A stretch of 64,000 nucleotides of DNA from Euglena gracilis. Its lineage: Eukaryota. The stretch is from NCBI GenBank assembly GCA_039621445.1, contig CP154954.1:24006954-24070953 (forward strand), given 5' to 3'. The position numbers were made by a program, and so were the translations under genes. The notes beneath the pieces were generated by a model, which saw only the letters and a list, made by a program, of their open reading frames with translations, ran no database searches and was not told the origin of the DNA. Shown here piece after piece: positions 1-64,000 of the stretch; positions within the stretch are counted from its first letter, which is position 1, and the number at the start of each line of letters is the position of its first letter.

Positions 1-137
1 AAGAGGAGGATCATCAACCCCAGCCAAATGCAACCCCAAAAAATCTCAGCACCAGCCCCCCAATATCAGCCCCCCCTGCAAGAGGGGGGGGGCCAGGCCC
101 ACCATTTCGCATTTTTAAAAATCCAACAAAACCCACC

Positions 138-2147
138 ATGTTTGATGGCACACAGTGGGCCAAACTGGGCACAGTGATCCTGCAGGAGGAACCCAGCCCC
201 TTTCAATGGCAAGACCCCCCCCAGGCAACTGATTTACCAGCCTCCCCACCCAACACCCCCCTGGAAGGGGTCCCAGTTTGGGAAACACCAGAGTTTCGGA
301 CCCTCAGGAAAGAATTTTTTTGGAGAAGGCGCATGAGACAGCAAGCAGGAGGCATTTTATTTCACGAGAAGGTCGCCAGAAAACTGGCAAACATTCAGGA
401 AAAGTGGGTCGACATTGGCAGAACAGTGGACATTCGGCAGTCACAAAAAATGGTGCACACTGACATGAAACTCACGTTGCCACTGGCAGCGCCAAAAGTT
501 GTGCAATCGCCCCCCCCACCAAAAAAGAACCTCACCCTGGAACGGATCAGAATCGCCCAAATTCTTCATCAATACCGACCAGAGGAACAACGTGAGGAGG
601 GACTGGACATGTCGCACATAAAAAACGTACGCCGAGCTATCGCACAAAAAATCAAACAAAAAGTGCCAGCAGCAGAAGCAGTCCGCCCCCCGAGGACAAA
701 GAAGAGGCTGACACCCTCCCGAGAACCAACCCTGCCCATTGCCTGGCGATACTGCCCAAGAATTTGGCTGATGGATGACATGCCCAGACCGTTACAGTTT
801 GCGTGTGAGGTTGGATTGGCTGATCGTCTTTCCCCGTCCGTGTGGACCACCAGCGATCTTGATGACTCAAATGACTCCCTGTCGGACTATTATTCTTGTG
901 CTGCCACAAAAAATTTCCACATGGCAGAAACAGTTGGCACCATACACCTCTGCACTGCATGCCCACACGGGGGGAAGAAGCCGGAAGACGCATATCTGAA
1001 GACGGGGCGAGGTGATTCCCTGACAACAATGGGTGATGTGGAAACCAATCCAGGCCCGCTGACGGCATTTAATGGACCCTGTGGTGAAGTCATGGATCTA
1101 TTGGACCAACTTGTTGCCATGAACATGACTGATTTCTTTCGGATCAAGGCTAAAATACCACTGCGGCAAGGCCCCGATGGCTCCTCCCGTTCACTTCTTC
1201 CCAAAGCTACATACTGGCTGAAATGCACTTTGTGTGACATTGAAACCATCACTGCCTCGGCAGGTTGGTGCCTGCACCACAGGGAAACCTGCCCTGTTTT
1301 TTCAGCCACAGTATATCCATCTACTGAGACAGCAAAAGTACACTCCGTAACAAGCCGAGGATACCCCCAAGAACAAGGTCGGGAAAGGTTTTCAGAAGGA
1401 CACCAGCCGAATGGAAGGGGGGAACGAATCACCACCCATGGTGACGTCCAAACACAACCAGGGCCCATCTACTTCCGTCTGGCCACCATGGAAAGACCGA
1501 CAATCCCTATCTCCAGGGGACTTCAAGAAAATTTCATTCGGCACAGACTGCTGGCGAGCCTTCAAGAGGTGGATGCAGAACTTCAAACTTTCCGAGACAC
1601 CTTCCCTTCCGATGTCCTTGTTGAGGACGCTACCGTCTATGAGCTCACCGAATGTTGGGAAGTTTTGAGAGGAGTTCTGTTTGTGCTCATAGGGCTATGG
1701 CCACATCGACCACCACGTCACGACTCCCCATCGAGTGTGCATGCCATTATGTGGTTGCTGACCTGTTTATGGTCCGAAGTATGCAACATCGGCGAGGCCT
1801 TTCACTTCTACCTGCCCCCTATTCACCTAATGGCACTACCCAACGTTCTCCGGCCGAGAGGCACTTTCCCCAGAGTACCTCCAACGGAGCCCTCCTCGTC
1901 CGACCTCTGCCCATTGAATGTACACACCGTTGATATCCTGGACATCATGGCCTTGTTACGTCCGACAAGATCAGTAGTTTCAGTTGACCGTCACATCCGG
2001 AGGGCACGACGGACAGCACAAAGACGACCAAACCACCAACGAGGTGACATAGGCCGTAACAACGCTGTCATAGCCGAGAGGCCCACACACCAAGATGTCA
2101 CACTTTGTGGTGACGTTCACCTCGAGCCAGGACCTATTTACGGATAA
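138..2147 (+). pseudogene. CRE-like non-LTR retrotransposon polyprotein, N-terminal part with three 2A-like motifs and a putative zinc finger (duplicate copy)
   Basis: GDVETNPGP (1032-1058), GDVQTQPGP (1440-1466), GDVHLEPGP (2109-2135); CTLC-x12-HHRETC. Confidence 0.8.
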
Positions 2148-2230
2148 CCCCTGGTGAAGGACCCCTATCCCTGCGACCTAGCACCCGGCCCCATTGCCGA
2201 CGACCAACCAACCAACCAGGGCCTTCTAAG

Positions 2231-3691
2231 TTGTCAGATGTGGCCCCAGGGCACGCCAACCACGTACGGCAACCGATTGACCACGAAAAAACGCGGTATG
2301 GGTACAGTCCTCCCCGATGTGGCAGGGGCAAAAGCCTTGCCAGTTGTGGCGACATTGAAAGCAACCCAGGTCCCACAGAAACCCGCCCTCCCCAGCAGGA
2401 GGACGTCGAAATGGCCTCAGCCGCACAGACCTTTGCTGTGCCGCCGACGGAGGTACCACTCCTTGGATCTTGGTTTCCAATGCACTCAACGCCGCTGTTC
2501 TCGCCTACTTTGTCCCAGGCTATAATGCCGTTTCCCAGTTTGAACGGGGGCCCCGGGGCACCTGCAGCAGAACAAATCATGGTCATTGACGAACTAGAGT
2601 CCCGGGTGCGCTCAGTGATTTCCGAAATTCACGGGTGTGCGCCACAGGGCCAGGGGTTGATTGAGAATTTTGTGCCGTCCTCACCACAAGGGCAAGAGCA
2701 AGAATGCCAAAATGGTCGAAGGCCGCAGCCCCCCGTGGTTCCAGCACTAGCCCAATCCTCGATGAACGCTGATACGCTGCAAGTCACTCCCTTCTCGCAA
2801 CCTTGCCCAGCAATGCAGCCATCTTGGGAAGAAATTTCCCAAGACACTCGGGGCACGTTGGTCCATATCCCACGGGGAGCGTTGCGAAACGTTGTGCTCG
2901 CCTTCTGCAGCACCCTCAGTCGCTTTGTGTCAAAGCCAGGATGGGAGACCCTACACGCACTTTGGTGCTTCCCAAAAGCTGTGCTTGCTCCATTGAAGCG
3001 GAGCGGGAAAAGCCATTGGGCTGCAGTTGGACGGAAAATTACTGAGAGAGCCAATGCCTACCTCAACCGGTCCACAGAAGATTCGTGGGATGAGACTCGC
3101 CAAATTCGCGATGCACAAAACCCAAAGAAGAGAACACGAAGTCAGACAAAAAATTTCGATGCTGAAAGCCAAGAAAGATTGTGCAACCGTGTTCAAAGCC
3201 TTGTCAGCCATGGGGCGGTCAGTAAAGCCTGCCGCATGCTGACTTCTGATGGAATCCAAGATGCAGACGACCCGCTAATCTTGGAACGGTTGGCTGCCTT
3301 GCACCCTCCTGAACCCCAACCTGGAAGGCAAAATCTGCCTCCGGACTTCCCTAGCCTCGAATTCGATCTCAGTGAAGATGCAACCAGGGAGCGCCTAATT
3401 CAAATACGGAAAGCAGTCATGTCTTTCCCGAAGGAGTCCTCACCAGGACCGTCTGGACTTCGTCCAGATCATCTTAAAGACATGCTCTCTGATCCCCTGG
3501 GGACACAATCAGAACAACTCCTCACAATTTTGGACCAATTCGTCCGAACATGTTTGACAAACGGAAACCACAACTCTGCGGCATGGATTTTCGCTGGTGC
3601 CCGTTTGACTCCTCTTCAAAAACCCTGCAATCCAAGCGAAAACCTTGATGAGCTTGGCAATACCAACCCCATTCATGACCCAAAGAAGGAT
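2231..3691 (+). pseudogene. CRE-like polyprotein: fourth 2A motif and N-terminal part of reverse transcriptase, cut by an LTR (duplicate copy)
   Basis: GDIESNPGP (2348-2374), HIPRGA, GAVSKACRML, SSPGPSGLRPDHL, GARLTPLQK. The rest of ORF 2231..3919 runs into LTR sequence. Confidence 0.85.
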
Positions 3692-4330
3692 AGTTTCCCG
3701 AATGGTGTTGTTTTTGCCCAGCCTTCACTCCCGGGGGTCCGTGAGGGGGTACCGGCGGGGTGGGGGGTAGGCGCGATGGGCTCTGGGGAGAGGGGTAGGT
3801 TCGGGATACGCCCCTTCCCACGTAGGATTTTTTCCCGGGGACCGAAGGCCCTCCTTTTTGGGGAGTGGTTGGAGGGGGGAGTCCGGCTTGGCGTCCCTTC
3901 CGGCAGTGGGGGGGTTTAGGAAAAGGCCTGGTTAGCCTCCCCTAGGCTTCAGATACCCCAGCACCAACACCTTTTTGGCTTGTACTGCTCTCCTGCGCCA
4001 GCAGATAGCCAATCTTTTTTGTAATCTTTTGCTTGCTCCGCCCTTGGGATTTTGATTTTCTTGAACTTTTGCACTTTCTTGGCTCCAGTGCCTTTCCTTG
4101 AATTCCCTTGAAATTCCTTGAAAATTGATATAATTTGACCTTGGTCTTGATTCAGCAGGCACAATCTTGAATTGAAACCATAGATAAGAAAGAGGGAGCC
4201 TGCAGTAAAAAACAGAACAGTTAGAGAGCGGTTTGCGCTATTTTGATGCTAAATTAGCGCAGTGGTTCGCTATATACAACAGCAGGCTGTAATAGTGGCA
4301 ATAGAAGGTGCAGCGGCCGGTCCGCCAACT
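3692..4330 (-). repeat. 3' LTR of Gypsy element A (duplicate copy, 639 bp)
   Basis: Near-identical to 14418-15056 and 26351-26989; same GGAT flank and adjacent polypurine tract. Confidence 0.92.
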
Positions 4331-4639
4331 CTCCCCTTCCTCGGCCTTGCCTCCGGCTGCCGGGCCTGGCCGCTGCCTCTCTCGCCCCCCTGCCACAGGA
4401 GCCTGGCCGGGGCTCCCCGGTCCTTCGTTGCGCCGCTGCCTGGCGTGCCGGCTGCGGGCGGGCTCCTGTGGTCCGGGTTGGGGTGGACGCCAGCCAATCC
4501 CTGGCCGTGCTCCGCAGGCGTTCGGTGAGCGTCGCTGCTGACGTCGTCCGGCCTTGCGGGCTGGCCTCAGGAATTGGCTGGGCTCGGGCTTTGGCTCTCC
4601 TTGGCGCTCCTTGGTGGGTGGTCTTGTCTGGGTTCGGTG

Positions 4640-5310
4640 GCCCCCCCCCCTTTGGGGCTGACGGTCCCCCTGGCCGCCGTTTTTTTTTTTTTTTTTCCGC
4701 CCCCCCTGGCCGTGGGTGTCCCCCCCCCGGGTGGTCTTGGGCGGCCCCCCTGGGCCGCTTTTCGGCGCCTCCCCCCCTGGGGTCTGGGCGGCCCCCCTGG
4801 GCCGGTTTTCCTCCCCCCCCCCCCCCCTGGGGTCTTGGGCGGCCCCCCTGGGCCGTTTTTCTGCGCGCGCCCCCCCCCGGGGTCGTGGGCGGCCCCCCCT
4901 GGGCCGCTCTTGGGTTCCCCCCCCCCGGGTGTGGGCGCGGCCCCTTGGCCGCTTTTTTTTTTTTTTTGCCAGCCCCCCTGGGGCGTGCGTGGCCCCCCCC
5001 CCGGGTGGTCTTGGGCGGCCCCCCTGGGCCTGCTTTTCGGCGCCTCCCCCCCTGGGGTCTGGGCGGCCCCCCTGGGCCGCTTTTCGTCGCCCCCCCCCCC
5101 TCCCCTGGGGTCTTGGGCGGCCCCCCTTGGCCGTTTTTCCCCCCCACCCCCCCCCCCCCGGGGTCGTGCGCGGCCCCCCCCTGGGCCGCTCTTGGGTTCC
5201 TCCCCCCCGGGTGTGGGCGCGGCCCCTTGGCCGCTTTTTTTTTTTTTTTTTCCGGCCCCCCTGGGCCGTGCGTGCCCCCCCCGCCGGGGTGGTCTTGGGC
5301 GGCCCCCCTG
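4640..5310. repeat. GC-rich irregular tandem repeat in the 3' non-coding region of element A (duplicate copy)
   Basis: Recurring core TGGGCGGCCCCCCTGGGCCG separated by C, G and T homopolymers. Confidence 0.85.
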
Positions 5311-5749
5311 CCGCTCTTGGGTGCCCCCGGTCCGGGTCCTTTGGTCTTCCCTGGGTCCCCTCTGGGCCCCCCCGGGGTCGGTTGGGTTTCCCCCCTTGGG
5401 TCCCCTTTCTTTCTCCTTTCCTCTCCTTCTTTGCTCGCCTGTCCCCGGGGCTTTCGCCCCCGTGCTTCGTCGCTCTCCTCTCCTCTCCTCTCTCTCTCCT
5501 CTCTGGGGTCTCTCCGGTCTCCCTTCTCCTGGCTCGGCCTCGGCCGGGCTCACCGTGGCTCAGCCTTGGTTGGGGAAGAGAAGGGAGGGGTGGCACACCA
5601 GTAAGAGGTTGGGTTGGTGGGTGAGAGCCTCCACAGTATCCATCAGGTCAGTAGGGGGTGAGCCAGCTGCCGCCGACATCACCGCATCTCCTCACGACGA
5701 CAGCTCAGCTCCTGCGCGCGCGCTGCCAGCCGCCTGTCCTGAGCGTCGA

Positions 5750-7302
5750 CAAGCAGCTTTTGGTGAAAGTCGTTGTTCCCCAGATGCAGGGTGGTTTCAG
5801 CAACACCTTCCGAATACACAACAGTTCCATCGCCCATCTTGACAGGGACTGCCTTTTCTCTTTGGACAAGAAGCCCTTGGGAGAAACGGGTTGAAATGGC
5901 AGACGTGGTGGCCCCGGTATCAAGAACAGCCGACACATTTCTTCCACCAGAAACCGTGTTTGGGCCGATTTTAAGACTTTAAAAGTCTTAAATCTTCGCC
6001 CAAAACACGGTTTCAAACAAGAACAGTGTTTTGGGCCAAGGTTTTAGGGGGGCCAGGGGCGACCGCGGCGCCTTCGGCGCCGCGGTCCCCGCCCCTGGGC
6101 TCCCCCTAACTCTTGGCCCAAACACAGTTCTTGACACAATGTTGGTTTCCAAATACAACGTGGTGCTTGGTTTTCCCAGATATGAAATGGATTCGAATTT
6201 GCGCTTCTTTCCAGGGTCTTCCCGAGAATTGGGGGGCGAATTGGCAGGCAAGTTTGACTGTGTGGCAGGACGGGGCGGCTGAGGCGATGATTGATTCAGA
6301 CGCTTCTTGTCCTCACGTTTTTTCGTCCAACAGGCATCCTCATAATGGCCGACACGCTTGCAGTATTTGCAGGTTATTTTCGCCTTGAAATTTGGCTCGT
6401 TGCTGCGGTCTGCGGGGGGTCCACGGCCAGAGGGTTTGTGTTGGTTGAAACCTTTGCCTTTGCCTTTGCCCTTGGACTTGCCTTTGCCAGGGTTGGTCGA
6501 ACTTGGCTCATCACTTTCCCCAATTAAGTGGATTTTGGCAGACTTCTCACCACCGAAGGCTTTGGCTTGGGATTACAGAAAACGTTCCAGGGCATCGTCG
6601 GTGACTTTCTTTCGCCAAAATTCTTTCAGGGAATCAAAGGTCGAACATTTGTCACGGTTGTGTTCATCAGCTCTCATGTCTTTCCATTGCAGGGGGTGAA
6701 TTTTGGACACAAGCATTAGAAGCTTTTCTTGCTCACCCAGGGCATCAGGGGACATCCGGGACAAAATGTCAGACATTTCCACAAACAAGGCTTCAAGCTC
6801 ACCGGGGGAAGGTTCTTTTGACAATTGGGGAAGCTTGGAAAGTTGGGCTCGGAGCAAAATGTCATTTTCAACCTTCGGGTACTTGCATCAGACGGGCGAC
6901 AAATTCAGAAAGTTCATCCACTTCTTCGGCAAGCCGTTCGACGACTCTCAAAACTTTGGGGGTTGAGGCGGCGATGGCCCAATCAAGTTGAATGCTGTCG
7001 GGCTGGTTTTCCACTCCGGTGAGGCGCATCCATCGTGAAAATGAGCGAAGCCAATATTCTGCATCCGAACCGTCAAACTTTGGTAATTCCAGTCCAGGCA
7101 CACGAGACACAAGACCAGGCTTTCGTTCAGTGTCGGAGGTGTCAGCAGACTTTCTGGTGATCAGTTTTGGAGGTCGGGGGGCGAAGGGTGACTGGGTAGT
7201 TGAGTGTTGCGAAACATGTGGGCTGCTTAATTCAAGTCCGGCGAGGCGGGCTTCAAGCTCAACAATTTTCTGTGCAAACGACTCTTCACCAGCGTCAGAC
7301 AT
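5750..7302 (-). pseudogene. gag: Disrupted gag and aspartic protease of family C
   Basis: LPKFDGSDAEYWLRSF gag motif (ORF 6868..7302); CCHC knuckle CKYCKRVGHYEDAC read on minus strand at ~6330-6375; AVLDTGATTS protease motif (ORF 5679..5936); several frameshifts and stops. Confidence 0.82.
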
Positions 7303-8478
7303 TTTTTCCGTTTTGGTTCAATCACTTTCTGAGTTGCAGGGTTGATAAACAGGTTGGGCAAACGGTCGCTCAAAATCGAGGTTTTGTTGCACTCAAAATC
7401 GGATATTCTGCACTCAAAATCAGAATGGGCTGCACTCAAAATCAAGGACAGACTGCACTCAAAATATGGGGGGGGGCAGGCTGGCAGGTTGGAAATGCAA
7501 ACAGACTTCGTTGAAACTGGGTATCAAACTGTCCAAACAAGTTGCACAACAAATTCAGAGTTGAGCAAACAAACAAGGTTGATAACCACACCTGCAGAAC
7601 AAAACCTCCAAGCAGACTTTGTAATGTTTGGGTTGAAAAGTTCAGAAACAAACTGACAACCAACTTTGGTGCAAAGAACTTTGGCAAACAAGTTGGCAAA
7701 CAGACTTGCAGAAATTTGTCAACAATTCTGATCAAACAATCTGGCAGACAGACTTCCAAAACAGAATCCCAAATCAGACTTGCCGACAATCTGTCAACCA
7801 ACTGCTTGCCAAAACAGCGGTTGTCACTCAAAATCCTGGGGGTTGGTTGGTCAATGGGGGGATTTTGGCAAGCAGCTGGTCCAGGGGGGGCTGGTTGGCA
7901 CTCAAAATCCGTTTTTGTGTTGGTGTGGCAATCTTCCAAACAGACTTCCAACAATCAAACAGCAAACAATCAAACCAACAAACTTCAAGTTTTCTGTCAG
8001 ACAGACTTCCAAAGTCCAGAAACACAGTTTCAAACAAACAAACTTGCAAGAAACAAGGGCTTGGAGAGAGATGTTGTGAACAAATGTCCAAATTGAATTG
8101 TCACAGTTTTGGCTTTGCAATTCAGAACTGCAGATTGAACAGTCCAAACAACCTTGCAAACAGAAGTGGTCAATGCAAATGCCAAAATCAATTTCAGAAT
8201 CTGAATTCCAAAATCTCTCTCCAACAATCTTTCTGGGGGGGTCGCAATGTAACACACTGTCGCTATGTACAACAGTGTAACAGTGAAGTACAGCAAACGT
8301 TCTACCTCCTCCGGCGACTCTGCACCCAGAACTTGTTGTCCTCAAACTTGAAAACTTGAAAGATAAGGCCCCAGTGGCCACAGCAAATGCCAAAACCAGC
8401 TTCAGCCAAAACTGCTCTGTACGAAGTCGAGATTCCCCAGCAGCTGACGACTGTCGACAGCACGTAGGATCGTAGTAC

Positions 8479-8491
8479 TCCTCTGCTACCA
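8479..8491 (-). promoter_or_regulatory. Primer binding site (initiator tRNA-Met) of family C
   Basis: Minus strand TGGTAGCAGAGGA, 1 nt after the LTR end CA; complementary to the UCCUCUGCUACCA 3' end typical of eukaryotic initiator tRNA. Confidence 0.85.
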
Positions 8492-8492
8492 A

Positions 8493-8821
8493 TGTAACTT
8501 TTCTCCTTGAACTGGAACTTCTGTAAAAAAAAATTGATTGTTCGAGAACTTGAAATCTCCTACCTCTTGTTATATTCTTGTCCAAGGTAAAGCCGCAGGC
8601 AAAGCACGTAATGTGCACTGCCAAACACGAAGAAACCACAGAACCAGAACTGTGAAGAGGAGGTGAGAGGAATGTACAATTACAGTAGCGAAACTGTCCG
8701 CGAAGCAGTTGATAGTGAAATCCTCAGCAGCAGGGAGCGGCCAAGGAGGAGACATCGCAAAGCGACGCCTGTGTAAGGGAAAAGTGATCTGTCCACTGGT
8801 AAATCAGGCCACGGCGTTACA
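8493..8821 (-). repeat. 5' LTR of family C (~329 bp)
   Basis: 6-bp terminal inverted repeat TGTAAC/GTTACA next to the PBS. No second copy in the window, so the outer boundary is inferred. Confidence 0.7.
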
Positions 8822-8929
8822 CCATATTGTGCATTCTTTCGGTCCTTCAAAGTGGCATTCGTCTGGTCAGATTGCTGTCCGCTATGGCCTTCCAACTGAG
8901 AAACATGTTCTGAGGATTTAGGAGAGAGG

Positions 8930-9525
8930 GGGGTTGCGTCCAACAGGATGGGGCCAATTGGGGCCAGATTTTCTGGAAATGTCTGGGGGGCTGGGTCCAG
9001 CAGGCTGGGGTAAACTGGGGCCGGACGTTTCGGCCAGAAGTTTTTGAAATATGAGGGGGGGATGGGTCAAGAAGGCTGGGGCAAAATGGGGCCAGCGGTT
9101 TTGGAAATGTCTGGGCGGCTGGGTCCAGCAGGCTGGGGCTGTGGCCTGAAAAGGCCCACAAAGCACCATTATTAAGTGCAACTTTCTCTCTCTGTTGCTT
9201 TTTCTTTTGCTTTTGCTTTACAGTCAGTCTGGAAGTCTTGTTGCAATTTTGATTGCAAGTCCCCAAAACTGGTCCCCATTCATTCCAATCTGATGGGGGT
9301 GCCTCAAACTGCTGGACCCAGCCCCCCAGGCATTTCCAAAATGTGTGGCCCCATTTTGCCCCAACCTGCCGGACCCGGCCCCCCAGACATTTCCAAAACT
9401 TCTGGCCCATTTTGACCCAGCCTGCTGGACCCAGCAGCCCAGACATTTCCAAAATTGCTGGCCCCATTTTGTCCCGGCCTGATGGACCCATCCCCCCCCT
9501 CATATTTCAAAAACTTCTGGCCCCA
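8930..9525. repeat. Foldback/MITE-like inverted array of a ~57-bp unit
   Basis: 3-4 units of TTTTGGAAATGTCTGGG..GCTGGGTCCAGCAGG at 8930-9140, mirrored by 4 reverse-complement units at 9310-9525 around a ~170-bp spacer. Confidence 0.75.
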
Positions 9526-9690
9526 TTGGCACGTGCTGCTGAAAAGTTGATAAACCAAGGAATACGTGTGCCGTGGAGATTGCTCAGTGCAACTTTGAGT
9601 CTTGGGTCGCAACTGCCAGTGAAAAAAACGAAAGAAATCAGCCAGACCAGGCCTACGTCAGAATCAATTAGGAATTTCGGGGGTTTATTT

Positions 9691-9716
9691 ACTTTCTGAG
9701 TGTCTATTTTTTTTCG
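9691..9716 (+). other. Euglena-type spliced-leader exon, retro-copied (not an SL RNA gene)
   Basis: ACTTTCTGAGTGTCTATTTTTTTTCG matches the 26-nt Euglena SL. It is followed by TCTGCATAATCACC-ATG rather than a GT donor. Confidence 0.92.
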
Positions 9717-9730
9717 TCTGCATAATCACC

Positions 9731-12700
9731 ATGGCTGTAAAGGGGCCGGATGGCCCTCCAGAAGACCCCAAGACTCAAGACAATACACCCCTTGTCAACC
9801 AAGCTGCTACCACAACCAACCCTTCAAGTACACCTACTGTTGCAGTGGACACCGGACAGTTGGAGCTGCTGGCCAAGATGTTGTTGCCGCTGTTGGTGCC
9901 GGTGCTAACCACTGCTGTGGCACAACGACTCACTGCTGACCGCCCTGTACATAGTGACAGAGAAAGTCAAGACAGCAGCTCACAAAGAAGGAAGAGGACA
10001 TGGCAAGAGAGGGAAGAGCATGAAGAGTACCTACAGAGAAGGTTTGGAAGAGATTACAAGCCCCCATGGCAGAGAGGTCGACCCAGTTATCATATATCTC
10101 AACAGAGTTCTCCACAGCCCCAGCTCCATCAGCAAGTGAGTCTGGGGCCCCCCTGTACAGCAAGCCCATCAGTGGGCATTCCACAGTCAGGCCCATCAGT
10201 GAGCATTCCAATGAACAGCCCATTCCAATGCCCACCAGTGGGTAGAAGTCAAGTATGTCCATCTGTCACATCAATCATACAAATGTACATTCCATCACAG
10301 ACCAACCTTTGGGGTGAACCCCTGCAATCTCAGCAACCACTGCAATCAAACTGGAGCAGAGAAGATGACCAGAGGAAGAATTGGACCAGAGAAGAAGAGC
10401 AGAGAAGGAGAGAGGCTGAACTCTTCAGAAGCCTCAGAGCCTTTCTCAGCACAGGCCAGAGTACACAAGTCCCCCCCCTCCCAACACCATTACACAACCC
10501 TGGCCTGCCACCATCACCCTTAATCCCAGATGTGGTACTGGCATCACCATCAGCCTTCCAATGTGGTTTTCTGCCTGCAGCTTTCCCTTTTGTCTCACAA
10601 AGTCCCCCCCAAAGAGGGGACAACTCAACACAATACCTTCACCCAGTAAAACAAGTGGATCAAGAATTTCATCCCAAGGCAACTCCAAATCAAAAGCAGT
10701 CAGCAAAACAACGCCCCCCCACCCAAAAGAGGAGGATCATCAACCCCAGCCAAATGCAACCCCAAAAAATCTCAGCACCAGCCCCCCAATATCAGCCCCC
10801 CCTGCAAGAGGGGGGGGGCCAGGCCCACCATTTCGCATTTTTAAAAATCCAACAAAACCCACCATGTTTGATGGCACACAGTGGGCCAAACTGGGCACAG
10901 TGATCCTGCAGGAGGAACCCAGCCCCTTTCAATGGCAAGACCCCCCCCAGGCAACTGATTTACCAGCCTCCCCACCCAACACCCCCCTGGAAGGGGTCCC
11001 AGTTTGGGAAACACCAGAGTTTCGGACCCTCAGGAAAGAATTTTTTTGGAGAAGGCGCATGAGACAGCAAGCAGGAGGCATTTTATTTCACGAGAAGGTC
11101 GCCAGAAAACTGGCAAACATTCAGGAAAAGTGGGTCGACATTGGCAGAACAGTGGACATTCGGCAGTCACAAAAAATGGTGCACACTGACATGAAACTCA
11201 CGTTGCCACTGGCAGCGCCAAAAGTTGTGCAATCGCCCCCCCCACCAAAAAAGAACCTCACCCTGGAACGGATCAGAATCGCCCAAATTCTTCATCAATA
11301 CCGACCAGAGGAACAACGTGAGGAGGGACTGGACATGTCGCACATAAAAAACGTACGCCGAGCTATCGCACAAAAAATCAAACAAAAAGTGCCAGCAGCA
11401 GAAGCAGTCCGCCCCCCGAGGACAAAGAAGAGGCTGACACCCTCCCGAGAACCAACCCTGCCCATTGCCTGGCGATACTGCCCAAGAATTTGGCTGATGG
11501 ATGACATGCCCAGACCGTTACAGTTTGCGTGTGAGGTTGGATTGGCTGATCGTCTTTCCCCGTCCGTGTGGACCACCAGCGATCTTGATGACTCAAATGA
11601 CTCCCTGTCGGACTATTATTCTTGTGCTGCCACAAAAAATTTCCACATGGCAGAAACAGTTGGCACCATACACCTCCGCACTGCATGCCCACACGGGGGG
11701 AAGAAGCCGGAAGACGCATATCTGAAGACGGGGCGAGGTGATTCCCTGACAACAATGGGTGATGTGGAAACCAATCCAGGCCCGCTGACGGCATTTAATG
11801 GACCCTGTGGTGAAGTCATGGATCTATTGGACCAACTTGTTGCCATGAACATGACTGATTTCTTTCGGATCAAGGCTAAAATACCACTGCGGCAAGGCCC
11901 CGATGGCTCCTCCCGTTCACTTCTTCCCAGAGCTACATACTGGCTGAAATGCACTTTGTGTGACATTGAAACCATCACTGCCTCGGCAGGTTGGTGCCTG
12001 CACCACAGGGAAACCTGCCCTGTTTTTTCAGCCACAGTATATCCATCTACTGAGACAGCAAAAGTACACTCCGTAACAAGCCGAGGATACCCCCAAGAAC
12101 AAGCTCGGGAAAGGTTTTCAGAAGGACACCAGCCGAATGGAAGGGGGGAACGAATCACCACCCATGGTGACGTCCAAACACAACCAGGGCCCATCTACTT
12201 CCGTCTGGCCACCATGGAAAGACCGACAATCCCTATCCCCAGGGGATTTCAAGAAAATTTCATTCGGCACAGACTGCTGGCGAGCCTTCAAGAGGTGGAT
12301 GCAGAACTTCAAACTTTCCGAGACACCTTCCCTTCCGATGTCCTTGTTGAGGACGCTACCGTCTATGAGCTCACCGAATGTTGGGAAGTTTTGAGAGGAG
12401 TTCTGTTTGTGCTCATAGGGCTATGGCCACATCGACCACCACGTCACGACTCCCCATCGAGTGTGCATGCCATTATGTGGTTGCTGACCTGTTTATGGTC
12501 CGAAGTATGCAACATCGGCGAGGCCTTTCACTTCTACCTGCCCCCTATTCACCTAATGGCACTACCCAACGTTCTCCGGCCGAGAGGCACTTTCCCCAGA
12601 GTACCTCCAACGGAGCCCTCCTCGTCCGACCTCTGCCCATTGAATGTACACACCGTTGATATCCTGGACATCATGGCCTTGTTACGTCCGACAAGATCAG

Positions 12701-14417
12701 TAGTTTCAGTTGACCGTCACATCCGGAGGGCACGACGGACAGCACAAAGACGACCAAACCACCAACGAGGTGACATAGGCCGTAACAACGCTGTCATAGC
12801 CGAGAGGCCCACACACCAAGATGTCACACTTTGTGGTGACGTTCACCTCGAGCCAGGACCTATTTACGGATAACCCCTCGTGAAGGACCCCTATCCCTGC
12901 GACCTAGCACCCGGCCCCATTGCCGACGACCAACCAACCAACCAGGGCCTTCTAAGTTGTCAGATGTGGCCCCAGGGCACGCCAACCACGTACGGCAACC
13001 GATTGACCACGAAAAAACGCGGTATGGGTACAGTCCTCCCCGATGTGGCAGGGGCAAAAGCCTTGCCAGTTGTGGCGACATTGAAAGCAACCCAGGTCCC
13101 ACAGAAACCCGCCCTCCCCAGCAGGAGGACGTCGAAATGGCCTCAGCCGCACAGACCTTTGCTGTGCCGCCGACGGAGGTACCACTCCTTGGATCTTGGT
13201 TTCCAATGCACTCAACGCCGCTGTTCTCGCCTACTTTGTCCCAGGCTATAATGCCGTTTCCCAGTTTGAACGGGGGCCCCGGGGCACCTGCAGCAGAACA
13301 AATCATGGTCATTGACGAACTAGAGTCCCGGGTGCGCTCAGCGATTTCCGAAATTCACGGGTGTGCGCCACAGGGCCAGGGGTTGATTGAGAATTTTGTG
13401 CCGTCCTCACCACAAGGGCAAGAGCAAGAATGCCAAAATGGTCGAAGGCCGCAGCCCCCCGTGGTTCCAGCACTAGCGCAGTCCTCGATGAACGCTGATA
13501 CGCTGCAAGTCACTCCCTTCTCGCAACCTTGCCCAGCAATGCAGCCATCTTGGGAAGAAATTTCCCAAGACACTCGGGGCACGTTGGTCCATATCCCACG
13601 GGGAGCGTTGCGAAACGTTGGGCTCGCCTTCTGCAGCACCCTCAGTCGCTTTGTGTCAAAGCCAGGATGGGAGACCCTACACGCACTTTGGTGCTTCCCA
13701 AAAGCTGTGCTTGCTCCATTGAAGCGGAGCGGGAAAAGCCATTGGGCTGCAGTTGGACGGAAAATTACTGAGAGAGCCAATGCCTACCTCAACCGGTCCA
13801 CAGAAGATTCGTGGGATGAGACTCGCCAAATTCGTGATGCACAAAACCCAAAGAAGAGAACACGAAGTCAGACAAAAAATTTCGATGCTGAAAGCCAAGA
13901 AAGATTGTGCAACCGTGTTCAAAGCCTTGTCAGCCATGGGGCGGTCAGTAAAGCCTGCCGCATGCTGACTTCTGATGGAATCCAAGATGCAGACGACCCG
14001 CTAATCTTGGAACGGTTGGCTGCCTTGCACCCTCCTGAACCCCAACCTGGAAGGCAAAATCTGCCTCCGGACTTCCCTCGCCTCGAATTCGATCTCAGTG
14101 AAGATGCAACCAGGGAGCGCCTAATTCAAATACGGAAAGCAGTCATGTCTTTCCCGAAGGAGTCCTCACCAGGACCGTCTGGACTTCGTCCAGATCATCT
14201 TAAAGACATGCTCTCTGATCCCCTGGGGACACAATCAGAACAACTCCTCACAATTTTGGACCAATTCTTCCGAACATGTTTGACAAACGGAAACCACAAC
14301 TCTGCGGCATGGATTTTCGCTGGTGCCCGTTTGACTCCTCTTCAAAAACCCTGCAATCCAAGCGAAAACCTTGATGAGCTTGGCAATACCAACCCCATTC
14401 ATGACCCAAAGAAGGAT
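9731..14417 (+). pseudogene. 5' half of the CRE-like polyprotein (Q/P-rich region, four 2A-like motifs, zinc finger, RT N-terminus); two frame changes
   Basis: ORFs 9731..10903, 10561..12873 and 12957..14645 are in successive -1 frames. 2A-like motifs at 11758-11784, 12166-12192, 12835-12861 and 13074-13100. Confidence 0.82.
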
Positions 14418-15056
14418 AGTTTCCTGAATGGTGTTGTTTTTGCCCAGCCTTCACTCCCGGGGGTCCGTGAGGGGGTACCGGCGGGGTGGGGGGTAGGCGC
14501 GATGGGCTCTGGGGAGAGGGGTAGGTTCGGGATACTCCCCTTCCCACGTAGGATTTTTTCCCGGGGACCGAAGGCCCTCCTTTTTGGGGAGTGGTTGGAG
14601 GGGGGAGTCCGGCTTGGCGTCCCTTCTGGCAGTGGGGGGGTTTAGGAAAAGGCCTGGTTAGCCTCCCCTAGGCTTCAGATACCCCAGCACCAACACCTTT
14701 TTGGCTTGTACTGCTCTCCTGCGCCAGCAGATAGCCAATCTTTTTTGTAATCTTTTGCTTGCTCCGCCCTTGGGATTTTGATTTTCTTGAACTTTTGCAC
14801 TTTCTTGGCTCCAGTGCCTTTCCTTGAATTCCCTTGAAATTCCTTGAAAATTGATATAATTTGACCTTGGTCTTGATTCAGCAAGCACAATCTTGAATTG
14901 AAACCATAGATAAGAAAGAGGGAGCCTGCAGTAAAAAACAGAACAGTTAGAGAGCGGTTTGCGCTATTTTGATGCTAAATTAGCGCAGTGGTTCGCTATA
15001 TACAACAGCAGGCTGTAATAGTGGCAATAGAAGGTGCAGCGGCCGGTCCGCCAACT
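14418..15056 (-). repeat. 3' LTR of element A
   Basis: Direct repeat of 26351-26989; AGTT...AACT termini. Confidence 0.95.
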
Positions 15057-15068
15057 CTCCCCTTCCTC
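15057..15068 (-). promoter_or_regulatory. Polypurine tract of element A
   Basis: Minus strand GAGGAAGGGGAG directly before the 3' LTR. Confidence 0.85.
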
Positions 15069-15364
15069 GGCCTTGCCTCCGGCTGCCGGGCCTGGCCGCT
15101 GCCTCTCTCGCCCCCCTGCCACAGGAGCCTGGCCGGGGCTCCCCGGTCCTTCGTTGCGCCGCTGCCTGGCGTGCCGGCTGCGGGCGGGCTCCTGTGGTCC
15201 GGGTTGGGGTGGACGCCAGCCAATCCCTGGCCGTGCTCCGCAGGCGTTCGGTGAGCGTCGCTGCTGACGTCGTCCGGCCTTGCGGGCTGGCCTCAGGAAT
15301 TGGCTGGGCTCGGGCTTTGGCTCTCCTTGGCGCTCCTTGGTGGGTGGTCTTGTCTGGGTTCGGT

Positions 15365-16030
15365 GGCCCCCCCCCCCCTTGGGGCTGGCGGGGCCCCTCG
15401 CCGCCCTTTTTTTTTTTTTTTTTTTTGCCGGCCCCCCTGGGCCGTGCGTGCCCCCCCCCCGGGTGGTCTTGGGCGGCCCCCCTGGGCCGCTTTTCGGCGC
15501 CTCCCCCCCTGGGGTCTGGGCGGCCCCCCTGGGCCGGTTTTAGGCGCCCCCCCCCCCTGGGGTCTTGGGCGGCCCCCTTGGGCCGTTTTTTTGGCCCCTC
15601 CCCCCCCCCCGGGGTCGTGGGCGGCCCCCCCTGGGCCGCTCTTGGGTTCCCCCCCCCCCGGGGTGGGCGCGGCCCCTTGGCCGGTTTTTTTTTTTTTCCC
15701 CGCCCCCCTGGGCCGTGCATGCCCCCCCCCCCCCGGGAGGTCTTGGGCGGCCCCCTGGGCCGCTTTTCGGCGCCTCCCCCCCTGGGGTCTGGGCGGCCCC
15801 CCTGGGCCGCTTTTCGGCGCCCCCCCCCCCTGGGGTCTTGGGCGGCCCCCCCGGGCCGTTGTTCTGGCCCCCCCCCCCCCGGGGCCGTGGGCGGCCCCCC
15901 CTGGGCCGCTCTTGGGTTCCTCCCCCGGGTGTGGGCGCGGCCCCCTGGCCGCTTTTTTTTTTTTTTTGCCGGCCCCCCTGGGCCGTGCGTGCCCCCCCCG
16001 CCGGGGTGGTCTTGGGCGGCCCCCCTGCCG
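15365..16030. repeat. GC-rich irregular tandem repeat in the 3' non-coding region of element A
   Basis: Recurring TGGGCGGCCCCCCTGGGCCG core with homopolymer spacers. Confidence 0.85.
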
Positions 16031-17087
16031 CTCTTGGGTGCCCCCGGTCCGGGTCCTTTGGTCTTCCCTGGGTCCCCTCTGGGCCCCCCCGGGGTCGGTT
16101 GGGTTTCCCCCCTTGGGTCCCCTTTCTTTCTCCTTTCCTCTCCTTCTTTGCTCGCCTCTCCCCGGGGCTTTCGCCCCCGTGCTTCGTCGCTCTCCTCTCC
16201 TCTCCTCTCTCTCTCCTCTCTGGGGTCTCTCCGGTCTCCCTTCTCCTGGCTCGGCCTCGGCCGGGCTCACCGTGGCTCAGCCTTGGTTGGGGAAGAGAAG
16301 GGAGGGGTGGCACACCAGTAAGAGGTTGGGTTGGTGGGTGAGAGCCTCCACAGTATCCATCAGGTCAGTAGGGGGTGAGCCAGCTGCCGCCGACATCACC
16401 GCATCTCCTCACGACGACAGCTCAGCTCCTGCGCGCGCGCTGCCAGCCGCCTGTCCTGAGCGTCGAAGGAGAGGGGAAGGAACAGAAAGATGAACTGGAA
16501 CACGACCACCATGGAGAAAATCCCAGGTTGACGCCAGGCCTTTTCCATTTCCCCATGGGGTGTGGGCAGGGGGCGGGGGTGGCCTCCTTGTTGGGAAGGA
16601 AGGGCCGGGTCGCACCGTGGCCATGCAGGGGCACGCCTCCGGTGGTGGTGCCCCCTCGCCGCAGGGACGGGTCATGGGGGTGCACGGGAACGGGGCCCCC
16701 TGGTGGGAGGGGGGATCCCGAGCTGGGGCGTCCCTGCGGGTCGACACGCGGGGGCGGCGACCTCTACCCGTGGGGGCAGGGGAGACTCGGGGACCGGGTC
16801 TCTGAGGTACGCCTGGACTGCGGGGTGGGTACGCGTGTGATATGGGGAGTGATGGGGTGGTGGACGGTGGAGCTGGGGCAAGGGAAGCGCGGGAGAGCGC
16901 ATCCCTTGCAGACGCGGATCGCACGGAGACGGGGCGCTTGCCGCTCGCGGGCCGCCGGTGGACCCTGACCGGGTACCTGGGGTGGGCCGCTTGTTGGGCA
17001 CCCGCCGGGCCAACATCTCCTCCGTCTTCTTGGTCTCGATCTCCTTCGTCTCCTCCATCACCTTCATCATCGTCTCCAGCAGAATCA

Positions 17088-18560
17088 TCACCTTCTCGAC
17101 ATACATCTCCGTCCTCGGGGTCCTGCCACATCCACTCCTCTGGTGGCTCCTCCCAGGACAGCCCAAACTCCTTCTCCTTCTCCTTCTCGATCTCCACAGC
17201 GTGGCAGATGGCGATGTGGGGTTCCTCCGGGAGACCTCGAAAGGTACTTCATGATGTCCTCCTTGATGTCGTGCTCGACGAAGTACGACACGATGGGGGA
17301 GGCGTACCGGTGGAAGAAGTGCCGCAGCGGCTCCCACGTCTTCTCCTCGTACCCCAGCCACTTGACGAGGAACTCGAGGTCGCCGTTGGCATCGCGCCGG
17401 TGGGTGACCACCGCCTCCACCTCCCACTCGTCCAGCCGGGAACCCTCCTCCGGCCTGGATTGGCGGAAGTGGAAGAGACGGAGCGGTGGCCCCATGAGGG
17501 CTGGATCGTGGCGGTAGCTCTTGATTTGGGATCGGTGGGCCACCTGCTTCCGGCCATCCTCCATCTGGAGCACGTACGTGTGCTCACTGGTGCGCTCTGC
17601 CACCACGCACGGCCCGATCCAGTACGTCTCCAGCGTCTCCCCTGTGCGGTGTGCGCGGCGGAGATACCAGACCTTGTCGTTGATCTCCAGCTCCGGCAGC
17701 TCTTTCCTCCGCTTGTTGACCGCCTCGGCTGTCTTGGCGTGCTCCTCGTTCAGGATCTTCGCAACACGATGATCGATGTCCTGCATGCGCTCGAAGAAGG
17801 CCACCGCGTCCTCGGCCCGCGTGGGCGGCTGGTACGGCACCCCGCCATACCACCGCTCGCGGCCGAAGAGCACCTGGAAGGGGCTCAGGCCGCTGGGCCC
17901 AGCACTGTCGTGCAGGGTCCGCAGGGCCCGCGGCAGCGCCTCCGGCCACTCCACGCCCTCCGCCGCCTTCATCTTCCTCAGCCGCTTCTGGATCTGCGCG
18001 CCGAGGACCTCCGCACGGGCGTTGCCCTCGTGGTGGTATGCTTGGGAGAAGGCATGGCGCACCCCCAGTCTTGCACACATTGCCCTCCACCAGGCCCCCA
18101 CGAAGTGGGGGCCCCGGTCCGACGTGATGACGCTTGGCACGCCGAACTGCGCCCACTGCTCATACATAGCCTTAGCCACCGCCTCCGCCGTTAGCCCGCG
18201 GGTGTGGTGCACGGTTGCGATCGCCCAGCCGGAGTGCCGATCGATGCATGCTGCGAACACGTTCACCAGCTTGCCGCCCTCCACCTCCACCTCCGGCATC
18301 TGGAACAGATCCACGCTCACCGAACACATCACATGGGGCGGCACTGGCGTGGGCGTGATGCGGAGCCGGAGGGGTTGGTGCGGGTGCTCCGATGCCTGAC
18401 AGAACTCACCACACGCCAGAATCTTGCCCGCCAGCTCGCGTGCTCGGGAGGGCACCGCAAACTGGAAGTTCCGGCTGGCCTCATCGAGAGGCGCTCACCG
18501 ACGTGCGACGCCCGGTGCTGCTCTCGGATTGCCGCTCGGTCAGGGCATCCGGCACGCACC
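17088..18560 (-). pseudogene. pol: Integrase with C-terminal chromodomain (element A)
   Basis: DDE motifs VSVDLF / ITSDRGPHF / NARAE; WIGPCVV; chromodomain EWEVEAVVTHR...FLVKWLGYEEKTWEP; frameshifted N-terminus. Confidence 0.92.
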
Positions 18561-19649
18561 AGACGGTCCTTCACCAGCTTGCCTGCCTCCTTCCGGTAGC
18601 CGGTGGGCCATGCCGCCGCCCGCTTGATCAGTGCCGCGGACCTCCCCACGGCTCAACGTGGGCACTTCTCATGCCTCACTCCAGTCCATCGCCATCAGGT
18701 CCTGGTCCTCCGCGGGGCTGCCGGGGTGGTGCAGCTGCGATCGGCACACCTCCAAGGCCACGGCGGCTGGGAGGCGCACCCACGGGGGGGAGCGGATGGG
18801 AGGGGAAAATGAGGGGGGGGGTCCACCACTGGCTGGAGAACGCCGCTCACCGAACAACGACGGACGGGGGGGGGGACACCAAACGGGGGGGCGGGAGGGG
18901 CAGGAAGGGGGGGGCATGGGGGGAGGCTCCCCTCCGAGGCCGGACGGGGGCATCCGGCGCAGGTGGGGCCCCCCGCGTTGCCTGCCACACGCCGGGGGGG
19001 CCTTGGGGGGGCGCTCCAGCCATCACCCTTCGCTTGCTGCCTGGCCGGGGGGGGGCGGGGGGGGGGCTGGGGTGCCCCCCCACCTTGGGTGGGCCGGCCG
19101 ACGGCACCGCTCTTCGGCTGGTTGGGACGACTACCGGGCGGCTTGGCGGCCGCCTGGCTTCGGGTTGTCACGGCGATCGGCGGACGGTGGGGATGCTGCG
19201 TGCGCTGGCCGCGGGCGGGGACGATGCTTGCTCGGCGGACGGGGATCGCACGGCGGGTGCTGCTGCCGGTGCCGCTGCTGGCCGTACGGAAAACCGCACG
19301 GTGCGTGGTGTGGCGGGCTGCTGCTGCTGCTTGGGCTGCGCGGACAACGCCGGGTGCTGCGGCTGCTCGGGCTGCCCGGGCGATGCCAGCGCTGTCGCAC
19401 TGGGCACTCGCACGGTCGGTGCTGCAGTCGCAGCCGGCGCGGTGGGGTGCGGTGGGGGGCGGCGGTCGGATTGCCGGACTTCCGGCTGCCGGAATCCCGG
19501 CGGGCGCCACCTCGGATGCCGGTGTCCCGGCCGATGCCGCCGTGGCTGCCGGTGTCCCGGCTGGCGACGATGGGGATGCCGCATTTGCGGTCGGGAGGGG
19601 GCACACCTTGTCCACCGGGTGTACTGCCTTCGGGCAGCTGCGCTCCGCG

Positions 19650-21200
19650 GCCTTCTCCTCTCGGATCTGCTGCTCCATCTCCTCGGCGTCCGCTGCCGTC
19701 CCGTGCCAGCAGGAGTCTCGGTACTCCTGGCTGGCCGGGTACGCCCACCGCGACAGCGCGTCCCCCACCTCGTTCTTCTCCCCCGGCACGTACACCACCT
19801 CCACCATGTGCTCGTTCAGCTTGGAGTGCCACCTCGCCCGCCGGCCTTGCGGTCCCGCTCCTCGGGCGACGTGCTCCTTGTACCAGCTTTCCAGGGACCG
19901 GTGGTCCGTCAGCACCAGCACCTTCTGCCCGGTGATGTAGCCGCCCCACTTGTCCAGCGCGCTCACCACCGCGTACGTCTCCTTGTCGCGGGTGTCCCAC
20001 CGCAGCCGCTGCCCCTCCGTCAGCTTCCTGCTCATGAAGCCCACCGCCACCGACGCCCCGGGCTTCAGGAGCTCCTCCACCGAGGGGATGCCCTCCACCT
20101 TCGGCAGCTGCTCCAGCACGGCGCCCACCGCGTAATCGGAGGCGTCTGTGCGGAGCACGAACGGCTTGTTCATGTCCACGTGCCACAGCTCCAGGTCCGC
20201 CACCAGCGCTGCCTTCAGCTTCTCGAACGCCTCCAGCTCGGCCGCGGACCACACGATGGGGTGCTTGCTGCCCGCCCGGGACAAATCCCGCGGTAGCTTC
20301 AGCTTCTCCTGCAGGGGGGCGGCCAGCTCCGAGTACATACGTACATACCCCGAATAATAATTGCAGAGGCCGAGAAAGGCGCGCAAACTCGTCACATTGG
20401 CCGGGGGTTGCCACCGCTGCACCGCCGCCAGCTTGCCGCTCGCGGGCACGCGCTTGCCCTCCCCCAGCACGTGCCCCACGAACTCCGCCCTCTTGCGGAA
20501 CAGCTGCGCCTTCTTCTTATCCGCCACCCACCGATCCGCCTCCAGCGCCCGCAGGGTCTCACGCAGATCCCCCGCGTGCCGCCTGATCAGCTCCTCGTCG
20601 CTCCACCCCGGCAGCCGCCTCGTGCTCACCAGGATGTCGTCGAAGTAGGGGTGGGTGTGGGCGGAGACGTTGCGGCAGGTCGCGTCGATGTCCCTCTGGA
20701 GCAGCGCCGGACCGACGTTGATGCCCTGGGGCACCACGGTCCACTGCCAGAGGCCGCCGGGCAGGTGGATGTTGGTGATGGGTCAGCTTTCCTCCGCCAT
20801 GGCCACCTGGTGGAAGGCGTCCCGCAGGTCCACCGTCGAGAAGATCTCGCACTTCGCCTGCTCGCTCACGATGTCCTCCGTCAGCGGTAGGGGGTAGGAG
20901 TCCATCTGCAGCATCTTGTTGGTCAAGCTGTAGTCGCACACCAGCCTCCACTTGCCCGACTTCTTGCGGATGGGGAAGGCGGCCGCCCTCCACGGCCCCC
21001 GCCCCGCCTCCAGCTTGCCGTCCGCCAGGCACTCCCGCTCCATCTCCCTCAGGGCCTCCAGCCGCTCGCCCTTGAGGTTGATGATCCGGCCCACCACCGG
21101 GGTTGCTCCCGGCTTCAGCCTCAGCACCGCCTTCCCATGGGTGCCCCGCGCCGGGGGACACGGCCACACCCGCTCTCGGAACACCCGGCCTTCGAACTCG
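19650..21200 (-). pseudogene. pol: Reverse transcriptase and RNase H (element A)
   Basis: KWRLVCDY, DLRDAFHQV, VPQG, YFDD, LRTDASDYAVGAVL, TDHRSL, DALSR; one in-frame TGA at 20783-20785. Confidence 0.95.
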
Positions 21201-21479
21201 TTGATGATCTCGTCCCGCAGCTGCCGCGCCAAGGGATGGTCGACGTCGTCTTCTGTCTCCACTACCCCTCGCACCGCCTTCGCCGCTTCTTCGGCCTCCT
21301 TCAGCATCATCGCCACCTCTCGGACTGCAGCCTCGTCCGTGGTCAGCTGCCGCATCTTCTTCACCGTGGAGAGGTAGCCGTCCAGCTCGTCTTCGTCTTC
21401 ATCGCCATCTTCCTCCTTCTTCTCTTCGTCTCCACGCCGCCTCAGGATCCACTTGGGGTCCGCGTGGAGCTGCAAGGTG

Positions 21480-21830
21480 TCGCGCCATGGCTGGACATCC
21501 AGCCGGTTCTCCCGGAGCCACGGATACCCCAGAATCAAATCCGTGCTGATGCAGCCGTCGTACGCCACCACCTTCGTCGTCCACGTCCTCGGTCTCCGCT
21601 CCTCGTCGTCGGTCTGGGCCGCGAAGGACAGCTTCAGCTCTGCTTCTCGTTGTCCTCCGGGTAGTGCTTCTCCGCTCACCGTGCGCAGCACCAAGGGTCT
21701 TGTTGCCGCGTGGAACACCGACTCCGGGAACAGCTCCTTCTTCACGAGGGAGGTCTGCGCCCCCGTATCGATCAAGGCTTTCGCCTGGATCTTCATCCCG
21801 CCTGCCTCCACCTCCACGTCCATCAGCAGC
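21480..21830 (-). CDS. Aspartic protease domain (element A Pol)
   Basis: ALIDTGAQTS ... DLILGYPWL. Confidence 0.9.
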
Positions 21831-21964
21831 TGGTAGCACCCCCCACGGTGCTCCATCCGGCCGACCGTGAACGGCCGGTTCGGGAGGTGCTGCCACGGCC
21901 GCACCACCACCTTCCGCACCTTCTTCGCCTCCTCCGCCGCCGCCACTTCTTCCCGTGCCTTCTC

Positions 21965-22576
21965 CCCCAGGCACAGGTACCGCACCACCCCCTCCGGGAT
22001 GCGGTAGGCCTCCTCCCTTGTGCACCTGCGCTCGCCGCCACTGCCTCCCAGCTGCAGCCGATGTCGTCGTACGCCGTCTGGTCCTTCCACCATGCTGCCG
22101 CACTTCCCACCACAGATGACGTCGTCCAGCTCCTTCGCCATCGCATCGCTGACCCAGAAACGGGTCGGCTTGCGATACCCGTATTCCGCGAAGCGGCAGT
22201 AGTCGATATCCACGTACCGCACTCCGCGCAGGACTCGTCGCCACCGCAGCAAGCCGAACCTCGGGTTTTCAATCCACCACCGCGTAGGCGCCAAGTACTC
22301 CACCAGCTCCCTCGTGGCCTTCACCACCGCGTCCGCCATGCGGAGCCTCCTCTTGCGGGTGGTGAGGGCTGCGGAGTACTCGGTACAGGGCGGGGACGCC
22401 GCGATGACCTCGAAGTAGCCGGGAGCGTACTGTTCCCAGTACCTCCACTTCCTCACGTCGGCCACGATGTCCGGCTTCCACTTCTCGTCCCAGTCCACGC
22501 TGATCACCTTGAAGCCCATCTTCTCCAGCGCTCTTCTGACACTGCCCGTTCCGGAGAACAGGTCCAGCGCCCATCT
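21965..22576 (-). CDS. C5-cytosine DNA methyltransferase domain at the N-terminus of element A Pol
   Basis: Motif I LDLFSGTG, II VISVD, III ADV, IV SPPC (catalytic Cys at 22385-22387), VI ENP, VIII-like GYRKPTRFW, C-terminal YRIP; uninterrupted and in frame with protease and RT. Confidence 0.92.
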
Positions 22577-23086
22577 TTCCTTCTCTTCCTTTGCCGCCTT
22601 CTTCACCGGCTCTTTCTTCTCCTTCTTCGCCGGTGCTTTCTTCACCTCCTTCGCCGGTGCTTGTCTTTCTTGTGGTGGTGTCTTGTGGAGACTTGGTGAT
22701 GCCTTCGGTGATGACGTTGTCGGTGTTGTTGATGGCGATGACGTCGATGCTGTCTTCGTTGCCGATGCCGTCGGCGTTGATGTGGTCGATGATGTCTTCG
22801 TTGCCGACGCCGTCGGCGTTGATGAGGGCGATGATGTCACCTTCGCCTTCGGCACGCTCGGTGATGTTGATGGGGACGATGGTGTCGGCTTCGCCTTCGA
22901 CACCTGCCGTAGGCAGGGTCTCTCCCCTTCCTTTGGAGACTTCCTGCCTCTTCTCTTTCTTTGGACCAGCCGCCATCCTTCTTCTTCATACTCCACCGCT
23001 CTTACCAGCCTCGTCCCTGGTGCGGATGTCAGCTGGGGGGTTGACTGCCGGTCCAGGCCCTTCCCCTCGGGACCTGGACGGCCCCG

Positions 23087-25779
23087 TCATTGCTGCGTCG
23101 ATGTCGTCCCGGCCGCTTCTCCTTTGCCGGAACCTTTCTCGCCGCCTTTGCCTTTCCCCTTACCCTTGCCTTTGCCTTTTCCACCATCTTTCCCCTTGGC
23201 TTCGCCGCCTTTGCCGGTCCATCCTTCATTCCACGGCTGCTGGTTGCCTTTGCCTCGGCCAGCCCAGCCTTGGGCATCGTTGGAGTCCTTGGTCTCGTCC
23301 ACCTTCTTCGCTTCTCCTTCCTTTTCTTTCTTCACCGCTTCCTTCTTCACTTCCTTGATGTTGGACTCCTCCTGGACTCCTTGATTGGCCTTGGTGTCGG
23401 TCTCGTCATCTTCATCTTCGACATCCACTTCCCGCTGCCATCTTGTGGGTGCCGCCGGTTTGCGGTGGGCCGGCTCGGGGTCGCCCATGGTGGCGGCCCG
23501 CTGGTCCACCCTCAGCCACCGCACCATGAGGTCGTTGACTTGGGTGGCGGTGAACTCCACGGTGTCCGGGGCCACCCGGACCTCCACCAGACAGCTTCTG
23601 CCGGTCGTACACCACCTTGATGGCCGCCCGGTGGTCATCGTCCGCCGAGACCACCTTGATTCTTCTGCCTTGACGATCCACTTTCCTCGGCCCGACGCCC
23701 GTCTCTCCACCACCATCTCCGTCGCCTCCGCCACCGTCACATCCTCCGGTAGGCCTCCAGGACCAGCGCCGCGTGGTCACGGAGCCGATCGTCTCCATCG
23801 GCCAGCCGCTTCCTCCATGGCTGACCCAGCTGGTCCACCACCAGGCGGGCTAGCTCCACGTCCGTCATGTCCCCGATATGCATCGCCAGCGCCTTGGCGT
23901 TGGCGAAGTACTCCCGCCACTCGCGCTCCATCAGCTTGCCCCGCGTCACCACCTTGAGGTGACGGAGCTTCCTTCGTAGTGCTTCTCGGTCGTCTCCACC
24001 CAGCTCCAGGTCCAGCCTCGCCCACAGCTCCTCGAACGGCATCTCGGGGTAGGTCTCCACCATCAGGCTCGATGTGCAACGCCGTCGGCTGGGTCCACCG
24101 CTGGTGTGGCCGCAGTCGCAGCGGCACCGCACTGCGCCTCGCTGAGGAGGGGGCCATCCCCTCCACCTCGCGGAGGTGGCGAACGCCACCGCCGCCTCCA
24201 TTGGGGGACGGCCTCGGCGTTACCCGAGCCGGTTCGGTGCCTCCCCCAGCGCATCCAGAGGTGACGGTGGACTTGGACTCGGACAGACTGGGGCAGCCCC
24301 CAACGGCAGGGTGGGCTTGGACTTCTCGGATGGCGGTCCCGCTTGCGGGTGCGGGCACGCTCGCCCTCGCACGCTGGGGGCGGCGGTGCTGGCGGGTCGC
24401 GATGCCGGTGCATATGGATGCGACGACAGCGCGGACTGCTGCACTTGCGCGCGGGACGGTTGCGGATGGGATGGTGCACGTTGGGCCGCGGAGGACGACG
24501 GTTGACGCTGGGACACGGACAGCGGCTCTGCTCGGATGACTGCGGTGCTCGGTCGCCGGGGAAATGCATATGCGGATTGCGGCATGGATATCCCTTCCCT
24601 TGCCGGGCGCGCGGTGGTTGACGATGAGGACCGCTCAGCCGGGGCTCGGGCCGCCCCCGCCGAAGCAGGCTGGGGGGCAGACTGGCAGGGATCGGCTGCC
24701 CTTCGGGTTGGCGGCGTGGTCTGAGCCGCCGAGGACACCGGGGGTCCCCCGGCTGGGCGGAGACCGGACATCTTGACAGACCACTGCTTGATCTCCTCCT
24801 TCGCCATCTGAATCTCCCTGAACAGCGCCGTCACCACTTGGTCCACTTCCCGGAGGGCCTTCTCCAAGTACACCCTGCACTTGCCCTCCAACTCCACGGA
24901 AATCCGGTCGGCCAGCTTGTTGAAATACTGTACCTGCAACGCCGGGATCTCGGTCTTGGAGTTGAGCTCCATCCGCTGCAGTCGCTCCTCCATCTGCCGC
25001 ACCACCGTGGCGATCTCCTCCCGCGTCACCATGGCTCCCCGGAGACGGGCCACCTCCACTGCCGTTTCCGGGTCCACCACCCGGGCCGCACCCTCGCCGG
25101 GGCCGGCACGCACCATCGCCGTCAAGCCTTGCACCTCTGCCTCGCGGCATCGGTGCTCAGCCTGCACGGCGGCGATTGCTTGGGCCGCCTCATCCGCCGC
25201 CTTTCGGGCGGCCGCCTTGGCTTGCGCCACTTGGCCCTCGAGCCGTCCGTGCTGGGCTTGGATGGTCTCCATGAACTGCGCGATGACCTTGCCTTGCCCC
25301 TCCGCCACTTGCCGATAGGCCGCCGCGGACGCATCCTTCGTGGCCTTGATCTCCTTGTCCATCTCCTCCAGCGCCGCGGTGGGCCAGTCATCCCACATCT
25401 CCCGGGTGCGGTTGCCCAGGAGGTCGAGCTGGGCCACCACCTGCCCGAGACTCGCCTCCACGGCGTCGATGCGGCTCGTCAGCCACACCGCCACCTCCTC
25501 CGACACCCCGGGATACTCGTCCTGCATGGGCTGGTCTTGTACCGGGACTTCATCCCCGGCACCCATCTCCTCCTGGTACATCTCGGGGGCCATATCTTCC
25601 TCGTATCCCTCACCTGCGGGCTCCGCCTCGTCGTACATCTCGAGGGTCTGCTCGTACGTCTCCTCTGCCTGGTCATACTCCACACCCGCCGCGTCCTCGT
25701 CCATCTCATCCACAATCCTTGGCATCTTGAGCGGCCGGTGGGACGATGAGGCTTCGGAAAAGGGGTTCGTTCCCCCCAC
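23087..25779 (-). pseudogene. gag: gag-like region of element A (acidic and coiled-coil N-terminus, helical core, GK-rich basic tail); frameshifted
   Basis: ORFs 24220..25779, 23737..24201 and 23087..23740 lie between PBS and pol; FEELWARLDLE helical segment; GKGKGK tail; no CCHC knuckle seen. Confidence 0.7.
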
Positions 25780-26340
25780 ACCCTTTGATCCCCCTTGCGG
25801 CTCCCTCTGGGGGTGGTGGTGGGGGAGAACAGCAGCGCCGCTCCCGCCGCGGCCAGCAGCGGGAAGCGGGCCCGCAGCGGCGTGGCGTCCCGCGGGGACT
25901 CCAGCTCCGGCAGCTGGAGCGGCACCAGCGCGAACGCCGCCGCGGTCGCCGCCGCGGACGCCGCCGCGGACCCCCCCGGGGACGGCGTGGCTGCTGGGGT
26001 GGTGCGCAGGGAGTGGGACAGGTACGAGGGTGGGGATGGGGTGGACAGGATGGGAAATGTGAGCTGGAGTGGGAATGGGAGCTGGGGGTTTGGGCTTATC
26101 GCCTTTTCTTGAGCGGGGCTAGGTGGGGAAATGGGGGATTCTTTTTCTGCTGTGCACGCTGAGGGGGACTGAGCAGCGGCATGCGTGTGCGGGGGATTGG
26201 GATTGGGTATGGGGCGGTCTTTTTCATTTGGGGGAGTCCCATGGTGGGGGACACCCACCACCGGGGCGGGGTGAGCCTGGGGAGCCGGATCCATCTTGTC
26301 GGTGTGGTTTGTTCCCAGGAAATTTTGTTCTGTGAAAAAC

Positions 26341-26351
26341 CTCTGCTACCA
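26341..26351 (-). promoter_or_regulatory. Primer binding site (initiator tRNA-Met) of element A, overlapping the LTR by 1 nt
   Basis: Minus strand TGGTAGCAGAG; its first T is the last base of the LTR. Confidence 0.88.
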
Positions 26352-26989
26352 GTTTCCCGAATGGTGTTGTTTTTGCCCAGCCTTCACTCCCGGGGGTCCG
26401 TGAGGGGGTACCGGCGGGGTGGGGGGTAGGCGCGATGGGCTCTGGGGAGAGGGGTAGGTTCGGGATACTCCCCTTCCCACGTAGGATTTTTTCCCGGGGA
26501 CCGAAGGCCCTCCTTTTTGGGGAGTGGTTGGAGGGGGGAGTCCGGCTTGGCGTCCCTTCCGGCAGTGGGGGGGTTTAGGAAAAGGCCTGGTTAGCCTCCC
26601 CTAGGCTTCAGATACCCCAGCACCAACACCTTTTTGGCTTGTACTGCTCTCCTGCGCCAGCAGATAGCCAATCTTTTTTGTAATCTTTTGCTTGCTCCGC
26701 CCTTGGGATTTTGATTTTCTTGAACTTTTGCACTTTCTTGGCTCCAGTGCCTTTCCTTGAATTCCCTTGAAATTCCTTGAAAATTGATATAATTTGACCT
26801 TGGTCTTGATTCAGCAGGCACAATCTTGAATTGAAACCATAGGTAAGAAAGAGGGAGCCTGCAGTAAAAAACAGAACAGTTAGAGAGCGGTTTGCGCTAT
26901 TTTGATGCTGAATTAGCGCAGTGGTTCGCTATATACAACAGCAGGCTGTAATAGTGGCAATAGAAGGTGCAGCGGCCGGTCCGCCAACT
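26351..26989 (-). repeat. 5' LTR of element A
   Basis: Direct repeat of 14418-15056. Confidence 0.95.
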
Positions 26990-26993
26990 GGAT

Positions 26994-28530
26994 GGCACGC
27001 GACCAATTGCAGCTGGGGAATGCCTGCGCCGATTGGTGGGCAAATATTTGATGAGGCACCCAAACATCAGGGACCGCCTTAAAGAACTGCAGCCACTACA
27101 ATGCGGTGTAGGGGTCCAGGGGGCATGTGAACTCATTGCTATGGGACTGCAGCAAGAAGTAAATCACCTGCACATGCAACAGGACAGCACCTGGTCTTTG
27201 TTACAGGTAGATTTCAGCAATGCTTTTAATTGCGTAAAAACAAAGACAGTCCTTGCTGAAGTGCCTAAACGCTGCCCGGAGGCGTACGTTTGGTTCGAGA
27301 GTTGCTACGCCGAACACAGCCCGCTCTTTTGTGGGTCATCACACCTTCGGGGTGCCTCTGGCGTACAACAAGGGGACCCTTGTGGCCCAGCCGGATTCGC
27401 CTTGGCGTTGCAATCTCTCGTCGAGTCCTTGCAAGACGTGGTGCCACTGCAATTGTGGTATTTGGATGATGGACACATCCTGGGAACCCTCCCACAATTA
27501 CATGCAGCAATTACAGAAATTCAACGACAGGGGACGCTACTAGGCATACACCTCAACGCAAAAAAATGCCGCCTGTGGGGCCCTGCAGCAACAGAAGCCA
27601 ATCGTGCTGAAATGCCGCCAAACAGCCCACTTCGTGCAGTCCCAATCGTGAACTACTCCCCTAATTCTGGTGTACGGGCCCTGGGAATCTCGGTATGCCA
27701 TCCACAAAGCGGTGGCTTTGCGGGGGAAGTGTGGGCTGAACGTGCAACAGGTGTGCAGAAAGCTTGCCGGGCCCTTTTGAACCTGCCGCAAGCCCATATT
27801 CAGTTCTGTCTCTTACGAACGTGCCTAGATGCATGCAAAGTTAATGACCTCGTGCGTGCAACAGAACTGGGGCAGGCAAATGACGCATGTGCTCTGTTGA
27901 CCAAAGAAATCAGGAACACAATGAGCAACATTGTTGGATCCCCAATCGATGACAACCAATGGGCTCAGGCCACCCTACCCGTGCGTCATGGCGGACTCGG
28001 AATTCGGGACCCATCACTGGAACGTCTCCCAGCACGTATATCCGGCATTGTGACGTTTGTCAGCAATGGCAGACGCACCCTGGGCCTGGCAGACCGAGGA
28101 GTACCGAAAGACACTGCGGAGTTCCTGTCCTCTGCCAACTCCATCCTCGAAGGAACTCCCCCAACGCAAACATGGGCCGCGGATGTATCACTGCTGAACG
28201 AAGCCCAAAGCCCTCACATTCAACAGAAGTGGTGGGGTGAATGCTTTGCGAAACAACGACAAAAAGTATTATCCTCTAACCTTCACGGTCAAGACGCCGT
28301 CCGGTTCGCAAGCCAACAGCGGCCCCACGCAATGGCCTGGGCTTCTGTCACACCATCCTCTGGACTGAAAACATTGGTCGCTTCTGCCGAATTCAAAGGA
28401 TTTCTAAAGTGGTCACTGGGAGCACCAGTTTGTCCACAACGGGATCACGTGCCCACGCTGCACCAAGCCAATGGACAACCTGGGTAATCACCTTGTATGC
28501 TGCAGCTCAATGGATCACGCGGCGACATGT
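26994..28530 (+). pseudogene. 3' half of CRE-like RT and the CCHC knuckle preceding the endonuclease
   Basis: RPIAAGECLRRL, QVDFSNAFN, GVQQGDPCGP, WYLDDG, LPVRHGGLGIR; shifted-frame CPRCTKPMDNLGNHLVCC at 28450-28503. The endonuclease core beyond is degraded or unrecognisable. Confidence 0.92.
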
Positions 28531-30504
28531 GCATCATTTGTGTTCCACTGGCACATGATGCTGGGTTTACTGCACAATCCAGGAGAACACGAAGAATTCC
28601 AATGGTCCTGCTGTCACTGCAACGAAGGATGTCACAGTGATGTATGCGCGCTCTCACACACACCATGGTGACCAGTGGCCACACACCGCAACTTTGACTG
28701 AATGACTAACAGTATGACGAAGAGAAGGAAAAATTCAAATATGACGCCACATGGGGGGATGGGATGGACCTGGACATTCCATTGTTGTGCCTAGGCTAGG
28801 CTGAACTAAGCAACAAAACGTCAAGGAAAAACTTCAACATGCAACGCCACATTGGGAGAAACGCATGTTGACGCGGCGAGAAGCAAAGAATGGGATATTG
28901 CACAAAGACGCAGACACAAAACAGTACAACACGACACCACCCTAACACAACACACGCTAACCATCCACACACACACCCACCACACACCACCACACAGAAC
29001 ACAACGAAACAGAAAAAAAACACAACCACCAACCATAAAAAAAAAAAAACAAGCAAATCACACCTTGCAACGAATGGACCAAGTCTACAAAGACGTCCAA
29101 ACCCTTACCTCACCGAAAACAGAGCCTTCCCTGCGCCAACTCTCCAAAACCAAAACTTGTCGCAGCCACAACCTCAACACCCAACAGTCCCCATGGCCGT
29201 TCCATTGAACCTTCCCTGCCGCTGTACACTTTCCTCTCACACTCGCTATCCCCCCTCCGAACTGTGCCCTTCACCGCCGTTCTACTTCACCCTCGCCTCT
29301 CCCCCCTCCCACCTTGAGAACTTGCTATGTGCATTACTCTCACCCGCACAGGACTTCGGCTCGGAGTGATCCTCTTGAGTTTCAAAAAAACTTCCCCTCA
29401 GCCTGCACCCCTCTCACGACACTTGAAGCTTCCCGCCCTTCGCCTTCCGGGTTTCCTGGGAACCGGATGACACCCTCAGCCATTACCTTATCCACGGGGT
29501 CTCCCCATCTGTGCATAGCCTTCCCCCTCCTACACTTCAAATCCAGTAGGCTGCGCCACTGGTCGGTGGATTCGGTTCGCCCCACCACCGTCTTTGAGGA
29601 TGCTGGGTTTCGGGGGGTTATTATTATAACGGCCAGAGGCAATTATTGATTTGGGACACCCGGGTGCTTGTGTAACAGAAAGTGTAAACAGGCATCATAC
29701 TCTCTCTGTAGCGACACAAACAAGAGTATGGACGATCCCGAACCAGACGATCGTCGAGACCGGGGTAAACGAGGCCCGCCACAAGAACGACCCCCTCCAG
29801 GACCCCCAGAGGGTCAACCGCCCACCAAGCGGGCCAAGCCGGCGCCGCCTACACAACGCGCCTTATCGGTGAGCTCCTCCTCACCCAGTTCGACGTCCTC
29901 TTCGTCAACATCATTGACATCATCCAGTACAGCCCCCAGCCCATCTGCCTCCTCCTCTTCCCCCTCCCTGGCTGCTGCTCCCTCCCAGGTTGAGCGCGCC
30001 ATGGGTATGGGTGCCGCCGGGGGGTACACCCTGCCAGGCGACCCTTGGGTCCCCCTGCCAGCCAGCACCCCCAGCTGACCCCTGGCATCCCCTGCAAAAC
30101 CCAACTGCCAGCTGCAGCATATCAAGTTGTCCCTCAACAGGTGAAGCCTCCCAGCCACCGTGCCCCTAAGGGTCCCTCTGGCCCTCCCCTACAGGCTGCC
30201 CCCTCCCCCATCAGGCCCCCCTGTCCCATCAGGCCAAGGCCCACAGACAGCCCCAGTCCAAGGCCCCCCTGCCCCCCCCCCAGGCCAAGGCCCACAGACC
30301 ACCCTTGTCCTTCCCACCAGCTGCCTCTTCCACTGGGACAGTACCAGCACCTGTGCCCCAGAGGATCTGGAAAGATGCCAGGGAACCACTGAGTGGTCGA
30401 CATCTGCGAGAAGTCCCCTCAGTTTCAGGTGATTTTTTTGTTCCACAGGTCAAAACCCTATGGATCTACCCCCTCAGATCCTGTGTGGGCCCTGTGGGGT
30501 CCAC

Positions 30505-31950
30505 CTGTGGATCACCCCAGGAGCCCCCCAGCTACTCCACAGGGCACTCCCAGAAGCCCTCCCCCTTCATAGCACGTGAATATTACCGCGGCCTGCGCCT
30601 GGAGTTTCTCCAGCAGTGGGTAATACTTCCACTGGATTCCCAGTGCTCTGATGGAATACATGTGCGTGAAGATTTCCTTCAGCTGTGCTACGAACGTTTC
30701 GTCGTCGGCACATGTATTCATACAGTCGATGTAGGTCAGACCGTTTCGGTCGGTAAAAATCCCAAAGTTCTGGCAGGGGTATCCCAACCAGAACCACAGC
30801 TCCCAGAAACCGGACATCTGGTCCAGGACGACTTCATCCGAATGAGGGCATCCCTTAAACGCATGGAGTTCGGCACAGTAGAAAAATCGTTTGCAGTGAT
30901 TGTACATACGATTATGCACCACTTCGAGCACCGCTTCCGGTGGTCGGTGGATCACGTTGCCTGCACGTGTAAACTTATGGAGATCCTCGTCGATGTTCGA
31001 CCAGATCTCCTCAAGGTAATCGAATACCACGGCAACGTCATAGTCCTTTGTTTTCGAAGGTTCGGCGGCTTTTCCGCCTTTTGCTGCTGGGGGTCCGGCA
31101 GATTTTCCGCCTTTGCCTGGAGCTGGCCATGCGGCTTTTCCGCCTTTGCCAGGTGGGGCTTTGCCACCTTTCTCATGGCCTTTTCCTTTCCCCTTACCCT
31201 TCCTTGCCTTTTCATTTACTCTTACCCTTCGAGTTAGACAGCCATTCGAATGTCGCCCAGTAATCCCAGTATTCTGTGTCTTCCGCAGTATATACCGGGT
31301 AAGTCACGGATTCCGTGCTGGGCGTCCGAGCAAATTCCTGTTCAGCGTCACCACCATTCAAGTAAACCGGTGCGACCGGGGGTGGTCGGGTTTCCCGACG
31401 TACCCGTTCTGCCGTCACATCTGGCGCGGGCGAAGTTTCCTCGTCAGCGTCGACGTACATCGCCGTGGGCGGATTTTCCGACCTAGGCGAGCGGCGCTGT
31501 GGCTGCGGCGTCAGATTTTCCGGGCCGCGGTCACGCTTGCCGGCGGCAGAGCTTGTGGGTCGTGCCGATGGCGCTTCCGCCACAGCAACACCCCGCTGTC
31601 CCGCATGTTGACTGGATCGTGAGGGAGCTGGGACTCCGGTGAGAGCCGTCACAGCAGCATCATACTGCTGGCGCTCTTCCATCGTCATTTCCGCCCGGGC
31701 AGGGTATCCCTGTCCGGCGGAAACAGGGGGCTGACGTGCGATTTGTCTCTGGATCGTCACAGCATATTCACACTGTTGACGCTCCTCCTCGGTATCGAAC
31801 GGCCGACCAGTCCACGGGTTGACGGGTTTATCCCGTACCTGTGGGACCGGCGCCGTACGAGGCGCTGCCGCGGCTTCCCGCGGACGAGCGCTCCGGGCAC
31901 TGTCAGACGTCGAGGGAGGGTTTCCTTCCGCGTGGCGTCTTGGCAGAGGG
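30505..31950 (-). pseudogene. Remnant of a family-B ORF3 homolog
   Basis: GFWELWFWLGYPCQNFGIFTD and KRDRGPENLTPQP match GFWELWFWLGYPCQNWGLFSD and KRDRTTENLTPQP in ORF 44597..47764. Confidence 0.85.
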
Positions 31951-31968
31951 TCAGGTATGGTATGGTGG

Positions 31969-34644
31969 GGTCGCTGAGCTCTTATCTCTTTAGAGTAAGA
32001 GCGAAGCTTACCACCGGGGCCGGAGGGGGTCGGGCCCCCCCCCCCCCCCCCGGCCGCGCCCCCCCGCGCCCCCCCCCCCCGCCCCCCCCTGAGTAGGTCC
32101 GGGCCCCCGAGGATTATCGATGTGATTGGATTTCGTGGCCCCCAAAGTGAATGGCCTCTAGGTTAGGGGACGACCCCTAGTTTCTCCAGAGCCCTTAGGT
32201 TACCCGCAGCTCCCCGCCAGTCCGGAGATATGGCCCGAGCAAAAAAGTTGTCTGCCGTTTTTTTTTCTGGGGATATTTCAGGGTCATTTTGGGGTCAAAA
32301 AATCGAAAAATTTAAAAATATCTCGAAAACGCCGCGGAGTTGCAAAAAAGTAAAGAGGACGTCATTCCTCAACTTTGGGAGCCCAATCGATCGCTATGCG
32401 CGGTTTGGGACGACTCCCCGCCTAGCCCGAGAATACGGCTGTTTTGGGGTTTTGGGCCAGTTTTGCCAGTTTCGGCCATTTTGGGCCCGTTCGGGGCCCG
32501 AAACCGTAATTTGCCCGTATCTCGTGCTAGACGGGAGTTGGAACCCAAACCAGGGGGTCAATCATTAGGTTTAGGGGGGGGGTTGACCGTTTTTTGGGGT
32601 TCCCGGGGTCTGGTTGTGCCATTTTGGGCCATTTTTGGGTATTCGGGGACCCCTGCGGGGGTTCGAGGGCCGTCGGGCTGGGGGTCCAAAAATCGAAAAA
32701 TTCAAAATATCTCGAAAACGCCGCGGAGTTGAGGAAAAGTGATGGCGACCTCATTTGACGACCTTGGAACGCCTGATCGATCCCTATGCGCGCTTTGGGC
32801 CAACTCCTCGCCTAGCCCGAGATACGGCCGTTTTGCGGCTTTTGGGCCAGTTTGGCCAGTTCTGGCTGTTTTGGGGCCCGAAACCGTAAATTGGCCGTAT
32901 CTCGGGCTACACGTGGAGTTGGGACCCAAATCAGGGGGTCAACCATTGGTTTAAGGGGAGGTTTTGACCGTATTTTGGGGTTCACGGGGCCTGGTTGTGC
33001 GATTTTGTGCCAGTTTTGAGCCACTTGGGCGATTTTGGGCCAGTTTTGGCTGTTCGGGGACCCCACCGGGCGGCGTGAGGGCGGCTGGGCGATGGGGGGT
33101 CGGGTGGCAGGTCGGGACCCAAAATTTTGAAAACATTTTTTTCGCTCAAAAATACTTTTTTTCACTTCAGAACATCAAAAAAGTGTTTTTGAGAGAGAAA
33201 AAATTTTCCGACCCGGACCCCCCCCCGTGGCTGCGGCCCACCCCACTGGCCGGTGGACTTAGCCATTTTTGGGTCAAAAAGTCAAAAAAATTCAAATTTT
33301 TTTTTGCCCAAAACCATGTTTTTTGACCTCCCGGACCCGAAAAAAGTGTTCTCGACCCAAAAATGAACGTTTTTCGACCCGCCAGCGCCCCGTTTTGGGC
33401 CGCCAACCCATTGACTTTGGGTCAAAACCGGGCCAAAAAAGTCGAAAAAAATCGAAACATTTTTTTTGCCTGAAACGACGTTTTTTGGCCTCCCGGACCC
33501 AGAAAAACTGTTTTTGAGCCGAAAACGAGCGTTTTTAGACCATCAGTGCCCCATTTTGGTACGCCAACCCATTGACTTTCGGTCAAAACCCGGTCAAAAA
33601 AGTCGAAAAAAAATTGAAAAATTTTTTTTGCCCGAAACGCTGTTTTTTGGGCCTCCAGAACCCAGAAAACCCGTTTTTTTAGCCAAAAATGAGCGATTTT
33701 TGACCCCTTGGCCCCTCGTTTCGGGCCCAAAACCCTTGCATTTCAGTCCAAAGAGCTCCACGGAGTGACTGGGCCGCGCCGCCTTGCCGCTGGCCGTGCC
33801 GGGCCGCCGGGCTGCCGGGCCGCCGGCCGGGCCGGGCCGCCAGCCGGGCCGGGCCGGGCTGGGCCGCCGGGCCGCCGAGCCGGGCCGGGCCGGGTCGCCG
33901 AGCCGCGGTGGTCTTCCAAAGAGCTCAGCTCTACGTCACACCCTGGTCGCTGAGCTCTTATCTCTTTAGAGTAAGAGCGAAGCTTACCACCGGGGCCGGA
34001 GACCCCCCCCGACACCCCCCCCCCCCCCACCCCCACCCCTCCCCTGAGTAGGCTCGGGCACCCCAGGATTATCGATGTGACCTGATTTCCGGACCCGAGA
34101 AGTTAATAGCCTATGGGTTAGGAGAGGATCCCTAGTTTCTCCAGAGCCCTCAATTTGCCCGCAACTCCCCGCCAGTCCGGAGATATGGCTTGAGCAAAAA
34201 AGTTGTCTACCGTTTTTTTCCAAAGAAATTTTGTTGGACCGGCAAAAGGGCCATTTTTGGGGGTCAAAAAATGGAAAAAATTAAAATATGTCGAAAACGC
34301 TGGGGAGTTGAGAAAAAGTAAAGAGTACCTCATTCCACAACTTTGGGAGGCGGACGGACGGACGGACGGACGGCTGGTGAAAAAAGCGAAGGTCCGGACG
34401 GACGGCTGACCTTGTGGGCTTGGTCCAGACGGCTGAAGAAGATGCACTTGGTCCAGCTAGCCGGCTGGCCGGCTGGCCGGCTGGCCGGCTGGCCGGCTAG
34501 CCGGGGTCTTTGGAAGCGCAGGCTAAGGGCAAGAAAGGTCGCGTAGATCTCCAAACGGAAGTAACGGTCCAGATCTCCACACAACATGTCAGATCTTTTG
34601 TACGATGTCCGCTGAGCTGCCCCGTACTGCAAGGTTCGTATCAG
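31969..34644. mobile_element. Tandem non-autonomous repeat units with a conserved hairpin junction (possibly Helentron-associated, DINE-1/HINE-like)
   Basis: Motif GTCGCTGAGCTCTTATCTCTTTAGAGTAAGAGCGAAGCTTACCACCGGGGCCGGAG at 31970 and 33946; A/T-tract sub-repeats; (GGAC)n at ~34352; no coding signal. Class is an inference. Confidence 0.5.
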
Positions 34645-34969
34645 TGTGTACCAGGCGTATGCTTCTGTCCCCTTCCGTTGAGGAAGTTAGGATCGAAGCA
34701 GATCCTATTAGGATCTCCTAATGGGTGCCCCTTCTCTCTCCACAGGTGGTATTCTTTTATATTCTTCTTTATACCTTTTCCTTCCTTTCCCTCGGACCGG
34801 ACTTGGTTATCCAGTCCGTCCTCCCTGCATTGCCCTGTGCTTTGCTTCTTGGGAAGTGGGAAAAGGGATTTTCTGTTACTCTGATTTTCAGTTCCCAAGT
34901 AGGTGCGCCAAGGCGAAAGCGAAGGCTTTTGGGAATTGGGAAAGGGGAATTGGGAATCAGACGTACACT
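34645..34969 (+). repeat. 5' LTR of B1
   Basis: Direct repeat of 61034-61357; TGTGTAC...GTACACT termini. Confidence 0.93.
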
Positions 34970-35114
34970 TGGTAGCAGATTGGTTACGATCCTATACATA
35001 CTTCACAGAAAGAAAGGCTACCAGGTATTACACTTGGTAGCAGATTAGGTCACGATCCTACACATACAGCCCGTTTAGAAAGAAACGCTACCAGGTATTA
35101 CACTTGGTAGCAGA
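34970..35114 (+). promoter_or_regulatory. Three tandem initiator-tRNA primer binding sites
   Basis: TACACT-TGGTAGCAGA with the PBS at 34970, 35035 and 35105. Confidence 0.85.
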
Positions 35115-35319
35115 TTGGTTCGATCCTACGCTGACTGGCAGCGGAGGGCCCCTGCACCGTTTATTACACGGTCGCAGCGTCAGCTCCCGGCTTCTAGTCA
35201 ACGTCTAAGCAGACGAGCAGGCTCCGGAAGGCTCTGTACGGTATTACCTGTTACAACCCTTCTGGTGCCAGCACAACTGCTTAGTTTTGTGGGTTTTTGC
35301 TGTTTTTGTCATCAGAAAG

Positions 35320-38300
35320 ATGCAAAGCACAGGCCCCAACCATCAATTCAATTATGCCTTATTACAGGCATCATTGCAAGACATTGACCAAGAAAATGGG
35401 GATTGGAAGCTTTTATGTGAAAGTGCTTCCAGTTCCCACGCCGATGAGGCACAATTGGTTCAATTGTCACAATTGCAACACTTGTCATCATTGACAGTGG
35501 TCGGCGATGAGCCCTCCACATCATTGGCTTCAGAGGCTAATGCGGCCTCTTCCGCACTCACCTTGCCACAACGGGGGTATTCGCCTCTGTCTGCGGCAAT
35601 GGTGCAGCTGCGCACACCGGAGAGACCCGTGGTGATTCCGCCACTGGGCTTCTCTGGTGATGGTGGGCTGGAAACCCCGTGTTTCTTTCAACCACCACCC
35701 GTTCTTCCACCGGCAAGCCCTTACAGAGCTTTGCCACCACCACCCGATCTTGGGTGCTATCCCGCACTACCTTGGCAACCGGAGACTCGCCTAGTGGTAC
35801 CAGAATTCTCTGGTACGTCCCAACCCATGGATGGCTATGGGAAGAGCACTGGGGAGCTCCTCACTGCTGAGGATGTACAGGATATGGTTGCTCGGCTTCC
35901 AGGGGATCACCCCCTTGTGAGGCAGTTCAACCATGTGCAACAATGCGTTGCAGATTGTGCAACCGCACTCAACAAAGTGCTCCAGTTTGATGAGGACAAC
36001 CAAAAACATGTCTTCACCAAGCTGGAATACTGCTGGAATTACTTGCAGGAAGTTGGCAAATATTGCCAGAGGAATTTCGAAAGTGCGGGTATTGACCTTG
36101 CAAACTTTCGGGAAACCTTTGACAAAATGTGCCAACAACTCCCGCAAAACTTCCGGCAAATTGGTGAATGCATGCATGAAGCGGAAACCCGGAATGACTC
36201 CAAGTTTCTGCACTTGCATGACTCACTACAATATTTATCGGGACAAATGGAGTCCTTTTTATCCGCGTTGTCGCATTTGCAACAACAGTTGCATGCACGA
36301 GATTCCTCGTCTGCAACATCCAGCAGTGGTGGACTTGTGTCTATGGACCATTTCACCACATTGTCCGCAACTTTCCATGAATCGCAACACCGCATTATGC
36401 AGTTGTGCGATGAAACGGAAAAGTTTCGGCAATTTCAGTCACAAGCCAACGAGAATTTTGCTCCCCACACGTATCTGCGGCAGTTGGAGGAGCGACTTTC
36501 CTGTTTGGAGCAGAAAACCTGGTATTGTGACGCACATCGGGTTGGTTTATCCAATCTGAGCGCGAAAGTCGCGGAAGTAGCACAACGGCAGGATTCCCTG
36601 CAGTTGCAGTTGCAATCCGACATTGGCGGGATTAACTCGGCCATTGCGGGGTTGCAACAAAGCTATTCCGCACCTTCCCACCGAGTTCCGGACATTAGCG
36701 GTATTCAGACTGCTATTGGGGAACTCCAGACCCGGTATGCATCGGTGTCTACCAAAGTAACGGAAATGCAGTCTCTACCTGCAGGTTCCAGGACCCAGAT
36801 TACCGAGAACCCTGATTTCAAGGCATTTTATGACAACATGCTCACTAACAATCGGGAAACCTTGCAAGATTTCTGCAACAGCCTATTACGGCTTGAGGAA
36901 TCGGTGAATCGGAATGCCCGATCCACGCAAGGTGAGATTACCAGGTTGGATGAGCGAATTTCCGCGTTGTTGGATAAGCCACAATTCGGAAATTTGCCCG
37001 TGGGTACCACAACCGCGTTGTCGGATAACCCTGCACCGGTTGCACCCACCCCCACACCAACCAAGACATCACCTTTGCAGATTCTCTCAAATGCTGTAAA
37101 AGCATTAATGGGACAACTCCAATTATTGCGTAAGTCTCACGGGAAACTTGTCCAAGATGTTACCGGAATTTCCGAAAGGATTCCACACTTGGATGACTTT
37201 TCCCGTTACCGCAAGCGTATTCGCGCTTTGGAGGATGAAGTTGACCGTATTTGCGGCCAACTCCAACTCGTTGAGCATTTGGAGCAAAGTGTGCATGACG
37301 TGACTGTGGGTTTGGATAATGTGTCCAACCAACAGCGGGTTTCACACCGCAATTCGGCAGTATGCATTGCCGAAGATGCGCCAAATGTTCCAGAGTCGCG
37401 TTTCCATAACCCGGCTCTGGGTGCACATGCACCACCACCACCCGTGTCCCGAGTGTCACAATCCGCGATTCCGCGAACTGTGCCACCATTGGCCTTTTCC
37501 AAAACCCAAACCCAGTTTTCGGATGAATTTCCCATTACGGGAACCGAATTTTCGGAAAACACGGCGATTCCGCCAAGTCTCCACCAAGAAATCCATCATT
37601 CCATGCTTGTGCGTGGAATGAGCCAAACCCGTACACCGGGAGTGGGTCACATGTTGCATGCGTGACATACCCCCACACCGGAGAGTCCCCCTATTACGGG
37701 TGACCAACAGGGTTTGCGACAAGATTTCCGGTACCAGGATTCACCTTCACCAGAAATCTCGCGATTCCGACAAGAATCCGGAAAGGATACGCTTGGTGCT
37801 CGAGCGTACCCAGGCCCAAAACCGCGGAATACCACCGAGGGTCATTGGGTTTCTCAGAAAGACTTCAAGGGCACCATCGCAATCGCGAATAAGGTGAAAC
37901 CCCAATGGGACGGTGATCCAACCACATGGAGACAGTTTTTCCGGGACTGGGAGTATTACTGGGCATTGAAAGGGCCGACCCAGGACACAAACCCGGAGGT
38001 GATCAAGAAGGAATTCATCGATTGTCTCCCTAGGGATGAGAAGGAGCGCGCGCGACAACTTGTCATTCGCTACCGCGGTTCCTTCGATGACCTGGTAGAG
38101 CAATACGCTTCCACCAGTTCAAGTTTGGTCGCTAGGATTACCCTGGAGACCAAGTGGCGGCAATGCGCCCCACCCGATCGGAAGTGGAAGTCCATTGACC
38201 TTTGGTATGCCAAATGGTTAGGACTTGCCGCTGAAGTGGATGAACTCAGTGAAAAGCAAATGCGCGAACAGTTCGATGCTGTTCTCATGCATTTCACGCC

Positions 38301-39325
38301 TAGCCTCATCAAGGATATCCACCGTGAGGAGTTGGCGAGTCACCCATTGACTCTTGACCAGCGCTGGAACTACGTTTCCAAGCAATTGAAGCTATCACAG
38401 CTTCTTGGTCAGATTCAATCCGCGTATAACGCACACCCAACCGCTGGATTACCGGCTGGTTCGGTGAACGCATTGCAAAAATCACCGGTTTCACCCACTT
38501 CACCAACCACGGGATCGAAAACGCGATACCCGCGTTCTTCGGACCAAGCCACGAATAAAGTGTGCTTTTTGTGCAACAAATCGGGACATATGTCTCGGGA
38601 ATGTCCTAATCCTGAAGTGCGTAAGCGTATTCAGAGTCCGCGAGGCTCGACCTCATCACGGGGTTCGGGTTCCTCCGCGTTTTCACGCCAATCGGGCAAT
38701 TCACGGTCATCGGGTCCCCGTTCCGGTGGTATTAGCCCCCGGATCCCGTTCCGCGATGAGCGGAAACACGGTACCCCTCGGGGTAGGTCACCCGGTGCCC
38801 CGGCCAAGAAGCGTGATTCTCATCGCGAGACATCGCGATCGCGTTCGCGAAGCGGATCATCCTCTTCGCGATCCTCATCGGGAAAACCCCGATACACCGG
38901 TCATGGTCGACGGGATATCCGGTCACCACGACGGTTTGACGGGAAATCGGGAAACCGATCCCCCCGTTACCCAGAATCGCGACACAAATCTCGGTGTTCG
39001 CTTTGTGGATCACCACTCATCCAAATGTCCGCGTTCTCGTTCTCCCCTCCCTGGCCAACGTCATCGCGGTATGAATCGCGGTGACAAGGGTCACTCCTCC
39101 AACCGCCATAAAGTCGGTTTCAAGATATCTTGTTTGGAGGATGACACCCCGGCTTCGGGCAGGGAGGGGGATGAGACCACGGATACCGACTTCGATGAGG
39201 CCCGCATGGCGGGGCGCACGTGGAAATCTGTTTATACCTCTAAAAGGCCCATAGCCGGCTATTCGGCCGGTTCGGTACCTGGAGTAGGGGAGATCGAGGT
39301 CCGAGGGCACGGACCTCTGGGCTGA
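35320..39325 (+). pseudogene. gag: gag of B1 (long coiled coil, capsid-like region, two CCHC knuckles, SR-rich tail)
   Basis: KPQWDGDPTTWRQF; CFLCNKSGHMSREC; in-frame TGA at 37663-37665 (CGA in sister copy); 8-bp deletion in the second knuckle relative to the sister copy. Confidence 0.88.
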
Positions 39326-39445
39326 TGAACAGATGGAGGTAGGACCTGATCAACCCTGCCCCCCCTGCCCATCTGCCTTTGTGGTCGGTACGCGGAAAAT
39401 TTTCGGGTCCCCCTCCCCCCTCTCCAACTTTCCGCTCGTAATGTT

Positions 39446-42400
39446 GTGAAAAGTAGGAAAGGGTTCATGGGAAAGCTGGCAAGAAATATATTTTCGCCAG
39501 ACCCTTCACTTTGCTTACCACCCATGGAACTTTTGGTCCAAGCGGAAATCAGAATCCAAAACTTTTGTGCAAAAGTCAAAATTCTCATTGACACTGGTTG
39601 TCGCATTGCACTACTTTTTGGTTCGGTTGATACCAACCCCCCTCTTGGTGAAAGCCAAGAAGCCGATCAAAATTACGACGGCAGACAACACCCCCATGTG
39701 CAGTGGTGACTTGGGATGCTTTTTGGACATTGTCCTACCCCTCATCCCCAAGCACCACTCACACCCCCCCCAACCGCAAAATTTTCCGGATACCTGGGGA
39801 TACGAATCTGGAATCCATGGTTCTGACGTAATTCTGGGATACCCCTTTTTACGTCAGCACCGGCTGGTAGTGGATTGCCACTCCCACGGTTTGCGCACAT
39901 CACCATTCTCTTCATTGTCCCCCAAACCTTCATCACAGGTGGCGTCAACCGCGACGACCACCAATTTTTCCACACCGTTTTCAAAAACTTTTACCCCGTT
40001 ACCAACCACACCAACCAACGTTTTCCACACCGGGTGTACCGAGAAAGTTCACCCCCTGCCCATTGACACACCAACTTCCGTTCCCCATGAGGCAGGGCAA
40101 GCGAGTAGCGGTACCCCCCTCGTTCCACTGGGTTACAAGACGAAAGCCCAAAGGCCTGAAGTTATAACGGTGTCGAGTAGTCGCCCAGCTGCACTAATAC
40201 CCCGTTTTCCACCAGATGTATCGCTTTCAGATACATCTGTACACCCCCCAGCAGCTACAAAAGCGCATCCCAACTTTTACACACACCCTCACCAGACCAA
40301 CATGCGCGACCAGGACACTTCCTTCCAATGTGTGCACTGTAGGAGAATTTCCGCCCAGCCAGATTTCGATTGTGGATGTTTAGTCCAAACACCAACACTA
40401 ATCCCGATTTCGTGTCACCATACACTTGGTTGCGGTTCGCAATGCACGACCGTACATCAAGTGCTCCAACAACGACGTATTGCCTTGTTGTTTGGGACCG
40501 CGAAATCCGTGTCACACACCTCCCCCACCTCCATCTGGCATGATATGGACTGGGTATGCACCCATCCAACCCATCAACCCTTGGGAATGCCCCTAGGGAG
40601 TGTGGATGACACACCCTTGACCTATGTTTGCGGATCCCTAAATTGCGTCACCAGTCTTCAACCCGCGAACCAGGTCAATAGATACGCGATGCGCGTATGG
40701 AACGCATTTAATTTTGGCCAATACCGTATTTTGGAGGAATGGTTCTCCAAAATCGCGGCTTTGGCTGATTCATTCGATTTGTCGTTGGAAATTGATGTGT
40801 TTTCATCAAAAGCGCATGCGCGCTTGTCGCGATATTGGTCGCGACATTCCAACGCGTTTCTGAAATTTTGGGGTGATACGGTGCTCTGGATGCACCCTCC
40901 CCCAAAACTTATCCCGGATGTGGTGGAGAAAATCCTCCGCGATGAAGCGCGAGGAGCTCTCCTCATACCCGTCAATCCGAATGCGGATTGGTTTCACCAA
41001 CTATTCGATGTGTGTTTTCATTGGTGGGATTTACCCGCTGATGTACCACTATTTGAGGATTTTTGTGGTATATTATTACCACCTGTAAAAGAAATCATTT
41101 TTCGCGTTTGTTTCTTCGACGCATTCGGAATATCCGATGTGCGTGTGCCAAGATGCCTTGGTACCAATGGGGATGCCACACCCTCAACGCAGATTTCTGC
41201 GGTCATTGAGAGTGCGGACCAACACCCCAAGTCTGCTGACTATTGTTCGCAAATTACTCGCGAATTTCATGGTGTTCTGGATAACCCAGTATACGCCTGC
41301 GACATCGACCCCGCGAGTCGCGGTCCATTCGGTGTTTGCAAAATCGAGCTCAAGGATGGCGCTAAATCCATGCACCGGAAATTCTTCCTTTGTTCGGGTG
41401 AACGCGAACAGGCTCTCAACGAGATGATTGAGAAGCTCATCCAGCGGAAGTGGATTATCCCTTCCAAGAGCGAATGGACATCACAAGCTTTTGTGGTGCC
41501 CAAACCCGCTGACCAGTCTGGTCAGAAGAAGTGGAGACTAGTGCTGGATTACCGGTACCTGAACTCCCAAACGAAGGATGACCCCTTCCCGTTACCGCTG
41601 ATCGAGGATTTGATCACCAGACAATCGGATAACCGGTTGTAGTCAATCTTTGATCTGGAAGACGGTTTCCATCAGATGCATTTGCAACCTGATTCGCAAC
41701 CGTGTACGGCATTCGTGACATCCAAAGGTGAGTAACAATGGACGGTACTCCCCATGGGTGTTAAGAATGGCCCAGCCATGTTTCAACGCATGATCCAGTG
41801 GGTTTTGCGCGATTTACCGTTTGCTCTGGTGTACATCGATGATGTACTGGTGGGAACCCAACCGCCATCCGCGAAATCGGGCGAGGACATCCTCGACCCG
41901 CATTATCACGATGTGCGCGCGGCGTTATCCGCGTTCCAAAAGCAACGTGCTTTTTGTGAAGGGTTCCAAAATGCACCTGTTTCGCAAACTTATTAAGTTT
42001 TTGCGGGCATATCCTGAGCAACGAGCAGCGTAAAGCCGCACCCAGTAAGATGGAGGCCATTAAGAAATGTACTCCTGAGGTCATTAAGACCTTAACGCAT
42101 TTAAAGGGATTTTTGGGATTAGCCCAATATTACGCGATTTACATGAAAGATTTCGCGAAAATCGCGGTACCCCTAACCCGACAACTCAAAAATCGGACAC
42201 CCGATAACGCAAAAGTCATTTGGGATGACCAAATGCGCGAGGCCTTGAATAAAATCAAGGACTTGCTGCTCGAGAACGTGGTTCTCGATATCGCGGATCC
42301 ATATAAACCGTATGTCCTGGAGGTCGACAGCAGCGATTACGCTGTTGGCGGAGTTCTTAGCCAGCATAATGCGGCGAATGAACTCCGACCTGTGGCTTTC

Positions 42401-44399
42401 TTCAGCAGGAAGCTACAGGACGAAAACGGGAAAGGACAGGTTAAATGGAGCATTCGCGAAAAGGAGACATGTGCCATTGTGCTTTTTCTCCAGAAATTCC
42501 GCAGCTGGATAGCCAGCAGCTTGGTCCAGATACTCGTATTGACGGATCATGAGAGCCTTCAACACTGGTATACCGAGGACCTAAACAAGGCCATGTCATC
42601 AGTGGGCAGAAGATGCCGATGGCATGAGTTCTTGAGCCAGTTTAACCTGGTGGTTATCTATACCCCAGGTCACACGCAAGAAGTAGCGGATCCTCTCAGC
42701 CGAGCCCCCTGGTATTATCCTGGGAACGCGGATGAGGGTGATGCGACTTTTCATGGCAGCCATGAGGCTGACCAGTTCGCACGTCGATCCGACGCTGCGG
42801 ACAACATGCTCGATTCACTACCCGTTTCCCGGGGGTATCGCAGCATCGCCATTTCACCATTGCGTGGAAGGCGCCGGCGTGGACGCACTGCCGGACCCCG
42901 TCGCAGTACGCGTACGGAAACTCCTACCCCCCTATTTTTCCGCGAATGGGATTATTCGCGTGACCCTATATATAGTACCATTGTGAACAGACTTCGTAAT
43001 GGTGAATCCATGAGAATTCCTCTCTATCACCATTGCGGCTTATTTTCCTTAATGATTCTGGTTATAAATATTGTATACCCCAAGACCTGGTTGATGATGT
43101 GATTTTGAGCTATCACAACCATGGTCACCCTGGGGCCCCCAAACTTCTTTCACTGGTGGGTCGCAGATATTGCACAACCCTGAGTGAAAAAGAATTATTT
43201 TCGCGCTGTTTGCGAATTTCGCAAAGGTGCCAAATTTGTCAGGCTGTAAAACCGCGCAGAGGTACCCCCCCTGGTACGATGGACTTTTTCACCGTACCAC
43301 CAGACATCTTTACGTCCCTCTGCATGGATTTTCTCGAACTTGAACCTTGCAAAGGATCAGATGACAAAATTTACGATTACGTTTTTGTTGTCGTCTGTCG
43401 GCTGAGTGAGTACATAGTAGCCATTCCATGCCGGAAAGCAGGGTTGACAGCCCAAATTTTGGCATCCATATTCCTGGAGAAATGTATCTGCTTAATGGGT
43501 TTACCGAACGAAATCGTGAGTGATCAAGATCACTTGATCTCTTCGCGGTTCTTCACAACTTTGTGCGGTTTACTCGGCATTGAGCAGCATTTTTCCATTA
43601 TATACCGCCCGAAAGGCAATGGTAGAGCCGAGGCAGCCGTGAAATCCGTTGTCAATATGTTTCGCCTTTCACTGCTGACTCGGGTAAGAATTGGTTATCC
43701 GTTCTTCATTGGTGTTTATTTTACATCAATACCTTGCCATGGTTGGTATTACCACACTCACCGTACAAAATTGTTTTCGGACGAGACCCTCCGGCCATAG
43801 GGGATATCCCCTCGGAGAGATCCGCCCGAAGTAGCGTCAGCTGTGAAGCGTGGTTTGCAGAAGTGGAATCACTCCGCTCTGCAGTCCAATCACGTATCAC
43901 AGAAAATCATTCCAACAAACGGAAATCGTTTTTACAAAACATCAACACACCTGTGTATAGTCCAGGTGACCGCGTGTGGGTACGGAATAACCGCACCCGC
44001 ATGCAATCTTCCAAGCTAGATCCTCTTTGGCTCGGCCCATGCGAAATCTTGGAGAGGTTAGGTAGTAGCGGGCGATATAAAGTTGCCGTGCCCAACGGGA
44101 TTGAGGACGTCCATATGGACGACTTCAAACCGTACCTAAGCCCCCCAGACGGAAAAGCTATCCCCTGCCTGTATTTCCAGCCCCGTTCCAGATTACCTGA
44201 AACGGACGACTTTGTGGTCGATAAGATAATAGACCACAAGGTCGACAGGGGTGTGCACTACTGGAAAGTTCGCTGGAAAGGGTATGGGCCAGAGGAGGAC
44301 ACTTGGGAACCAGCATCCAGTTTTGTTGGATATATCCAGCAGGATTGGAAGCTGTGGAACAAGCGCAACAACATAGACATAAACATAAACACTTTCTGA
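39446..44399 (+). pseudogene. pol: pol of B1: protease, MTase-like domain, RT, RNase H, integrase, chromodomain; multiple stops and frameshifts
   Basis: ILIDTGC, VILGYPFL, KWRLVLDY, PMGVKNGP, YIDD, VDSSDYAVGGVL, H-x3-H...CxxC, CMDF / VSDQD / [20 protein letters not shown]...[15 protein letters not shown]. Confidence 0.95.
40719..41125 (+). CDS. Phage-Dam/DIRS-like N6-adenine DNA methyltransferase domain inside B1 Pol
   Basis: IDVFSS (DxFAS-like SAM motif), RYWS, NAFxxxW, LWMHPPP (NPPF-like), LIPDVVEKI, LLIPxxxxxxWF, in the order typical of this family. Confidence 0.75.
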
Positions 44400-44596
44400 A
44401 ACTATTTCGTTTTGGAGAATGTATGTGTTTTTTGTGAATGTTTCGCGTTTATGACCCCCCCCTGCACTTCCTTATTTCTGTATCTTTCTCGCAGAGTTTT
44501 TGATTAAGATAGAAGCCTTGCTTTTTCAGTGCACCAGCACTCAAAGCGACTGACAACAAGGTTACCCTTAGTTGTCGTCGTCGTTCGGGTAGCATC

Positions 44597-47500
44597 ATGC
44601 TGCCGGGGCGCGGACCTGGACCAGGTCCACCATGGCCACAGCCTTCTGGCGCGCCATACCCCCAGTACCCTCAGTATGCTGAGGCCCCGATTCCAGGTGC
44701 CCCACATGCTGAGAGGGTTTCAGCCCCGGTATTCGCCACGGCTACTAGCAGCCGGTCCGCATATGCGGTGCCAGATGCACCTGCCGTCCAGCAGCCGGCA
44801 CCTCAGCCACCAGCGCAGCGCAGATCGCGCCTGCCCCCGTATGCAGGAGAGATGATCTTCCGCACTACGGAGACGTTGGAGCGGGCGATGCGTATGTGCG
44901 CACACCCCCCAACGGAGCCCTTTATGCAAGCCCTTTGGGATGCATACTGTGCTCAGTTGTTGGTGGTAGCCAACACCCCGGTGGCTCAGTGGTGTCCCTG
45001 TGGTCAAGCCCTGATGACGGGGAGACGGTATTTCTCGTCGGCATCCGATTCCGGATTCGAGCCTGGCGAGACAATGATGGACCTGGGCGTGTATGTGCCG
45101 CCCATGCTGCAAACGCAGACGCCGGTGGGATCCCACACCGTGCATATGTGTGAGCACACGCCCCCACCGGTAGGTGAACCTGTGCATGTCCCACCTGGGA
45201 TGACGAGAATTTTTGCTCGCCCGCCCTCGCCGCAGCGAATGCCGCCGCGCGAGCCGCCAGCGGAGCAATTTGTCTCGCAGTACGCGACGCACGCGGATTA
45301 CCCGCGCGGCGCACGCGTGCTCCCAGCTGGACAGTCGGACGTGCCCCCTGAGGCATACGTCCAACACATGTTCATGCACTGGATGCCACAGGCATTACCG
45401 GTTGCCCCTGTCCCTGGCGTTGAGCCACGGCGACAGGTGGAGCCCATAGTGGTGGAGGATGAACCTCCCCACCGTGTGCCAGCCCGACCGCCCAGTGCAG
45501 CCCCTGTCCAGACTGGGGATATTCCCCGTCGGCAGGAAACTCCCTACTATTACATGGCACCTCCGGGAACCGAGCAGGATGAGCTTGCTCGGCACTTCCT
45601 GCAGGAGCCAGCACTCGCGTCTGAAGAGCACCGGTCGAGGTATTACGCCTCTCTGGCTGCCCTTCAGGGCCGTGGATACACCCCCTACCATCCGTACCAG
45701 CCGCAGCTGCGGGTGGCAACCCCGGTATTACCCGGTGAGCCCCCGGCAGGTGTGGCAGTATTACCTGCCACCCTGAAGCGCGACAGGACTACGGAGAACC
45801 TTACCCCACAGCCCAGGCGACCCAGCCCACGGGACGCGGAAGGCGGTGTGGCAATGCAGGTGGAAGCCAGCCAGGATACCCCGACTGGACGACCACCGGC
45901 AGAGGCACAGGTGGCGATGAGCCGTCCTGTTGCCGCTATGCCACCGCCGATCCCTCCGGTATGGAAGGAGCCGCGACCCCCTGCGTCGAAGCCAAGCCCA
46001 CGCCAGACTCCTAGCCAGCGCCCAGCCACGCCATCACCACGACGTGCAGCGGAGCGGCCAGGTCCCTCCCAGGAGATGGAATTGGAAGGAACCGAACCGA
46101 CTCCGGCGGCACCGAGCGCCCGACCCTCTGGTATTCGCCAGACGGGAAAGGACACAGGCAAGGCCGAGGGCAAAGGCAAGGGAGAAGGCAAAGGCGTGGC
46201 CGTCAAAGGGAAGGGTGAGGGTAAAGGTAAGGGAACAGCACGTGAGGAGGAAGAGGAACCAGCTGAAGTCCTCTCGGACTTTGAGCATATGCTCAGGTTC
46301 AAGGAGGAGCTGGAGGACGAAGGCTGGCGAATGCAGCATGATTACCATGTTGCAGGAAACCGCCCCGTCACCCCTCCACAAGCAGTCATCGATGTGGTAT
46401 TACGCCACACCGAGAACAGAGTCAGACTGTTCCATTACGGAATAGATCTGTACGCCATCGAAGGTGAAGGTGGCAGACCCTTGCTGGATGCCCAGCCTGG
46501 TTTCTGGGAGCTCTGGTTTTGGCTGGGATACCCCTGCCAGAACTGGGGTCTCTTCAGCGACTCCACTGGTCGCAGTTACCTGCACCAGTTGGGATTTCGG
46601 GACCAGCGTGTGTTGGCCCGAAGGCTGAAGGCAATCTTCGACTGTATTCATACAGTCGGACCCCTCGGTGTGCAGTGGGAAATCTACCCACTACACCCTG
46701 ACATCGAACGCCTGATCGAGGTGTTGTGGTGCAACAACCTCCAGGTGTGGCTGGTGAGCCATTACGGCTCCACCTTCCGCGTTAAGCGTGTTTCCCTGGC
46801 TTACCCGCAGAGGTATGACCTCTGCTGTAAGTACTGCCGGCAGGAATTTCCTGTCGAGTTCTGGGGATTCGGCGTGCGCGGAAGTCCTCCACCGCCTCGT
46901 GATAACCCGGGCGTGGAGATGGGACGCCGCATGCTTATGCATGTGTGCCGCGACGCCCCGGATGTCCAGGGCAAAAGTCGCCGCGTCCACAAGCAGCGTA
47001 TTTTTATGCTGCAGCAGTTCTGGTGGCGAGCCTGGACCACCTATGTCATGGAGGTGTATATACATCTCCGTGACCCCCAGGACGATAGGCCTGGTATGGA
47101 AAGCCTGCCACCGGATTACGGTGACGCCATCGAGGGTCCTCGTCGTCGGATTCTCGGCCACCTGCGCCCCAACTGGCACCTGGCTGATATCAGCCTGCAG
47201 GAACATTTGCGGCGACAGTTTGGCGGTACCCTCGACCGGGAGGTATTCCTTCCGCTGATGTGTCACCCGGAGGCCATCCTCGAACAGCGTATGCCGATTC
47301 TGGCATGCGTTCAGGAGTTCGAGGAGGGCTTTTTCGAGGTCTGGGAAGACACGCGTTACCGCGGCTTCCTGGGCCCAAACAGGCCTGCCAACGCCTGGGT
47401 GCAGCCATCATGGCCGCCACCCTGGCCCAACAGCGCCAGCAGCAGTACGCTGGCCTTTTACAGGCTGGCGGATGCCCAGGGATGCCGATGGCACCCCGAC

Positions 47501-49353
47501 GATCCTCGTTCGCCCGAGGATCTGCGCGCCTTCATCGCCCCGGAGGATGAACCTCTGGCGCGAAGGAGACGGGAGGCGTCAGTCGCTTCCACCACCGCGA
47601 TTCCGCGGCGGGAGGAACGCGACCGCAGCCCCTCCGTCACCATCCTGGAGGCAGCGCCGCCGTCTCCGACAGGAACGGCTGTATCCTTCGTCTCTGCCCC
47701 GCGAGCGACAGGGGAACGATCGGTTTCTACGGCCCCGCGGCGGCTCCTGTCTGTCCACCGGTAGGTGGAGACCAGGAACTCCTTCAGGAGGAAGGCGAGA
47801 ACGTGGAGGATATCCTCTTCGCTGCTCTTCCTGCTCCGGCACAGCCTAGTCCGGACGAAGCACCCGCAGGGGATATACCTGTGGCTGCTACGCCTGTTCC
47901 AACGGCTGAGCCTCCAGCCGTGACTGGTATGGTCGTCGAGGATATCCTCGAAGAACCTGCCAGTCCCACAGCACGCACCTCGTTAGGAGGCCGTGTGCTC
48001 GGCGCCGTAGTCACCGGCATTACTGCCGTGGCTGCTGCACTAACGCCACGAGGTGGAGGCGTAGCATCAAGCTCCGCCGCCGAGGTCGTGGAGACACCAG
48101 ATGTCGGTGTCCCCACACCCCCATCTCCGGCAGCAGTGCAACCACCTTCAGGGGATGAACCCCAGCCGACAGAGCCATCTGTCGCACCGGCTACCGCGGA
48201 GGATCAACCTCCTGTAGCACCTGCGCCAGCGGTTGTGGAGGATCAACCTCCTAGACCGGATGTCGAAATGGAAGTGGAGGAGATACCCCCACGACCACCG
48301 ACACCGCGCAGGGTCCCTGCCGTCCCGAGGACAATGTCAGAGTTTCTGGGAGTGCCAGCACCTGTGGAAGCACCGATTCCGGTGACGACCACAGTGCCAC
48401 GCCTCGTCGGACAGGATGAACCTGCTCGGCGACGGCCGGCTGAACAACCCCGGGAACGAGTGCCGACCCCTCGGAGCGTCATGCGTGACCCAGCGGTCAG
48501 TATGCCCGCTTCGCCCAGACGGCAAGCGTCTACTCCGGCACCATCGGCTCCTGATACCAGGAGTAAGCTGCAGGCGTCGCCTCCTGATTCCGGGAGTGCG
48601 AAGCCGAAAGGAGGCAAACTGGGTGCTGCACCCTGTAAGCCCCCTGCCAAAGGCGGTGATGGGAAACCACCACCGAAAGGTGGCGCTGGAGGTCAGACTG
48701 GCGGACAGCCGAAAGGCCCTACGACAATGCACGACTATTCGGCCGTTGCATCGTCCGGGTACGGCCAGAGCAAACCGAAAGGTAAGGCTCGTGGCCGACA
48801 GGCCCAATCTTCCGCCGGATCGACGGACGAGGAGCAGGATGAACCTGCTTCACCTCCTGTGTCTGCGGATGCCCATCTATGGACTCAGGATATCCTGACC
48901 AGACTAGGCACCGTGGAAGAGAGGACGAAGAAACTGGCTGCTATTAGGCACTAAAAAGGGTCACTGAATCGATGGATTCAGCCCCTCTTCGTCCGGAGAG
49001 AACCTTTCCACTATGTCCCGGAACATACCTGGACATTCTGGAATAGGCGCTCACCCAGAGTACTGGCACAGTACTTTGGCGAGGACTGCGTGTTGGATTT
49101 CCAGCACGGCACGTCCTTTGCCTGGACGTGCACCGTGTGCCACCATGTGCGGCACAGCCAACCGCTTGTGCATGTGTGTAAGCGGCAGGTGCAACCCTCG
49201 TGGTTCCATCACAGGGCATATGTGCCGAACTGTGTAGCGCTCGTATGTGGCGAGTGCCTGAACGCCTGGAAGCACAGCTTGAACTACTCATACAGTGAGA
49301 ATGCTCACGACAGGGATATCCCTGCCTTGTGCATCAACTGTATAGGGGCCAAG
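44597..49353 (+). pseudogene. ORF3 of B1: very long Pro-rich protein of unknown function with a Trp-rich block and a C-terminal Cys cluster
   Basis: ORF 44597..47764 (1055 aa) continues after a frameshift into 47803..48954, then through TAA 48952-48954 into LNRWIQPLF...CTVC...CGEC...CINC. Cut by an LTR at 49354. Homologs at 30505-31950, 50660-53267 and 54440-55590. Confidence 0.8.
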
Positions 49354-52300
49354 AGTGTACGTCCAAGGACTTCCCTTTGACCCCTTTTGTCCCGGAAAAG
49401 CCTGTTTTGCTTTCTCCTGGTGCGCACCTACTTAGGTGAATAAAAATCCTTGGAGTAACAAAGCCCTTTTCCCCAATTCCCCTATGCTAAGGCAGAGCAC
49501 AAGGCAAGTCGCTGTGTAAGGATTTTCCTTCACAGTCGTGTTCAGTCCTTTCAGAGGTTTATCCTCTTACTTCAAAACAGTCAAAATGTGAAGAATAGAA
49601 TAAGGAATACCACCTGTGGGGGAAGGAGAGAAAAGTGCTGACGTGTCCAGGGGCAGATCCCGGAAGGGTCTGCCACGATCCTACCAGCTGTGGTTTTCCA
49701 CAGTGGTGCGACCGTCACAGAACCCACTCTGCAGATATCCTACAGAGCTGGGACGTGCCTGGTACACATCCCCCTCCCAGGGCTACGCCCGATTTCCTTC
49801 ATGGACCAGGGATTCCCAGGTCCAGTCAGGATATCTGACGCTTCCCCGTTGAGGTTCACTACTACTCCATTCGGTGTCTCTCCTTTCCGCACAGTGGCAT
49901 CCACCCAAATCCCAAAAACGCGCAAAAGGTTAGCCGCGTTTCGCGGTTACCTATTAGCCGTTTAGGCTAAGGTGGGGTGTGAAAAAGCACAATGTGGGAA
50001 AAGGCGGTTTCATGACAAAGTGTCACATCCACACACTTTGGGCGTGCCAAAGGCAGGCGGGGTTGGTCAAGCGTATTCGCTGAAAACCCGAGGGGAGAGG
50101 TGTGGAAGGGGGGGGGCAGGCTCCTATCCTGGTAATACCCGGATAGGGCTCCTAGGCGGTCATATCCGCACTAGGAAACAAAAGCCTACTTACAAAACCG
50201 ACTGCCGGCGACAGCTTTGCGGGGGTGGGGGGAAAGTAGGGAGGAGAGGGGGGCTGGCTTACGCCAGAACAGAATTTTTGCTGTCTGGCAGCCTTAAGGG
50301 GCCTTAGGGACGAAAAGTGACAACTTGGCCTATTATTATGGCGTGCGCGCTGTGTGCTGTGTGTCACTTAGCGGCTTGCCAGGTTTCCCGGCTGCCAAGG
50401 TCTTCACAGCAGCAGCTCCTTCACGACGCAATAAGAGGCGATTACCTCTTGCAGACAGTTCCGTCCGCATGGCCATTGGTATAGGGGTGGCGGGGGGGGT
50501 CATGGATGCTTCCATCCAGAGCGCAGAGTGTGTGTCACAGACCCAGGGTCATCCCAGGGCTGTTTAGCGATTTCCGCTACCAGTGTGTATATAGTATATG
50601 GGTGTCCAGGCTCCATGAAAGCACTGACCTTACATGGGCCTGGTAATGCCGTTTCGGCGTTACATCCGTTCCAGCCGCCAATAATCATGGCGGGAGTCCA
50701 AGGGATCTTCCACAAGGACCATCTGGAATTGTGGTGTTGGTGGCCTATCTACGAGCCAGGTTTCTGGCGATTCGTATTCGAAGTCAGGTACCACCCAGTC
50801 CCGAACCCATCCTTCGGGGACTGTCTGCTTGGTTGCGCTCGCTCTTTCCGCGAGGAACCACTGCAGCTTCTCCCAGAATTTCCTGGGCAGAGTGGCTGGC
50901 CAGATGAAGTAGTTCATCCGTGGATGATTGGCTGACACCTGCGGGGCATTCCCCGGGTGGAAGTCAATTGGCATGTCATACGCACATTCCGCGCCGACTG
51001 TATGGGGTCGTAATACGGCCCCAAGCCAGTCTTTCCAGGTCATCCCGTGGTTTTCGGGTGGCCATTGTGGCAGACACCAGCGACCGTTTCGGTCCTGGGT
51101 TTGGAACAGGCGAAAAAGTATCTTTTCCCTGTCCGCAGTCTCCCAGAGGTAAGGTAATCTTACCCCTGCTTCCTCAGCCGCGAGGCGTATCGCCCCACTG
51201 TCGACCTGCCAGCCACGGGCCATTCCCCTGTGGCGGTAGTTGTACAGCTTGAGGTTGGAGTACTTGAAAAAATCCTTGTACTTTTTGTGCAAGGTTGAGT
51301 ATTCCTCCAGTGGCTTCTGGGCACTTGGCACGATTGTGCGAACTGCGCCTTCCGCAGTTTGCCAGAAGGTACCTCGAAGGCAATTGACGCAGAGTATCGG
51401 TACATTCGTACCGTCTCTCTCTGTGTAGCTAAATTTGTGTTTGTGGGTCCAACTGTCCACGCACTTGGCGCATACCAAGGCGGCACAGTTGGGGATGTAT
51501 ACATCCTTGTGGAACGATTTCCGATCCACAGGGTTGCACACATGGACGAGGAGTAAATCCCAAGTCAGGTGCACTGTTATACATCTTGTGGCATACAGTG
51601 CAAAGCCACACAAAACGGTTTTCCGTTGTTTTGTAGATGAGGAATTCCTCACCGAAGTATTGGGCCAAAACACGGGGGGATCTGGAATTGTAATAATTCC
51701 AGGACACGTTCTGATCAAAGGACCATTTTCGGCCTTGACAGAACAGTGGCTCAATCCACCGGTTGAGGCATTGCTGTGTCCTCAGTTTGTGGTCGATCAT
51801 CATGTACCTGTTTTTCAGGTCATGAATCTCAGGATCATCCTGATTGACCGCGTTCCAGTCGATGACAACTTCGTCTTCCGAAGGTGTCTCGGCTGCTGAG
51901 GCGCGGGATTTTCCCTGCCCCTTTGACGAAGGTTTCGGCTGTGAGGTTTTCCCATAGCCGGATGGTGTGACGTGCGTGAATCCTTGTCCCGAGGTTGATC
52001 CCCGAGAAGAGGATGCAGCACTCTGGCCGCCAGCACCACTACCGCCTTTCGGTGGGGGCTGATCACCAGGTTTCGGTGTGGGCTTACAAGGTGCGGCGCC
52101 CGGCTTTGATTTTGCAGGGGCCTTCGGACTTCCGGTTTCCGGAGCATCCGAGGGCCGTCGATCGGCGTCGCGTTTGCTTGCCCAGGTGCGTGGTGACGCT
52201 TGGGACTGGGGTCTTCTCCCCGACACCGAGCGTCGTTGACCTTCAGCAGGGGTTTCCCCAGCTGAGGGTCGTCCTACGCGTTCCCTCGCGGCTTCCGTGG

Positions 52301-53272
52301 GTTTCCCAGGGGCAGTCGTGGGGGATGGTGTGGGTGTAGGCTTGGCTGGCGCACTACGCGCTGGTTGAGCCTGTGGTGGGGGCATGGACGTCCGCTCGGC
52401 CTGTTTTTCAGGCGCCGGTGTCCGTGTGCCTGAATGCTTTGGTGCAGTGGCTGTGGATGTGCGCTGAGGTGCGGGTTCATCCCGTGCCTCGGCTGGCGCT
52501 ACCGGTGCTGATACAGGTTCATCCCGTACTGGCACGGTTGTTGTTGTCTCCACTGCGATTGCTGTCTGTTCGCCTTCCGTCCGTGTCGCTTCCGACACCG
52601 GCAATGGCGCCGCCGCTGGGGGAGGGTCATCCTCCACCATGGCTGTTGTGTCATGTGTGTCTTCCGCCGGCTGGGCAGTTTCCGCCGCACCTGTGGAAGA
52701 ACTGGCCGCAGTGCCACGTGGAGTGACAACTGCGATCAGTGACCGCAAACCACCGAGTACGCGTCCGCCCAGCGAGGTGCGCCGTTCAGGTTCTTCACCT
52801 GAGGTGGGCTCCTCCGGTGGCTCCTCTGTCGACGGGGTTTCCCCTGAAACAGGGAGCTTGAGGCGTAATACCTCAGGCGTGTGGGGTACCGTCTCCGGCG
52901 GGTTTTCCCGTGGAGGGGTCGGTACACCTGTCGTACTCAGTGAGGTGGGTGACTGTGGGACAGGTGTCATTTCACCTGCCGGCGACCCTGGGCGCTGGGC
53001 AGTTTCTGCCACAGTGTCCAGCATCACGACAGATGGGCTACGGGTTTCCCGTGCCGGAGGTTCCGCTGGCTGAGGTTCATCCTCGGCCATGGGGACCGTG
53101 TCTTCCTCCTCCTCCGCTTCCGGAGGATAGTCCTCTGTGTGGAGTTGTGCTGCAGTACGCGGGTCTTTTCCGCTTCTGTAGCACCCTTGTGCGTCGGACA
53201 GGCGGTAAAAGCTTATACTTTCACTCCTGTCAGAGTTGTGGTATGGGGGCGGCCACGACGCTCTCACCCAGC
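49354..53272 (-). mobile_element. 3' part of a diverged family-B element 'B2' (ORF3 C-terminal half, 3' UTR, PPT, LTR 49354-49768)
   Basis: Minus-strand LTR TGTGTACC...GTACACT after PPT GGGAGGGGGA; ORFs 51429..53267 and 50660..51754 align by eye to B1 ORF3 (RSPRVLAQYFGE, YIPNCAALVC). Confidence 0.85.
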
Positions 53273-55610
53273 AGTGTCCGTCTGATCTTCCCTTTTCCCC
53301 AAAAAGCCTCGCTTTCGCCCTGGTGCGGACCTACTTAGGGAAGAGAAAATCAGAGTAACGAAAAACCCTTTTCCCAACTTCCCGAGAAGCAAAGCACAGA
53401 GAGAGGATGGGAAAGGATAACGGACTATAATAAGTCCGAGGAAGAAAGGGAAAAAAAATATAAAGAATACCACCTGTGGAGAGAGAAAGGGGGAGTGAGA
53501 AGATCCTAATAGGATCTGCTCTCATGCCTACTTCCTTATCAGAAGGGCAGAGAGCATACGCCTGGTACACATCCCCCTCCCAGGGCTATGCCCGATTTCC
53601 CTTCTGGACCAGGCATTCTGGTCAAAGAGATGCCGGACACAGACCTAGTCTGTGGGAGGTGTACCCTGACGCATTCTCAGGGTCCCCTTTCCATCGCACA
53701 GGGGTCCACTCAAAAACGCGAAAGGGAGGGGAACCCAAACAGCCAAAAACGCGCAAAACGGTTTCACCTATTTTGCCAGGCTTATGGGTATAGTATATTA
53801 CAGCCCGCTGGGGAAAATGGGGCTGGCAGGTTTCCTTGCTCAGCAAACCCATCCACCCAGTTTGGGTGTGCCAAAGGCACTTGGGGTTGGGTCCATGGGC
53901 ATTGCAGGAAATCCCATGGGGAGGGTGTGGAAGGAGGGGGCCTCTGACCAGTCAAACCTGGGCATGGAGCATGGCCAGTCAAACCTGACCACGCAAAAGA
54001 AAAATCTTACTCTACAAAAACAACTGCCGGCGACAGCATTTTGCCCCTGGGGGAAAGCAGAGAGGAGTGGGGGGTTGGCTTAGGCCGGAAAAGTTGTGCT
54101 TCTCTGGCAGCCTTAAGGCCTCAAACGGCCAAAAAGAAAAAGGAAAGGAAAATATGGGCCTTCGGCCCAGTGCGCTGCGTGTCGCACGCTCGCGAGAAGG
54201 GAGAGGGGAGAGGGGTGTGCGTGCATGCGCACGGAATCCTGCACATGGCAGCATCCCGGTGGGGACTTACTAGCGGCGAATACCGCAAAAGTTCTTCAAA
54301 ACAACTGTTCGGGCGAATACCCGAAGCAGGGTAGAGGACAGAAAATCTGCCCTTAGGAGTGGTGTATACCACCGAATCAGGCGAATACCTGATACTCGCT
54401 CGTACGAAACGAAGCGAGGGTGAATTCACTGACTCAATGATCCTTTTTGCTGCGTAATAGCAGCCAGCTGTGTCGTCCGTGTTTCCACGGAGCCTACGCT
54501 GGGGAGGCCATCCTGGAGCCAGAGATGGGCGTCCGGAAACACGGAGGTGAGGCGGGTTTCGTCTCCACCTACTCCATCGCTGTCGCGGTAGGGTAGGATT
54601 CGGCCTGTCGGCCACAAGCATCACCTTTCGGTTTGTCCTGACCGGACGATGCGACGGCTGAATAGTCGTGCATCGTCGCAGGGCCTTTCGGCTGTCCGAC
54701 AGTCTGGCCTGTTGCGCCACCTCTCGGTGGTGGTGTTTCATCACCGGCTTTGGCAGGGGGCTTACAGGGTGCAGCTCCAGGTTTGCCTCCTTTGGGATTC
54801 GCGCTCCCGGAATCAGGAGGCGACGCCTGCGGCTTACTCCTGGTATCAGGAGCAAATGACGCCGTAACAGACGGTTGCCGTCTTAGCGAAGCGGGCATAA
54901 TGACCGCTGGGTCGCTCAGGACGCTCTGAGGGGTCGGCACTTGTTCATCGGGCTGTTCAGCCGGCCGTCGTCGAGCAGGGTCATCCTGACTAACGGGGCG
55001 TGGCGCTGTGGTCGTCACCGGAATCGGTGCTTCCACAGGCGCTGACATTTTCATGAACTCAGCCGTCCTCCTCCATACCGCAAGGATCCTGTGCGGTGTC
55101 GGTGGTCGTGGGGGAATCACCTCCACTTCCATCTCGACATTCGGTTGAGGAGGTTCATCCTCCTCGACTGCCTTTGCCACTGCCACAGGAGGTTGTTCCT
55201 CCGTCGTAGCCGGTGCGACAGATGTCTCTGTCGGCTGGGGTTCATCCCCTGATGGTGGTTGCACCGCCGGAGGTGGGGGTGTGGGGGCACCGGCATCCGG
55301 TGTCTCCACGAGCTTGGTGGCGGAGCCTGATGCTACGCTTCCACGGCGTTAGTGCAGCAGCCACAGCAGTAATGCCAGTGACCACGGGGCCGAGCACACA
55401 GCCTCGTAATAAGGTGTGTGCTGTGGGCTGGCAGGTTCCTCGAGGGCATCCTCGATGACCATACCAGTCACCTCGGCTTGAGGCTCAGCCATCGGGACAG
55501 GCGTTGCAGCCAGGTGTATCCCTTGTGGGTACTTCGTCTGCCCGCGGCTGTGCCGGAGCAGGCAGAGCATCGTACAGGATATCCCGACGACCTCACCCTG
55601 CTCCTGGGAC
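53273..55610 (-). mobile_element. 3' part of family-B element 'B3' (ORF3 fragments, 3' UTR, PPT, LTR 53273-53571)
   Basis: LTR similar to B1 LTRs; 53572-54043 is the reverse complement homolog of 60553-61033; ORF 54569..55309 closely resembles 47803..48954. Confidence 0.85.
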
Positions 55611-55659
55611 ATTCCCCATGTCCACCTTTCGGTGGATAAAGGGAATTTGAAAAATGTGG

Positions 55660-58078
55660 AAGAAAAAGCGACAGACGTTCATGGTGATCATGACTCCGCT
55701 GGCAGCTACCGCGATTAAGATCATGAACACTCACGAATCTGAAAAAAAAAATTTTTTTCGCGAGAAGTACGACGGATATCCTGGTAATCAGGATTCTGAT
55801 CGCGATTTGTGCGCTTCAGATGACGAACGTTCACAAATCTGAAAAATGTTGCAGGAAATGCGACGGAAATCATGGTAATCATGATTCCAATCGCGATTTC
55901 CGCGATTCAGATCGCGGCATTCGCGAGTCTGAAAAATTTTTGCGGGAAATGCGACGGAAATCATGGTAATCATGACTCCGATCGCGATTTCCGCGATTCA
56001 GATCGCGGCGTTCGCGAATCTGAAAAATTTTCGCGGGAAATGCGACGGAAATCATGGTAATCATGATTCCGATCGCGATTTCCGCGATTGAGATTGCGAC
56101 ATTCGCGAATCTTAAAAATTTTCGAAGGAAATGCGACGGAAATCATGGTAATCATGATTCCGATCGCGATTTCCGCGAATCAGATCACGACATTCGCGGA
56201 TCTGAAAAATTTTCGCAGGAAATGCTACGGAAATCATGGTAATCATGATTCCGATCGCGATTTCCGCGATTCAGATCGCGGCATTCGCGAATCTGAAAAA
56301 TTTTCGCGGGAAATGCGACGGAAATCATGGTAATCATGATTCCGATCACGATTTCCGCGATTCAGATCGCGACCTTCGCGAATCTGAAAAATTCTCGCGG
56401 GAAATGCGACAGAAATCATGGTAATCATGATTCTGATCACGATTTACGCGATTCAGATCGCGGCATTGGCGAATCTGAAAAATTTTCGCAGGAAATGCGA
56501 CGGAAATCATGGTAATCATGATTCCGATCGCGATTTCCGTGATTCAGATCGCCACATTCGCGAATCTGAAAAATTTTCGCGGGAAATGCGACAGAAATCT
56601 TGGTAATCATGATTCCGATCGCCATTTCCGCGATTCAGATCGCGGCATTGGCGAATCTGAAAAATTTTCCCGAGAAATGCGACGGAAATCATTGTAATCA
56701 TGATTCCGATCGCGATATCCGCGAATCAGATCGCGAAATTCGCGGATCTGAAAAATTCTCGCGGGAAATGCGACAGAAATCATGGTAATCATGATTCTGA
56801 TCACGATTTACGCGATTCAGATCGCGGCATTGGCGAATCTGAAAAATTTTCGCAGGAAATGCGACGGAAATCATGGTAATCATGATTCCGATCGCGATTT
56901 CCGTGATTCAGATCGCCACATTCGCGAATCTGAAAAATTTTCGCGGGAAATGCGACAGAAATCTTGGTAATCATGATTCCGATCGCCATTTCCGCGATTC
57001 ACATCGCGGCATTGGCGAATCTGAAAAATTTTCGCGAGAAATGCGACGGAAATCATTGTAATCATGATTCCGATCGCGATATCCGCGAATCAGATCGCGA
57101 AATTCGCGGATGTGAAAAATTCTCGCGGGAAATGCGACGGAAATCATGGTAATCATGATTCTGATCGCGATTTCCGCGATTCTGATCGCGGCATTCGCGA
57201 ATCTGAAAAATGTTCGCGAGAAATGCGAGGGGAATCATGGTAATCATGATTCCGATCACGATTTCCGCGATTCAGATCGCGACATTCGCGGATCTGAAAA
57301 ATTCTCGCGGGAAATGCGACGGAAATCATGGTAATCATGATTCCGATCACGATTTCCGCGATTCAGATCGCGACCTTCGCGAATCTGAAAAATTCTCGCG
57401 TGAAATGCGACGGAAATCATGGTAATCATGATTCCAATCGCGATTTCCGAGATTCAGACCGCGGCATTGGCGAATCTGAAAAATTTTCGTGAGAAATGCG
57501 ACGGACATCATGGTAATCATGATTCCGATCGCGATATCCGCGAATCAGATCGCGACATTCGCGGATCTGAAAAATTTTCGCAGGAAATGCGACGGAAATC
57601 ATGGTAATCATGATTCCGATCACGATTTCCGCGATTCAGATCGCGGCATTCGCGAATCTGAAAAATTTTCGCGGGAAATGCGACGGAAATCATGGTAATC
57701 ATGATTCCGATCGCGATTTCCGCGAATCAGATCGCGACATTCGCGTGTCTGAAAGTTTTTCGCAGGAAATGCGACGGAAAGCATGGTAATCATGATTCCG
57801 ATCGCGATTTCCGCGATTCAGATCGCGACATTCGCGGATCTGAAAAATGTTCGCGGGAAATGCGACGGTAATCATGGTAATCATGATTCCAATCGCGATT
57901 TACGCGATTCAGATCGCGGCATTCGCGAATCTGAAAAATTCTCGCGGGAAATGCGACGGAAATCATGGTAATCATGATTCCGATCGTGATTTCCGCGATT
58001 CAGATCGCGACATTCGCGGATCTGAAAAATTTTCGCAGGAAATGCGACGGAAATCATGGTAATCATGATTCCGATCGC
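55660..58078. repeat. 91-bp satellite, about 25 copies, with a 364-bp higher-order duplication
   Basis: Unit CGACGGAAATCATGGTAATCATGATTCCGATCGCGATTTCCGCGATTCAGATCGCGGCATTCGCGAATCTGAAAAATTTTCGCGGGAAATG; ORF track periodic at 91; identical peptides at 56418 and 56782. Confidence 0.97.
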
Positions 58079-58094
58079 ATTTCCTGCGAAGATT

Positions 58095-60552
58095 TTTCCG
58101 GGTACTAATTCAAAAGCCTGATGGACAGGAGGGGGGAGGGTTCATGACATCCTACCTCCACCTGCTCATCAGCCCAGAGTCCGACCCTTCGGACTTCGGG
58201 CTCCCTCACTCCAGGTCCGAACCCGCCAAATAGCCGGCAGCGTGCCTTTTAGAGGTATACGCGGAGGTCAACGTGCGCACCGCCATACGGGCCTCGTTGA
58301 AAGCCGCGTCCAAAGTCTCAACCCCCTCCCTGCCAGAAGCCGGGGTTTACTCCTCCAAACAAGATAACTTGAAACCGACTTTATGGCGGTTGGAGGAGTG
58401 ACCCTTGTCACCGCGATTCATGCCGCGATGGCGTTGGCCTGGCCGGGGGGAACAAGATCTTGGGCATAGGGATGAGTGGTGATCACTCGATCCGCACAGT
58501 GAACAACGAGATTTGTGATTTGTGCGGGGTGATCGGTTTCCCGATTTTCTGTCAAGCCGCCGTGGTGAACGGGCATTCCGTTGACCAGGACTCGTGTATC
58601 GGGGTTCCCCCGATGAAGACGACGAAGAGGATGATCCGCTTCGCGAAAAGGATCGCGATGCCTCGCGATATGAATCACGCTTCTTGGCAGGGGCACGGGG
58701 TTACCTACCCCGAGGGGTACCGTGTTTCCGCTCATCGCGGAACGGGATCCGGGGGCTAATACCACCGGAACGGGGACCCGATGACCGTGAATTGCCCGAT
58801 TGGCGTGAAAACGCGGAGGAACCCGAACCTCGTGATGAGGTCGAGCCTCGCGGACTCTGAATATGCTTTGGCGCTTCAGGATTAGGACATTCCCGAGACA
58901 TATGTCCCGGTTTGTTGCACAAAAAGCACACTTTATCTGTGGCTTGGTCCGAAGAACGCGGGTATCGCGTTTTCGATCCCGTGGTTGGTGAAGTGGGTGT
59001 AACTGGTGATTTCTGCAATGCGTTCACCGAACTAGCTGGTAATCCAGCCGTTGGGTGTGCGTTAAACGCGGATTGAATCTGACCAAGAAGCTGTGATAGC
59101 TTCAACTGTTTGGAAACGTAATACCAACGTTGGTCAAGACTCATTGCATGACCCGCCAATTCCTCACGGTGGATATCCTTAATGAGGCCAGGCGTGAAAT
59201 GCATCAAAACAGCATCAAACTGTTCGCGCATTTGCTTTTCACTCAGTTCATCCACTTCAGACGCAAGTCCCAACCATTTGGCATACCAAAGGTCAATGGA
59301 CTTCCACTTGCGGTCGGGTGGGGCGAATTGCCGCCACTTGGTCTCCAAGGTAATCCTGGCGACCAAACTTGAACTGATGGAAGCATATTGCTCCACCAGG
59401 TCACCAAAGGAAACGCGGTAGCGAATGACGAGTTGTCGTGCGCGCTCCTTCTCATCCCTTGGGAGGCAATCGATGAACTCCATCTTGATTACCTCCGGGT
59501 TTGCGTCCTAGGTTGGTCCTTTCAGTGCCCAGTAATACTCCCAGTCTCGGAAAAACTGTCTCCAGGTGGTTGGATCACCATCCCATTGGGGTTTCACCTT
59601 ATTCGCGATTGCGATGGTGCCCTTGAAGTCTTTCTGAGGAACCCGTTGACCCTCGGTGGTATTCCGTGGATTCGGGCCTGGGTATGCTCGAGCACCAAGC
59701 GTATCCTTTCCGGATTCTTGTCGGAATTGCGAAATTTCAGGTGAAGGTGAATCCTGGTACCGGAAATGCGGTCGCAAACCCTGTTGGTCACCCGTAATAG
59801 GGGGACTCTCCGATGTGGGGGTATGTCGCACATGCAACATGTGACCCACTCCCGGTGTACGGGTTTGGCTCATTCCACGCACAAGCATGGAATGATGGAT
59901 TTCTTGGTGGAGACTTGGCGGAATCGCCGTGTTTTCCGAAAACTCGGTTCCCGTAATGGGAAATTCAATCGAAAACTGGGTTTGGTTATGGGCAAGGCCA
60001 ATGGTGGCACAATTCGCGGAATCGCGGATTGTGGCACTCGGGACACGGGTGGTGGGGGTGCGTGTGCACCTGGATTTGGGTTGTGGAAGTGCGAATCTGG
60101 AACATTTGGCGCGTCTTCGGCAATGCATACTGCCGAATTGCGGTGTGAAACGCGCTGTTGGTTGGACACATTATCCAAACCGACAGACAAGTCATGCACA
60201 CTGTGCTCCAAATGTTCAACAAGTTGGAGTTGGCCGCAAATACGGTCAACCTCATCCTCCAAAGCGCGAATACGCTTGCGGTAACGGGAAAAGTCATCCA
60301 AATGCGGAATCCTTTCGGAAATTCCGGTAACATCCTGGACAAGTTTCCCATGAGACTCATCCAATAATTGGAGTTGTCCCGTTAGTGCTTTTACAGCATT
60401 TGAGAGAATCTGCAAAGGTAGTGTCACCTTGGTTGGTGTGGTGGTGGGTGCAACCGGTGCAGGGTCATTCGGCAACGCGGTTGTGGTACCCACGAGCAAA
60501 TTTCCGGATTGTGGCTTATCCACAAACGCAGAAATTCGCTCATCCAACCTGG
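58095..60552 (-). pseudogene. gag: Inverted fragment of family-B gag
   Basis: Reverse complement homolog of ~36940-39405 (CFLCNKPGHMSREC, KPQWDGDPTTWRQF). Confidence 0.92.
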
Positions 60553-61033
60553 TAAAATGCTGTCGCCGGCAGTTGGTTTTGTAGAGTAGGATTTCCTTTT
60601 GCGTGGTCCGGTTTGACTGGCCATGCGCCCTGCCCAGGCTTGACTGGTCAGTGGCCCCCTCCTTCCACACCCTCCCCATGGGTTTTCCTGGAATGCCCAT
60701 GGACCCAACCCCAAGTGCCTTGGGCACACCCAAACTGGGTGGATGGGTTTGCTTGGCAAGGAAACCTGCCAGCCCCATTTTCCCCAGTGGGCTATAATAT
60801 ACTATATACCCATAAGCCACCGCAGAATAGGTGAAACCATTCTGCGCGTTTTGGGCTTTTTGGGTCCTCTCCTTTCCGCCCCCCCCCCTTTTTTGAGTGG
60901 ACCCCTGTGCGACGGAAAGGTCCCCTGTGGATGCGCCAGGGTGCACCTCCCACAGACCAGGTCTGTGTTCGAAATCCCTGTGGCCAGAATGCCTGGTCCA
61001 AAGGGGAAATCGGGCATAACCCTGGGAGGGGGA

Positions 61034-61357
61034 TGTATACCAGGCGTATGCTTCTGTCCCCCTCCGTTGAGGAAGTTAGGATGGAAGCAGATCCTATTAG
61101 GATCTCCTAATGGGTGCCCCTTCTCTCTCCACAGGTGGTATTCTTTTATATTCTTCTTTATACCTTTTCCTTCTTTCCATCGGACCGGACTTGGTTATCC
61201 AGTCCGTCCTCCCGGCATTGTCCTGTGCTTTGCTTCTTGGGAAGTGGGAAAAGGGATTTTCTGTTACTCTGATTTTCAGTTCCCAAGTAGGTGCGCCAAG
61301 GCGAAAGCGAAGGCTTTTGGGAATTGGGAAATGGGAATTGGGAATCAGACGTACACT
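61034..61357 (+). repeat. 3' LTR of B1
   Basis: Direct repeat of 34645-34969, preceded by a PPT and followed by ATCAG. Confidence 0.93.
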
Positions 61358-61362
61358 ATCAG

Positions 61363-62700
61363 AGGTGATGCACGGGCCTATTTCTGTGGTATTTATCATT
61401 TAACCTCAAGATGATTATTTCCAACTTCCTGTTTTCTCTCAGGCGGCCAAAAATAATTTTCATAAAAGTACACGGACGATAATGATATCGCCCCCTGTGG
61501 CATAGCGGTCGTGTGGTTAGCGTGTGAACGGTAGGTCGCGGGTTCGAATCCCGCCGGGGGGCAACTTCGTGTTTTTCCTGGTCTGACGTGATGGAAAGAG
61601 GGAAGCCGTGACTGCTTTTTGGAAGGGAGGAAAAATTTTTTTTGGTCCGGCCGGCTGGCAAGACAGTCATTGGTCCGGCTTGACGGACGGCTGGCGAATA
61701 AATGCTTCGTCCGGACGGACGGCTGGACGTCGAGCATTGGTCCGGCTGAAGAGGTCCGGACGGCTCGGACGGACGGACGGCCAGCCGCCCCCTTGGGACG
61801 CCCTATTCACCGGTATGCGCGGTTTGGGCCAACTCCCCGCCTGGGCCGAGATATGGCCATTTTGTGGTTTTGCCAAGGGGGGACTCTGCCATTTGGAGCC
61901 CAAAACGGGCCCAAAAACCAGTTTTTGCAAAAATACCTCAAAAAAGGTGCGGAGTTGAAAAAAATGTCTGGGGACCTAAATTGAAGCCCTTGGAACGCCC
62001 TATCTACTGGTGTATTAATTTCCCCGCAACTCCCCGCCTGGCCTGAGATACGGCCTTTTTCGGTCCAAATGGCCGTTTTGTACACTTTTCCCACTGTCGA
62101 CTCAGCCGTTTTAGGCCAAAAAAGTCGAAAAATCGAAAACAAATTTTTCGCCCAAAACCATGTTTTTTGGCCTCCCAGACACGGAAAAAGTGTTTTTGAG
62201 CGTTTTTCGACCCGCCAGCGCCCCGTTTTGGTTCGCCAACCCGTCGTTGACTTTGGGTCAAAACCGGGTCAAAAAAGTCGAAAAAATCGAATTCTTTTTT
62301 GCCTGAAACCATGTTTTTTGGGCCTCCCGGACCCGGAAAAACTGTTTTTGAGCCGAAAATGAGCGTTTTTCGACCCGCCAGTGTCCCGTTTTGGGCCGCC
62401 AACCCGTTGACTTTGGGTCAAAACCGGGTCAAAAAAGACGGAAAAAATCGAGAAAATTCGGTTTCCCAAAATGATGTTTTTTTGGCTGGAAAAACTGTTT
62501 TTGAGCCGAAAATGAGCTTTTTTCGCAGGCCGGGCCGGGGTCTCCCAAAGAGCTCAGCTCTACGTCACACCCTGGTCGCTGAGCTCTTATCTCTTTAGAG
62601 TTAGAGCGAAGCTTACCACCGGGGCCGGAGACACCCCCTGCCCCCCCCCGCCCCCCCCCCGCCCCCCGCCCCCCCCCCTGAGTAGGCTCGGGCACCCAGG
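61363..62700. mobile_element. Continuation of the non-autonomous repeat unit interrupted by B1, ending in a third hairpin junction motif
   Basis: Same GGAC microsatellite and A/T-tract sub-repeats as 33250-33700; junction motif at 62546-62632. Confidence 0.55.
61490..61563 (+). pseudogene. tRNA-derived sequence (pseudo-tRNA or SINE-like head)
   Basis: Acceptor stem CCCCCTG/CGGGGGG, A-box-like TGGCATAGCGG, perfect T arm GCGGG-TTCGAAT-CCCGC; anticodon arm does not pair. Confidence 0.7.
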
Positions 62701-62831
62701 CCTCTTACTCCTCTCGAGACCCCCTGGGTCCCGCTGCTGTCGCCCAGGCAGTAGGTCAGTGCCCAGCCGCGTTCGCCGCCCCCTTTTTCCCGCCGGGCAT
62801 TCAGCTGGCCCCCCCAGGCCCTCATCCGGCA

Positions 62832-64000
62832 ATGGTTGCCAACGCCACGGCCCTCACCGGGTTACCACCCGCTGGCCTGGCTGTCTTCACCCCGGTACCC
62901 TGCCCCCCGGCCAGATCCGACCCGAGCAAGCGGTACGTCTGCGCCTACCCCATCTGCTTACGGGCACACGAGAGCCGGGGGACACTGCTTACACATTTGA
63001 ACAGCGTGCTCCACGCACATCTGAGCCTACTCTGTGGAGACTACATCCGGGACCTGCGCGTCTGGTTTTGCCCACATTGTTGCCTGTTGTCGCCGCTCAC
63101 TGGTCTATGCGGTGGGAACTCCTGTGTCCTCATCATCTGGGACGAGCGTGTTGCCCGTCGCGCTCAAGCCATGCGAGACGGCCCCTCCGGCCCTGAACCG
63201 CGCGTGCCCCACGAGATTGCGATCGTGATGCCCGCCCCGCCCCGAGCGACGGCCCTGCCACTGGAAATTACCTTGGACTCCGCCAGCCCGCTCACTGTGC
63301 CCAACATTGAGGCCCTCTTCCGACTGCATTGCCCTCTGTTGCGACACACCCCCAGAGGGGCCAGGACCGCCCTGGGACATTGCTTGGCGGAACTGATTTG
63401 TCATCTTCTGTCTCGGGCCACCTGGTAATCGCTCTTTCGGTTTTTCGCTTTCACCCGTTTCTGCCTCCGCGCGGACACCCGCGGTGGTGCCTCGGAGAGA
63501 GCTCAAAGGGCGCTGCGTGATTTGGTCACGGACCGGGCTCTGCGGCTGCCCACCCTGTCCATCCCTGCTATTTGGACAGAACTCCCCGATTGCGAGAACA
63601 CCAGAATGGATCGCATGACCCGCAAACGGGAACGATCACCCGATCCTGAACTGGACCAGCCACCAACCGGGGGTTGTGACGAACACCTCCTGCGGTCCCT
63701 GCGCTCGCTGGTTACGGAGGGCGCCTTTTCCAAAGCGGGCGCCTTCTTAGCAAGGGGATCCATGACCCCCGCTCTGAAGCAGTCCTGTCTGCCTTGCGAG
63801 CCCTCCACCCACAGGGAGCAGGATTCCGGTGGGGCGACATGGAACGGCAGCTGGCCTCCGTACACTGCGACTGTTACGGCAATTCTCCCCCTGAGGACCG
63901 CCTATCGTCGCTCCGGAAGGTCGTACTCGGATTCCCACCCGGCAGCGCCCCTGGCCCTTCGGGCTTACGCCCCGCTCACCTCGCCGAGCTGGTTCGTGAC
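62832..64000 (+). mobile_element. Second, degenerate CRE-like non-LTR retrotransposon (zinc finger and RT N-terminus), running off the window
   Basis: C2H2-like CAYPIC...HLNSVLH, WFCPHC, LLRHTPRGAR; further on EGAFSKA and FPPGSAPGPSGLRPAHL, paralleling the first CRE element. Confidence 0.8.

Follow-up and report, generated by a model that had tools for sequence, protein, structure and literature searches.

The 64,000-nucleotide stretch of Euglena gracilis DNA analysed here (called the window) contains a copy of a non-LTR retrotransposon in which four 2A-like motifs lie upstream of the reverse transcriptase (RT). Relatives of this element carry arrays of two to four such sites. The explanation that we consider best, and which we hold as a whole with moderate confidence, is a 2A-punctuated polyprotein in which sites 1 and 4 would skip, sites 2 and 3 would be relics and three products would be made. 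By analogy with picornaviruses, a single reading frame probably encodes several separate proteins in this group of elements. Live copies have the four sites in the same frame; at sites 1 and 4 the ribosome would most likely release the chain after NPG and resume from the proline, so that one mRNA would be translated into three proteins: an N-terminal one, an accessory block and an RT-endonuclease protein. Sites 2 and 3 would be of canonical ancestry, with Glu and Asn both gone, and are most likely inactive; in that case nothing would separate the zinc-finger module from module C or module C from the basic peptide, and the products would number three and not five.

Results

Four 2A-like motifs upstream of the RT

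A sequence-only reading of this DNA had claimed four 2A-like motifs, all of which were found at the places given for them. Coordinates are those of the window, and the features are on the + strand with the exception of a nested LTR retrotransposon described below. Site 1 (11731-11784, GRGDSLTTMGDVETNPGP) has the canonical core GDVETNPGP, with the predicted break between the G ending at 11781 and the P at 11782. Site 4 (13047-13100, GRGKSLASCGDIESNPGP), the last site before the RT protein, has the canonical core GDIESNPGP, and both sites match the class A motif GD(V/I)ExNPG/P as proposed. Site 2 (12139-12192, GRGERITTHGDVQTQPGP) is a variant, GDVQTQPGP (E to Q, N to Q), as is site 3 (12814-12861, HQDVTLCGDVHLEPGP), which reads GDVHLEPGP in the window copy. 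These two fail the class A motif, the E and N positions both being altered, and are, judged by their sequence, 2A-derived and not canonical class A members. Sites 1-3 share a frame open over 10420-12873; site 4 is in a frame open over 12840-14645.

The strict pattern D[VI]E.NPGP has four matches in the six-frame translation of the window, i.e. two unique places when the duplicate at 1-5749 is not counted, compared to no match in 300 dinucleotide shuffles and an analytic expectation of 2.2e-4. The relaxed pattern GD[VI]...PGP has eight matches (four unique; shuffle mean 0.033, maximum 1). Since these counts far exceed the expectation from shuffles and calculation, chance does not explain the motifs. 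The pattern common to the sites is GRGxxL(L/T)xxGD(V/I)ExNPGP, and an upstream GRGxxL(L/T)(S/T)x was found in 22 of the 30 profiled sites; of the four sites here, only site 3 lacks it. The upstream tract may resemble the peptide of Thosea asigna virus; a text search for that peptide gave 0 occurrences.

Over 19 aa, site 1 and sites of the relatives P0007 and P0012 are 74% identical, whereas the remaining N-terminal segment shares no similarity with these relatives, and site 4 is 82% identical over 17 aa to one site of P0011. Site 2 lies where the modules of 11 aligned relatives end in GD(V/I)ExNPG. It is retained in P0010, a 93% identical copy, and a silent 12189 G>A is the sole change in its core among the variants listed for other copies. 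Site 3 reads GDVQLEPGP in most other copies, owing to 12846 C>G (H to Q), with depths of 8488.7/9310.9 in X1, 14.2/14.2 in X11 and 1764.4/3271 in X8; these figures refer to the variants listed, and minor alleles at key codons may exist besides.

The frame break is private to the window copy

A private 1-nt deletion together with a C-to-T change (12865..12867) breaks the frame after site 3 in the window copy and its duplicate. Contigs of other copies have an extra C after 12866 and a C for the T at 12865, resulting in the reading PGP-IHRITPRE. The extra C is present in the sole bridging contig of X8 (1764.4/1764.4) and of X11 (14.2/14.2), and the loose ends of three X1 contigs and one X8 contig continue in frame past the deletion site. 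In these other family copies the extra base joins all four motifs in one frame. The earlier proposal that the frame was changed by mutation, not by design, thus holds. Its further detail, a 4-nt slippage deletion, does not, since the other copies differ by one base, and the restored reading IYLRI is not family sequence. By eye, no -1 slippery heptamer was seen in the ORF-a/ORF-b overlap or after site 3, and programmed frameshifting is therefore not proposed.

The family is highly amplified, with 755 contigs in X1 and 395 in X8. Some copies have lost a motif (NPGL in P0010, an NRGQ reading in X8 loose ends). The presumed RNA runs X15-X19 contain small shares of the family (6 contigs at 88-99% identity in X15), which are no evidence of expression. 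A metagenome scan for close copies gave 46 pattern matches, 0 of them confirmed.

Arrays of two to four sites in relatives

A census covered 32 non-redundant RT-bearing relatives, with P0010, P0016 and P0017 excluded for redundancy. Of the 32, eight extend upstream of the RT motif by 550 aa or more, and seven of these eight bear two to four sites; three RT-less fragments have three sites each. In ten relatives with 29 sites (2-4 each), 29/29 have NPGP. The ORFs of the relatives run on through all their sites, the last of which precedes the RT motif by 306-755 aa. Mean pairwise identity in an 18-aa window anchored on PGP is 0.58 (31 sites) and falls to 0.07-0.08 when this window is shifted by 18-54 aa, the RT proteins of the lineages being 28-51% identical. 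In the N-terminal segment and module D, the 2A peptide alone resembles distant relatives.

In relatives with Pfam matches, the sites lie between domains and never inside them. The SLBP_RNA_bind match of P0005 (72.7 bits, residues 515-583) falls between cuts at 509 and 621, Dam-like methyltransferase matches of P0001 and P0002 fall between cuts 2 and 3, and RVT_1 always follows the last cut. In relatives that reach far enough, one site precedes the CCHC module and another follows it, and the tracts between sites measure 61-358 aa. Conservation and placement at module borders uphold the earlier view of the motifs as genuine 2A-like peptides of class A that divide a polyprotein into modules, and these sequence comparisons support the 2A-site array as a lineage trait. 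Within a single transposon family, such conservation is a sign of common descent from a master copy and not of selection.

Modules between the sites

The N-terminal product of the 2A-bearing frame (10864..11781; frame open from 10420) would have 306 aa if translation starts at the ACCATG at 10864. It is followed by module B (11782..12189, 136 aa), which consists of a CCHC zinc-finger-like module and a disordered linker. BLASTP related module B to P0015, P0011 and P0001 (E 3e-12 to 5e-7). C57, C60, H75 and C79 are invariant in 7/7 aligned sequences, and AlphaFold2 placed these Cys/His residues on a hairpin and a helix with a core pLDDT of 76-92, which backs the zinc-finger module of the sequence-only reading. 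Foldseek of module B against the PDB gave nothing at E<=0.001 (best E 0.66).

Module C (12190..12858, 223 aa) is family-specific and has no recognised fold; P0010 was its sole BLASTP match and an Atlas search gave no usable match. It had been described as a hydrophobic helical module. This description has weak support: the highest Kyte-Doolittle 19-residue mean is 1.4, and the single-sequence AF2 model consists of helices alone at a pLDDT of 44.7. Module D (12862..13097, about 79 aa, in the second frame after the deletion) is a basic, proline-rich peptide. With 16 K+R versus 6 D+E in 86 residues, it was correctly called a short basic peptide; its likeness to relatives is confined to the last 17-22 aa, i.e. 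the 2A peptide.

Architecture and decay of the element

In architecture the element is a non-LTR retrotransposon of R2/CRE type: its RT is followed by a CCHC motif and then by a restriction-like endonuclease. In R2-type elements, a CCHC motif and a PD..D..K nuclease lie C-terminal to the RT. Over about 300 aa, the N-terminal part of the RT-endonuclease protein (13098..14417) shares 41-51% identity with P0001-P0006. It is split from the rest (26990..28487) by a nested Gypsy/chromodomain LTR retrotransposon on the - strand (14418..26989) with GGAT on both flanks, and the frame is continuous over the insertion once one GGAT copy is removed. The LTRs of the nested element (14418-15056 and 26351-26989) are 99.2% identical, and its Pfam matches are rve, Chromo, RT_RNaseH and RVT_1, with DNA_methylase below threshold; dinoflagellate DNMT elements are DIRS and APE-LINEs, whereas this one is a Gypsy element. 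The RT that had been named as the module next to the array is present, but its RVT_1 match (E 3.4e-12, region 26964-28487) lies behind the 12.6-kb LTR-element insertion.

Remnants of the CCHC motif and the restriction-like endonuclease were located at 28408..28800 by comparison with the intact CPRC..H..CC / RPGD / D.TV / K of relatives; of these, CPRC..H..CC survives in the window copy, along with nuclease fragments scattered over three frames. In 8 aligned relatives, C813, H823, C827, R865, P866, D868, D883 and K913 are invariant. Exo_endo_phos, the APE endonuclease, had no Pfam match in the ORFs of the window or in 6 relatives. R2 proteins were best in a PDB profile search (9nl3 with E 3.7e-18 versus 6.8e-6 for LINE-1 ORF2p); phmmer of P0003 against the PDB gave 0 matches, and an Atlas search with P0003 returned RVT_1 clusters only. 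An A-rich run at 29037..29052 is a possible 3' end.

Positions 1-5749 of the window are 98.5% identical to 10727-16466, and a second array at 1005-2374 (sites at 1005-1058, 1413-1466, 2088-2135 and 2321-2374) differs from the first at 5 bases over 11716-13105. Owing to this near-identity, the stretch 1..3691 is a segmental duplicate of the broken copy and not independent evidence. It contains the LTR junction, indicating that the duplication took place after the LTR insertion. The window copy is dead, with a Gypsy insertion, a frame break and a broken endonuclease frame.

A spliced leader at the 5' end

The CRE clade comprises CRE1, CRE2, SLACS and CZAR, elements that insert into spliced-leader RNA genes. 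An assignment to this clade would agree with the architecture of the element (RT, CCHC motif, restriction-like endonuclease), with its euglenozoan host and with the 5' spliced leader; no solved CRE structure was among the matches of the PDB profile search. The window contains an exact 26-nt E. gracilis spliced leader (9691..9716), followed by 14 nt and the first ATG. The 24-mer at 9693-9716 has 0 mismatches to the leader (0/100 shuffles matched), and the two bases before 9693 complete the 26-mer (26/26) as printed in PMC6242988. The match fits a euglenozoan host, and the dinoflagellate leader had 0 matches in the window. A dinoflagellate origin, to which the sub-threshold DNA_methylase match of the nested element had first pointed, was rejected on these grounds and on the type of the dinoflagellate DNMT elements. 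The leader is followed by the 14 nt and ATG and not by the intron of a leader RNA, and Rfam gave no 5S or leader RNA gene near it. This arrangement, seen in one copy, looks more like a retro-copied trans-spliced mRNA than an insertion into a leader-RNA gene.

ORF-a (9731..10903, 390 aa) starts with ACCATGG and overlaps the 2A-bearing frame by 40 nt in the -1 frame. It had no homologue at near lengths, and Pfam matched nothing on the three upstream ORFs, ORF-a included. ORF-a could be the first ORF of the element, the start of a single long ORF from which a frameshift has separated it, or a host mRNA that was retroposed together with the element.

Discussion

Which sites skip

From the motifs, their conservation and their placement we infer skipping itself, the sites that work and any effect on product ratios. 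A canonical motif is insufficient when a suitable upstream tract is missing, according to the available text of Odon 2013 (PMC3708506), and the accessible part of 10.64898/2026.06.17.732966 states that most retrotransposon-associated 2A-likes lower protein abundance instead of skipping cleanly. Highly active peptides were reported for 43/580 RT-element contigs in the portion at hand of 10.64898/2026.09.24.754024. An FMDV 2A fusion construct has given doubly positive E. gracilis transformants, the readout in the available account being double positivity and not separation of the fusion.

The sequence-only reading regarded the variants as possibly weak or new 2A types. If all four sites skipped, the variants weakly, five products would be made in falling amounts and QxQPGP and QxEPGP would be attenuated 2A types. 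The variants do keep G-D-V and P-G-P, site 2 keeps the upstream GRG..(I/L)T and sits exactly where relatives have a canonical site, and both variants were kept in a family amplified to very high copy; the sources, as far as available, also describe class B peptides that tolerate H for N and an active E14H in P2A. However, each variant alters two positions, and the scan in 10.64898/2026.09.24.754024, in the part available, contains no active substitution at D12, E14 or N16 except this E14H. The accessible text of Odon 2013 (PMC3708506) reports that E-substituted retrotransposon 2As were inactive in tests and that N to H lowers activity. All 29 sites of relatives keep the N (0/29 with another residue), and site 3 also lacks the GRG pattern. 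Skipping at all four sites is thus unlikely in our view, and the change of two positions intolerant in mutational scans makes sites 2 and 3 probably inactive relics. As these sites survived massive amplification, a strictly required separation there is excluded and partial activity is possible.

The motifs could also act mainly as translational attenuators, with stalling or termination keeping the RT-endonuclease scarce and the freeing of modules being secondary. Serial sites before the RT would compound such a loss, and in the available parts of the two sources concerned, among the 2A-likes tested, 59% of those from ORF2p and 70% of those from ORF1p cut protein abundance (10.64898/2026.06.17.732966) and a subset of 2A-likes had no detectable downstream product (Luke 2024, PMC11512398). 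Attenuation alone, however, needs neither border placement nor 2-4 copies, and the sites lie exactly at the borders of folded conserved modules, as expected if modules need to be freed; we give this mode of action a minor share of the probability. The idea that the motifs of a decayed repeat lack any function or arose by chance is suggested by the dead window copy (LTR insertion, frame break, broken endonuclease) and by the copies with NPGL (P0010) or NRGQ (X8 loose ends). It is already contradicted by a chance expectation of 2e-4 for the strict pattern and by motifs 58% identical next to flanks of 7-8% in lineages 28-51% identical in the RT protein, and is very improbable.

Implications of a 2A-punctuated polyprotein

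So far, the 2As described from retrotransposons belong to APE-type elements, in which one site stands at the head of ORF2p. The Euglena lineage has another endonuclease type and 2-4 sites predicted to free recognisable accessory proteins, among which an SLBP-like RNA binder could serve as a counterpart of ORF1p. If the polyprotein reading is true, StopGo recoding organises a whole cellular mobile element as it does picornavirus genomes. The family would also put the NPGP rule to a natural test, Glu and Asn having been lost at two sites and the family having amplified massively nonetheless, and its new T2A-like euglenozoan peptides are candidate co-expression tools for Euglena and trypanosomatids. 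A bolder version, to which we attach little credence, is that in restriction-like-endonuclease elements of euglenids and other protists a picornavirus-style polyprotein replaces the two-ORF LINE design. Cassettes of a module and a 2A (SLBP-type, CCHC, Dam-like) would be duplicated, swapped and lost, QxQPGP and QxEPGP would skip at a low rate despite lacking the 'invariant' Asn and set graded product ratios, and the leader would reflect spread as a trans-spliced mRNA.

Comparison with known systems

Like R2/CRE-type elements, the Euglena family has a single long ORF with RT, CCHC motif and PD..D..K nuclease, as well as a euglenozoan host and a 5' spliced leader. It differs in its extreme abundance, and the window copy is not in a recognisable spliced-leader RNA gene. 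In the available text of Odon 2013 (PMC3708506), the restriction-like-endonuclease group is an ancient single-ORF group and 2As occur only in APE-type clades. Three surveys (PMC12338488, 10.64898/2026.06.17.732966 and 10.64898/2026.09.24.754024) describe, in their available text, hundreds of 2A-likes in reverse-transcribing elements, eukaryotic genes bearing as many as three sites and N-terminal accessory domains (deubiquitinases) on ORF2p-like proteins. Their main text, by contrast, contains nothing on Euglena, restriction-like-endonuclease elements, four-site arrays or site-bounded SLBP/CCHC/Dam modules. Searches of the literature, as far as accessible, turned up no description of 2A arrays for either Euglena or restriction-like-endonuclease elements, nor of any 2A peptide in the R2/CRE-type group, and supplementary tables of the surveys may list some of the peptides.

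2A peptides of other Euglenozoa are described, in the available portions of Heras 2006 and Odon 2013 (PMC3708506), in the L1Tc and Ingi elements of trypanosomes. These and the APE-type elements of animals (CR1, L2, Rex1, Crack, STR; PMC3708506) resemble the Euglena element in a class A motif in frame upstream of an enzymatic protein, in their occurrence in Euglenozoa too and in decayed or substituted motif variants among copies. Their endonuclease, as far as that source extends, is of the APE type and one site lies in the N-terminal region of ORF2p, whereas the Euglena lineage has a restriction-like endonuclease C-terminal to the RT and 2-4 sites bounding separate accessory modules. The multi-2A picornaviruses (Paavivirinae) have, in the available text of Luke 2024 (PMC11512398), 2A arrays with tracts of 50-150 aa read as accessory polypeptides, similar in size to the 61-358 aa found here, and a site number that varies between close relatives. 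They are RNA virus polyproteins whose inter-2A tracts lack database matches in that text, whereas the array described here belongs to a cellular retrotransposon and includes several tracts with a recognisable domain. The likeness to picornavirus arrays is one of way of working and not of membership.

Four 2A-like peptides upstream of the reverse transcriptase

Four 2A-like peptides precede the reverse transcriptase (RT) of a non-LTR retrotransposon copy on the forward strand, where an earlier sequence-only reading had placed them, and the coordinates of all four were recovered. Site 1 (GRGDSLTTMGDVETNPGP, 11731-11784), site 2 (GRGERITTHGDVQTQPGP, 12139-12192) and site 3 (HQDVTLCGDVHLEPGP, 12814-12861) lie in a frame open over 10420-12873, and site 4 (GRGKSLASCGDIESNPGP, 13047-13100) in a frame open over 12840-14645. 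The strict pattern D[VI]E.NPGP is found at two unique places in the window versus 2.2e-4 expected analytically, and the relaxed pattern GD[VI]...PGP at four unique places versus 0.024 expected; in dinucleotide shuffles (n = 300) the strict pattern appeared 0 times and the relaxed pattern 0.033 times on average. A second copy of the whole array is present at 1005-2374. Since positions 1-5749 are a duplicate of 10727-16466 (98.5% identity), with only 5 base differences over the array and the same frame break, this copy was not taken as independent evidence.

Other copies of the family were traced in public sequencing runs of one organism, in which roughly half of the words sampled from 11500-13400 occur. 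Four runs yielded 755, 395, 48 and 6 contigs of the family, and in two DNA runs the summed word depth was at least 1e4, indicating that the retrotransposon family is very abundant. Most copies have Q instead of H in site 3 (12846 C>G; depth 8488.7/9310.9 in run X1, 1764.4/3271 in X8 and 14.2/14.2 in X11), so that GDVQTQPGP (site 2) and GDVQLEPGP (site 3) are taken as the family forms. In the core of sites 1, 2 and 4 the sole change among the variants listed is a silent one at 12189. Decayed versions, which dead copies would be expected to show, were seen for site 1 (NPGL in P0010, a protein 93% identical to the 2A-bearing protein of the window) and for site 4 (NRGQ reading in X8 loose ends). 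At the frame break, the sole bridging contigs, from X8 (1764.4/1764.4) and X11 (14.2/14.2), carry C for T at 12865 and an extra C behind 12866, and four contigs (three from X1, one from X8) agree with this reading in their loose ends. The extra base joins the frame of sites 1-3 to that of site 4 and reads PGP-IHRITPRE. Because other copies thus carry one extra C that restores a single frame, the break is attributed to a private 1-nt deletion and not to the 4-nt slippage deletion after the third motif proposed earlier, and the reading IYLRI restored on that basis is not family sequence.

Conservation of the sites among relatives

Three protein searches returned 39 proteins, of which P0010, P0016 and P0017 were set aside as redundant and 32 RT-bearing relatives were kept; three distant ones are a protein of Polarella, one from eukprot and one from a mis-binned MAG. 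In eight of the 32, 550 aa or more of sequence precede the RT motif RP(I/V)AxG, and seven of these long relatives carry two to four 2A-like sites; the eighth, P0025, has no 2A-like site. None was found in the 24 shorter RT-bearing relatives, many of which start downstream of the position expected for the last site, and the RT-less fragments (n = 3) have three sites each. NPGP is present in 29 sites from 10 relatives, the residue before PGP always being Asn, and Glu is missing in 3 of them (two in P0007, one in P0014). The sites of P0005 and P0027 combine a class-B-like N-terminal part, with W at -16, and a class-A-like core, DGD(V/I)E.

An 18-aa anchored window over 31 sites, including those of the window, gave 58% pairwise identity versus 7-8% for windows shifted by 18-54 aa. 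In the N-terminal segment and in module D (the basic peptide between sites 3 and 4), the 2A peptide is the sole stretch similar to distant relatives. A short peptide that stays constant amid drifting surroundings is the main argument for a putative function.

Modules between the sites

Across the relatives checked the cuts never fall inside a domain, and RVT_1 lies downstream of the last cut in every case. An SLBP-type RNA-binding domain is all that lies between cuts 509 and 621 in P0005 (72.7 bits, residues 515-583), is found upstream of the first cut in P0002 (50.6 bits, residues 40-101) and is matched at 153-189 in P0001, the Pfam cut-off being exceeded in P0002 and P0005. This histone-hairpin RNA-binding domain may be a functional stand-in for ORF1p. 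Dam-like matches between cuts 2 and 3 in P0001 (370-412) and P0002 (463-509) score 22.9 and 26.4 bits, under the Pfam cut-off of 28.1, with the NPPF motif present. P0006 also has a Dam-like adenine methyltransferase match. The carriers named in a 2026 preprint on DAM retrotransposons are DIRS and LTR elements.

Module B, the tract between sites 1 and 2, belongs to a cassette type that recurs once or twice in each element; it is about 100-145 aa long and reads GP(S/C)G ... W.C..C ... H...C, with a 2A peptide at its end. C57, C60, H75 and C79 are invariant in all seven aligned module B sequences and are placed by AlphaFold2 on a hairpin and a helix (core pLDDT 76-92; linker and 2A tail disordered), in agreement with the zinc-finger module recognized earlier; Foldseek against the PDB gave no significant match. 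Site 2 stands where the cassettes of aligned relatives end in GD(V/I)ExNPG, and is therefore regarded as derived from a canonical one. Module C (223 aa, between sites 2 and 3) has no relative except P0010 and no Atlas match. It had been described as hydrophobic and helical: its structure model, though poor, is purely helical, whereas the highest 19-residue hydropathy mean is only 1.4, and for this reason we do not call it a membrane segment.

Predicted separation at the sites

Sites 1 and 4, with the upstream pattern of the family, fall by sequence within the class A definition of 2A peptides. Trypanosome L1Tc and Ingi elements are reported to carry 2A peptides (PMC3708506), and an FMDV 2A fusion is reported to give doubly positive Euglena transformants, a result of which separation of the fusion is not part. 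Taken together, these points make StopGo the most likely function of sites 1 and 4, at which the polyprotein would be separated.

Sites 2 and 3 have lost both Glu and Asn. A substitution scan (10.64898/2026.09.24.754024) gives no substitution above the activity threshold at D12, E14 and N16 in P2A or F2A, except E14H in P2A, and Odon 2013 (PMC3708506) describes E-substituted retrotransposon peptides as inactive and, as cited there, N to H activity as reduced. The evidence on sites 2 and 3 points against skipping, and with Asn kept in 29/29 sites of relatives the proposal that the variants are weak or new 2A types is disfavored. Separation at these sites is dispensable, since the family amplified massively with them. 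The most likely output is three proteins and not the up to five products suggested before; alternatively, the 2A sites may mainly lower the yield of what follows.

Anatomy of the element and its surroundings

The frame of site 4 is open to 14417 and is then interrupted by a minus-strand Gypsy element (14418-26989) with LTRs at 14418-15056 and 26351-26989 (99.2% identical), GGAT on both sides, and integrase, chromodomain, RNase H and RT matches. It also has a faint DNA_methylase match ahead of the protease (17.4 bits, cut-off 22), and with the chromodomain this is reminiscent of the 'EpiLTR' elements described in E. gracilis. With one GGAT copy removed, the retrotransposon frame resumes at 26994 and leads into an RVT_1 match (E 3.4e-12), followed 3' by a CPRC..H..CC motif and by a PD..D..K nuclease of which pieces remain in three frames, with an A-rich run near 29037-29052 downstream of the nuclease pieces. 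This copy is dead. Pfam detected no APE domain in the window ORFs or in the relatives checked, and a profile of eight relatives compared with solved structures matched R2 best (9nl3, E 3.7e-18; 9dou, 5.9e-18), then LINE-1 ORF2p (6.8e-6). The element shows the architecture of the restriction-like-endonuclease group, which includes R2 and CRE.

On the 5' side, the 26-nt spliced leader of Euglena gracilis (sequence given in PMC6242988; primer in PMC5654406) is matched exactly at 9691-9716 and in 0/100 shuffles, which identifies the host; the dinoflagellate leader has no match in the window, and a dinoflagellate origin was rejected. After the leader, 14 nt precede an ATG at 9731 in ACCATGG context, which opens ORF-a (9731-10903, plus strand, 390 aa). 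An ACCATG at 10864 lies in the 2A-bearing frame, which is -1 relative to ORF-a and shares 40 nt with it. ORF-a, with no Pfam match and no homologue at near lengths, may be the first ORF of the element, the head of a single long ORF that has shifted frame, or a co-retroposed host mRNA. Since Rfam revealed neither a 5S nor a leader-RNA gene in the window, the leader resembles the 5' terminus of a trans-spliced mRNA that was retro-copied, and not an interrupted leader gene; this single instance suggests that the copy, or its head, derived from a trans-spliced mRNA. A 57-bp tandem repeat (3.8 copies, 9309-9527) lies just 5' of the leader. In the whole window Rfam gave a single match at the gathering threshold, a tRNA at 61491-61562 (plus strand, 35.1 bits).

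A second LTR-type element (35209-43800, plus strand) combines a gag-like coiled coil and a CCHC knuckle with RNase H and an RT, the latter preceded by a Dam-like match (21.4 bits, under the cut-off), and a diverged, inverted partial copy of it lies at 58087-60555 (89.9% identity). A long tandem array occupies 55643-58089, with self-match offsets at multiples of about 91 bp (85-92% identity). Two long proline-rich ORFs without Pfam matches (44513-47764, plus; 51429-53330, minus) have related, inverted ends (47754-48992 versus 55636-54409, 82%).

Comparison with known systems

The accessible text of the literature, including PMC12338488, PMC3708506, PMC11512398, PMC12846837 and three preprints, contains no 2A report for Euglena or for restriction-like-endonuclease elements, no four-site arrays and no cassettes of SLBP, CCHC or Dam type delimited by 2A sites, and the supplements of the surveys may list such peptides. 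Recent surveys (PMC12338488 and preprints) describe up to three sites per gene in eukaryotes, and the RT-associated 2A peptides reported there number in the hundreds. APE-type elements differ in having a single 2A at the head of ORF2p, which is well known (PMC3708506), and arrays of 2A sites with accessory tracts of 50-150 aa are described for picornaviruses (PMC11512398).

Follow-up and report, generated by a model that had tools for sequence, protein, structure and literature searches.

Two neighbouring Ty3/gypsy chromovirus copies with different DNA methyltransferase modules in Euglena gracilis

Introduction

Chromoviruses are Ty3/gypsy elements that carry a chromodomain at the C-terminal end of the integrase. 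In a 64,000-nucleotide stretch of the Euglena gracilis genome (contig CP154954.1, positions 24,006,954 to 24,070,953; hereafter the window), two neighbouring Ty3/gypsy chromovirus copies from different families, A and B, each hold one DNA methyltransferase domain in addition to a chromodomain. How did neighbouring retroelements of the same host come to carry methyltransferases of unlike type, and what might these modules do? In the DIRS1 group of retrotransposons, Goodwin and Poulter are said to have found a Dam-like 'MT' domain.

The accessible part of a May 2026 preprint describes DAM-LTRs and 'EpiLTRs', the latter with DAM, DNMT and chromodomain, in E. gracilis and Cymbomonas, and also covers the 5mC and 6mA landscape of E. 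gracilis (bioRxiv 10.64898/2026.05.21.726589). DNMT-carrying retrotransposons are further reported, in the accessible part of another article, from Symbiodinium (SymbioDIRS-Dnmt3 along with SymbioLINE-DNMT) and from Klebsormidium (an LTR element with Dnmt3). Retrotransposon DNMTs are described there as methylating CG de novo, and the role proposed for them is self-methylation of the cDNA, a camouflage matching a genome in which CGs are methylated by default (PMC5890265).

Results

A six-frame profile search of the entire window recovered a single DNMT, in A, and a single DAM, in B, and neither element unites the two modules in the manner of an EpiLTR. The LTRs of A (639 bp, AGTT...AACT) and B (323 bp, TGT...ACA) have no mutual similarity in self-BLAST. 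The two RTs are 36% identical and fall in separate starred clades of the RT tree, for which the RT of a third element, X, was too divergent as a root (branch length 10). The initial annotation had described two families with different LTRs, both ending pol in a chromodomain, and these points are borne out, the chromodomains scoring 30.8 bits in A and 41 bits in B against a Pfam cut-off of 25.1. Its claim that the TSDs differ in length was not confirmed: that of A measures 4 bp (GGAT), and a TSD of B was not found. It had placed its ends at 21965 and 41125, which coincide with edges of the two methyltransferase domains. Rfam and ARAGORN returned one odd tRNA-like gene only in the window.

Element A is a complete chromovirus on the minus strand (14418-26989), with the order gag-DNMT-PR-RT-RNaseH-IN-chromodomain. 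Its two direct LTRs, 5' at 26351-26989 and 3' at 14418-15056, are 99.2% identical, their five differences all being transitions (two of the five at CpG), and GGAT stands on either side of the element, at 14414-14417 and 26990-26993. By coordinate arithmetic on the ORFs, excision of A with one GGAT places 12840-14417 and 26994-28484, both parts of the host element X, in a single reading frame (526 plus 497 codons). As read from the flanks, a PBS-like TGGTAGCAGAGG (26340-26351, minus strand), presumably linked to initiator tRNA-Met, adjoins the 5' LTR, and a purine tract on the same strand, GAGGAAGGGGAG, the reverse complement of 15057-15068, adjoins the 3' LTR.

The coding features of A, all on the minus strand, begin with a gag-like ORF of 632 aa (24223-26118) that has no Pfam match. 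The main pol frame (18698-24634) is open save for three in-frame TGA codons (23777-23779, 23087-23089 and 20783-20785). Between gag and PR lies a C5 cytosine DNA methyltransferase domain of 207 aa (21959-22579), contained in one uninterrupted 767-aa ORF together with PR and the start of RT. The aspartic protease (21500-21829; Pfam RVP, E 0.002) has an LIDTGAQ motif at 21775 and is followed by RT and RNase H (19811-21094; RVT_1, RT_RNaseH, RT_RNaseH_2), the RT being 77% identical to that of the relative P0273. The integrase core (18033-18278; rve, 8.6e-11) and the chromodomain (17325-17426; Chromo, 2.8e-7), together spanning 17325-18278, are in a frame different from that of RT. Pfam thus recovers RVP, RVT_1, RT_RNaseH, rve and Chromo in order, in a copy that is decayed by the three TGA codons and at least one frameshift. 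Reassignment of TGA was dropped in favour of CGA-to-TGA decay, because the TGA in a conserved block (20783-20785) aligns with Arg in seven of seven relatives and because other ORFs end in TGA.

Judged by its sequence and its predicted structure, the domain of A is a real, minimal C5 cytosine methyltransferase of ~200 aa. It has 215 near-length database relatives at E ≤ 1e-3 (best 1.9e-84), many of which are proteins of ~205 aa named 'site-specific DNA-cytosine methylase' or assigned to PF00145. The ORF of A itself scores 17.4 bits with PF00145, below the cut-off of 22, and a precomputed match to this family is present in many of the relatives. All 22 columns that are invariant in an alignment of 58 sequences are retained. 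The catalytic motifs are present as LDLFSGTGS, ASPPC, IENP and RKPTRFW, which we take to be motifs I (FxGxG-like), IV (Pro-Cys), VI (ENV-like) and VIII (RxR-like), and a tiny Cys/His-containing segment replaces the usual target-recognition domain. The AF2 model (pLDDT 93.9) gave 192 Foldseek matches at E ≤ 1e-3, with C5 DNA methyltransferases throughout the best 49 of the 192. The top matches were DIM-2, DNMT3A/B/C, M.HaeIII, M.HhaI and MET1 (E 4e-7 to 7e-6, query TM-score 0.48-0.59), consistent with the fold of a C5 catalytic domain. A profile search of the PDB returned C5-MTases only; PDB searches with the single sequence of the domain and with the A2 profile found nothing, and an ESM Atlas search with the DNMT-PR-RT ORF gave no usable match.

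Element B lies on the plus strand from 34645 and has the order gag-PR-DAM-RT-RNaseH-IN-chromodomain. Its 5' LTR (34645-34967), of which a 97.5% identical copy is found at 61034-61357, is followed by a PBS-like TGGTAGCAGATTGG, the PBS-like stretch mapped at 34970-34992 reading TGGTAGCAGATTGGTTACGATCC. The gag (35209-39081) has one in-frame TGA (37663-37665) and a zinc knuckle at ~38560-38610. An uninterrupted ORF of 730 aa (39450-41639) holds PR (39627-39866), the Dam-like, PF05869-type methyltransferase domain (~40653-41258) and the start of RT. The rest of pol (41310-44399) comprises RT, RNase H (~42221-42643), integrase (43006-43797) and chromodomain (44211-44321); it has several stops, including within RT, and at least three frameshifts, and the pol stop is at 44397-44399. 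Downstream of pol, two further ORFs on the plus strand, of 1055 and 467 aa, occupy 44597-48954. The ORF at 44597-47761 has no Pfam match and no homologue within the length range searched, while the region 47754-48992 is also present in a deleted copy, B2, and therefore probably belongs to the B family.

Local alignment over 44380-50400 recovered no B LTR in direct orientation (scores of at most 22, shuffled maximum 24). The expected site of the direct 3' LTR is occupied by an inverted copy of a B-type LTR unit (~49361-50299, listed on the plus strand), and this copy of B thus lacks the two direct LTRs with short TSD that mark A. The copy is rearranged or truncated, and since B2 ends in a direct-oriented LTR unit, the B family may still have LTRs. 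The inverted terminal units had prompted a DIRS-like reading of B, which was rejected in view of its DDE integrase and the opposite polarity of the units in B2. B shares with the DIRS1 group a PF05869-like domain of the same family; however, DIRS elements have a tyrosine recombinase, whereas B has a DDE integrase (Pfam rve and Integrase_H2C2) and a chromodomain, and Pfam scans of the B ORFs found no recombinase family.

The DAM domain of B has 420 database relatives at E ≤ 1e-3 (best 2.4e-44), several of them PR-DAM-RT-RNaseH-IN polyproteins. Pfam Dam gives 21.4 bits on B, below the cut-off of 28.1; PF05869 is listed for seven of nine long DAM relatives, and two of the nine exceed the cut-off (P0138, 31.6; P0154, 29.5). 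In its AF2 model (pLDDT 88.3) the domain is predicted to adopt the Rossmann amino-methyltransferase fold. N6-adenine methyltransferases are its best structural matches, VIA-align giving Z 10.6 for CAPAM, ~9 for KsgA/DIMT1, 8.6 for T4 Dam and 8.4 each for M.TaqI and EcoDam. Foldseek alone was weak (best E 3e-3), and a single-sequence search of the PDB returned chance-level matches only. Relatives and model together argue that this is a real PF05869-like domain of the DIRS/phage type.

The catalytic tetrad of B is HPPP (40893-40904), not NPPF, and departs from the [DN]PP[FYW] signature. The canonical tetrad is found in 55 of 136 DAM relatives and in one of the 13 best matches, and the closest relatives of the domain mostly lack the canonical aromatic residue. 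P0133, the closest DAM-domain match of B1 (73% identical over the matched stretches), likewise has HPPP, and P0124, the closest RT relative of B1, has NPHY. Six near-invariant positions (D50, F52, W75, P85, K95 and P108) are kept in B. The DAM of the B lineage may have lost catalysis. Different methyltransferases do occupy different Pol positions, as the initial annotation had stated, the C5 type before PR in A and the Dam-like type between PR and RT in B; its label 'probable 6mA' for B was overstated, because the tetrad is HPPP.

Methyltransferase-bearing chromodomain elements are no isolated cases. Among long database proteins, 51 contain the DNMT module, 44 of them with PR and/or RT alongside it, and both architectures are seen again in independent proteins, DNMT-PR-RT in 10 or more and PR-DAM-RT in 9 or more. 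Both families are also multi-copy, with 327,606 contig pieces of the DNA run X1 aligning to 21500-41400. At single positions the depth in this run is 70-81 contigs upstream of the DAM domain of B and 10-47 contigs in the gag and LTR of A. In the RNA-labelled runs X15, X16 and X18 both methyltransferase domains are covered, as contigs, which is no proof of transcription.

In the DNMT tree, one clade with an SH-aLRT of 100 gathers the domains from 43 retroelement rows, A and 42 database relatives, DAM-carrying members included. Such a single clade points to one capture, after which domain positions were shuffled, rather than to repeated convergent capture. Up to nine relatives carry both DNMT and DAM (eight by Pfam, eight by phmmer, nine in the union), and B is 78-86% identical to P0124 in RT but only 17-47% in the PR-DAM part. 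Taken with the clade, the dual-module relatives and this mosaic identity suggest one capture per module and subsequent shuffling or recombination.

The retroelement clade is nested within a set of stand-alone mini-methylases from contigs of giant viruses and other viruses, at unstarred nodes (SH-aLRT 86-93) of a quick search with a partial outgroup and no DNMT4 sequences. Of 576 viral-contig stretches matching the search pattern, 358 encode DNMT relatives, GVMAG contigs account for 5 of the best 80, and two of six sampled viral methylase loci have an NCLDV capsid gene no more than 3 kb away. The domain of A aligns over its full length, at 30-40% identity, with stand-alone viral C5 methylases of ~205 aa (IMG/VR loci L001-L080), with which it has in common motifs I, IV (PC), VI (ENP) and VIII and an invariant C...C...H. 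The viral enzymes are free-standing genes beside viral genes (NCLDV capsid, RNR, other MTases), whereas the DNMT of A is part of a polyprotein. On phylogenetic grounds, the DNMT module probably has a viral source.

Discussion

The window copies of A and B are dead, and since they are broken, activity of these particular copies is not inferable. We think it likely that they represent one copy each of two distinct chromovirus families within a large radiation with DNA-methyltransferase modules in Gag-Pol, the DNMT of A coming from the single clade nested among viral mini-methylases and the DAM of B bearing the HPPP tetrad. The modules may work in the following way. They would be made within Gag-Pol and released by the element's own protease, after which their target could be either the reverse-transcribed DNA of that element or the integration site. 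Through recognition of histone methylation, the chromodomain would guide integration, as it does in other chromoviruses. In A, CG methylation might make a new copy resemble a host genome with CGs methylated by default, or might damp the element's own activity. In DAM elements generally, 6mA may favour permissive chromatin, and a model in the accessible part of the preprint likewise invokes the use of 6mA-permissive chromatin (bioRxiv 10.64898/2026.05.21.726589).

Against this reading we count the sub-threshold Pfam scores of both domains, the non-canonical tetrad of B, the decay of both copies, the missing direct 3' LTR of B, the support values and sampling behind the viral nesting, and the nature of the RNA-labelled coverage. 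The same holds for the CpG observed/expected ratios (0.82 in A and 0.93 in B), which show no clear depletion of the kind that 5mC would leave, for an enrichment of CpG-context transitions of only ~2-fold, and for the E. coli assays of eukaryotic DAMs, for which the accessible part of the preprint gives no 6mA (bioRxiv 10.64898/2026.05.21.726589).

The initial annotation had proposed that the two families convergently captured different methyltransferases owing to an undescribed methylation-based host surveillance system, which they evade or exploit. Its observation mostly holds and its interpretation finds partial support, as the two RT clades do hold chemically different modules at differing places in Pol, elements of this kind are numerous, and cDNA camouflage is discussed in the accessible part of the article on the Symbiodinium and Klebsormidium elements (PMC5890265). 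Nevertheless, one clade unites the 43 retroelement DNMT rows whatever their Pol position or the presence of DAM, and the dual-module relatives and mosaic identity profile point to recombination. No host factor was seen, nor did anything in the window or the searches point to such a system; published models, as far as their accessible text goes, account for the same facts (PMC5890265; bioRxiv 10.64898/2026.05.21.726589), and the preprint connects DAM-LTRs with AMT1/6mA, a system already known, and not with a new one (bioRxiv 10.64898/2026.05.21.726589). We therefore regard this proposal as quite improbable.

A view of the modules as passengers that now serve no function, the DAM of B especially being a catalytically dead relic kept only as a spacer or structural piece of Pol, would fit the HPPP and NPHY tetrads of B, P0133 and P0124, the scarcity of the canonical tetrad among the best matches, the low PR-DAM compared with RT identity to P0124, and the negative heterologous assays mentioned above. 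We think it unlikely, since the fold of the domain is predicted with high confidence, its six near-invariant positions are kept and its ORF is uninterrupted though the copy is otherwise full of frameshifts. The passenger idea is weak for A, whose 22 invariant residues are intact, and 6mA is reported, in the accessible part of the preprint, as higher on DAM-LTRs than on other LTRs (bioRxiv 10.64898/2026.05.21.726589). It is scarcely credible that the fusions are artefacts, whether unrelated methyltransferase genes nested into retrotransposons or assembly chimeras. The locus is indeed heavily nested, with A inside element X and with B2 and LTR units rearranged, and the preprint itself raises caution about chimeric TEs in E. 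gracilis (bioRxiv 10.64898/2026.05.21.726589). Yet each methyltransferase shares one uninterrupted ORF with PR and RT, the same architectures recur in independent proteins, and both domains are covered by contigs of other runs.

One may speculate that the DNMT has its source in a single acquisition of a minimal C5 methylase of giant-virus type and not in a host DNMT, was moved to at least five places in Gag-Pol, and was joined to or split from a DIRS-type DAM by recombination, and that the DAM of the B lineage, having lost the adenine-stacking pocket, would now be non-catalytic, for example a binder of DNA or of a mark. Taken as a whole, we think this chain of events less likely than not.

Like other chromoviruses, A and B share the PR-RT-RNaseH-IN order, a C-terminal chromodomain and a tRNA-type PBS starting with TGG; unlike them, both have an extra methyltransferase module upstream of RT. 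With the DAM-LTRs and EpiLTRs, as the accessible part of the preprint presents them, the locus has in common a Ty3/gypsy-like element with chromodomain and PF05869-type DAM (B), a DNMT family that is also joined with DAM in database polyproteins (A), a variable domain order and a mosaic history. The locus differs in that neither element has both modules, A being DNMT-only, a class that a DAM-based screen would miss, and in that the preprint's DAM tetrad is a conserved Asn-Pro-Pro plus aromatic residue, whereas that of B is HPPP. The EpiLTR DNMT is placed there as sister to DNMT4, whereas the nearest relatives of the DNMT of A, in a tree without DNMT4 sequences, are viral mini-methylases (bioRxiv 10.64898/2026.05.21.726589). 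Like the Symbiodinium and Klebsormidium elements, A has a C5 methyltransferase inside Pol; those DNMTs, as described in the accessible text, are host-derived, of Dnmt3 or other type, and are housed in backbones of DIRS, LINE or Copia type, whereas A has a minimal enzyme in a chromovirus backbone (PMC5890265).

Judging from the accessible part of the preprint, the central idea has already been made public (bioRxiv 10.64898/2026.05.21.726589), and the locus serves as a good illustration, not as a new discovery or a new kind of system. Its novelty is modest and lies in the DNMT-only family, the likely viral source of the DNMT and the degenerate DAM pocket of the B lineage. Three testable additions to the preprint are a DNMT-only chromovirus family related to the dual-methylase elements, a probable viral origin of the DNMT module, and a degenerate catalytic pocket in one DAM lineage, which bears on the failure of the heterologous DAM assays. 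Retrotransposons that write marks blur the boundary between silencer and silenced, and this locus offers two clean, annotated examples of them side by side.

Results

Element A, the Ty3/gypsy chromovirus on the reverse strand, is bounded by a direct repeat of 639 bp (14418-15056 and 26351-26989, 99.2% identical in a self-comparison of the window), with AGTT...AACT termini and GGAT on either flank. Its main frame (24634 to 18698, reverse strand) is open save for three TGA codons, and its Pfam domains follow the order DNA_methylase (weak), RVP, RVT_1, RT_RNaseH, rve and Chromo. Read from the flanks, TGGTAGCAGAGG adjoins the 5' long terminal repeat (LTR) and a purine tract adjoins the 3' LTR. The element splits a long ORF of a third retroelement, X, and 12840-14417 and 26994-28484 (ORF coordinates) lie in one frame when A and one GGAT are excised. 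The LTR pair, the GGAT flanks, the domain order and the restored frame of X thus establish A (14418-26989, 12.6 kb) as a Ty3/gypsy chromovirus that is complete and precisely inserted, with a target-site duplication (TSD) of 4 bp. The G+C content is 66% in A versus 51% in B (34645-44400) at the same locus, and the high value in A accounts for long spurious ORFs on both of its strands.

The interrupted element X occupies 9623-14417 and 26994-28487 on the forward strand. Its last ORF (526+497 codons after removal of A) carries RVT_1, with a reverse transcriptase (RT) extremely divergent from gypsy RTs, while its two upstream ORFs (10420-12873 and, within 12840-14645, the N-terminal portion) gave no Pfam match. 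Positions 1-5749 and 10727-16466 are direct duplicates of 98.5% identity, each holding the 3' part of X, the 3' LTR of A and 1.4 kb of A interior. Since this LTR and interior are in both duplicates, a segment already bearing the A insertion was duplicated, at a spacing of 10,726 bp, with one copy truncated.

Element B, a chromovirus on the forward strand, begins at 34645 with a 5' LTR of 323 bp (TGT...ACA), followed by the primer-binding site (PBS)-like TGGTAGCAGATTGGTTACGATCC. Next come a gag that bears a zinc knuckle and an ORF of 730 aa that contains the end of the aspartic protease (PR), a weak Dam match and the start of RT; RNase H, integrase, an SH3-like domain and a chromodomain follow, with the pol stop at 44397. 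The PBS start TGGTAGCAGA is common to A (26340-26351, reverse strand) and B (34970-34992, forward strand) despite an RT identity of 36%. This shared start suggests that A and B use the same primer tRNA, which we take to be initiator tRNA-Met. In B, a threefold repeat of a 45-bp unit containing the PBS spans 34942-35121.

Within 44380-50400 the B LTR has no direct copy (scores of at most 22; shuffled maximum 24). An inverted B-type LTR with an adjoining segment of ∼550 bp lies at ∼49361-50299, and this unit occurs again at 53273-54118 and, inverted, at 60551-61357, so that three copies of a ∼850-bp unit are present in mixed orientation. Inverted rather than direct copies flank both B and B2, a deleted B-family copy on the reverse strand (58094-60555 and 54409-55636), with opposite polarity between the two. 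Between the two parts of B2, in place of its entire pol region, lies a 91-bp satellite array (55660-58143, ∼27 units, ∼90% alike). An ORF of 1055 codons (44597-47764, forward strand) begins 200 bp past the B pol stop; it matched no Pfam family and, among proteins of the lengths searched, had no homologue at E≤1e-3. A Pro/Ala/Gly-rich ORF of 467 codons follows it, in a region common to B2. Because 47754-48992 is common to B and B2, the ORFs 3' of B pol probably belong to the B family. A tRNA-like gene at 61490-61563 (forward strand; Rfam tRNA 35.1 bits; ARAGORN type undetermined, four-base anticodon gtga) follows a B-type LTR copy at a distance of 130 bp.

The cytosine methyltransferase (DNMT) domain of A (21959-22579, reverse strand, 207 aa) lies together with PR and the beginning of RT in a single uninterrupted ORF of 767 aa. 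The Pfam score of this ORF is 17.4, below the curated cut-off of 22. At E≤1e-3 the domain has 215 relatives of near its own length, many of them ∼205 aa long and named site-specific DNA-cytosine methylase by their sources, with the alignment spanning 96% of the domain. It keeps all 22 invariant columns of a 58-sequence alignment, including LxLFxG..S, Pro-Cys, Glu-Asn-Pro, K.T..W and a C...C...H set. Its AlphaFold model is confident (pLDDT 93.9, pTM 0.90) and gave 192 Foldseek matches at E≤1e-3, those listed being C5 DNA methyltransferases such as DIM-2, DNMT3A/B/C, M.HaeIII, M.HhaI and MET1; a profile search of PDB sequences returned weak matches, to C5 methyltransferases only. Judged by its relatives, invariant columns, model and structural matches, the A domain is predicted to be a real C5 methyltransferase.

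For the Dam-like (DAM) domain of B (∼40653-41258, forward strand), an exhaustive HMMER search gave 420 relatives at E≤1e-3; PF05869 is listed in seven of nine long relatives and is above cut-off in two. The model is confident across residues 11-160 (pLDDT 88.3). In VIA-align, N6-adenine enzymes rank at the top (CAPAM, Z 10.6; KsgA/DIMT1, ∼9; METTL5, 8.8; T4 Dam, 8.6; M.TaqI and EcoDam, 8.4 each), and Foldseek matches were weak (best E 3e-3). The domain retains six of six near-invariant positions, and its catalytic tetrad reads HPPP. The tetrad columns are covered by 136 of the 150 listed relatives; of these, 89 begin with N, 27 with H and 13 with C, 88 have an aromatic residue in fourth place, and 55 fit [DNS]PP[FYW]. 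Only one of the 13 best matches has a canonical tetrad, the rest being NPPI/V/L, HPPF, HPMF, YPPI, NPHY or HPPP. The B pocket is unusual, and degenerate in its lineage. A six-frame profile search of the whole 64 kb found exactly one DNMT and one DAM, and neither A nor B is a dual-methylase element.

Both copies in the window are dead. In A, the TGA at 20783-5 is aligned with Arg in 7/7 relatives, which fits CGA>TGA, and the B reading frames are broken by several stops and by three or more frameshifts. CpG transitions make up two of the five differences between the A LTRs, CpG-context transitions reach about twice the share of CpG positions (42/141 vs 15.5%; 7/27 vs 10.4%), and the CpG observed/expected ratios of A and B are 0.82 and 0.93, respectively. 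On these values, the case for CpG methylation within the window is weak.

Sampled words of 17000-26990 were present in 14 DNA runs of a single organism at 59-67%. Over 21500-41400, the DNA run X1 yielded 327,606 contig pieces (43,084 at ≥99% identity, 96,804 at 95-99% and 187,718 at 90-95%), depth sums that are not copy numbers, part of the pieces coming from the very abundant repeat at 31460-34115. That repeat consists of nested repeats of 162, 390 and ∼1976 bp, and related pieces lie at 61791-62700. Relative to its neighbours, its word depth is 2- to >100-fold, both in the DNA run and in RNA-labelled runs. In B, 70-81 contigs carry the single variant positions 39683 and 40476, which lie upstream of the DAM domain; for positions in the A gag and LTR the number is 10-47, and the DNMT is covered by three listed contigs at ∼91-93% identity. 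Even so, the two families are clearly not one-offs. Contigs of RNA-labelled runs lie over the DNMT (X16, X18) and the DAM (X15, X16, X18), which is not proof of transcription.

A search for longer relatives of the A DNMT matched 51 proteins; their precomputed Pfam columns list RVT_1 in 20, PF05869 as well in eight and Chromo in two, and phmmer mapping placed PR and/or RT next to the DNMT in 44. Domain orders include DNMT-PR-RT (that of A), PR-DNMT-RT, DNMT-DAM-PR-RT, PR-DAM-DNMT-RT, PR-DNMT-RT-DAM, DAM-PR-DNMT and RT...DNMT with a C-terminal DNMT; long DAM relatives have PR-DAM-RT, like B. In an RT tree of 27 rows (quick search, segments of at least 150 aa; the X RT was included and is far too divergent for a root), A belongs to a six-row clade, all DNMT-PR-RT (SH-aLRT 100), and B pairs with the database protein P0124 (SH-aLRT 99). 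Against P0124, its nearest long relative, B has 78-86% identity in RT and 17-47% in PR-linker-DAM, with a sharp step near 41286, and is thus a mosaic. The profile of A against P0273 is smoother (DNMT 51-68%, PR 60-68%, RT 80-92%).

A DNMT tree of 90 rows comprised 46 retroelement rows (45 database proteins and A), 12 prokaryotic-MAG loci and, of the viral loci with 170 or more aligned residues, the first 32. One clade (SH-aLRT 100) holds 43 retroelement rows including A, and the C-terminal type (P0319, P0321, P0322) lies outside it. With 12 partial segments of classical bacterial C5-MTases as the outgroup, one of which fell inside, the main retroelement clade (SH-aLRT 99, from a sample of 18 rows) is nested among stand-alone forms, the nesting nodes having SH-aLRT of 86-93 only. 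Stand-alone forms are frequent in IMG/VR, where 358 of 576 pattern matches encode relatives and five of the best 80 loci are on GVMAG-named contigs. Two of six sampled viral loci have an NCLDV major capsid gene within 3 kb, three others have ribonucleotide reductase, MT-A70 or N6_N4_Mtase nearby, and one had no match. In GTDB genomes there are only about a dozen full-length matches, all in MAGs. A viral source of the mini-DNMT is likely.

Discussion

The two methyltransferase-carrying LTR families of the initial annotation are real, well beyond chance, with the exception of the LTR pair and putative TSD of B. Repeated convergent capture, which was also proposed, does not fit; the data point to a single capture for each module, after which the modules were shuffled between related chromoviruses.

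Such elements have precedents. A May 2026 preprint (bioRxiv 10.64898/2026.05.21.726589) describes DAM domains in non-DIRS LTR elements, many with chromodomains, that descend from DIRS-type DAMs, and in E. gracilis a mixed DAM-LTR/DIRS group with signs of domain exchange. It also describes 'EpiLTRs' of E. gracilis and Cymbomonas, which combine DAM, DNMT and chromodomain and whose DNMT is sister to DNMT4. A is a DNMT-only relative of these dual elements, and B a DAM-LTR with an unusual pocket; the fit to E. gracilis is one of architecture only. De Mendoza et al. 2018 (PMC5890265) report DNMTs within DIRS, LINE and Copia elements. No description of a DNMT-only chromovirus in a euglenid was found in the literature searched. 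A and B fall inside an already described kind, and their novelty is modest.

E. gracilis 5mC is near-default at CG, 6mA marks a promoter subset and eukaryotic DAMs were negative in E. coli assays (bioRxiv 10.64898/2026.05.21.726589); de novo CG methylation was demonstrated for one retroelement DNMT and self-methylation of cDNA was proposed (PMC5890265). From published work and the integrity of the domains, we propose that the methylases, once freed by the protease, would act on the cDNA of their own element or on its insertion site, and that the chromodomain would steer integration. The data give no evidence for the undescribed methylation-based host surveillance system that had been suggested. 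Of greatest interest in these elements are the mini-DNMT, whose source is likely viral, and the degenerate DAM pocket of the B lineage.

Follow-up and report, generated by a model that had tools for sequence, protein, structure and literature searches.

A Dam-like domain with histidine in motif IV precedes the reverse transcriptase in a Ty3/Gypsy Pol of Euglena gracilis

Results

A degraded chromovirus copy with a Dam-like domain in Pol

The window analysed here is the whole 64,000-nucleotide stretch of Euglena gracilis DNA (assembly GCA_039621445.1, contig CP154954.1, positions 24,006,954 to 24,070,953, forward strand). It contains a copy of a Ty3/Gypsy element and a second, partial copy of the same family, with the following features, given in window coordinates.

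35320..39084, plus strand: ORF1, a long Gag-like frame with its ATG at 35320 (ORFs 35209-37665 and 37666-39084 share this frame)
About 38560-38610, plus strand: CCHC zinc knuckle (zf-CCHC, E 2.7e-5 in ORF 37666-39084)
39584-39601, plus strand: protease-like motif LIDTGC (frame of 39350-39709)
39828-39851, plus strand: protease-like motif VILGYPFL (frame of 39450-41642)
40329..40379, plus strand: C-x2-C-x10-C-x-C motif (translation), in the linker between protease and Dam-like domain
40665..41144, plus strand: Dam-like class-I methyltransferase fold of 160 residues (Pfam, AlphaFold2, BFVD, PDB, 432 homologues)
40791-40808, plus strand: IDVFSS (translation)
40794..40808, plus strand: motif-I-like D-x-F-x-S (DVFSS; translation), following the first strand of the fold
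40893..40904, plus strand: motif IV HPPP (CAC CCT CCC CCA; translation), replacing N-P-P-aromatic
40983-40994, plus strand: ADWF (translation)
41145..42200, plus strand: reverse transcriptase (RT), its N-terminal region from about 41330 (RVT_1, E 2.9e-9 on 41736-41996)
41490-41507, plus strand: FVVPKP, RT N-terminus (translation; same 730-codon frame as the Dam-like domain)
41832-41843, plus strand: RT motif YIDD (translation)
42221..42643, plus strand: RNase H (RT_RNaseH_2, E 2.3e-25, and RT_RNaseH, E 9.1e-24, on ORF 41960-43102)
43075..43611, plus strand: integrase, H2C2 zinc-binding domain and DDE core (Integrase_H2C2, E 4.7e-7, and rve, E 2.8e-8, in ORF 43006-43800)
43965..44321, plus strand: integrase C-terminal SH3 (Tf2-1-like) and chromodomain (SH3_Tf2-1, E 4e-6, and Chromo, E 1.2e-10, in ORF 43626-44399)
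58094..60555, minus strand: second, partial family copy, Gag part only (blastn, 89.9% identity to 36938-39399)

The plus-strand succession of RT, RNase H, Integrase_H2C2, rve, SH3_Tf2-1 and Chromo, with a zf-CCHC Gag upstream, is that of a Ty3/Gypsy chromovirus. This Pfam order, in the window and in intact relatives, agrees with an earlier note on this DNA, which had described a Gypsy element with a DDE integrase and a Dam domain between protease and RT; here the protease is recognised at the level of motifs. Pfam detected no protease family on either of the 2 protease frame pieces, and the frame is broken between the 2 protease-like motifs (39584..39851) in this copy; weak matches to Peptidase_A3B and to RVP were seen in the relative P0003 and in the equivalent region of another, Dam-less family, family A, respectively. 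No Gag family exceeded the Pfam threshold in ORF1. Direct repeats that could be a flanking LTR pair were found neither in 30000-50000 nor in a self-comparison of the whole window, and comparison of 33000-37700 with 44400-51000 at a word size of 9 gave none, the ends of this degraded copy being undefined. Since neither an LTR pair nor a Pfam protease was detected, the name LTR element, which the earlier note had used, rests on the Gag and Pol architecture.

This copy is dead. An in-frame TGA at 37663-37665 breaks ORF1, where the second copy reads through the corresponding codon (59508-60170, minus strand), and the RT contains 2 in-frame stops (41640-41642 and about 41733-41735) as well as a break in the frame near 41945-41998; the relative P0155 aligns across the RT region in frames 3 and 2. 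The last ORF (43626-44399) terminates with a TGA at 44397-44399, and the second copy has no Dam, RT or integrase parts. A stop-free frame of 730 codons (39450-41642) nevertheless joins the protease C-terminus, the Dam-like domain and the RT N-terminus. Pfam returned nothing on the linker ahead of the domain (40200-40700), although a cysteine motif lies there. The same motif occurs about 100-160 residues upstream of Dam in 7 of the 35 relatives with at least 120 residues in that position (P0003, P0005, P0006, P0007, P0009, P0033 and P0155), and its pattern makes a zinc-binding module specific to the clade possible.

No tyrosine recombinase (Phage_integrase) family was detected in the 7 ORFs scanned around the element, and no WW domain in the element's ORFs, including that of 730 residues. 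Contigs from RNA-type libraries extend over the Dam region, among them a metatranscriptome contig that spans 40437-41417 with 49 differences and 0 gaps; such contigs are no proof of transcription, and their depth is not a copy number. The family appears to be very high-copy and is represented in RNA libraries. Separately, self-comparison showed the region of the element to be a mosaic of repeats, and an Rfam scan gave a single tRNA-like match. A dinoflagellate spliced-leader pattern had 0 matches with as many as 3 mismatches allowed.

Sequence and fold of the domain

The motif series on which the Dam-like assignment was originally based is present in frame, as EIDVFSSKAHARLSRYWSRHSNAFLKFWGDTVLWMHPPPKLIPDVVEKILRDEARGALLIPVNPNADWFHQL, within the translation of 40500-41642 (plus strand). 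The earlier note had placed the domain at 40719-41125, and IDVFSS, HPPP and WF all lie inside that span, but the folded domain is larger and occupies 40665-41144. Within the motif-I-like D-x-F-x-S, the aspartate is kept in 122, the phenylalanine in 125 and the serine in 77 of the 129 aligned rows having a residue at these columns. Pfam Dam (PF05869) aligned to 40755-41000 through profile positions 20-105 of 169 with E 1.7e-5; its 25.0 bits fall just below the gathering score of 28.1, which the relatives P0017 (31.6 bits) and P0032 (29.5 bits) exceed, and it was the only Pfam family at E<=10 for the domain. A phmmer search against 1.84 billion representative proteins gave 432 proteins at E<=1e-3, 88 of them at E<=1e-10. 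A word-indexed protein search gave a single protein in each of its 2 forms, P0011 at near length and P0155 with the domain treated as part of the 730-residue ORF. The ESM Atlas yielded only eukaryotic clusters (Nematoda, Porifera and Mollusca), and the clusters of 10 of the hits had no informative names. Sequence searches of the PDB gave chance-level matches with the domain and nothing with the profile.

AlphaFold2 predicted a compact class-I methyltransferase (MTase) fold from a 48-row alignment (mean pLDDT 94.8, pTM 0.88); the prediction from the single sequence was unusable (pLDDT 35.2). In BFVD, a library of viral structures, the model had 19 matches at E<=1e-3, of which rows 1-13 were all phage proteins, and 8 of these 13 were named (DNA) N-6-adenine methyltransferase or methyltransferase (E 3.3e-9 to 2.4e-6, TMq 0.61-0.72). 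The top match was a phage Dam (E 3.3e-9, TMq 0.70). Superposition on the small phage DNA N6-adenine MTases of PF05869 covered 129-156 columns at TMq 0.64-0.72 and rmsd 2.4-3.5 A; the domain differs from them in its low identity (14-20%), its sub-cut-off Pfam score, its HPPP motif IV and its being embedded in a polyprotein rather than a free enzyme.

Among solved structures, the cap-specific adenosine N6-methyltransferase PCIF1/CAPAM was the sole Foldseek match in the PDB at E<=1e-3 (E 9.9e-4, TMq 0.61) and ranked first by Z (10.6, rmsd 2.6 A over 127 residues), within 1 Z unit of the next, PH1948 (10.0). Further adenine-N6 MTases followed (KsgA, Z 9.0; METTL5, 8.9; M.BseCI, 8.1; T4 Dam, 8.1), and the best 12 PDB rows by Z were all methyltransferases or putative ones, mostly of the adenine-N6 type. 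Comparison of the predicted structure with Dam and other N6-adenine MTases thus returned Rossmann-type MTases in both libraries, the closest being small phage DNA N6-adenine MTases in BFVD and PCIF1 in the PDB, as expected from the earlier proposal of a Dam-like MTase. Membership of the PCIF1 clade was considered and found unsupported by sequence, real as the structural likeness is (Z 10.6): the domain has no PF12237 match, Dam being the only family at E<=10, and no WW family was detected in the 730-residue ORF. The domain is also much smaller than PCIF1, has neither a WW domain nor a Pfam PCIF1_WW match, and is fitted better by the phage Dam models.

Relatives share the position of the domain and its constraint

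The intact relative P0155 is an uninterrupted protein of 1,208 aa with Dam at 312-383 and RVT_1 at 549-720, followed by RNase H and Integrase_H2C2, and is 59% identical to the window ORF across 591 residues. The order Dam, RVT_1, RNase H and integrase recurs in P0020, P0032 and P0153, the last also carrying Chromo, and P0005 has Dam followed by RVT_1. Counting P0155 separately, 18 of the relatives listed have an RT or RNase H that could be detected, and in 16 of them Dam is N-terminal to RT. Proteins of independent origin, 31-62% identical, repeat this order with a similar Dam-RT spacing, and the order is conserved in the intact relatives. Dam, a Ty3/Gypsy-type RT and a non-DIRS integrase are therefore found together in one element both in the window and in its intact relatives.

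We measured constraint as protein identity to one relative, P0155, and by this measure the Dam-like domain appears as conserved as the RT: 112 of its 145 aligned residues are identical (77%) without a gap, against 77% for RT/RNase H and 83% for the integrase, whereas the linker ahead of Dam is gap-rich in the same alignment. A 7-row alignment of close relatives has 28 invariant positions, which include the motif IV prolines P78 and P79; positions 77 and 80 vary.

An MT domain of this kind reportedly characterises DIRS1-type tyrosine-recombinase retroelements (work ascribed to Goodwin and Poulter and, in 2011, to Piednoel and colleagues), and the window domain shares with it the series D-x-F-x-S, DAF...W, LW-x-N/H-P-P, K and P-x-W...WF. 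Metagenome contigs queried with P0155 contained no relative; queried with a smaller alignment (A2) they gave 4 distant loci, and all 3 that were scanned are DIRS-like. These 3 loci (L001, L002 and L004; tblastn E 1e-11 to 7e-9, 28-32% identity to the domain) have the order RT, RNase H, Dam and tyrosine recombinase, in line with the kinship to the DIRS domain, and its place after RNase H, put forward in the earlier note. DIRS elements thus carry Dam after RNase H and before a tyrosine recombinase, whereas the window element carries it before RT and has a DDE integrase and a chromodomain. Identification of the window element as DIRS1-type was rejected: no Phage_integrase family was found in its ORFs, rve and Integrase_H2C2 are present, and Dam lies ahead of RT.

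Histidine in motif IV is shared by relatives

The amino-MTase motif IV has the form (D/N/S)-P-P-(Y/F/W/H), into which neither the H-P-P-P of the window nor the HPPL/HPPP of the family fits. P0155 reads HPPL at this site, and P0011 and P0042 read HPPP; the histidine is a family trait rather than decay of one copy. The uncertainty about activity that HPPP had raised from the outset was well placed, and of the 2 family forms considered then, NPPF and HPPF, the second was seen in P0008. Of 142 aligned related domains, 94 begin the motif with N, 28 with H and 12 with C. In a tree of 114 domains built with the motif columns left out, the window domain falls in a clade of 15, of which 9 have N at this position, 5 have H and 1 has Y, and N-P-P-F/Y/W occurs in none of the 15.

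M.TaqI-type enzymes and METTL14 (EPPL) are the basis for expecting that a histidine at the first position and a non-aromatic residue at the fourth would disable adenine methylation. METTL14-type inactive partners, of the MT-A70 family, retain the MTase fold with a degenerate motif IV. Like the window domain, METTL14 lacks the polar first and the aromatic fourth residue; it belongs to a different family, and the likeness is one of functional analogy only, offering a model in which the domain would have a structural or binding role.

Discussion

How mobile elements adjust to the epigenome of their host can be seen from retrotransposons that carry modules for chromatin or DNA modification. Ty3/Gypsy elements with Dam domains, chromovirus-like ones included, have been described as DAM-LTRs by Fernandez-Moreno et al. 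(bioRxiv 10.64898/2026.05.21.726589, 22 May 2026), whose available text names 5 lineages (Chlorophyta, Chloro-Ochrophyta, Ichthyosporea, Pyropia and Euglena) and argues that through these domains Gypsy elements can take advantage of permissive chromatin marked by 6mA. Because its Dam-like domain lies inside a Ty3/Gypsy chromovirus Pol, the window element is a DAM-LTR in the sense of that preprint and, given the prior description, a further example rather than the first; a Dam domain in a DDE-integrase Gypsy element, which had been flagged as unusual from the sequence, is real but of a kind already known. As presented in the same text, the DAM-chromovirus-like clade resembles the window element in having Dam in the polyprotein, a DDE integrase, a C-terminal chromodomain, a domain akin to that of DIRS and an activity that is unproven. 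The difference lies in motif IV: the preprint, as far as its available text goes, reports the Asn-Pro-Pro catalytic triplet in almost all DAMs and argues that the catalytic pocket is preserved, whereas in the window family Pro or Leu comes after His-Pro-Pro, and the clade around it is without N-P-P-aromatic. Neither a place for Dam between protease and RT nor the upstream cysteine motif is mentioned in the available text.

With high confidence, we regard the Dam-like domain as a native part of a Gypsy Pol. It is the retroelement DAM known from DIRS1, built into a chromovirus Pol directly ahead of RT, and would be synthesised within Pol and lie beside RT in the particle. Given that N-P-P-aromatic is missing from the 15-member clade while the fold, the 2 prolines and about 25 other positions are held as tightly as the RT, a non-canonical, probably non-catalytic module is the likeliest prediction from the sequences, and one that we favour by a modest degree of confidence. 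By analogy with inactive MTase-fold partners, such a module might bind nucleic acid or a cofactor, or it might recruit machinery of the host.

Less likely, and in our view rather doubtful, is a role as an ordinary adenine-N6 DNA methylase, even though much of the same evidence accommodates it. A working enzyme, made with Pol and using His in place of Asn, would methylate the cDNA, the RNA:DNA hybrid or the new provirus, and the insertion would then resemble 6mA-marked, transcriptionally permissive host chromatin, following the model of 10.64898/2026.05.21.726589. Phage DNA N6-adenine MTases are the best fold matches, the domain is conserved like the RT, and its histidine is kept in the intact ORF P0155; an unusual motif with a conserved histidine would fit an active enzyme equally well. 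RNA-type contigs cover the Dam region, although they do not prove transcription. HPPP and HPPL nevertheless have neither the Asn/Asp/Ser nor the aromatic residue of the general amino-MTase motif, and N-P-P-aromatic is missing from all 15 of the closest relatives. The preprint's available text reports more 6mA on DAM-LTR copies than on other LTR elements in 2 ichthyosporeans and Euglena, with higher DAM-LTR expression in the 2 ichthyosporeans but not in Euglena; it also reports that even canonical eukaryotic DAMs gave no gain of 6mA in dam-deficient E. coli.

It seems improbable that the domain descends not from phage Dam but from PCIF1, the cellular RNA methyltransferase that makes cap-adjacent m6Am. 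The domain would in that case act on or bind the capped transcript of the element, or mimic PCIF1 at RNA polymerase II, and the idea draws on Iyer, Zhang and Aravind 2015 (PMC4738411), whose available text places the DIRS1 MT domains in the PCIF1 clade and judges them likely inactive. PCIF1 does top both PDB searches, and the Dam region of L004 matches Pfam PCIF1_WW (E 3e-6), with 27.4 bits under a cut-off of 31.1. In the viral library, however, phage Dam is far ahead of the giant-virus PCIF1-like proteins (best E 3.8e-5), and the window domain matches only Dam in Pfam at E<=10. No phage Dam of the PF05869 type was among the PDB matches listed, and if the PDB holds none, the first place of PCIF1 there may simply reflect which structures have been solved. 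The missing WW domain also speaks against a PCIF1 origin, as does the phylogeny in 10.64898/2026.05.21.726589, which by its available text favours a prokaryotic origin of Dam domains.

That the domain is not native at all, but a nested DIRS fragment, an assembly chimera or a functionless decaying relic, is very improbable and already largely refuted: in-frame stops and frame breaks mark the window copy as degraded, and it lies among repeats without detected LTRs, but the frame is unbroken from protease C-terminus to RT, Dam aligns to P0155 without gaps while the adjacent linker decays, no tyrosine recombinase family was detected in the 7 ORFs scanned, and the Dam-before-RT order kept in P0155 and 16 of the 18 listed relatives shows that this is not a nested DIRS piece.

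Returning to a native and probably non-catalytic module, we suggest only tentatively, as an unlikely but specific extension, that the clade could be a DAM-LTR lineage outside the 5 described, in which the MTase fold would now serve as a non-catalytic part of Pol that binds nucleic acid or recruits host machinery. Three marks lead to this suggestion: a motif IV that starts with His or Asn and has a non-aromatic residue in fourth place, the clade-specific cysteine module upstream, and Dam fixed before RT. The family in the window is in any case a candidate counter-example to Dam-mediated use of 6mA, being apparently very abundant and having a Dam domain with RT-like conservation, yet without a canonical catalytic tetrad, and its histidine is common to about a fifth of the related domains sampled. 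Should such domains not methylate, the selective value of DAM, that of DIRS included, would have to be looked for in what the domain binds or recruits and not in the deposition of 6mA.

A second chromovirus family in the same genome has a Pol region with a segment resembling a C5-cytosine MTase; on this tentative reading, 2 Gypsy families in one genome would each deploy a different module derived from a DNA methylase.

The Dam-like segment lies in frame within a chromovirus-type Pol

In the translation of 40500-41642 (+), the motif series that the earlier note had quoted for a Dam-like methyltransferase is in frame and uninterrupted, and the catalytic tetrad (motif IV) reads HPPP, as the note had it, rather than NPP(F/Y). 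The motifs (from translation) and the domains around them (from Pfam) are as follows.

37666-39084 (+), CCHC zinc-knuckle Gag
40791-40808 (+), IDVFSS motif
40851-40871 (+), NAFLKFW motif
40893-40904 (+), HPPP, motif IV (CAC CCT CCC CCA)
40983-40994 (+), ADWF motif
41736-41996 (+), reverse transcriptase (RT), RVT_1
within 41960-43102 (+), RNase H
within 43006-43800 (+), Integrase_H2C2 and DDE core rve
within 43626-44399 (+), Tf2-type SH3 and chromodomain

The frame 39450-41642 (+) is open over 730 codons, with a protease-type VILGYPFL motif upstream of the Dam-like segment and, downstream of it, a typical Ty3/Gypsy RT N-terminus ending FVVPKP...WRLVLDYRYLN. The sole Pfam-A family for the 160-residue slice 40665-41144 was Dam (PF05869; E 1.7e-5, 25.0 bits), a match just below the gathering score of 28.1 that covers profile positions 20-105 of 169. 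The domain order is that of the Pol of a chromovirus-type Ty3/Gypsy element, and the proposed DDE-integrase Gypsy host (family B) was recovered with RVT_1, RNase H, Integrase_H2C2, rve and chromodomain on the same strand; Pfam found no tyrosine recombinase family in the element's scanned ORFs. No LTR pair was found in 30000-50000, in the self-comparison of the whole window, or between 33000-37700 and 44400-51000 at word size 9, and Pfam gave no protease family in either frame piece of the protease-like region, so the label "LTR retrotransposon" rests on the Gag and Pol architecture.

The window copy is dead. An in-frame TGA (37663-37665) interrupts ORF1 at a codon that is read through in the window's second copy, the protease-like region is split over two frames, the RT is broken by stops in its frame at 41640-41642 and about 41733-41735, and an intact related protein matches the copy in three successive frames. 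Its frame changes coincide with single-base length differences between the window and public contigs on 39450-44399, near 39619-39624, 41945-41998, 43011 and 43673. Gag apparently makes up the C-terminal portion of a ~1,250-codon reading frame (35320-39084, +), whose halves are parted in this copy by a single in-frame TGA and whose N-terminal 780 residues gave no convincing family, with weak coiled-coil-type matches.

The Dam-like domain is very probably native to Pol

Comparison with homologous proteins indicates that the Dam-like piece is native to the Gypsy Pol. The 160-residue slice, run with phmmer against a set of 1.84 billion cluster representatives, matched 432 proteins at E<=1e-3, of which 88 reached E<=1e-10 and 8 reached E<=1e-30. 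Pfam listed Dam in all 9 long matches scanned, with RVT_1 downstream in 4 (P0005, P0020, P0032 and P0153); RNase H and integrase come after RVT_1 in the last three, and P0153 ends in a chromodomain. The closest long relative, P0155 (1,208 residues, uninterrupted, JGI source), is 59% identical to the window ORF over 591 residues and runs Dam (312-383), RVT_1 (549-720), RNase H and Integrase_H2C2. When relatives were surveyed with probes from P0155 (RT, RNase H and integrase) and from a DIRS-like locus (RT, RNase H and recombinase), Dam lay N-terminal to RT in 16 of 18 proteins and DIRS order was seen in 2 (P0124 and P0147), among the matches listed.

The earlier note had stated that Dam follows RNase H in DIRS elements, and three metagenome loci (L001, L002 and L004; 28-32% identity) indeed show the classical order RT, RNase H, Dam, tyrosine recombinase. 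Dam thus stands after RNase H and before a tyrosine recombinase in DIRS-like loci, whereas in the window element it precedes RT in a Pol with a DDE integrase, a position that the note had called unusual and that recurs in P0155 and, among the matches listed, those 16 relatives. Family A, the other Gypsy family of the window (minus strand, about 17091-23086), lacks the Dam segment. Given the Dam-before-RT order in relatives, the DIRS order elsewhere and a family A free of Dam, it is very unlikely that the segment is a DIRS fragment nested in the element or the product of a chimeric assembly.

The predicted fold is that of a class-I methyltransferase

AlphaFold2 folded the single sequence poorly (pLDDT 35.2); with a 48-row homologue alignment it gave a model of alternating strands and helices (pLDDT 94.8, pTM 0.88). 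Among predicted viral structures, 19 matched this model at E<=1e-3. Phage proteins fill the first 13 places (E 3.3e-9 to 2.4e-6, TMq 0.61-0.72, rmsd mostly 2.2-3.5 Å), 8 of them named N-6-adenine methyltransferase or methyltransferase, and PCIF1-like proteins of giant viruses rank after them, from E 3.8e-5. In the PDB, the sole Foldseek match at E<=1e-3 was human PCIF1/CAPAM (E 9.9e-4, TMq 0.61), and a second, independent structure search ranked by Z gave PCIF1 (Z 10.6, rmsd 2.6 Å, 127 residues), PH1948 (10.0), KsgA (9.0), METTL5 and DIMT1 (8.9 each), M.BseCI and T4 Dam (8.1 each), and M.TaqI and E. coli Dam (7.6 each). The Rossmann-fold methyltransferase match whose absence would have refuted the Dam-like reading is thus present. 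The predicted fold is that of a class-I methyltransferase; it comes closest to the small Dam enzymes of phages and, in the set of solved structures, to adenine-N6 enzymes.

The Dam region of L004 (2420-3721, +) matched Pfam PCIF1_WW (E 3e-6, 27.4 bits, cut-off 31.1) better than Dam (E 5.3e-4), which fits a closeness of DIRS methyltransferase domains to PCIF1. In the literature this connection was found only via Iyer, Zhang and Aravind (PMC4738411), who, in the available part of their paper, assign the DIRS1 domain to the PCIF1 clade and regard it as likely inactive.

Motif IV is noncanonical throughout the closest clade

The histidine of motif IV is not a private decay mutation of the window copy: P0155 has HPPL within an intact ORF, HPPP is shared by P0042 and P0011 (the latter 70-75% identical across about 80 residues), and P0008 has HPPF. 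In an alignment of the window domain with 153 matches, the first motif residue, present in 142 rows, is most often N (94), then H (28), C (12) and F (4), with one row each for Y, A, L and S; at the fourth position 91 of 144 rows carry F, Y or W. A tree of 114 rows was built with the four motif columns masked (IQ-TREE quick, SH-aLRT support only), 40 rows being excluded because they covered <100 of 141 columns or missed the motif. The window pairs with P0155 (99), P0002 joins next (98), and the three lie inside a 15-row clade (98) with tetrads NPPI (four), NPPV (three), HPPF (two), NPPL, NPHY, YPPI, HPMF, HPPL and HPPP; N-P-P-aromatic occurs in 0 of its 15 rows. The motif is thus noncanonical across this whole clade. 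Over the whole tree His requires at least 7 changes, 5 forced by starred branches, against a shuffled mean of 19.6, and none of the 500 shuffles reached so low a number.

The domain itself is 112/145 identical to that of P0155 and gap-free (RT/RNase H 77%, integrase 83%), and the linker upstream is gap-rich. A 7-row alignment of close relatives has 28 invariant positions, both prolines of motif IV among them and positions 77 and 80 not. Motif IV is thus of His type in family B and in about a fifth of sampled relatives despite strong domain conservation, and selection in the window's clade seems to act on fold and surfaces rather than on the canonical catalytic pair. Amino-methyltransferases use the first residue of motif IV to hydrogen-bond the amino group to be methylated and hold the flipped-out base by stacking it against the aromatic residue; METTL14, whose tetrad is EPPL, has no activity. 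We infer from this that catalysis by the family-B domain may be impaired or altered.

Relation to described DAM-LTR elements

A preprint (Fernandez-Moreno et al., 10.64898/2026.05.21.726589) reports, in its available text, 10,030 eukaryotic DAM proteins, with LTR elements, with and without chromodomain, accounting for roughly half of those associated with TEs; it claims to be the first to identify Dam domains in non-DIRS LTR elements and names five lineages (Chlorophyta chromovirus-like, Chloro-Ochrophyta, Ichthyosporea, Pyropia and Euglena). It finds 6mA enriched on DAM-LTR copies in three species and not raised by DAM expression in dam-deficient E. coli. Full-text searches found a Dam domain in Gypsy elements in no paper besides this preprint. 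Dam domains in Gypsy elements had thus already appeared in a preprint and the window element is a further example; the preprint's figures or supplements may already include family B or its host and the protease-Dam-RT position. The Asn-Pro-Pro triplet is described there as conserved, whereas family B has His-Pro-Pro followed by Pro or Leu.

Besides the His-type motif IV, the window case adds the Dam-to-RT order common to most near relatives. Another addition is a C-x2-C-x10-C-x-C motif at 40329-40379 (+), in the linker from protease to Dam, which is clade-specific, being kept in 7 of 35 relatives with enough upstream sequence, all 7 in the window's clade. It may be a zinc-binding module; no Pfam family covers this linker region.

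Abundance in public libraries

The element stretch is wholly or partly present in 20 of 24 public runs listed, with at least half of the sampled words in 14; the runs come from 17 studies, and one run is a leaf-litter metatranscriptome. In one DNA run 46,047 contigs match its 4,950 bases (39450-44399) at >=88% likeness, which suggests a diversified family of very high copy number. Contigs from three libraries of RNA type, a label guessed for two, span 30 of 30 bins, which is no proof of transcription; one metatranscriptome contig covers 40437-41417 with 49 differences and 0 gaps.

Other features of the window

Family A is a chromovirus with RVP, RVT_1, RNase H, rve and Chromo. Upstream of its protease lie C5-cytosine-methyltransferase-like motifs (DLFSGTGS ... 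SPPCTEYS ... ENP; 22097-22594 (-), ORF 20786-23086 (-)). Pfam DNA_methylase (PF00145) matched at E 3e-4 and 20.8 bits, just under the cut-off of 22, over profile positions 4-78 only, and a PDB sequence search returned nothing useful. With the Dam of family B, the two Gypsy families may each carry a different DNA-methylase-like module.

The second family-B copy (54409-60555 (-), against 36938-48992 (+)) has a Gag part (60555-58094, 90% identity), then a 91-bp tandem repeat (2.3 kb, 55755-58089, 25.7 copies), then a stretch with 81% identity to 47754-48992, and the order of parts is equal in both copies. Either the element reaches past the chromodomain and takes in a 1,083-codon Pro-rich open frame (44513-47764), which has no Pfam family, or the locus was duplicated and later rearranged. 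This frame (+) belongs to a family of long Pro-rich ORFs, with 30515-32162 (-), 51432-53330 (-), 47551-48951 (+) and 54572-55348 (-), at 31-73% pairwise identity and with 0 Pfam matches.

A direct duplication of 5.7 kb (1-5749 and 10727-16466, +; 98.5% identity) holds two long ORFs of about 714/817 and 601 codons, then GC-rich low-complexity sequence; Pfam found no family in the copy scanned (10420-14642). An extra RT ORF at 26964-28484 (+; RVT_1 E 3.4e-12), with Gypsy domains absent beside it, may be a non-LTR element. At 61490-61563 (+) lies a tRNA-like sequence (Rfam tRNA 35.1 bits), to which ARAGORN assigned an anticodon of four bases and an undetermined tRNA type; it may have come from a tRNA that degenerated or from a SINE-like piece.
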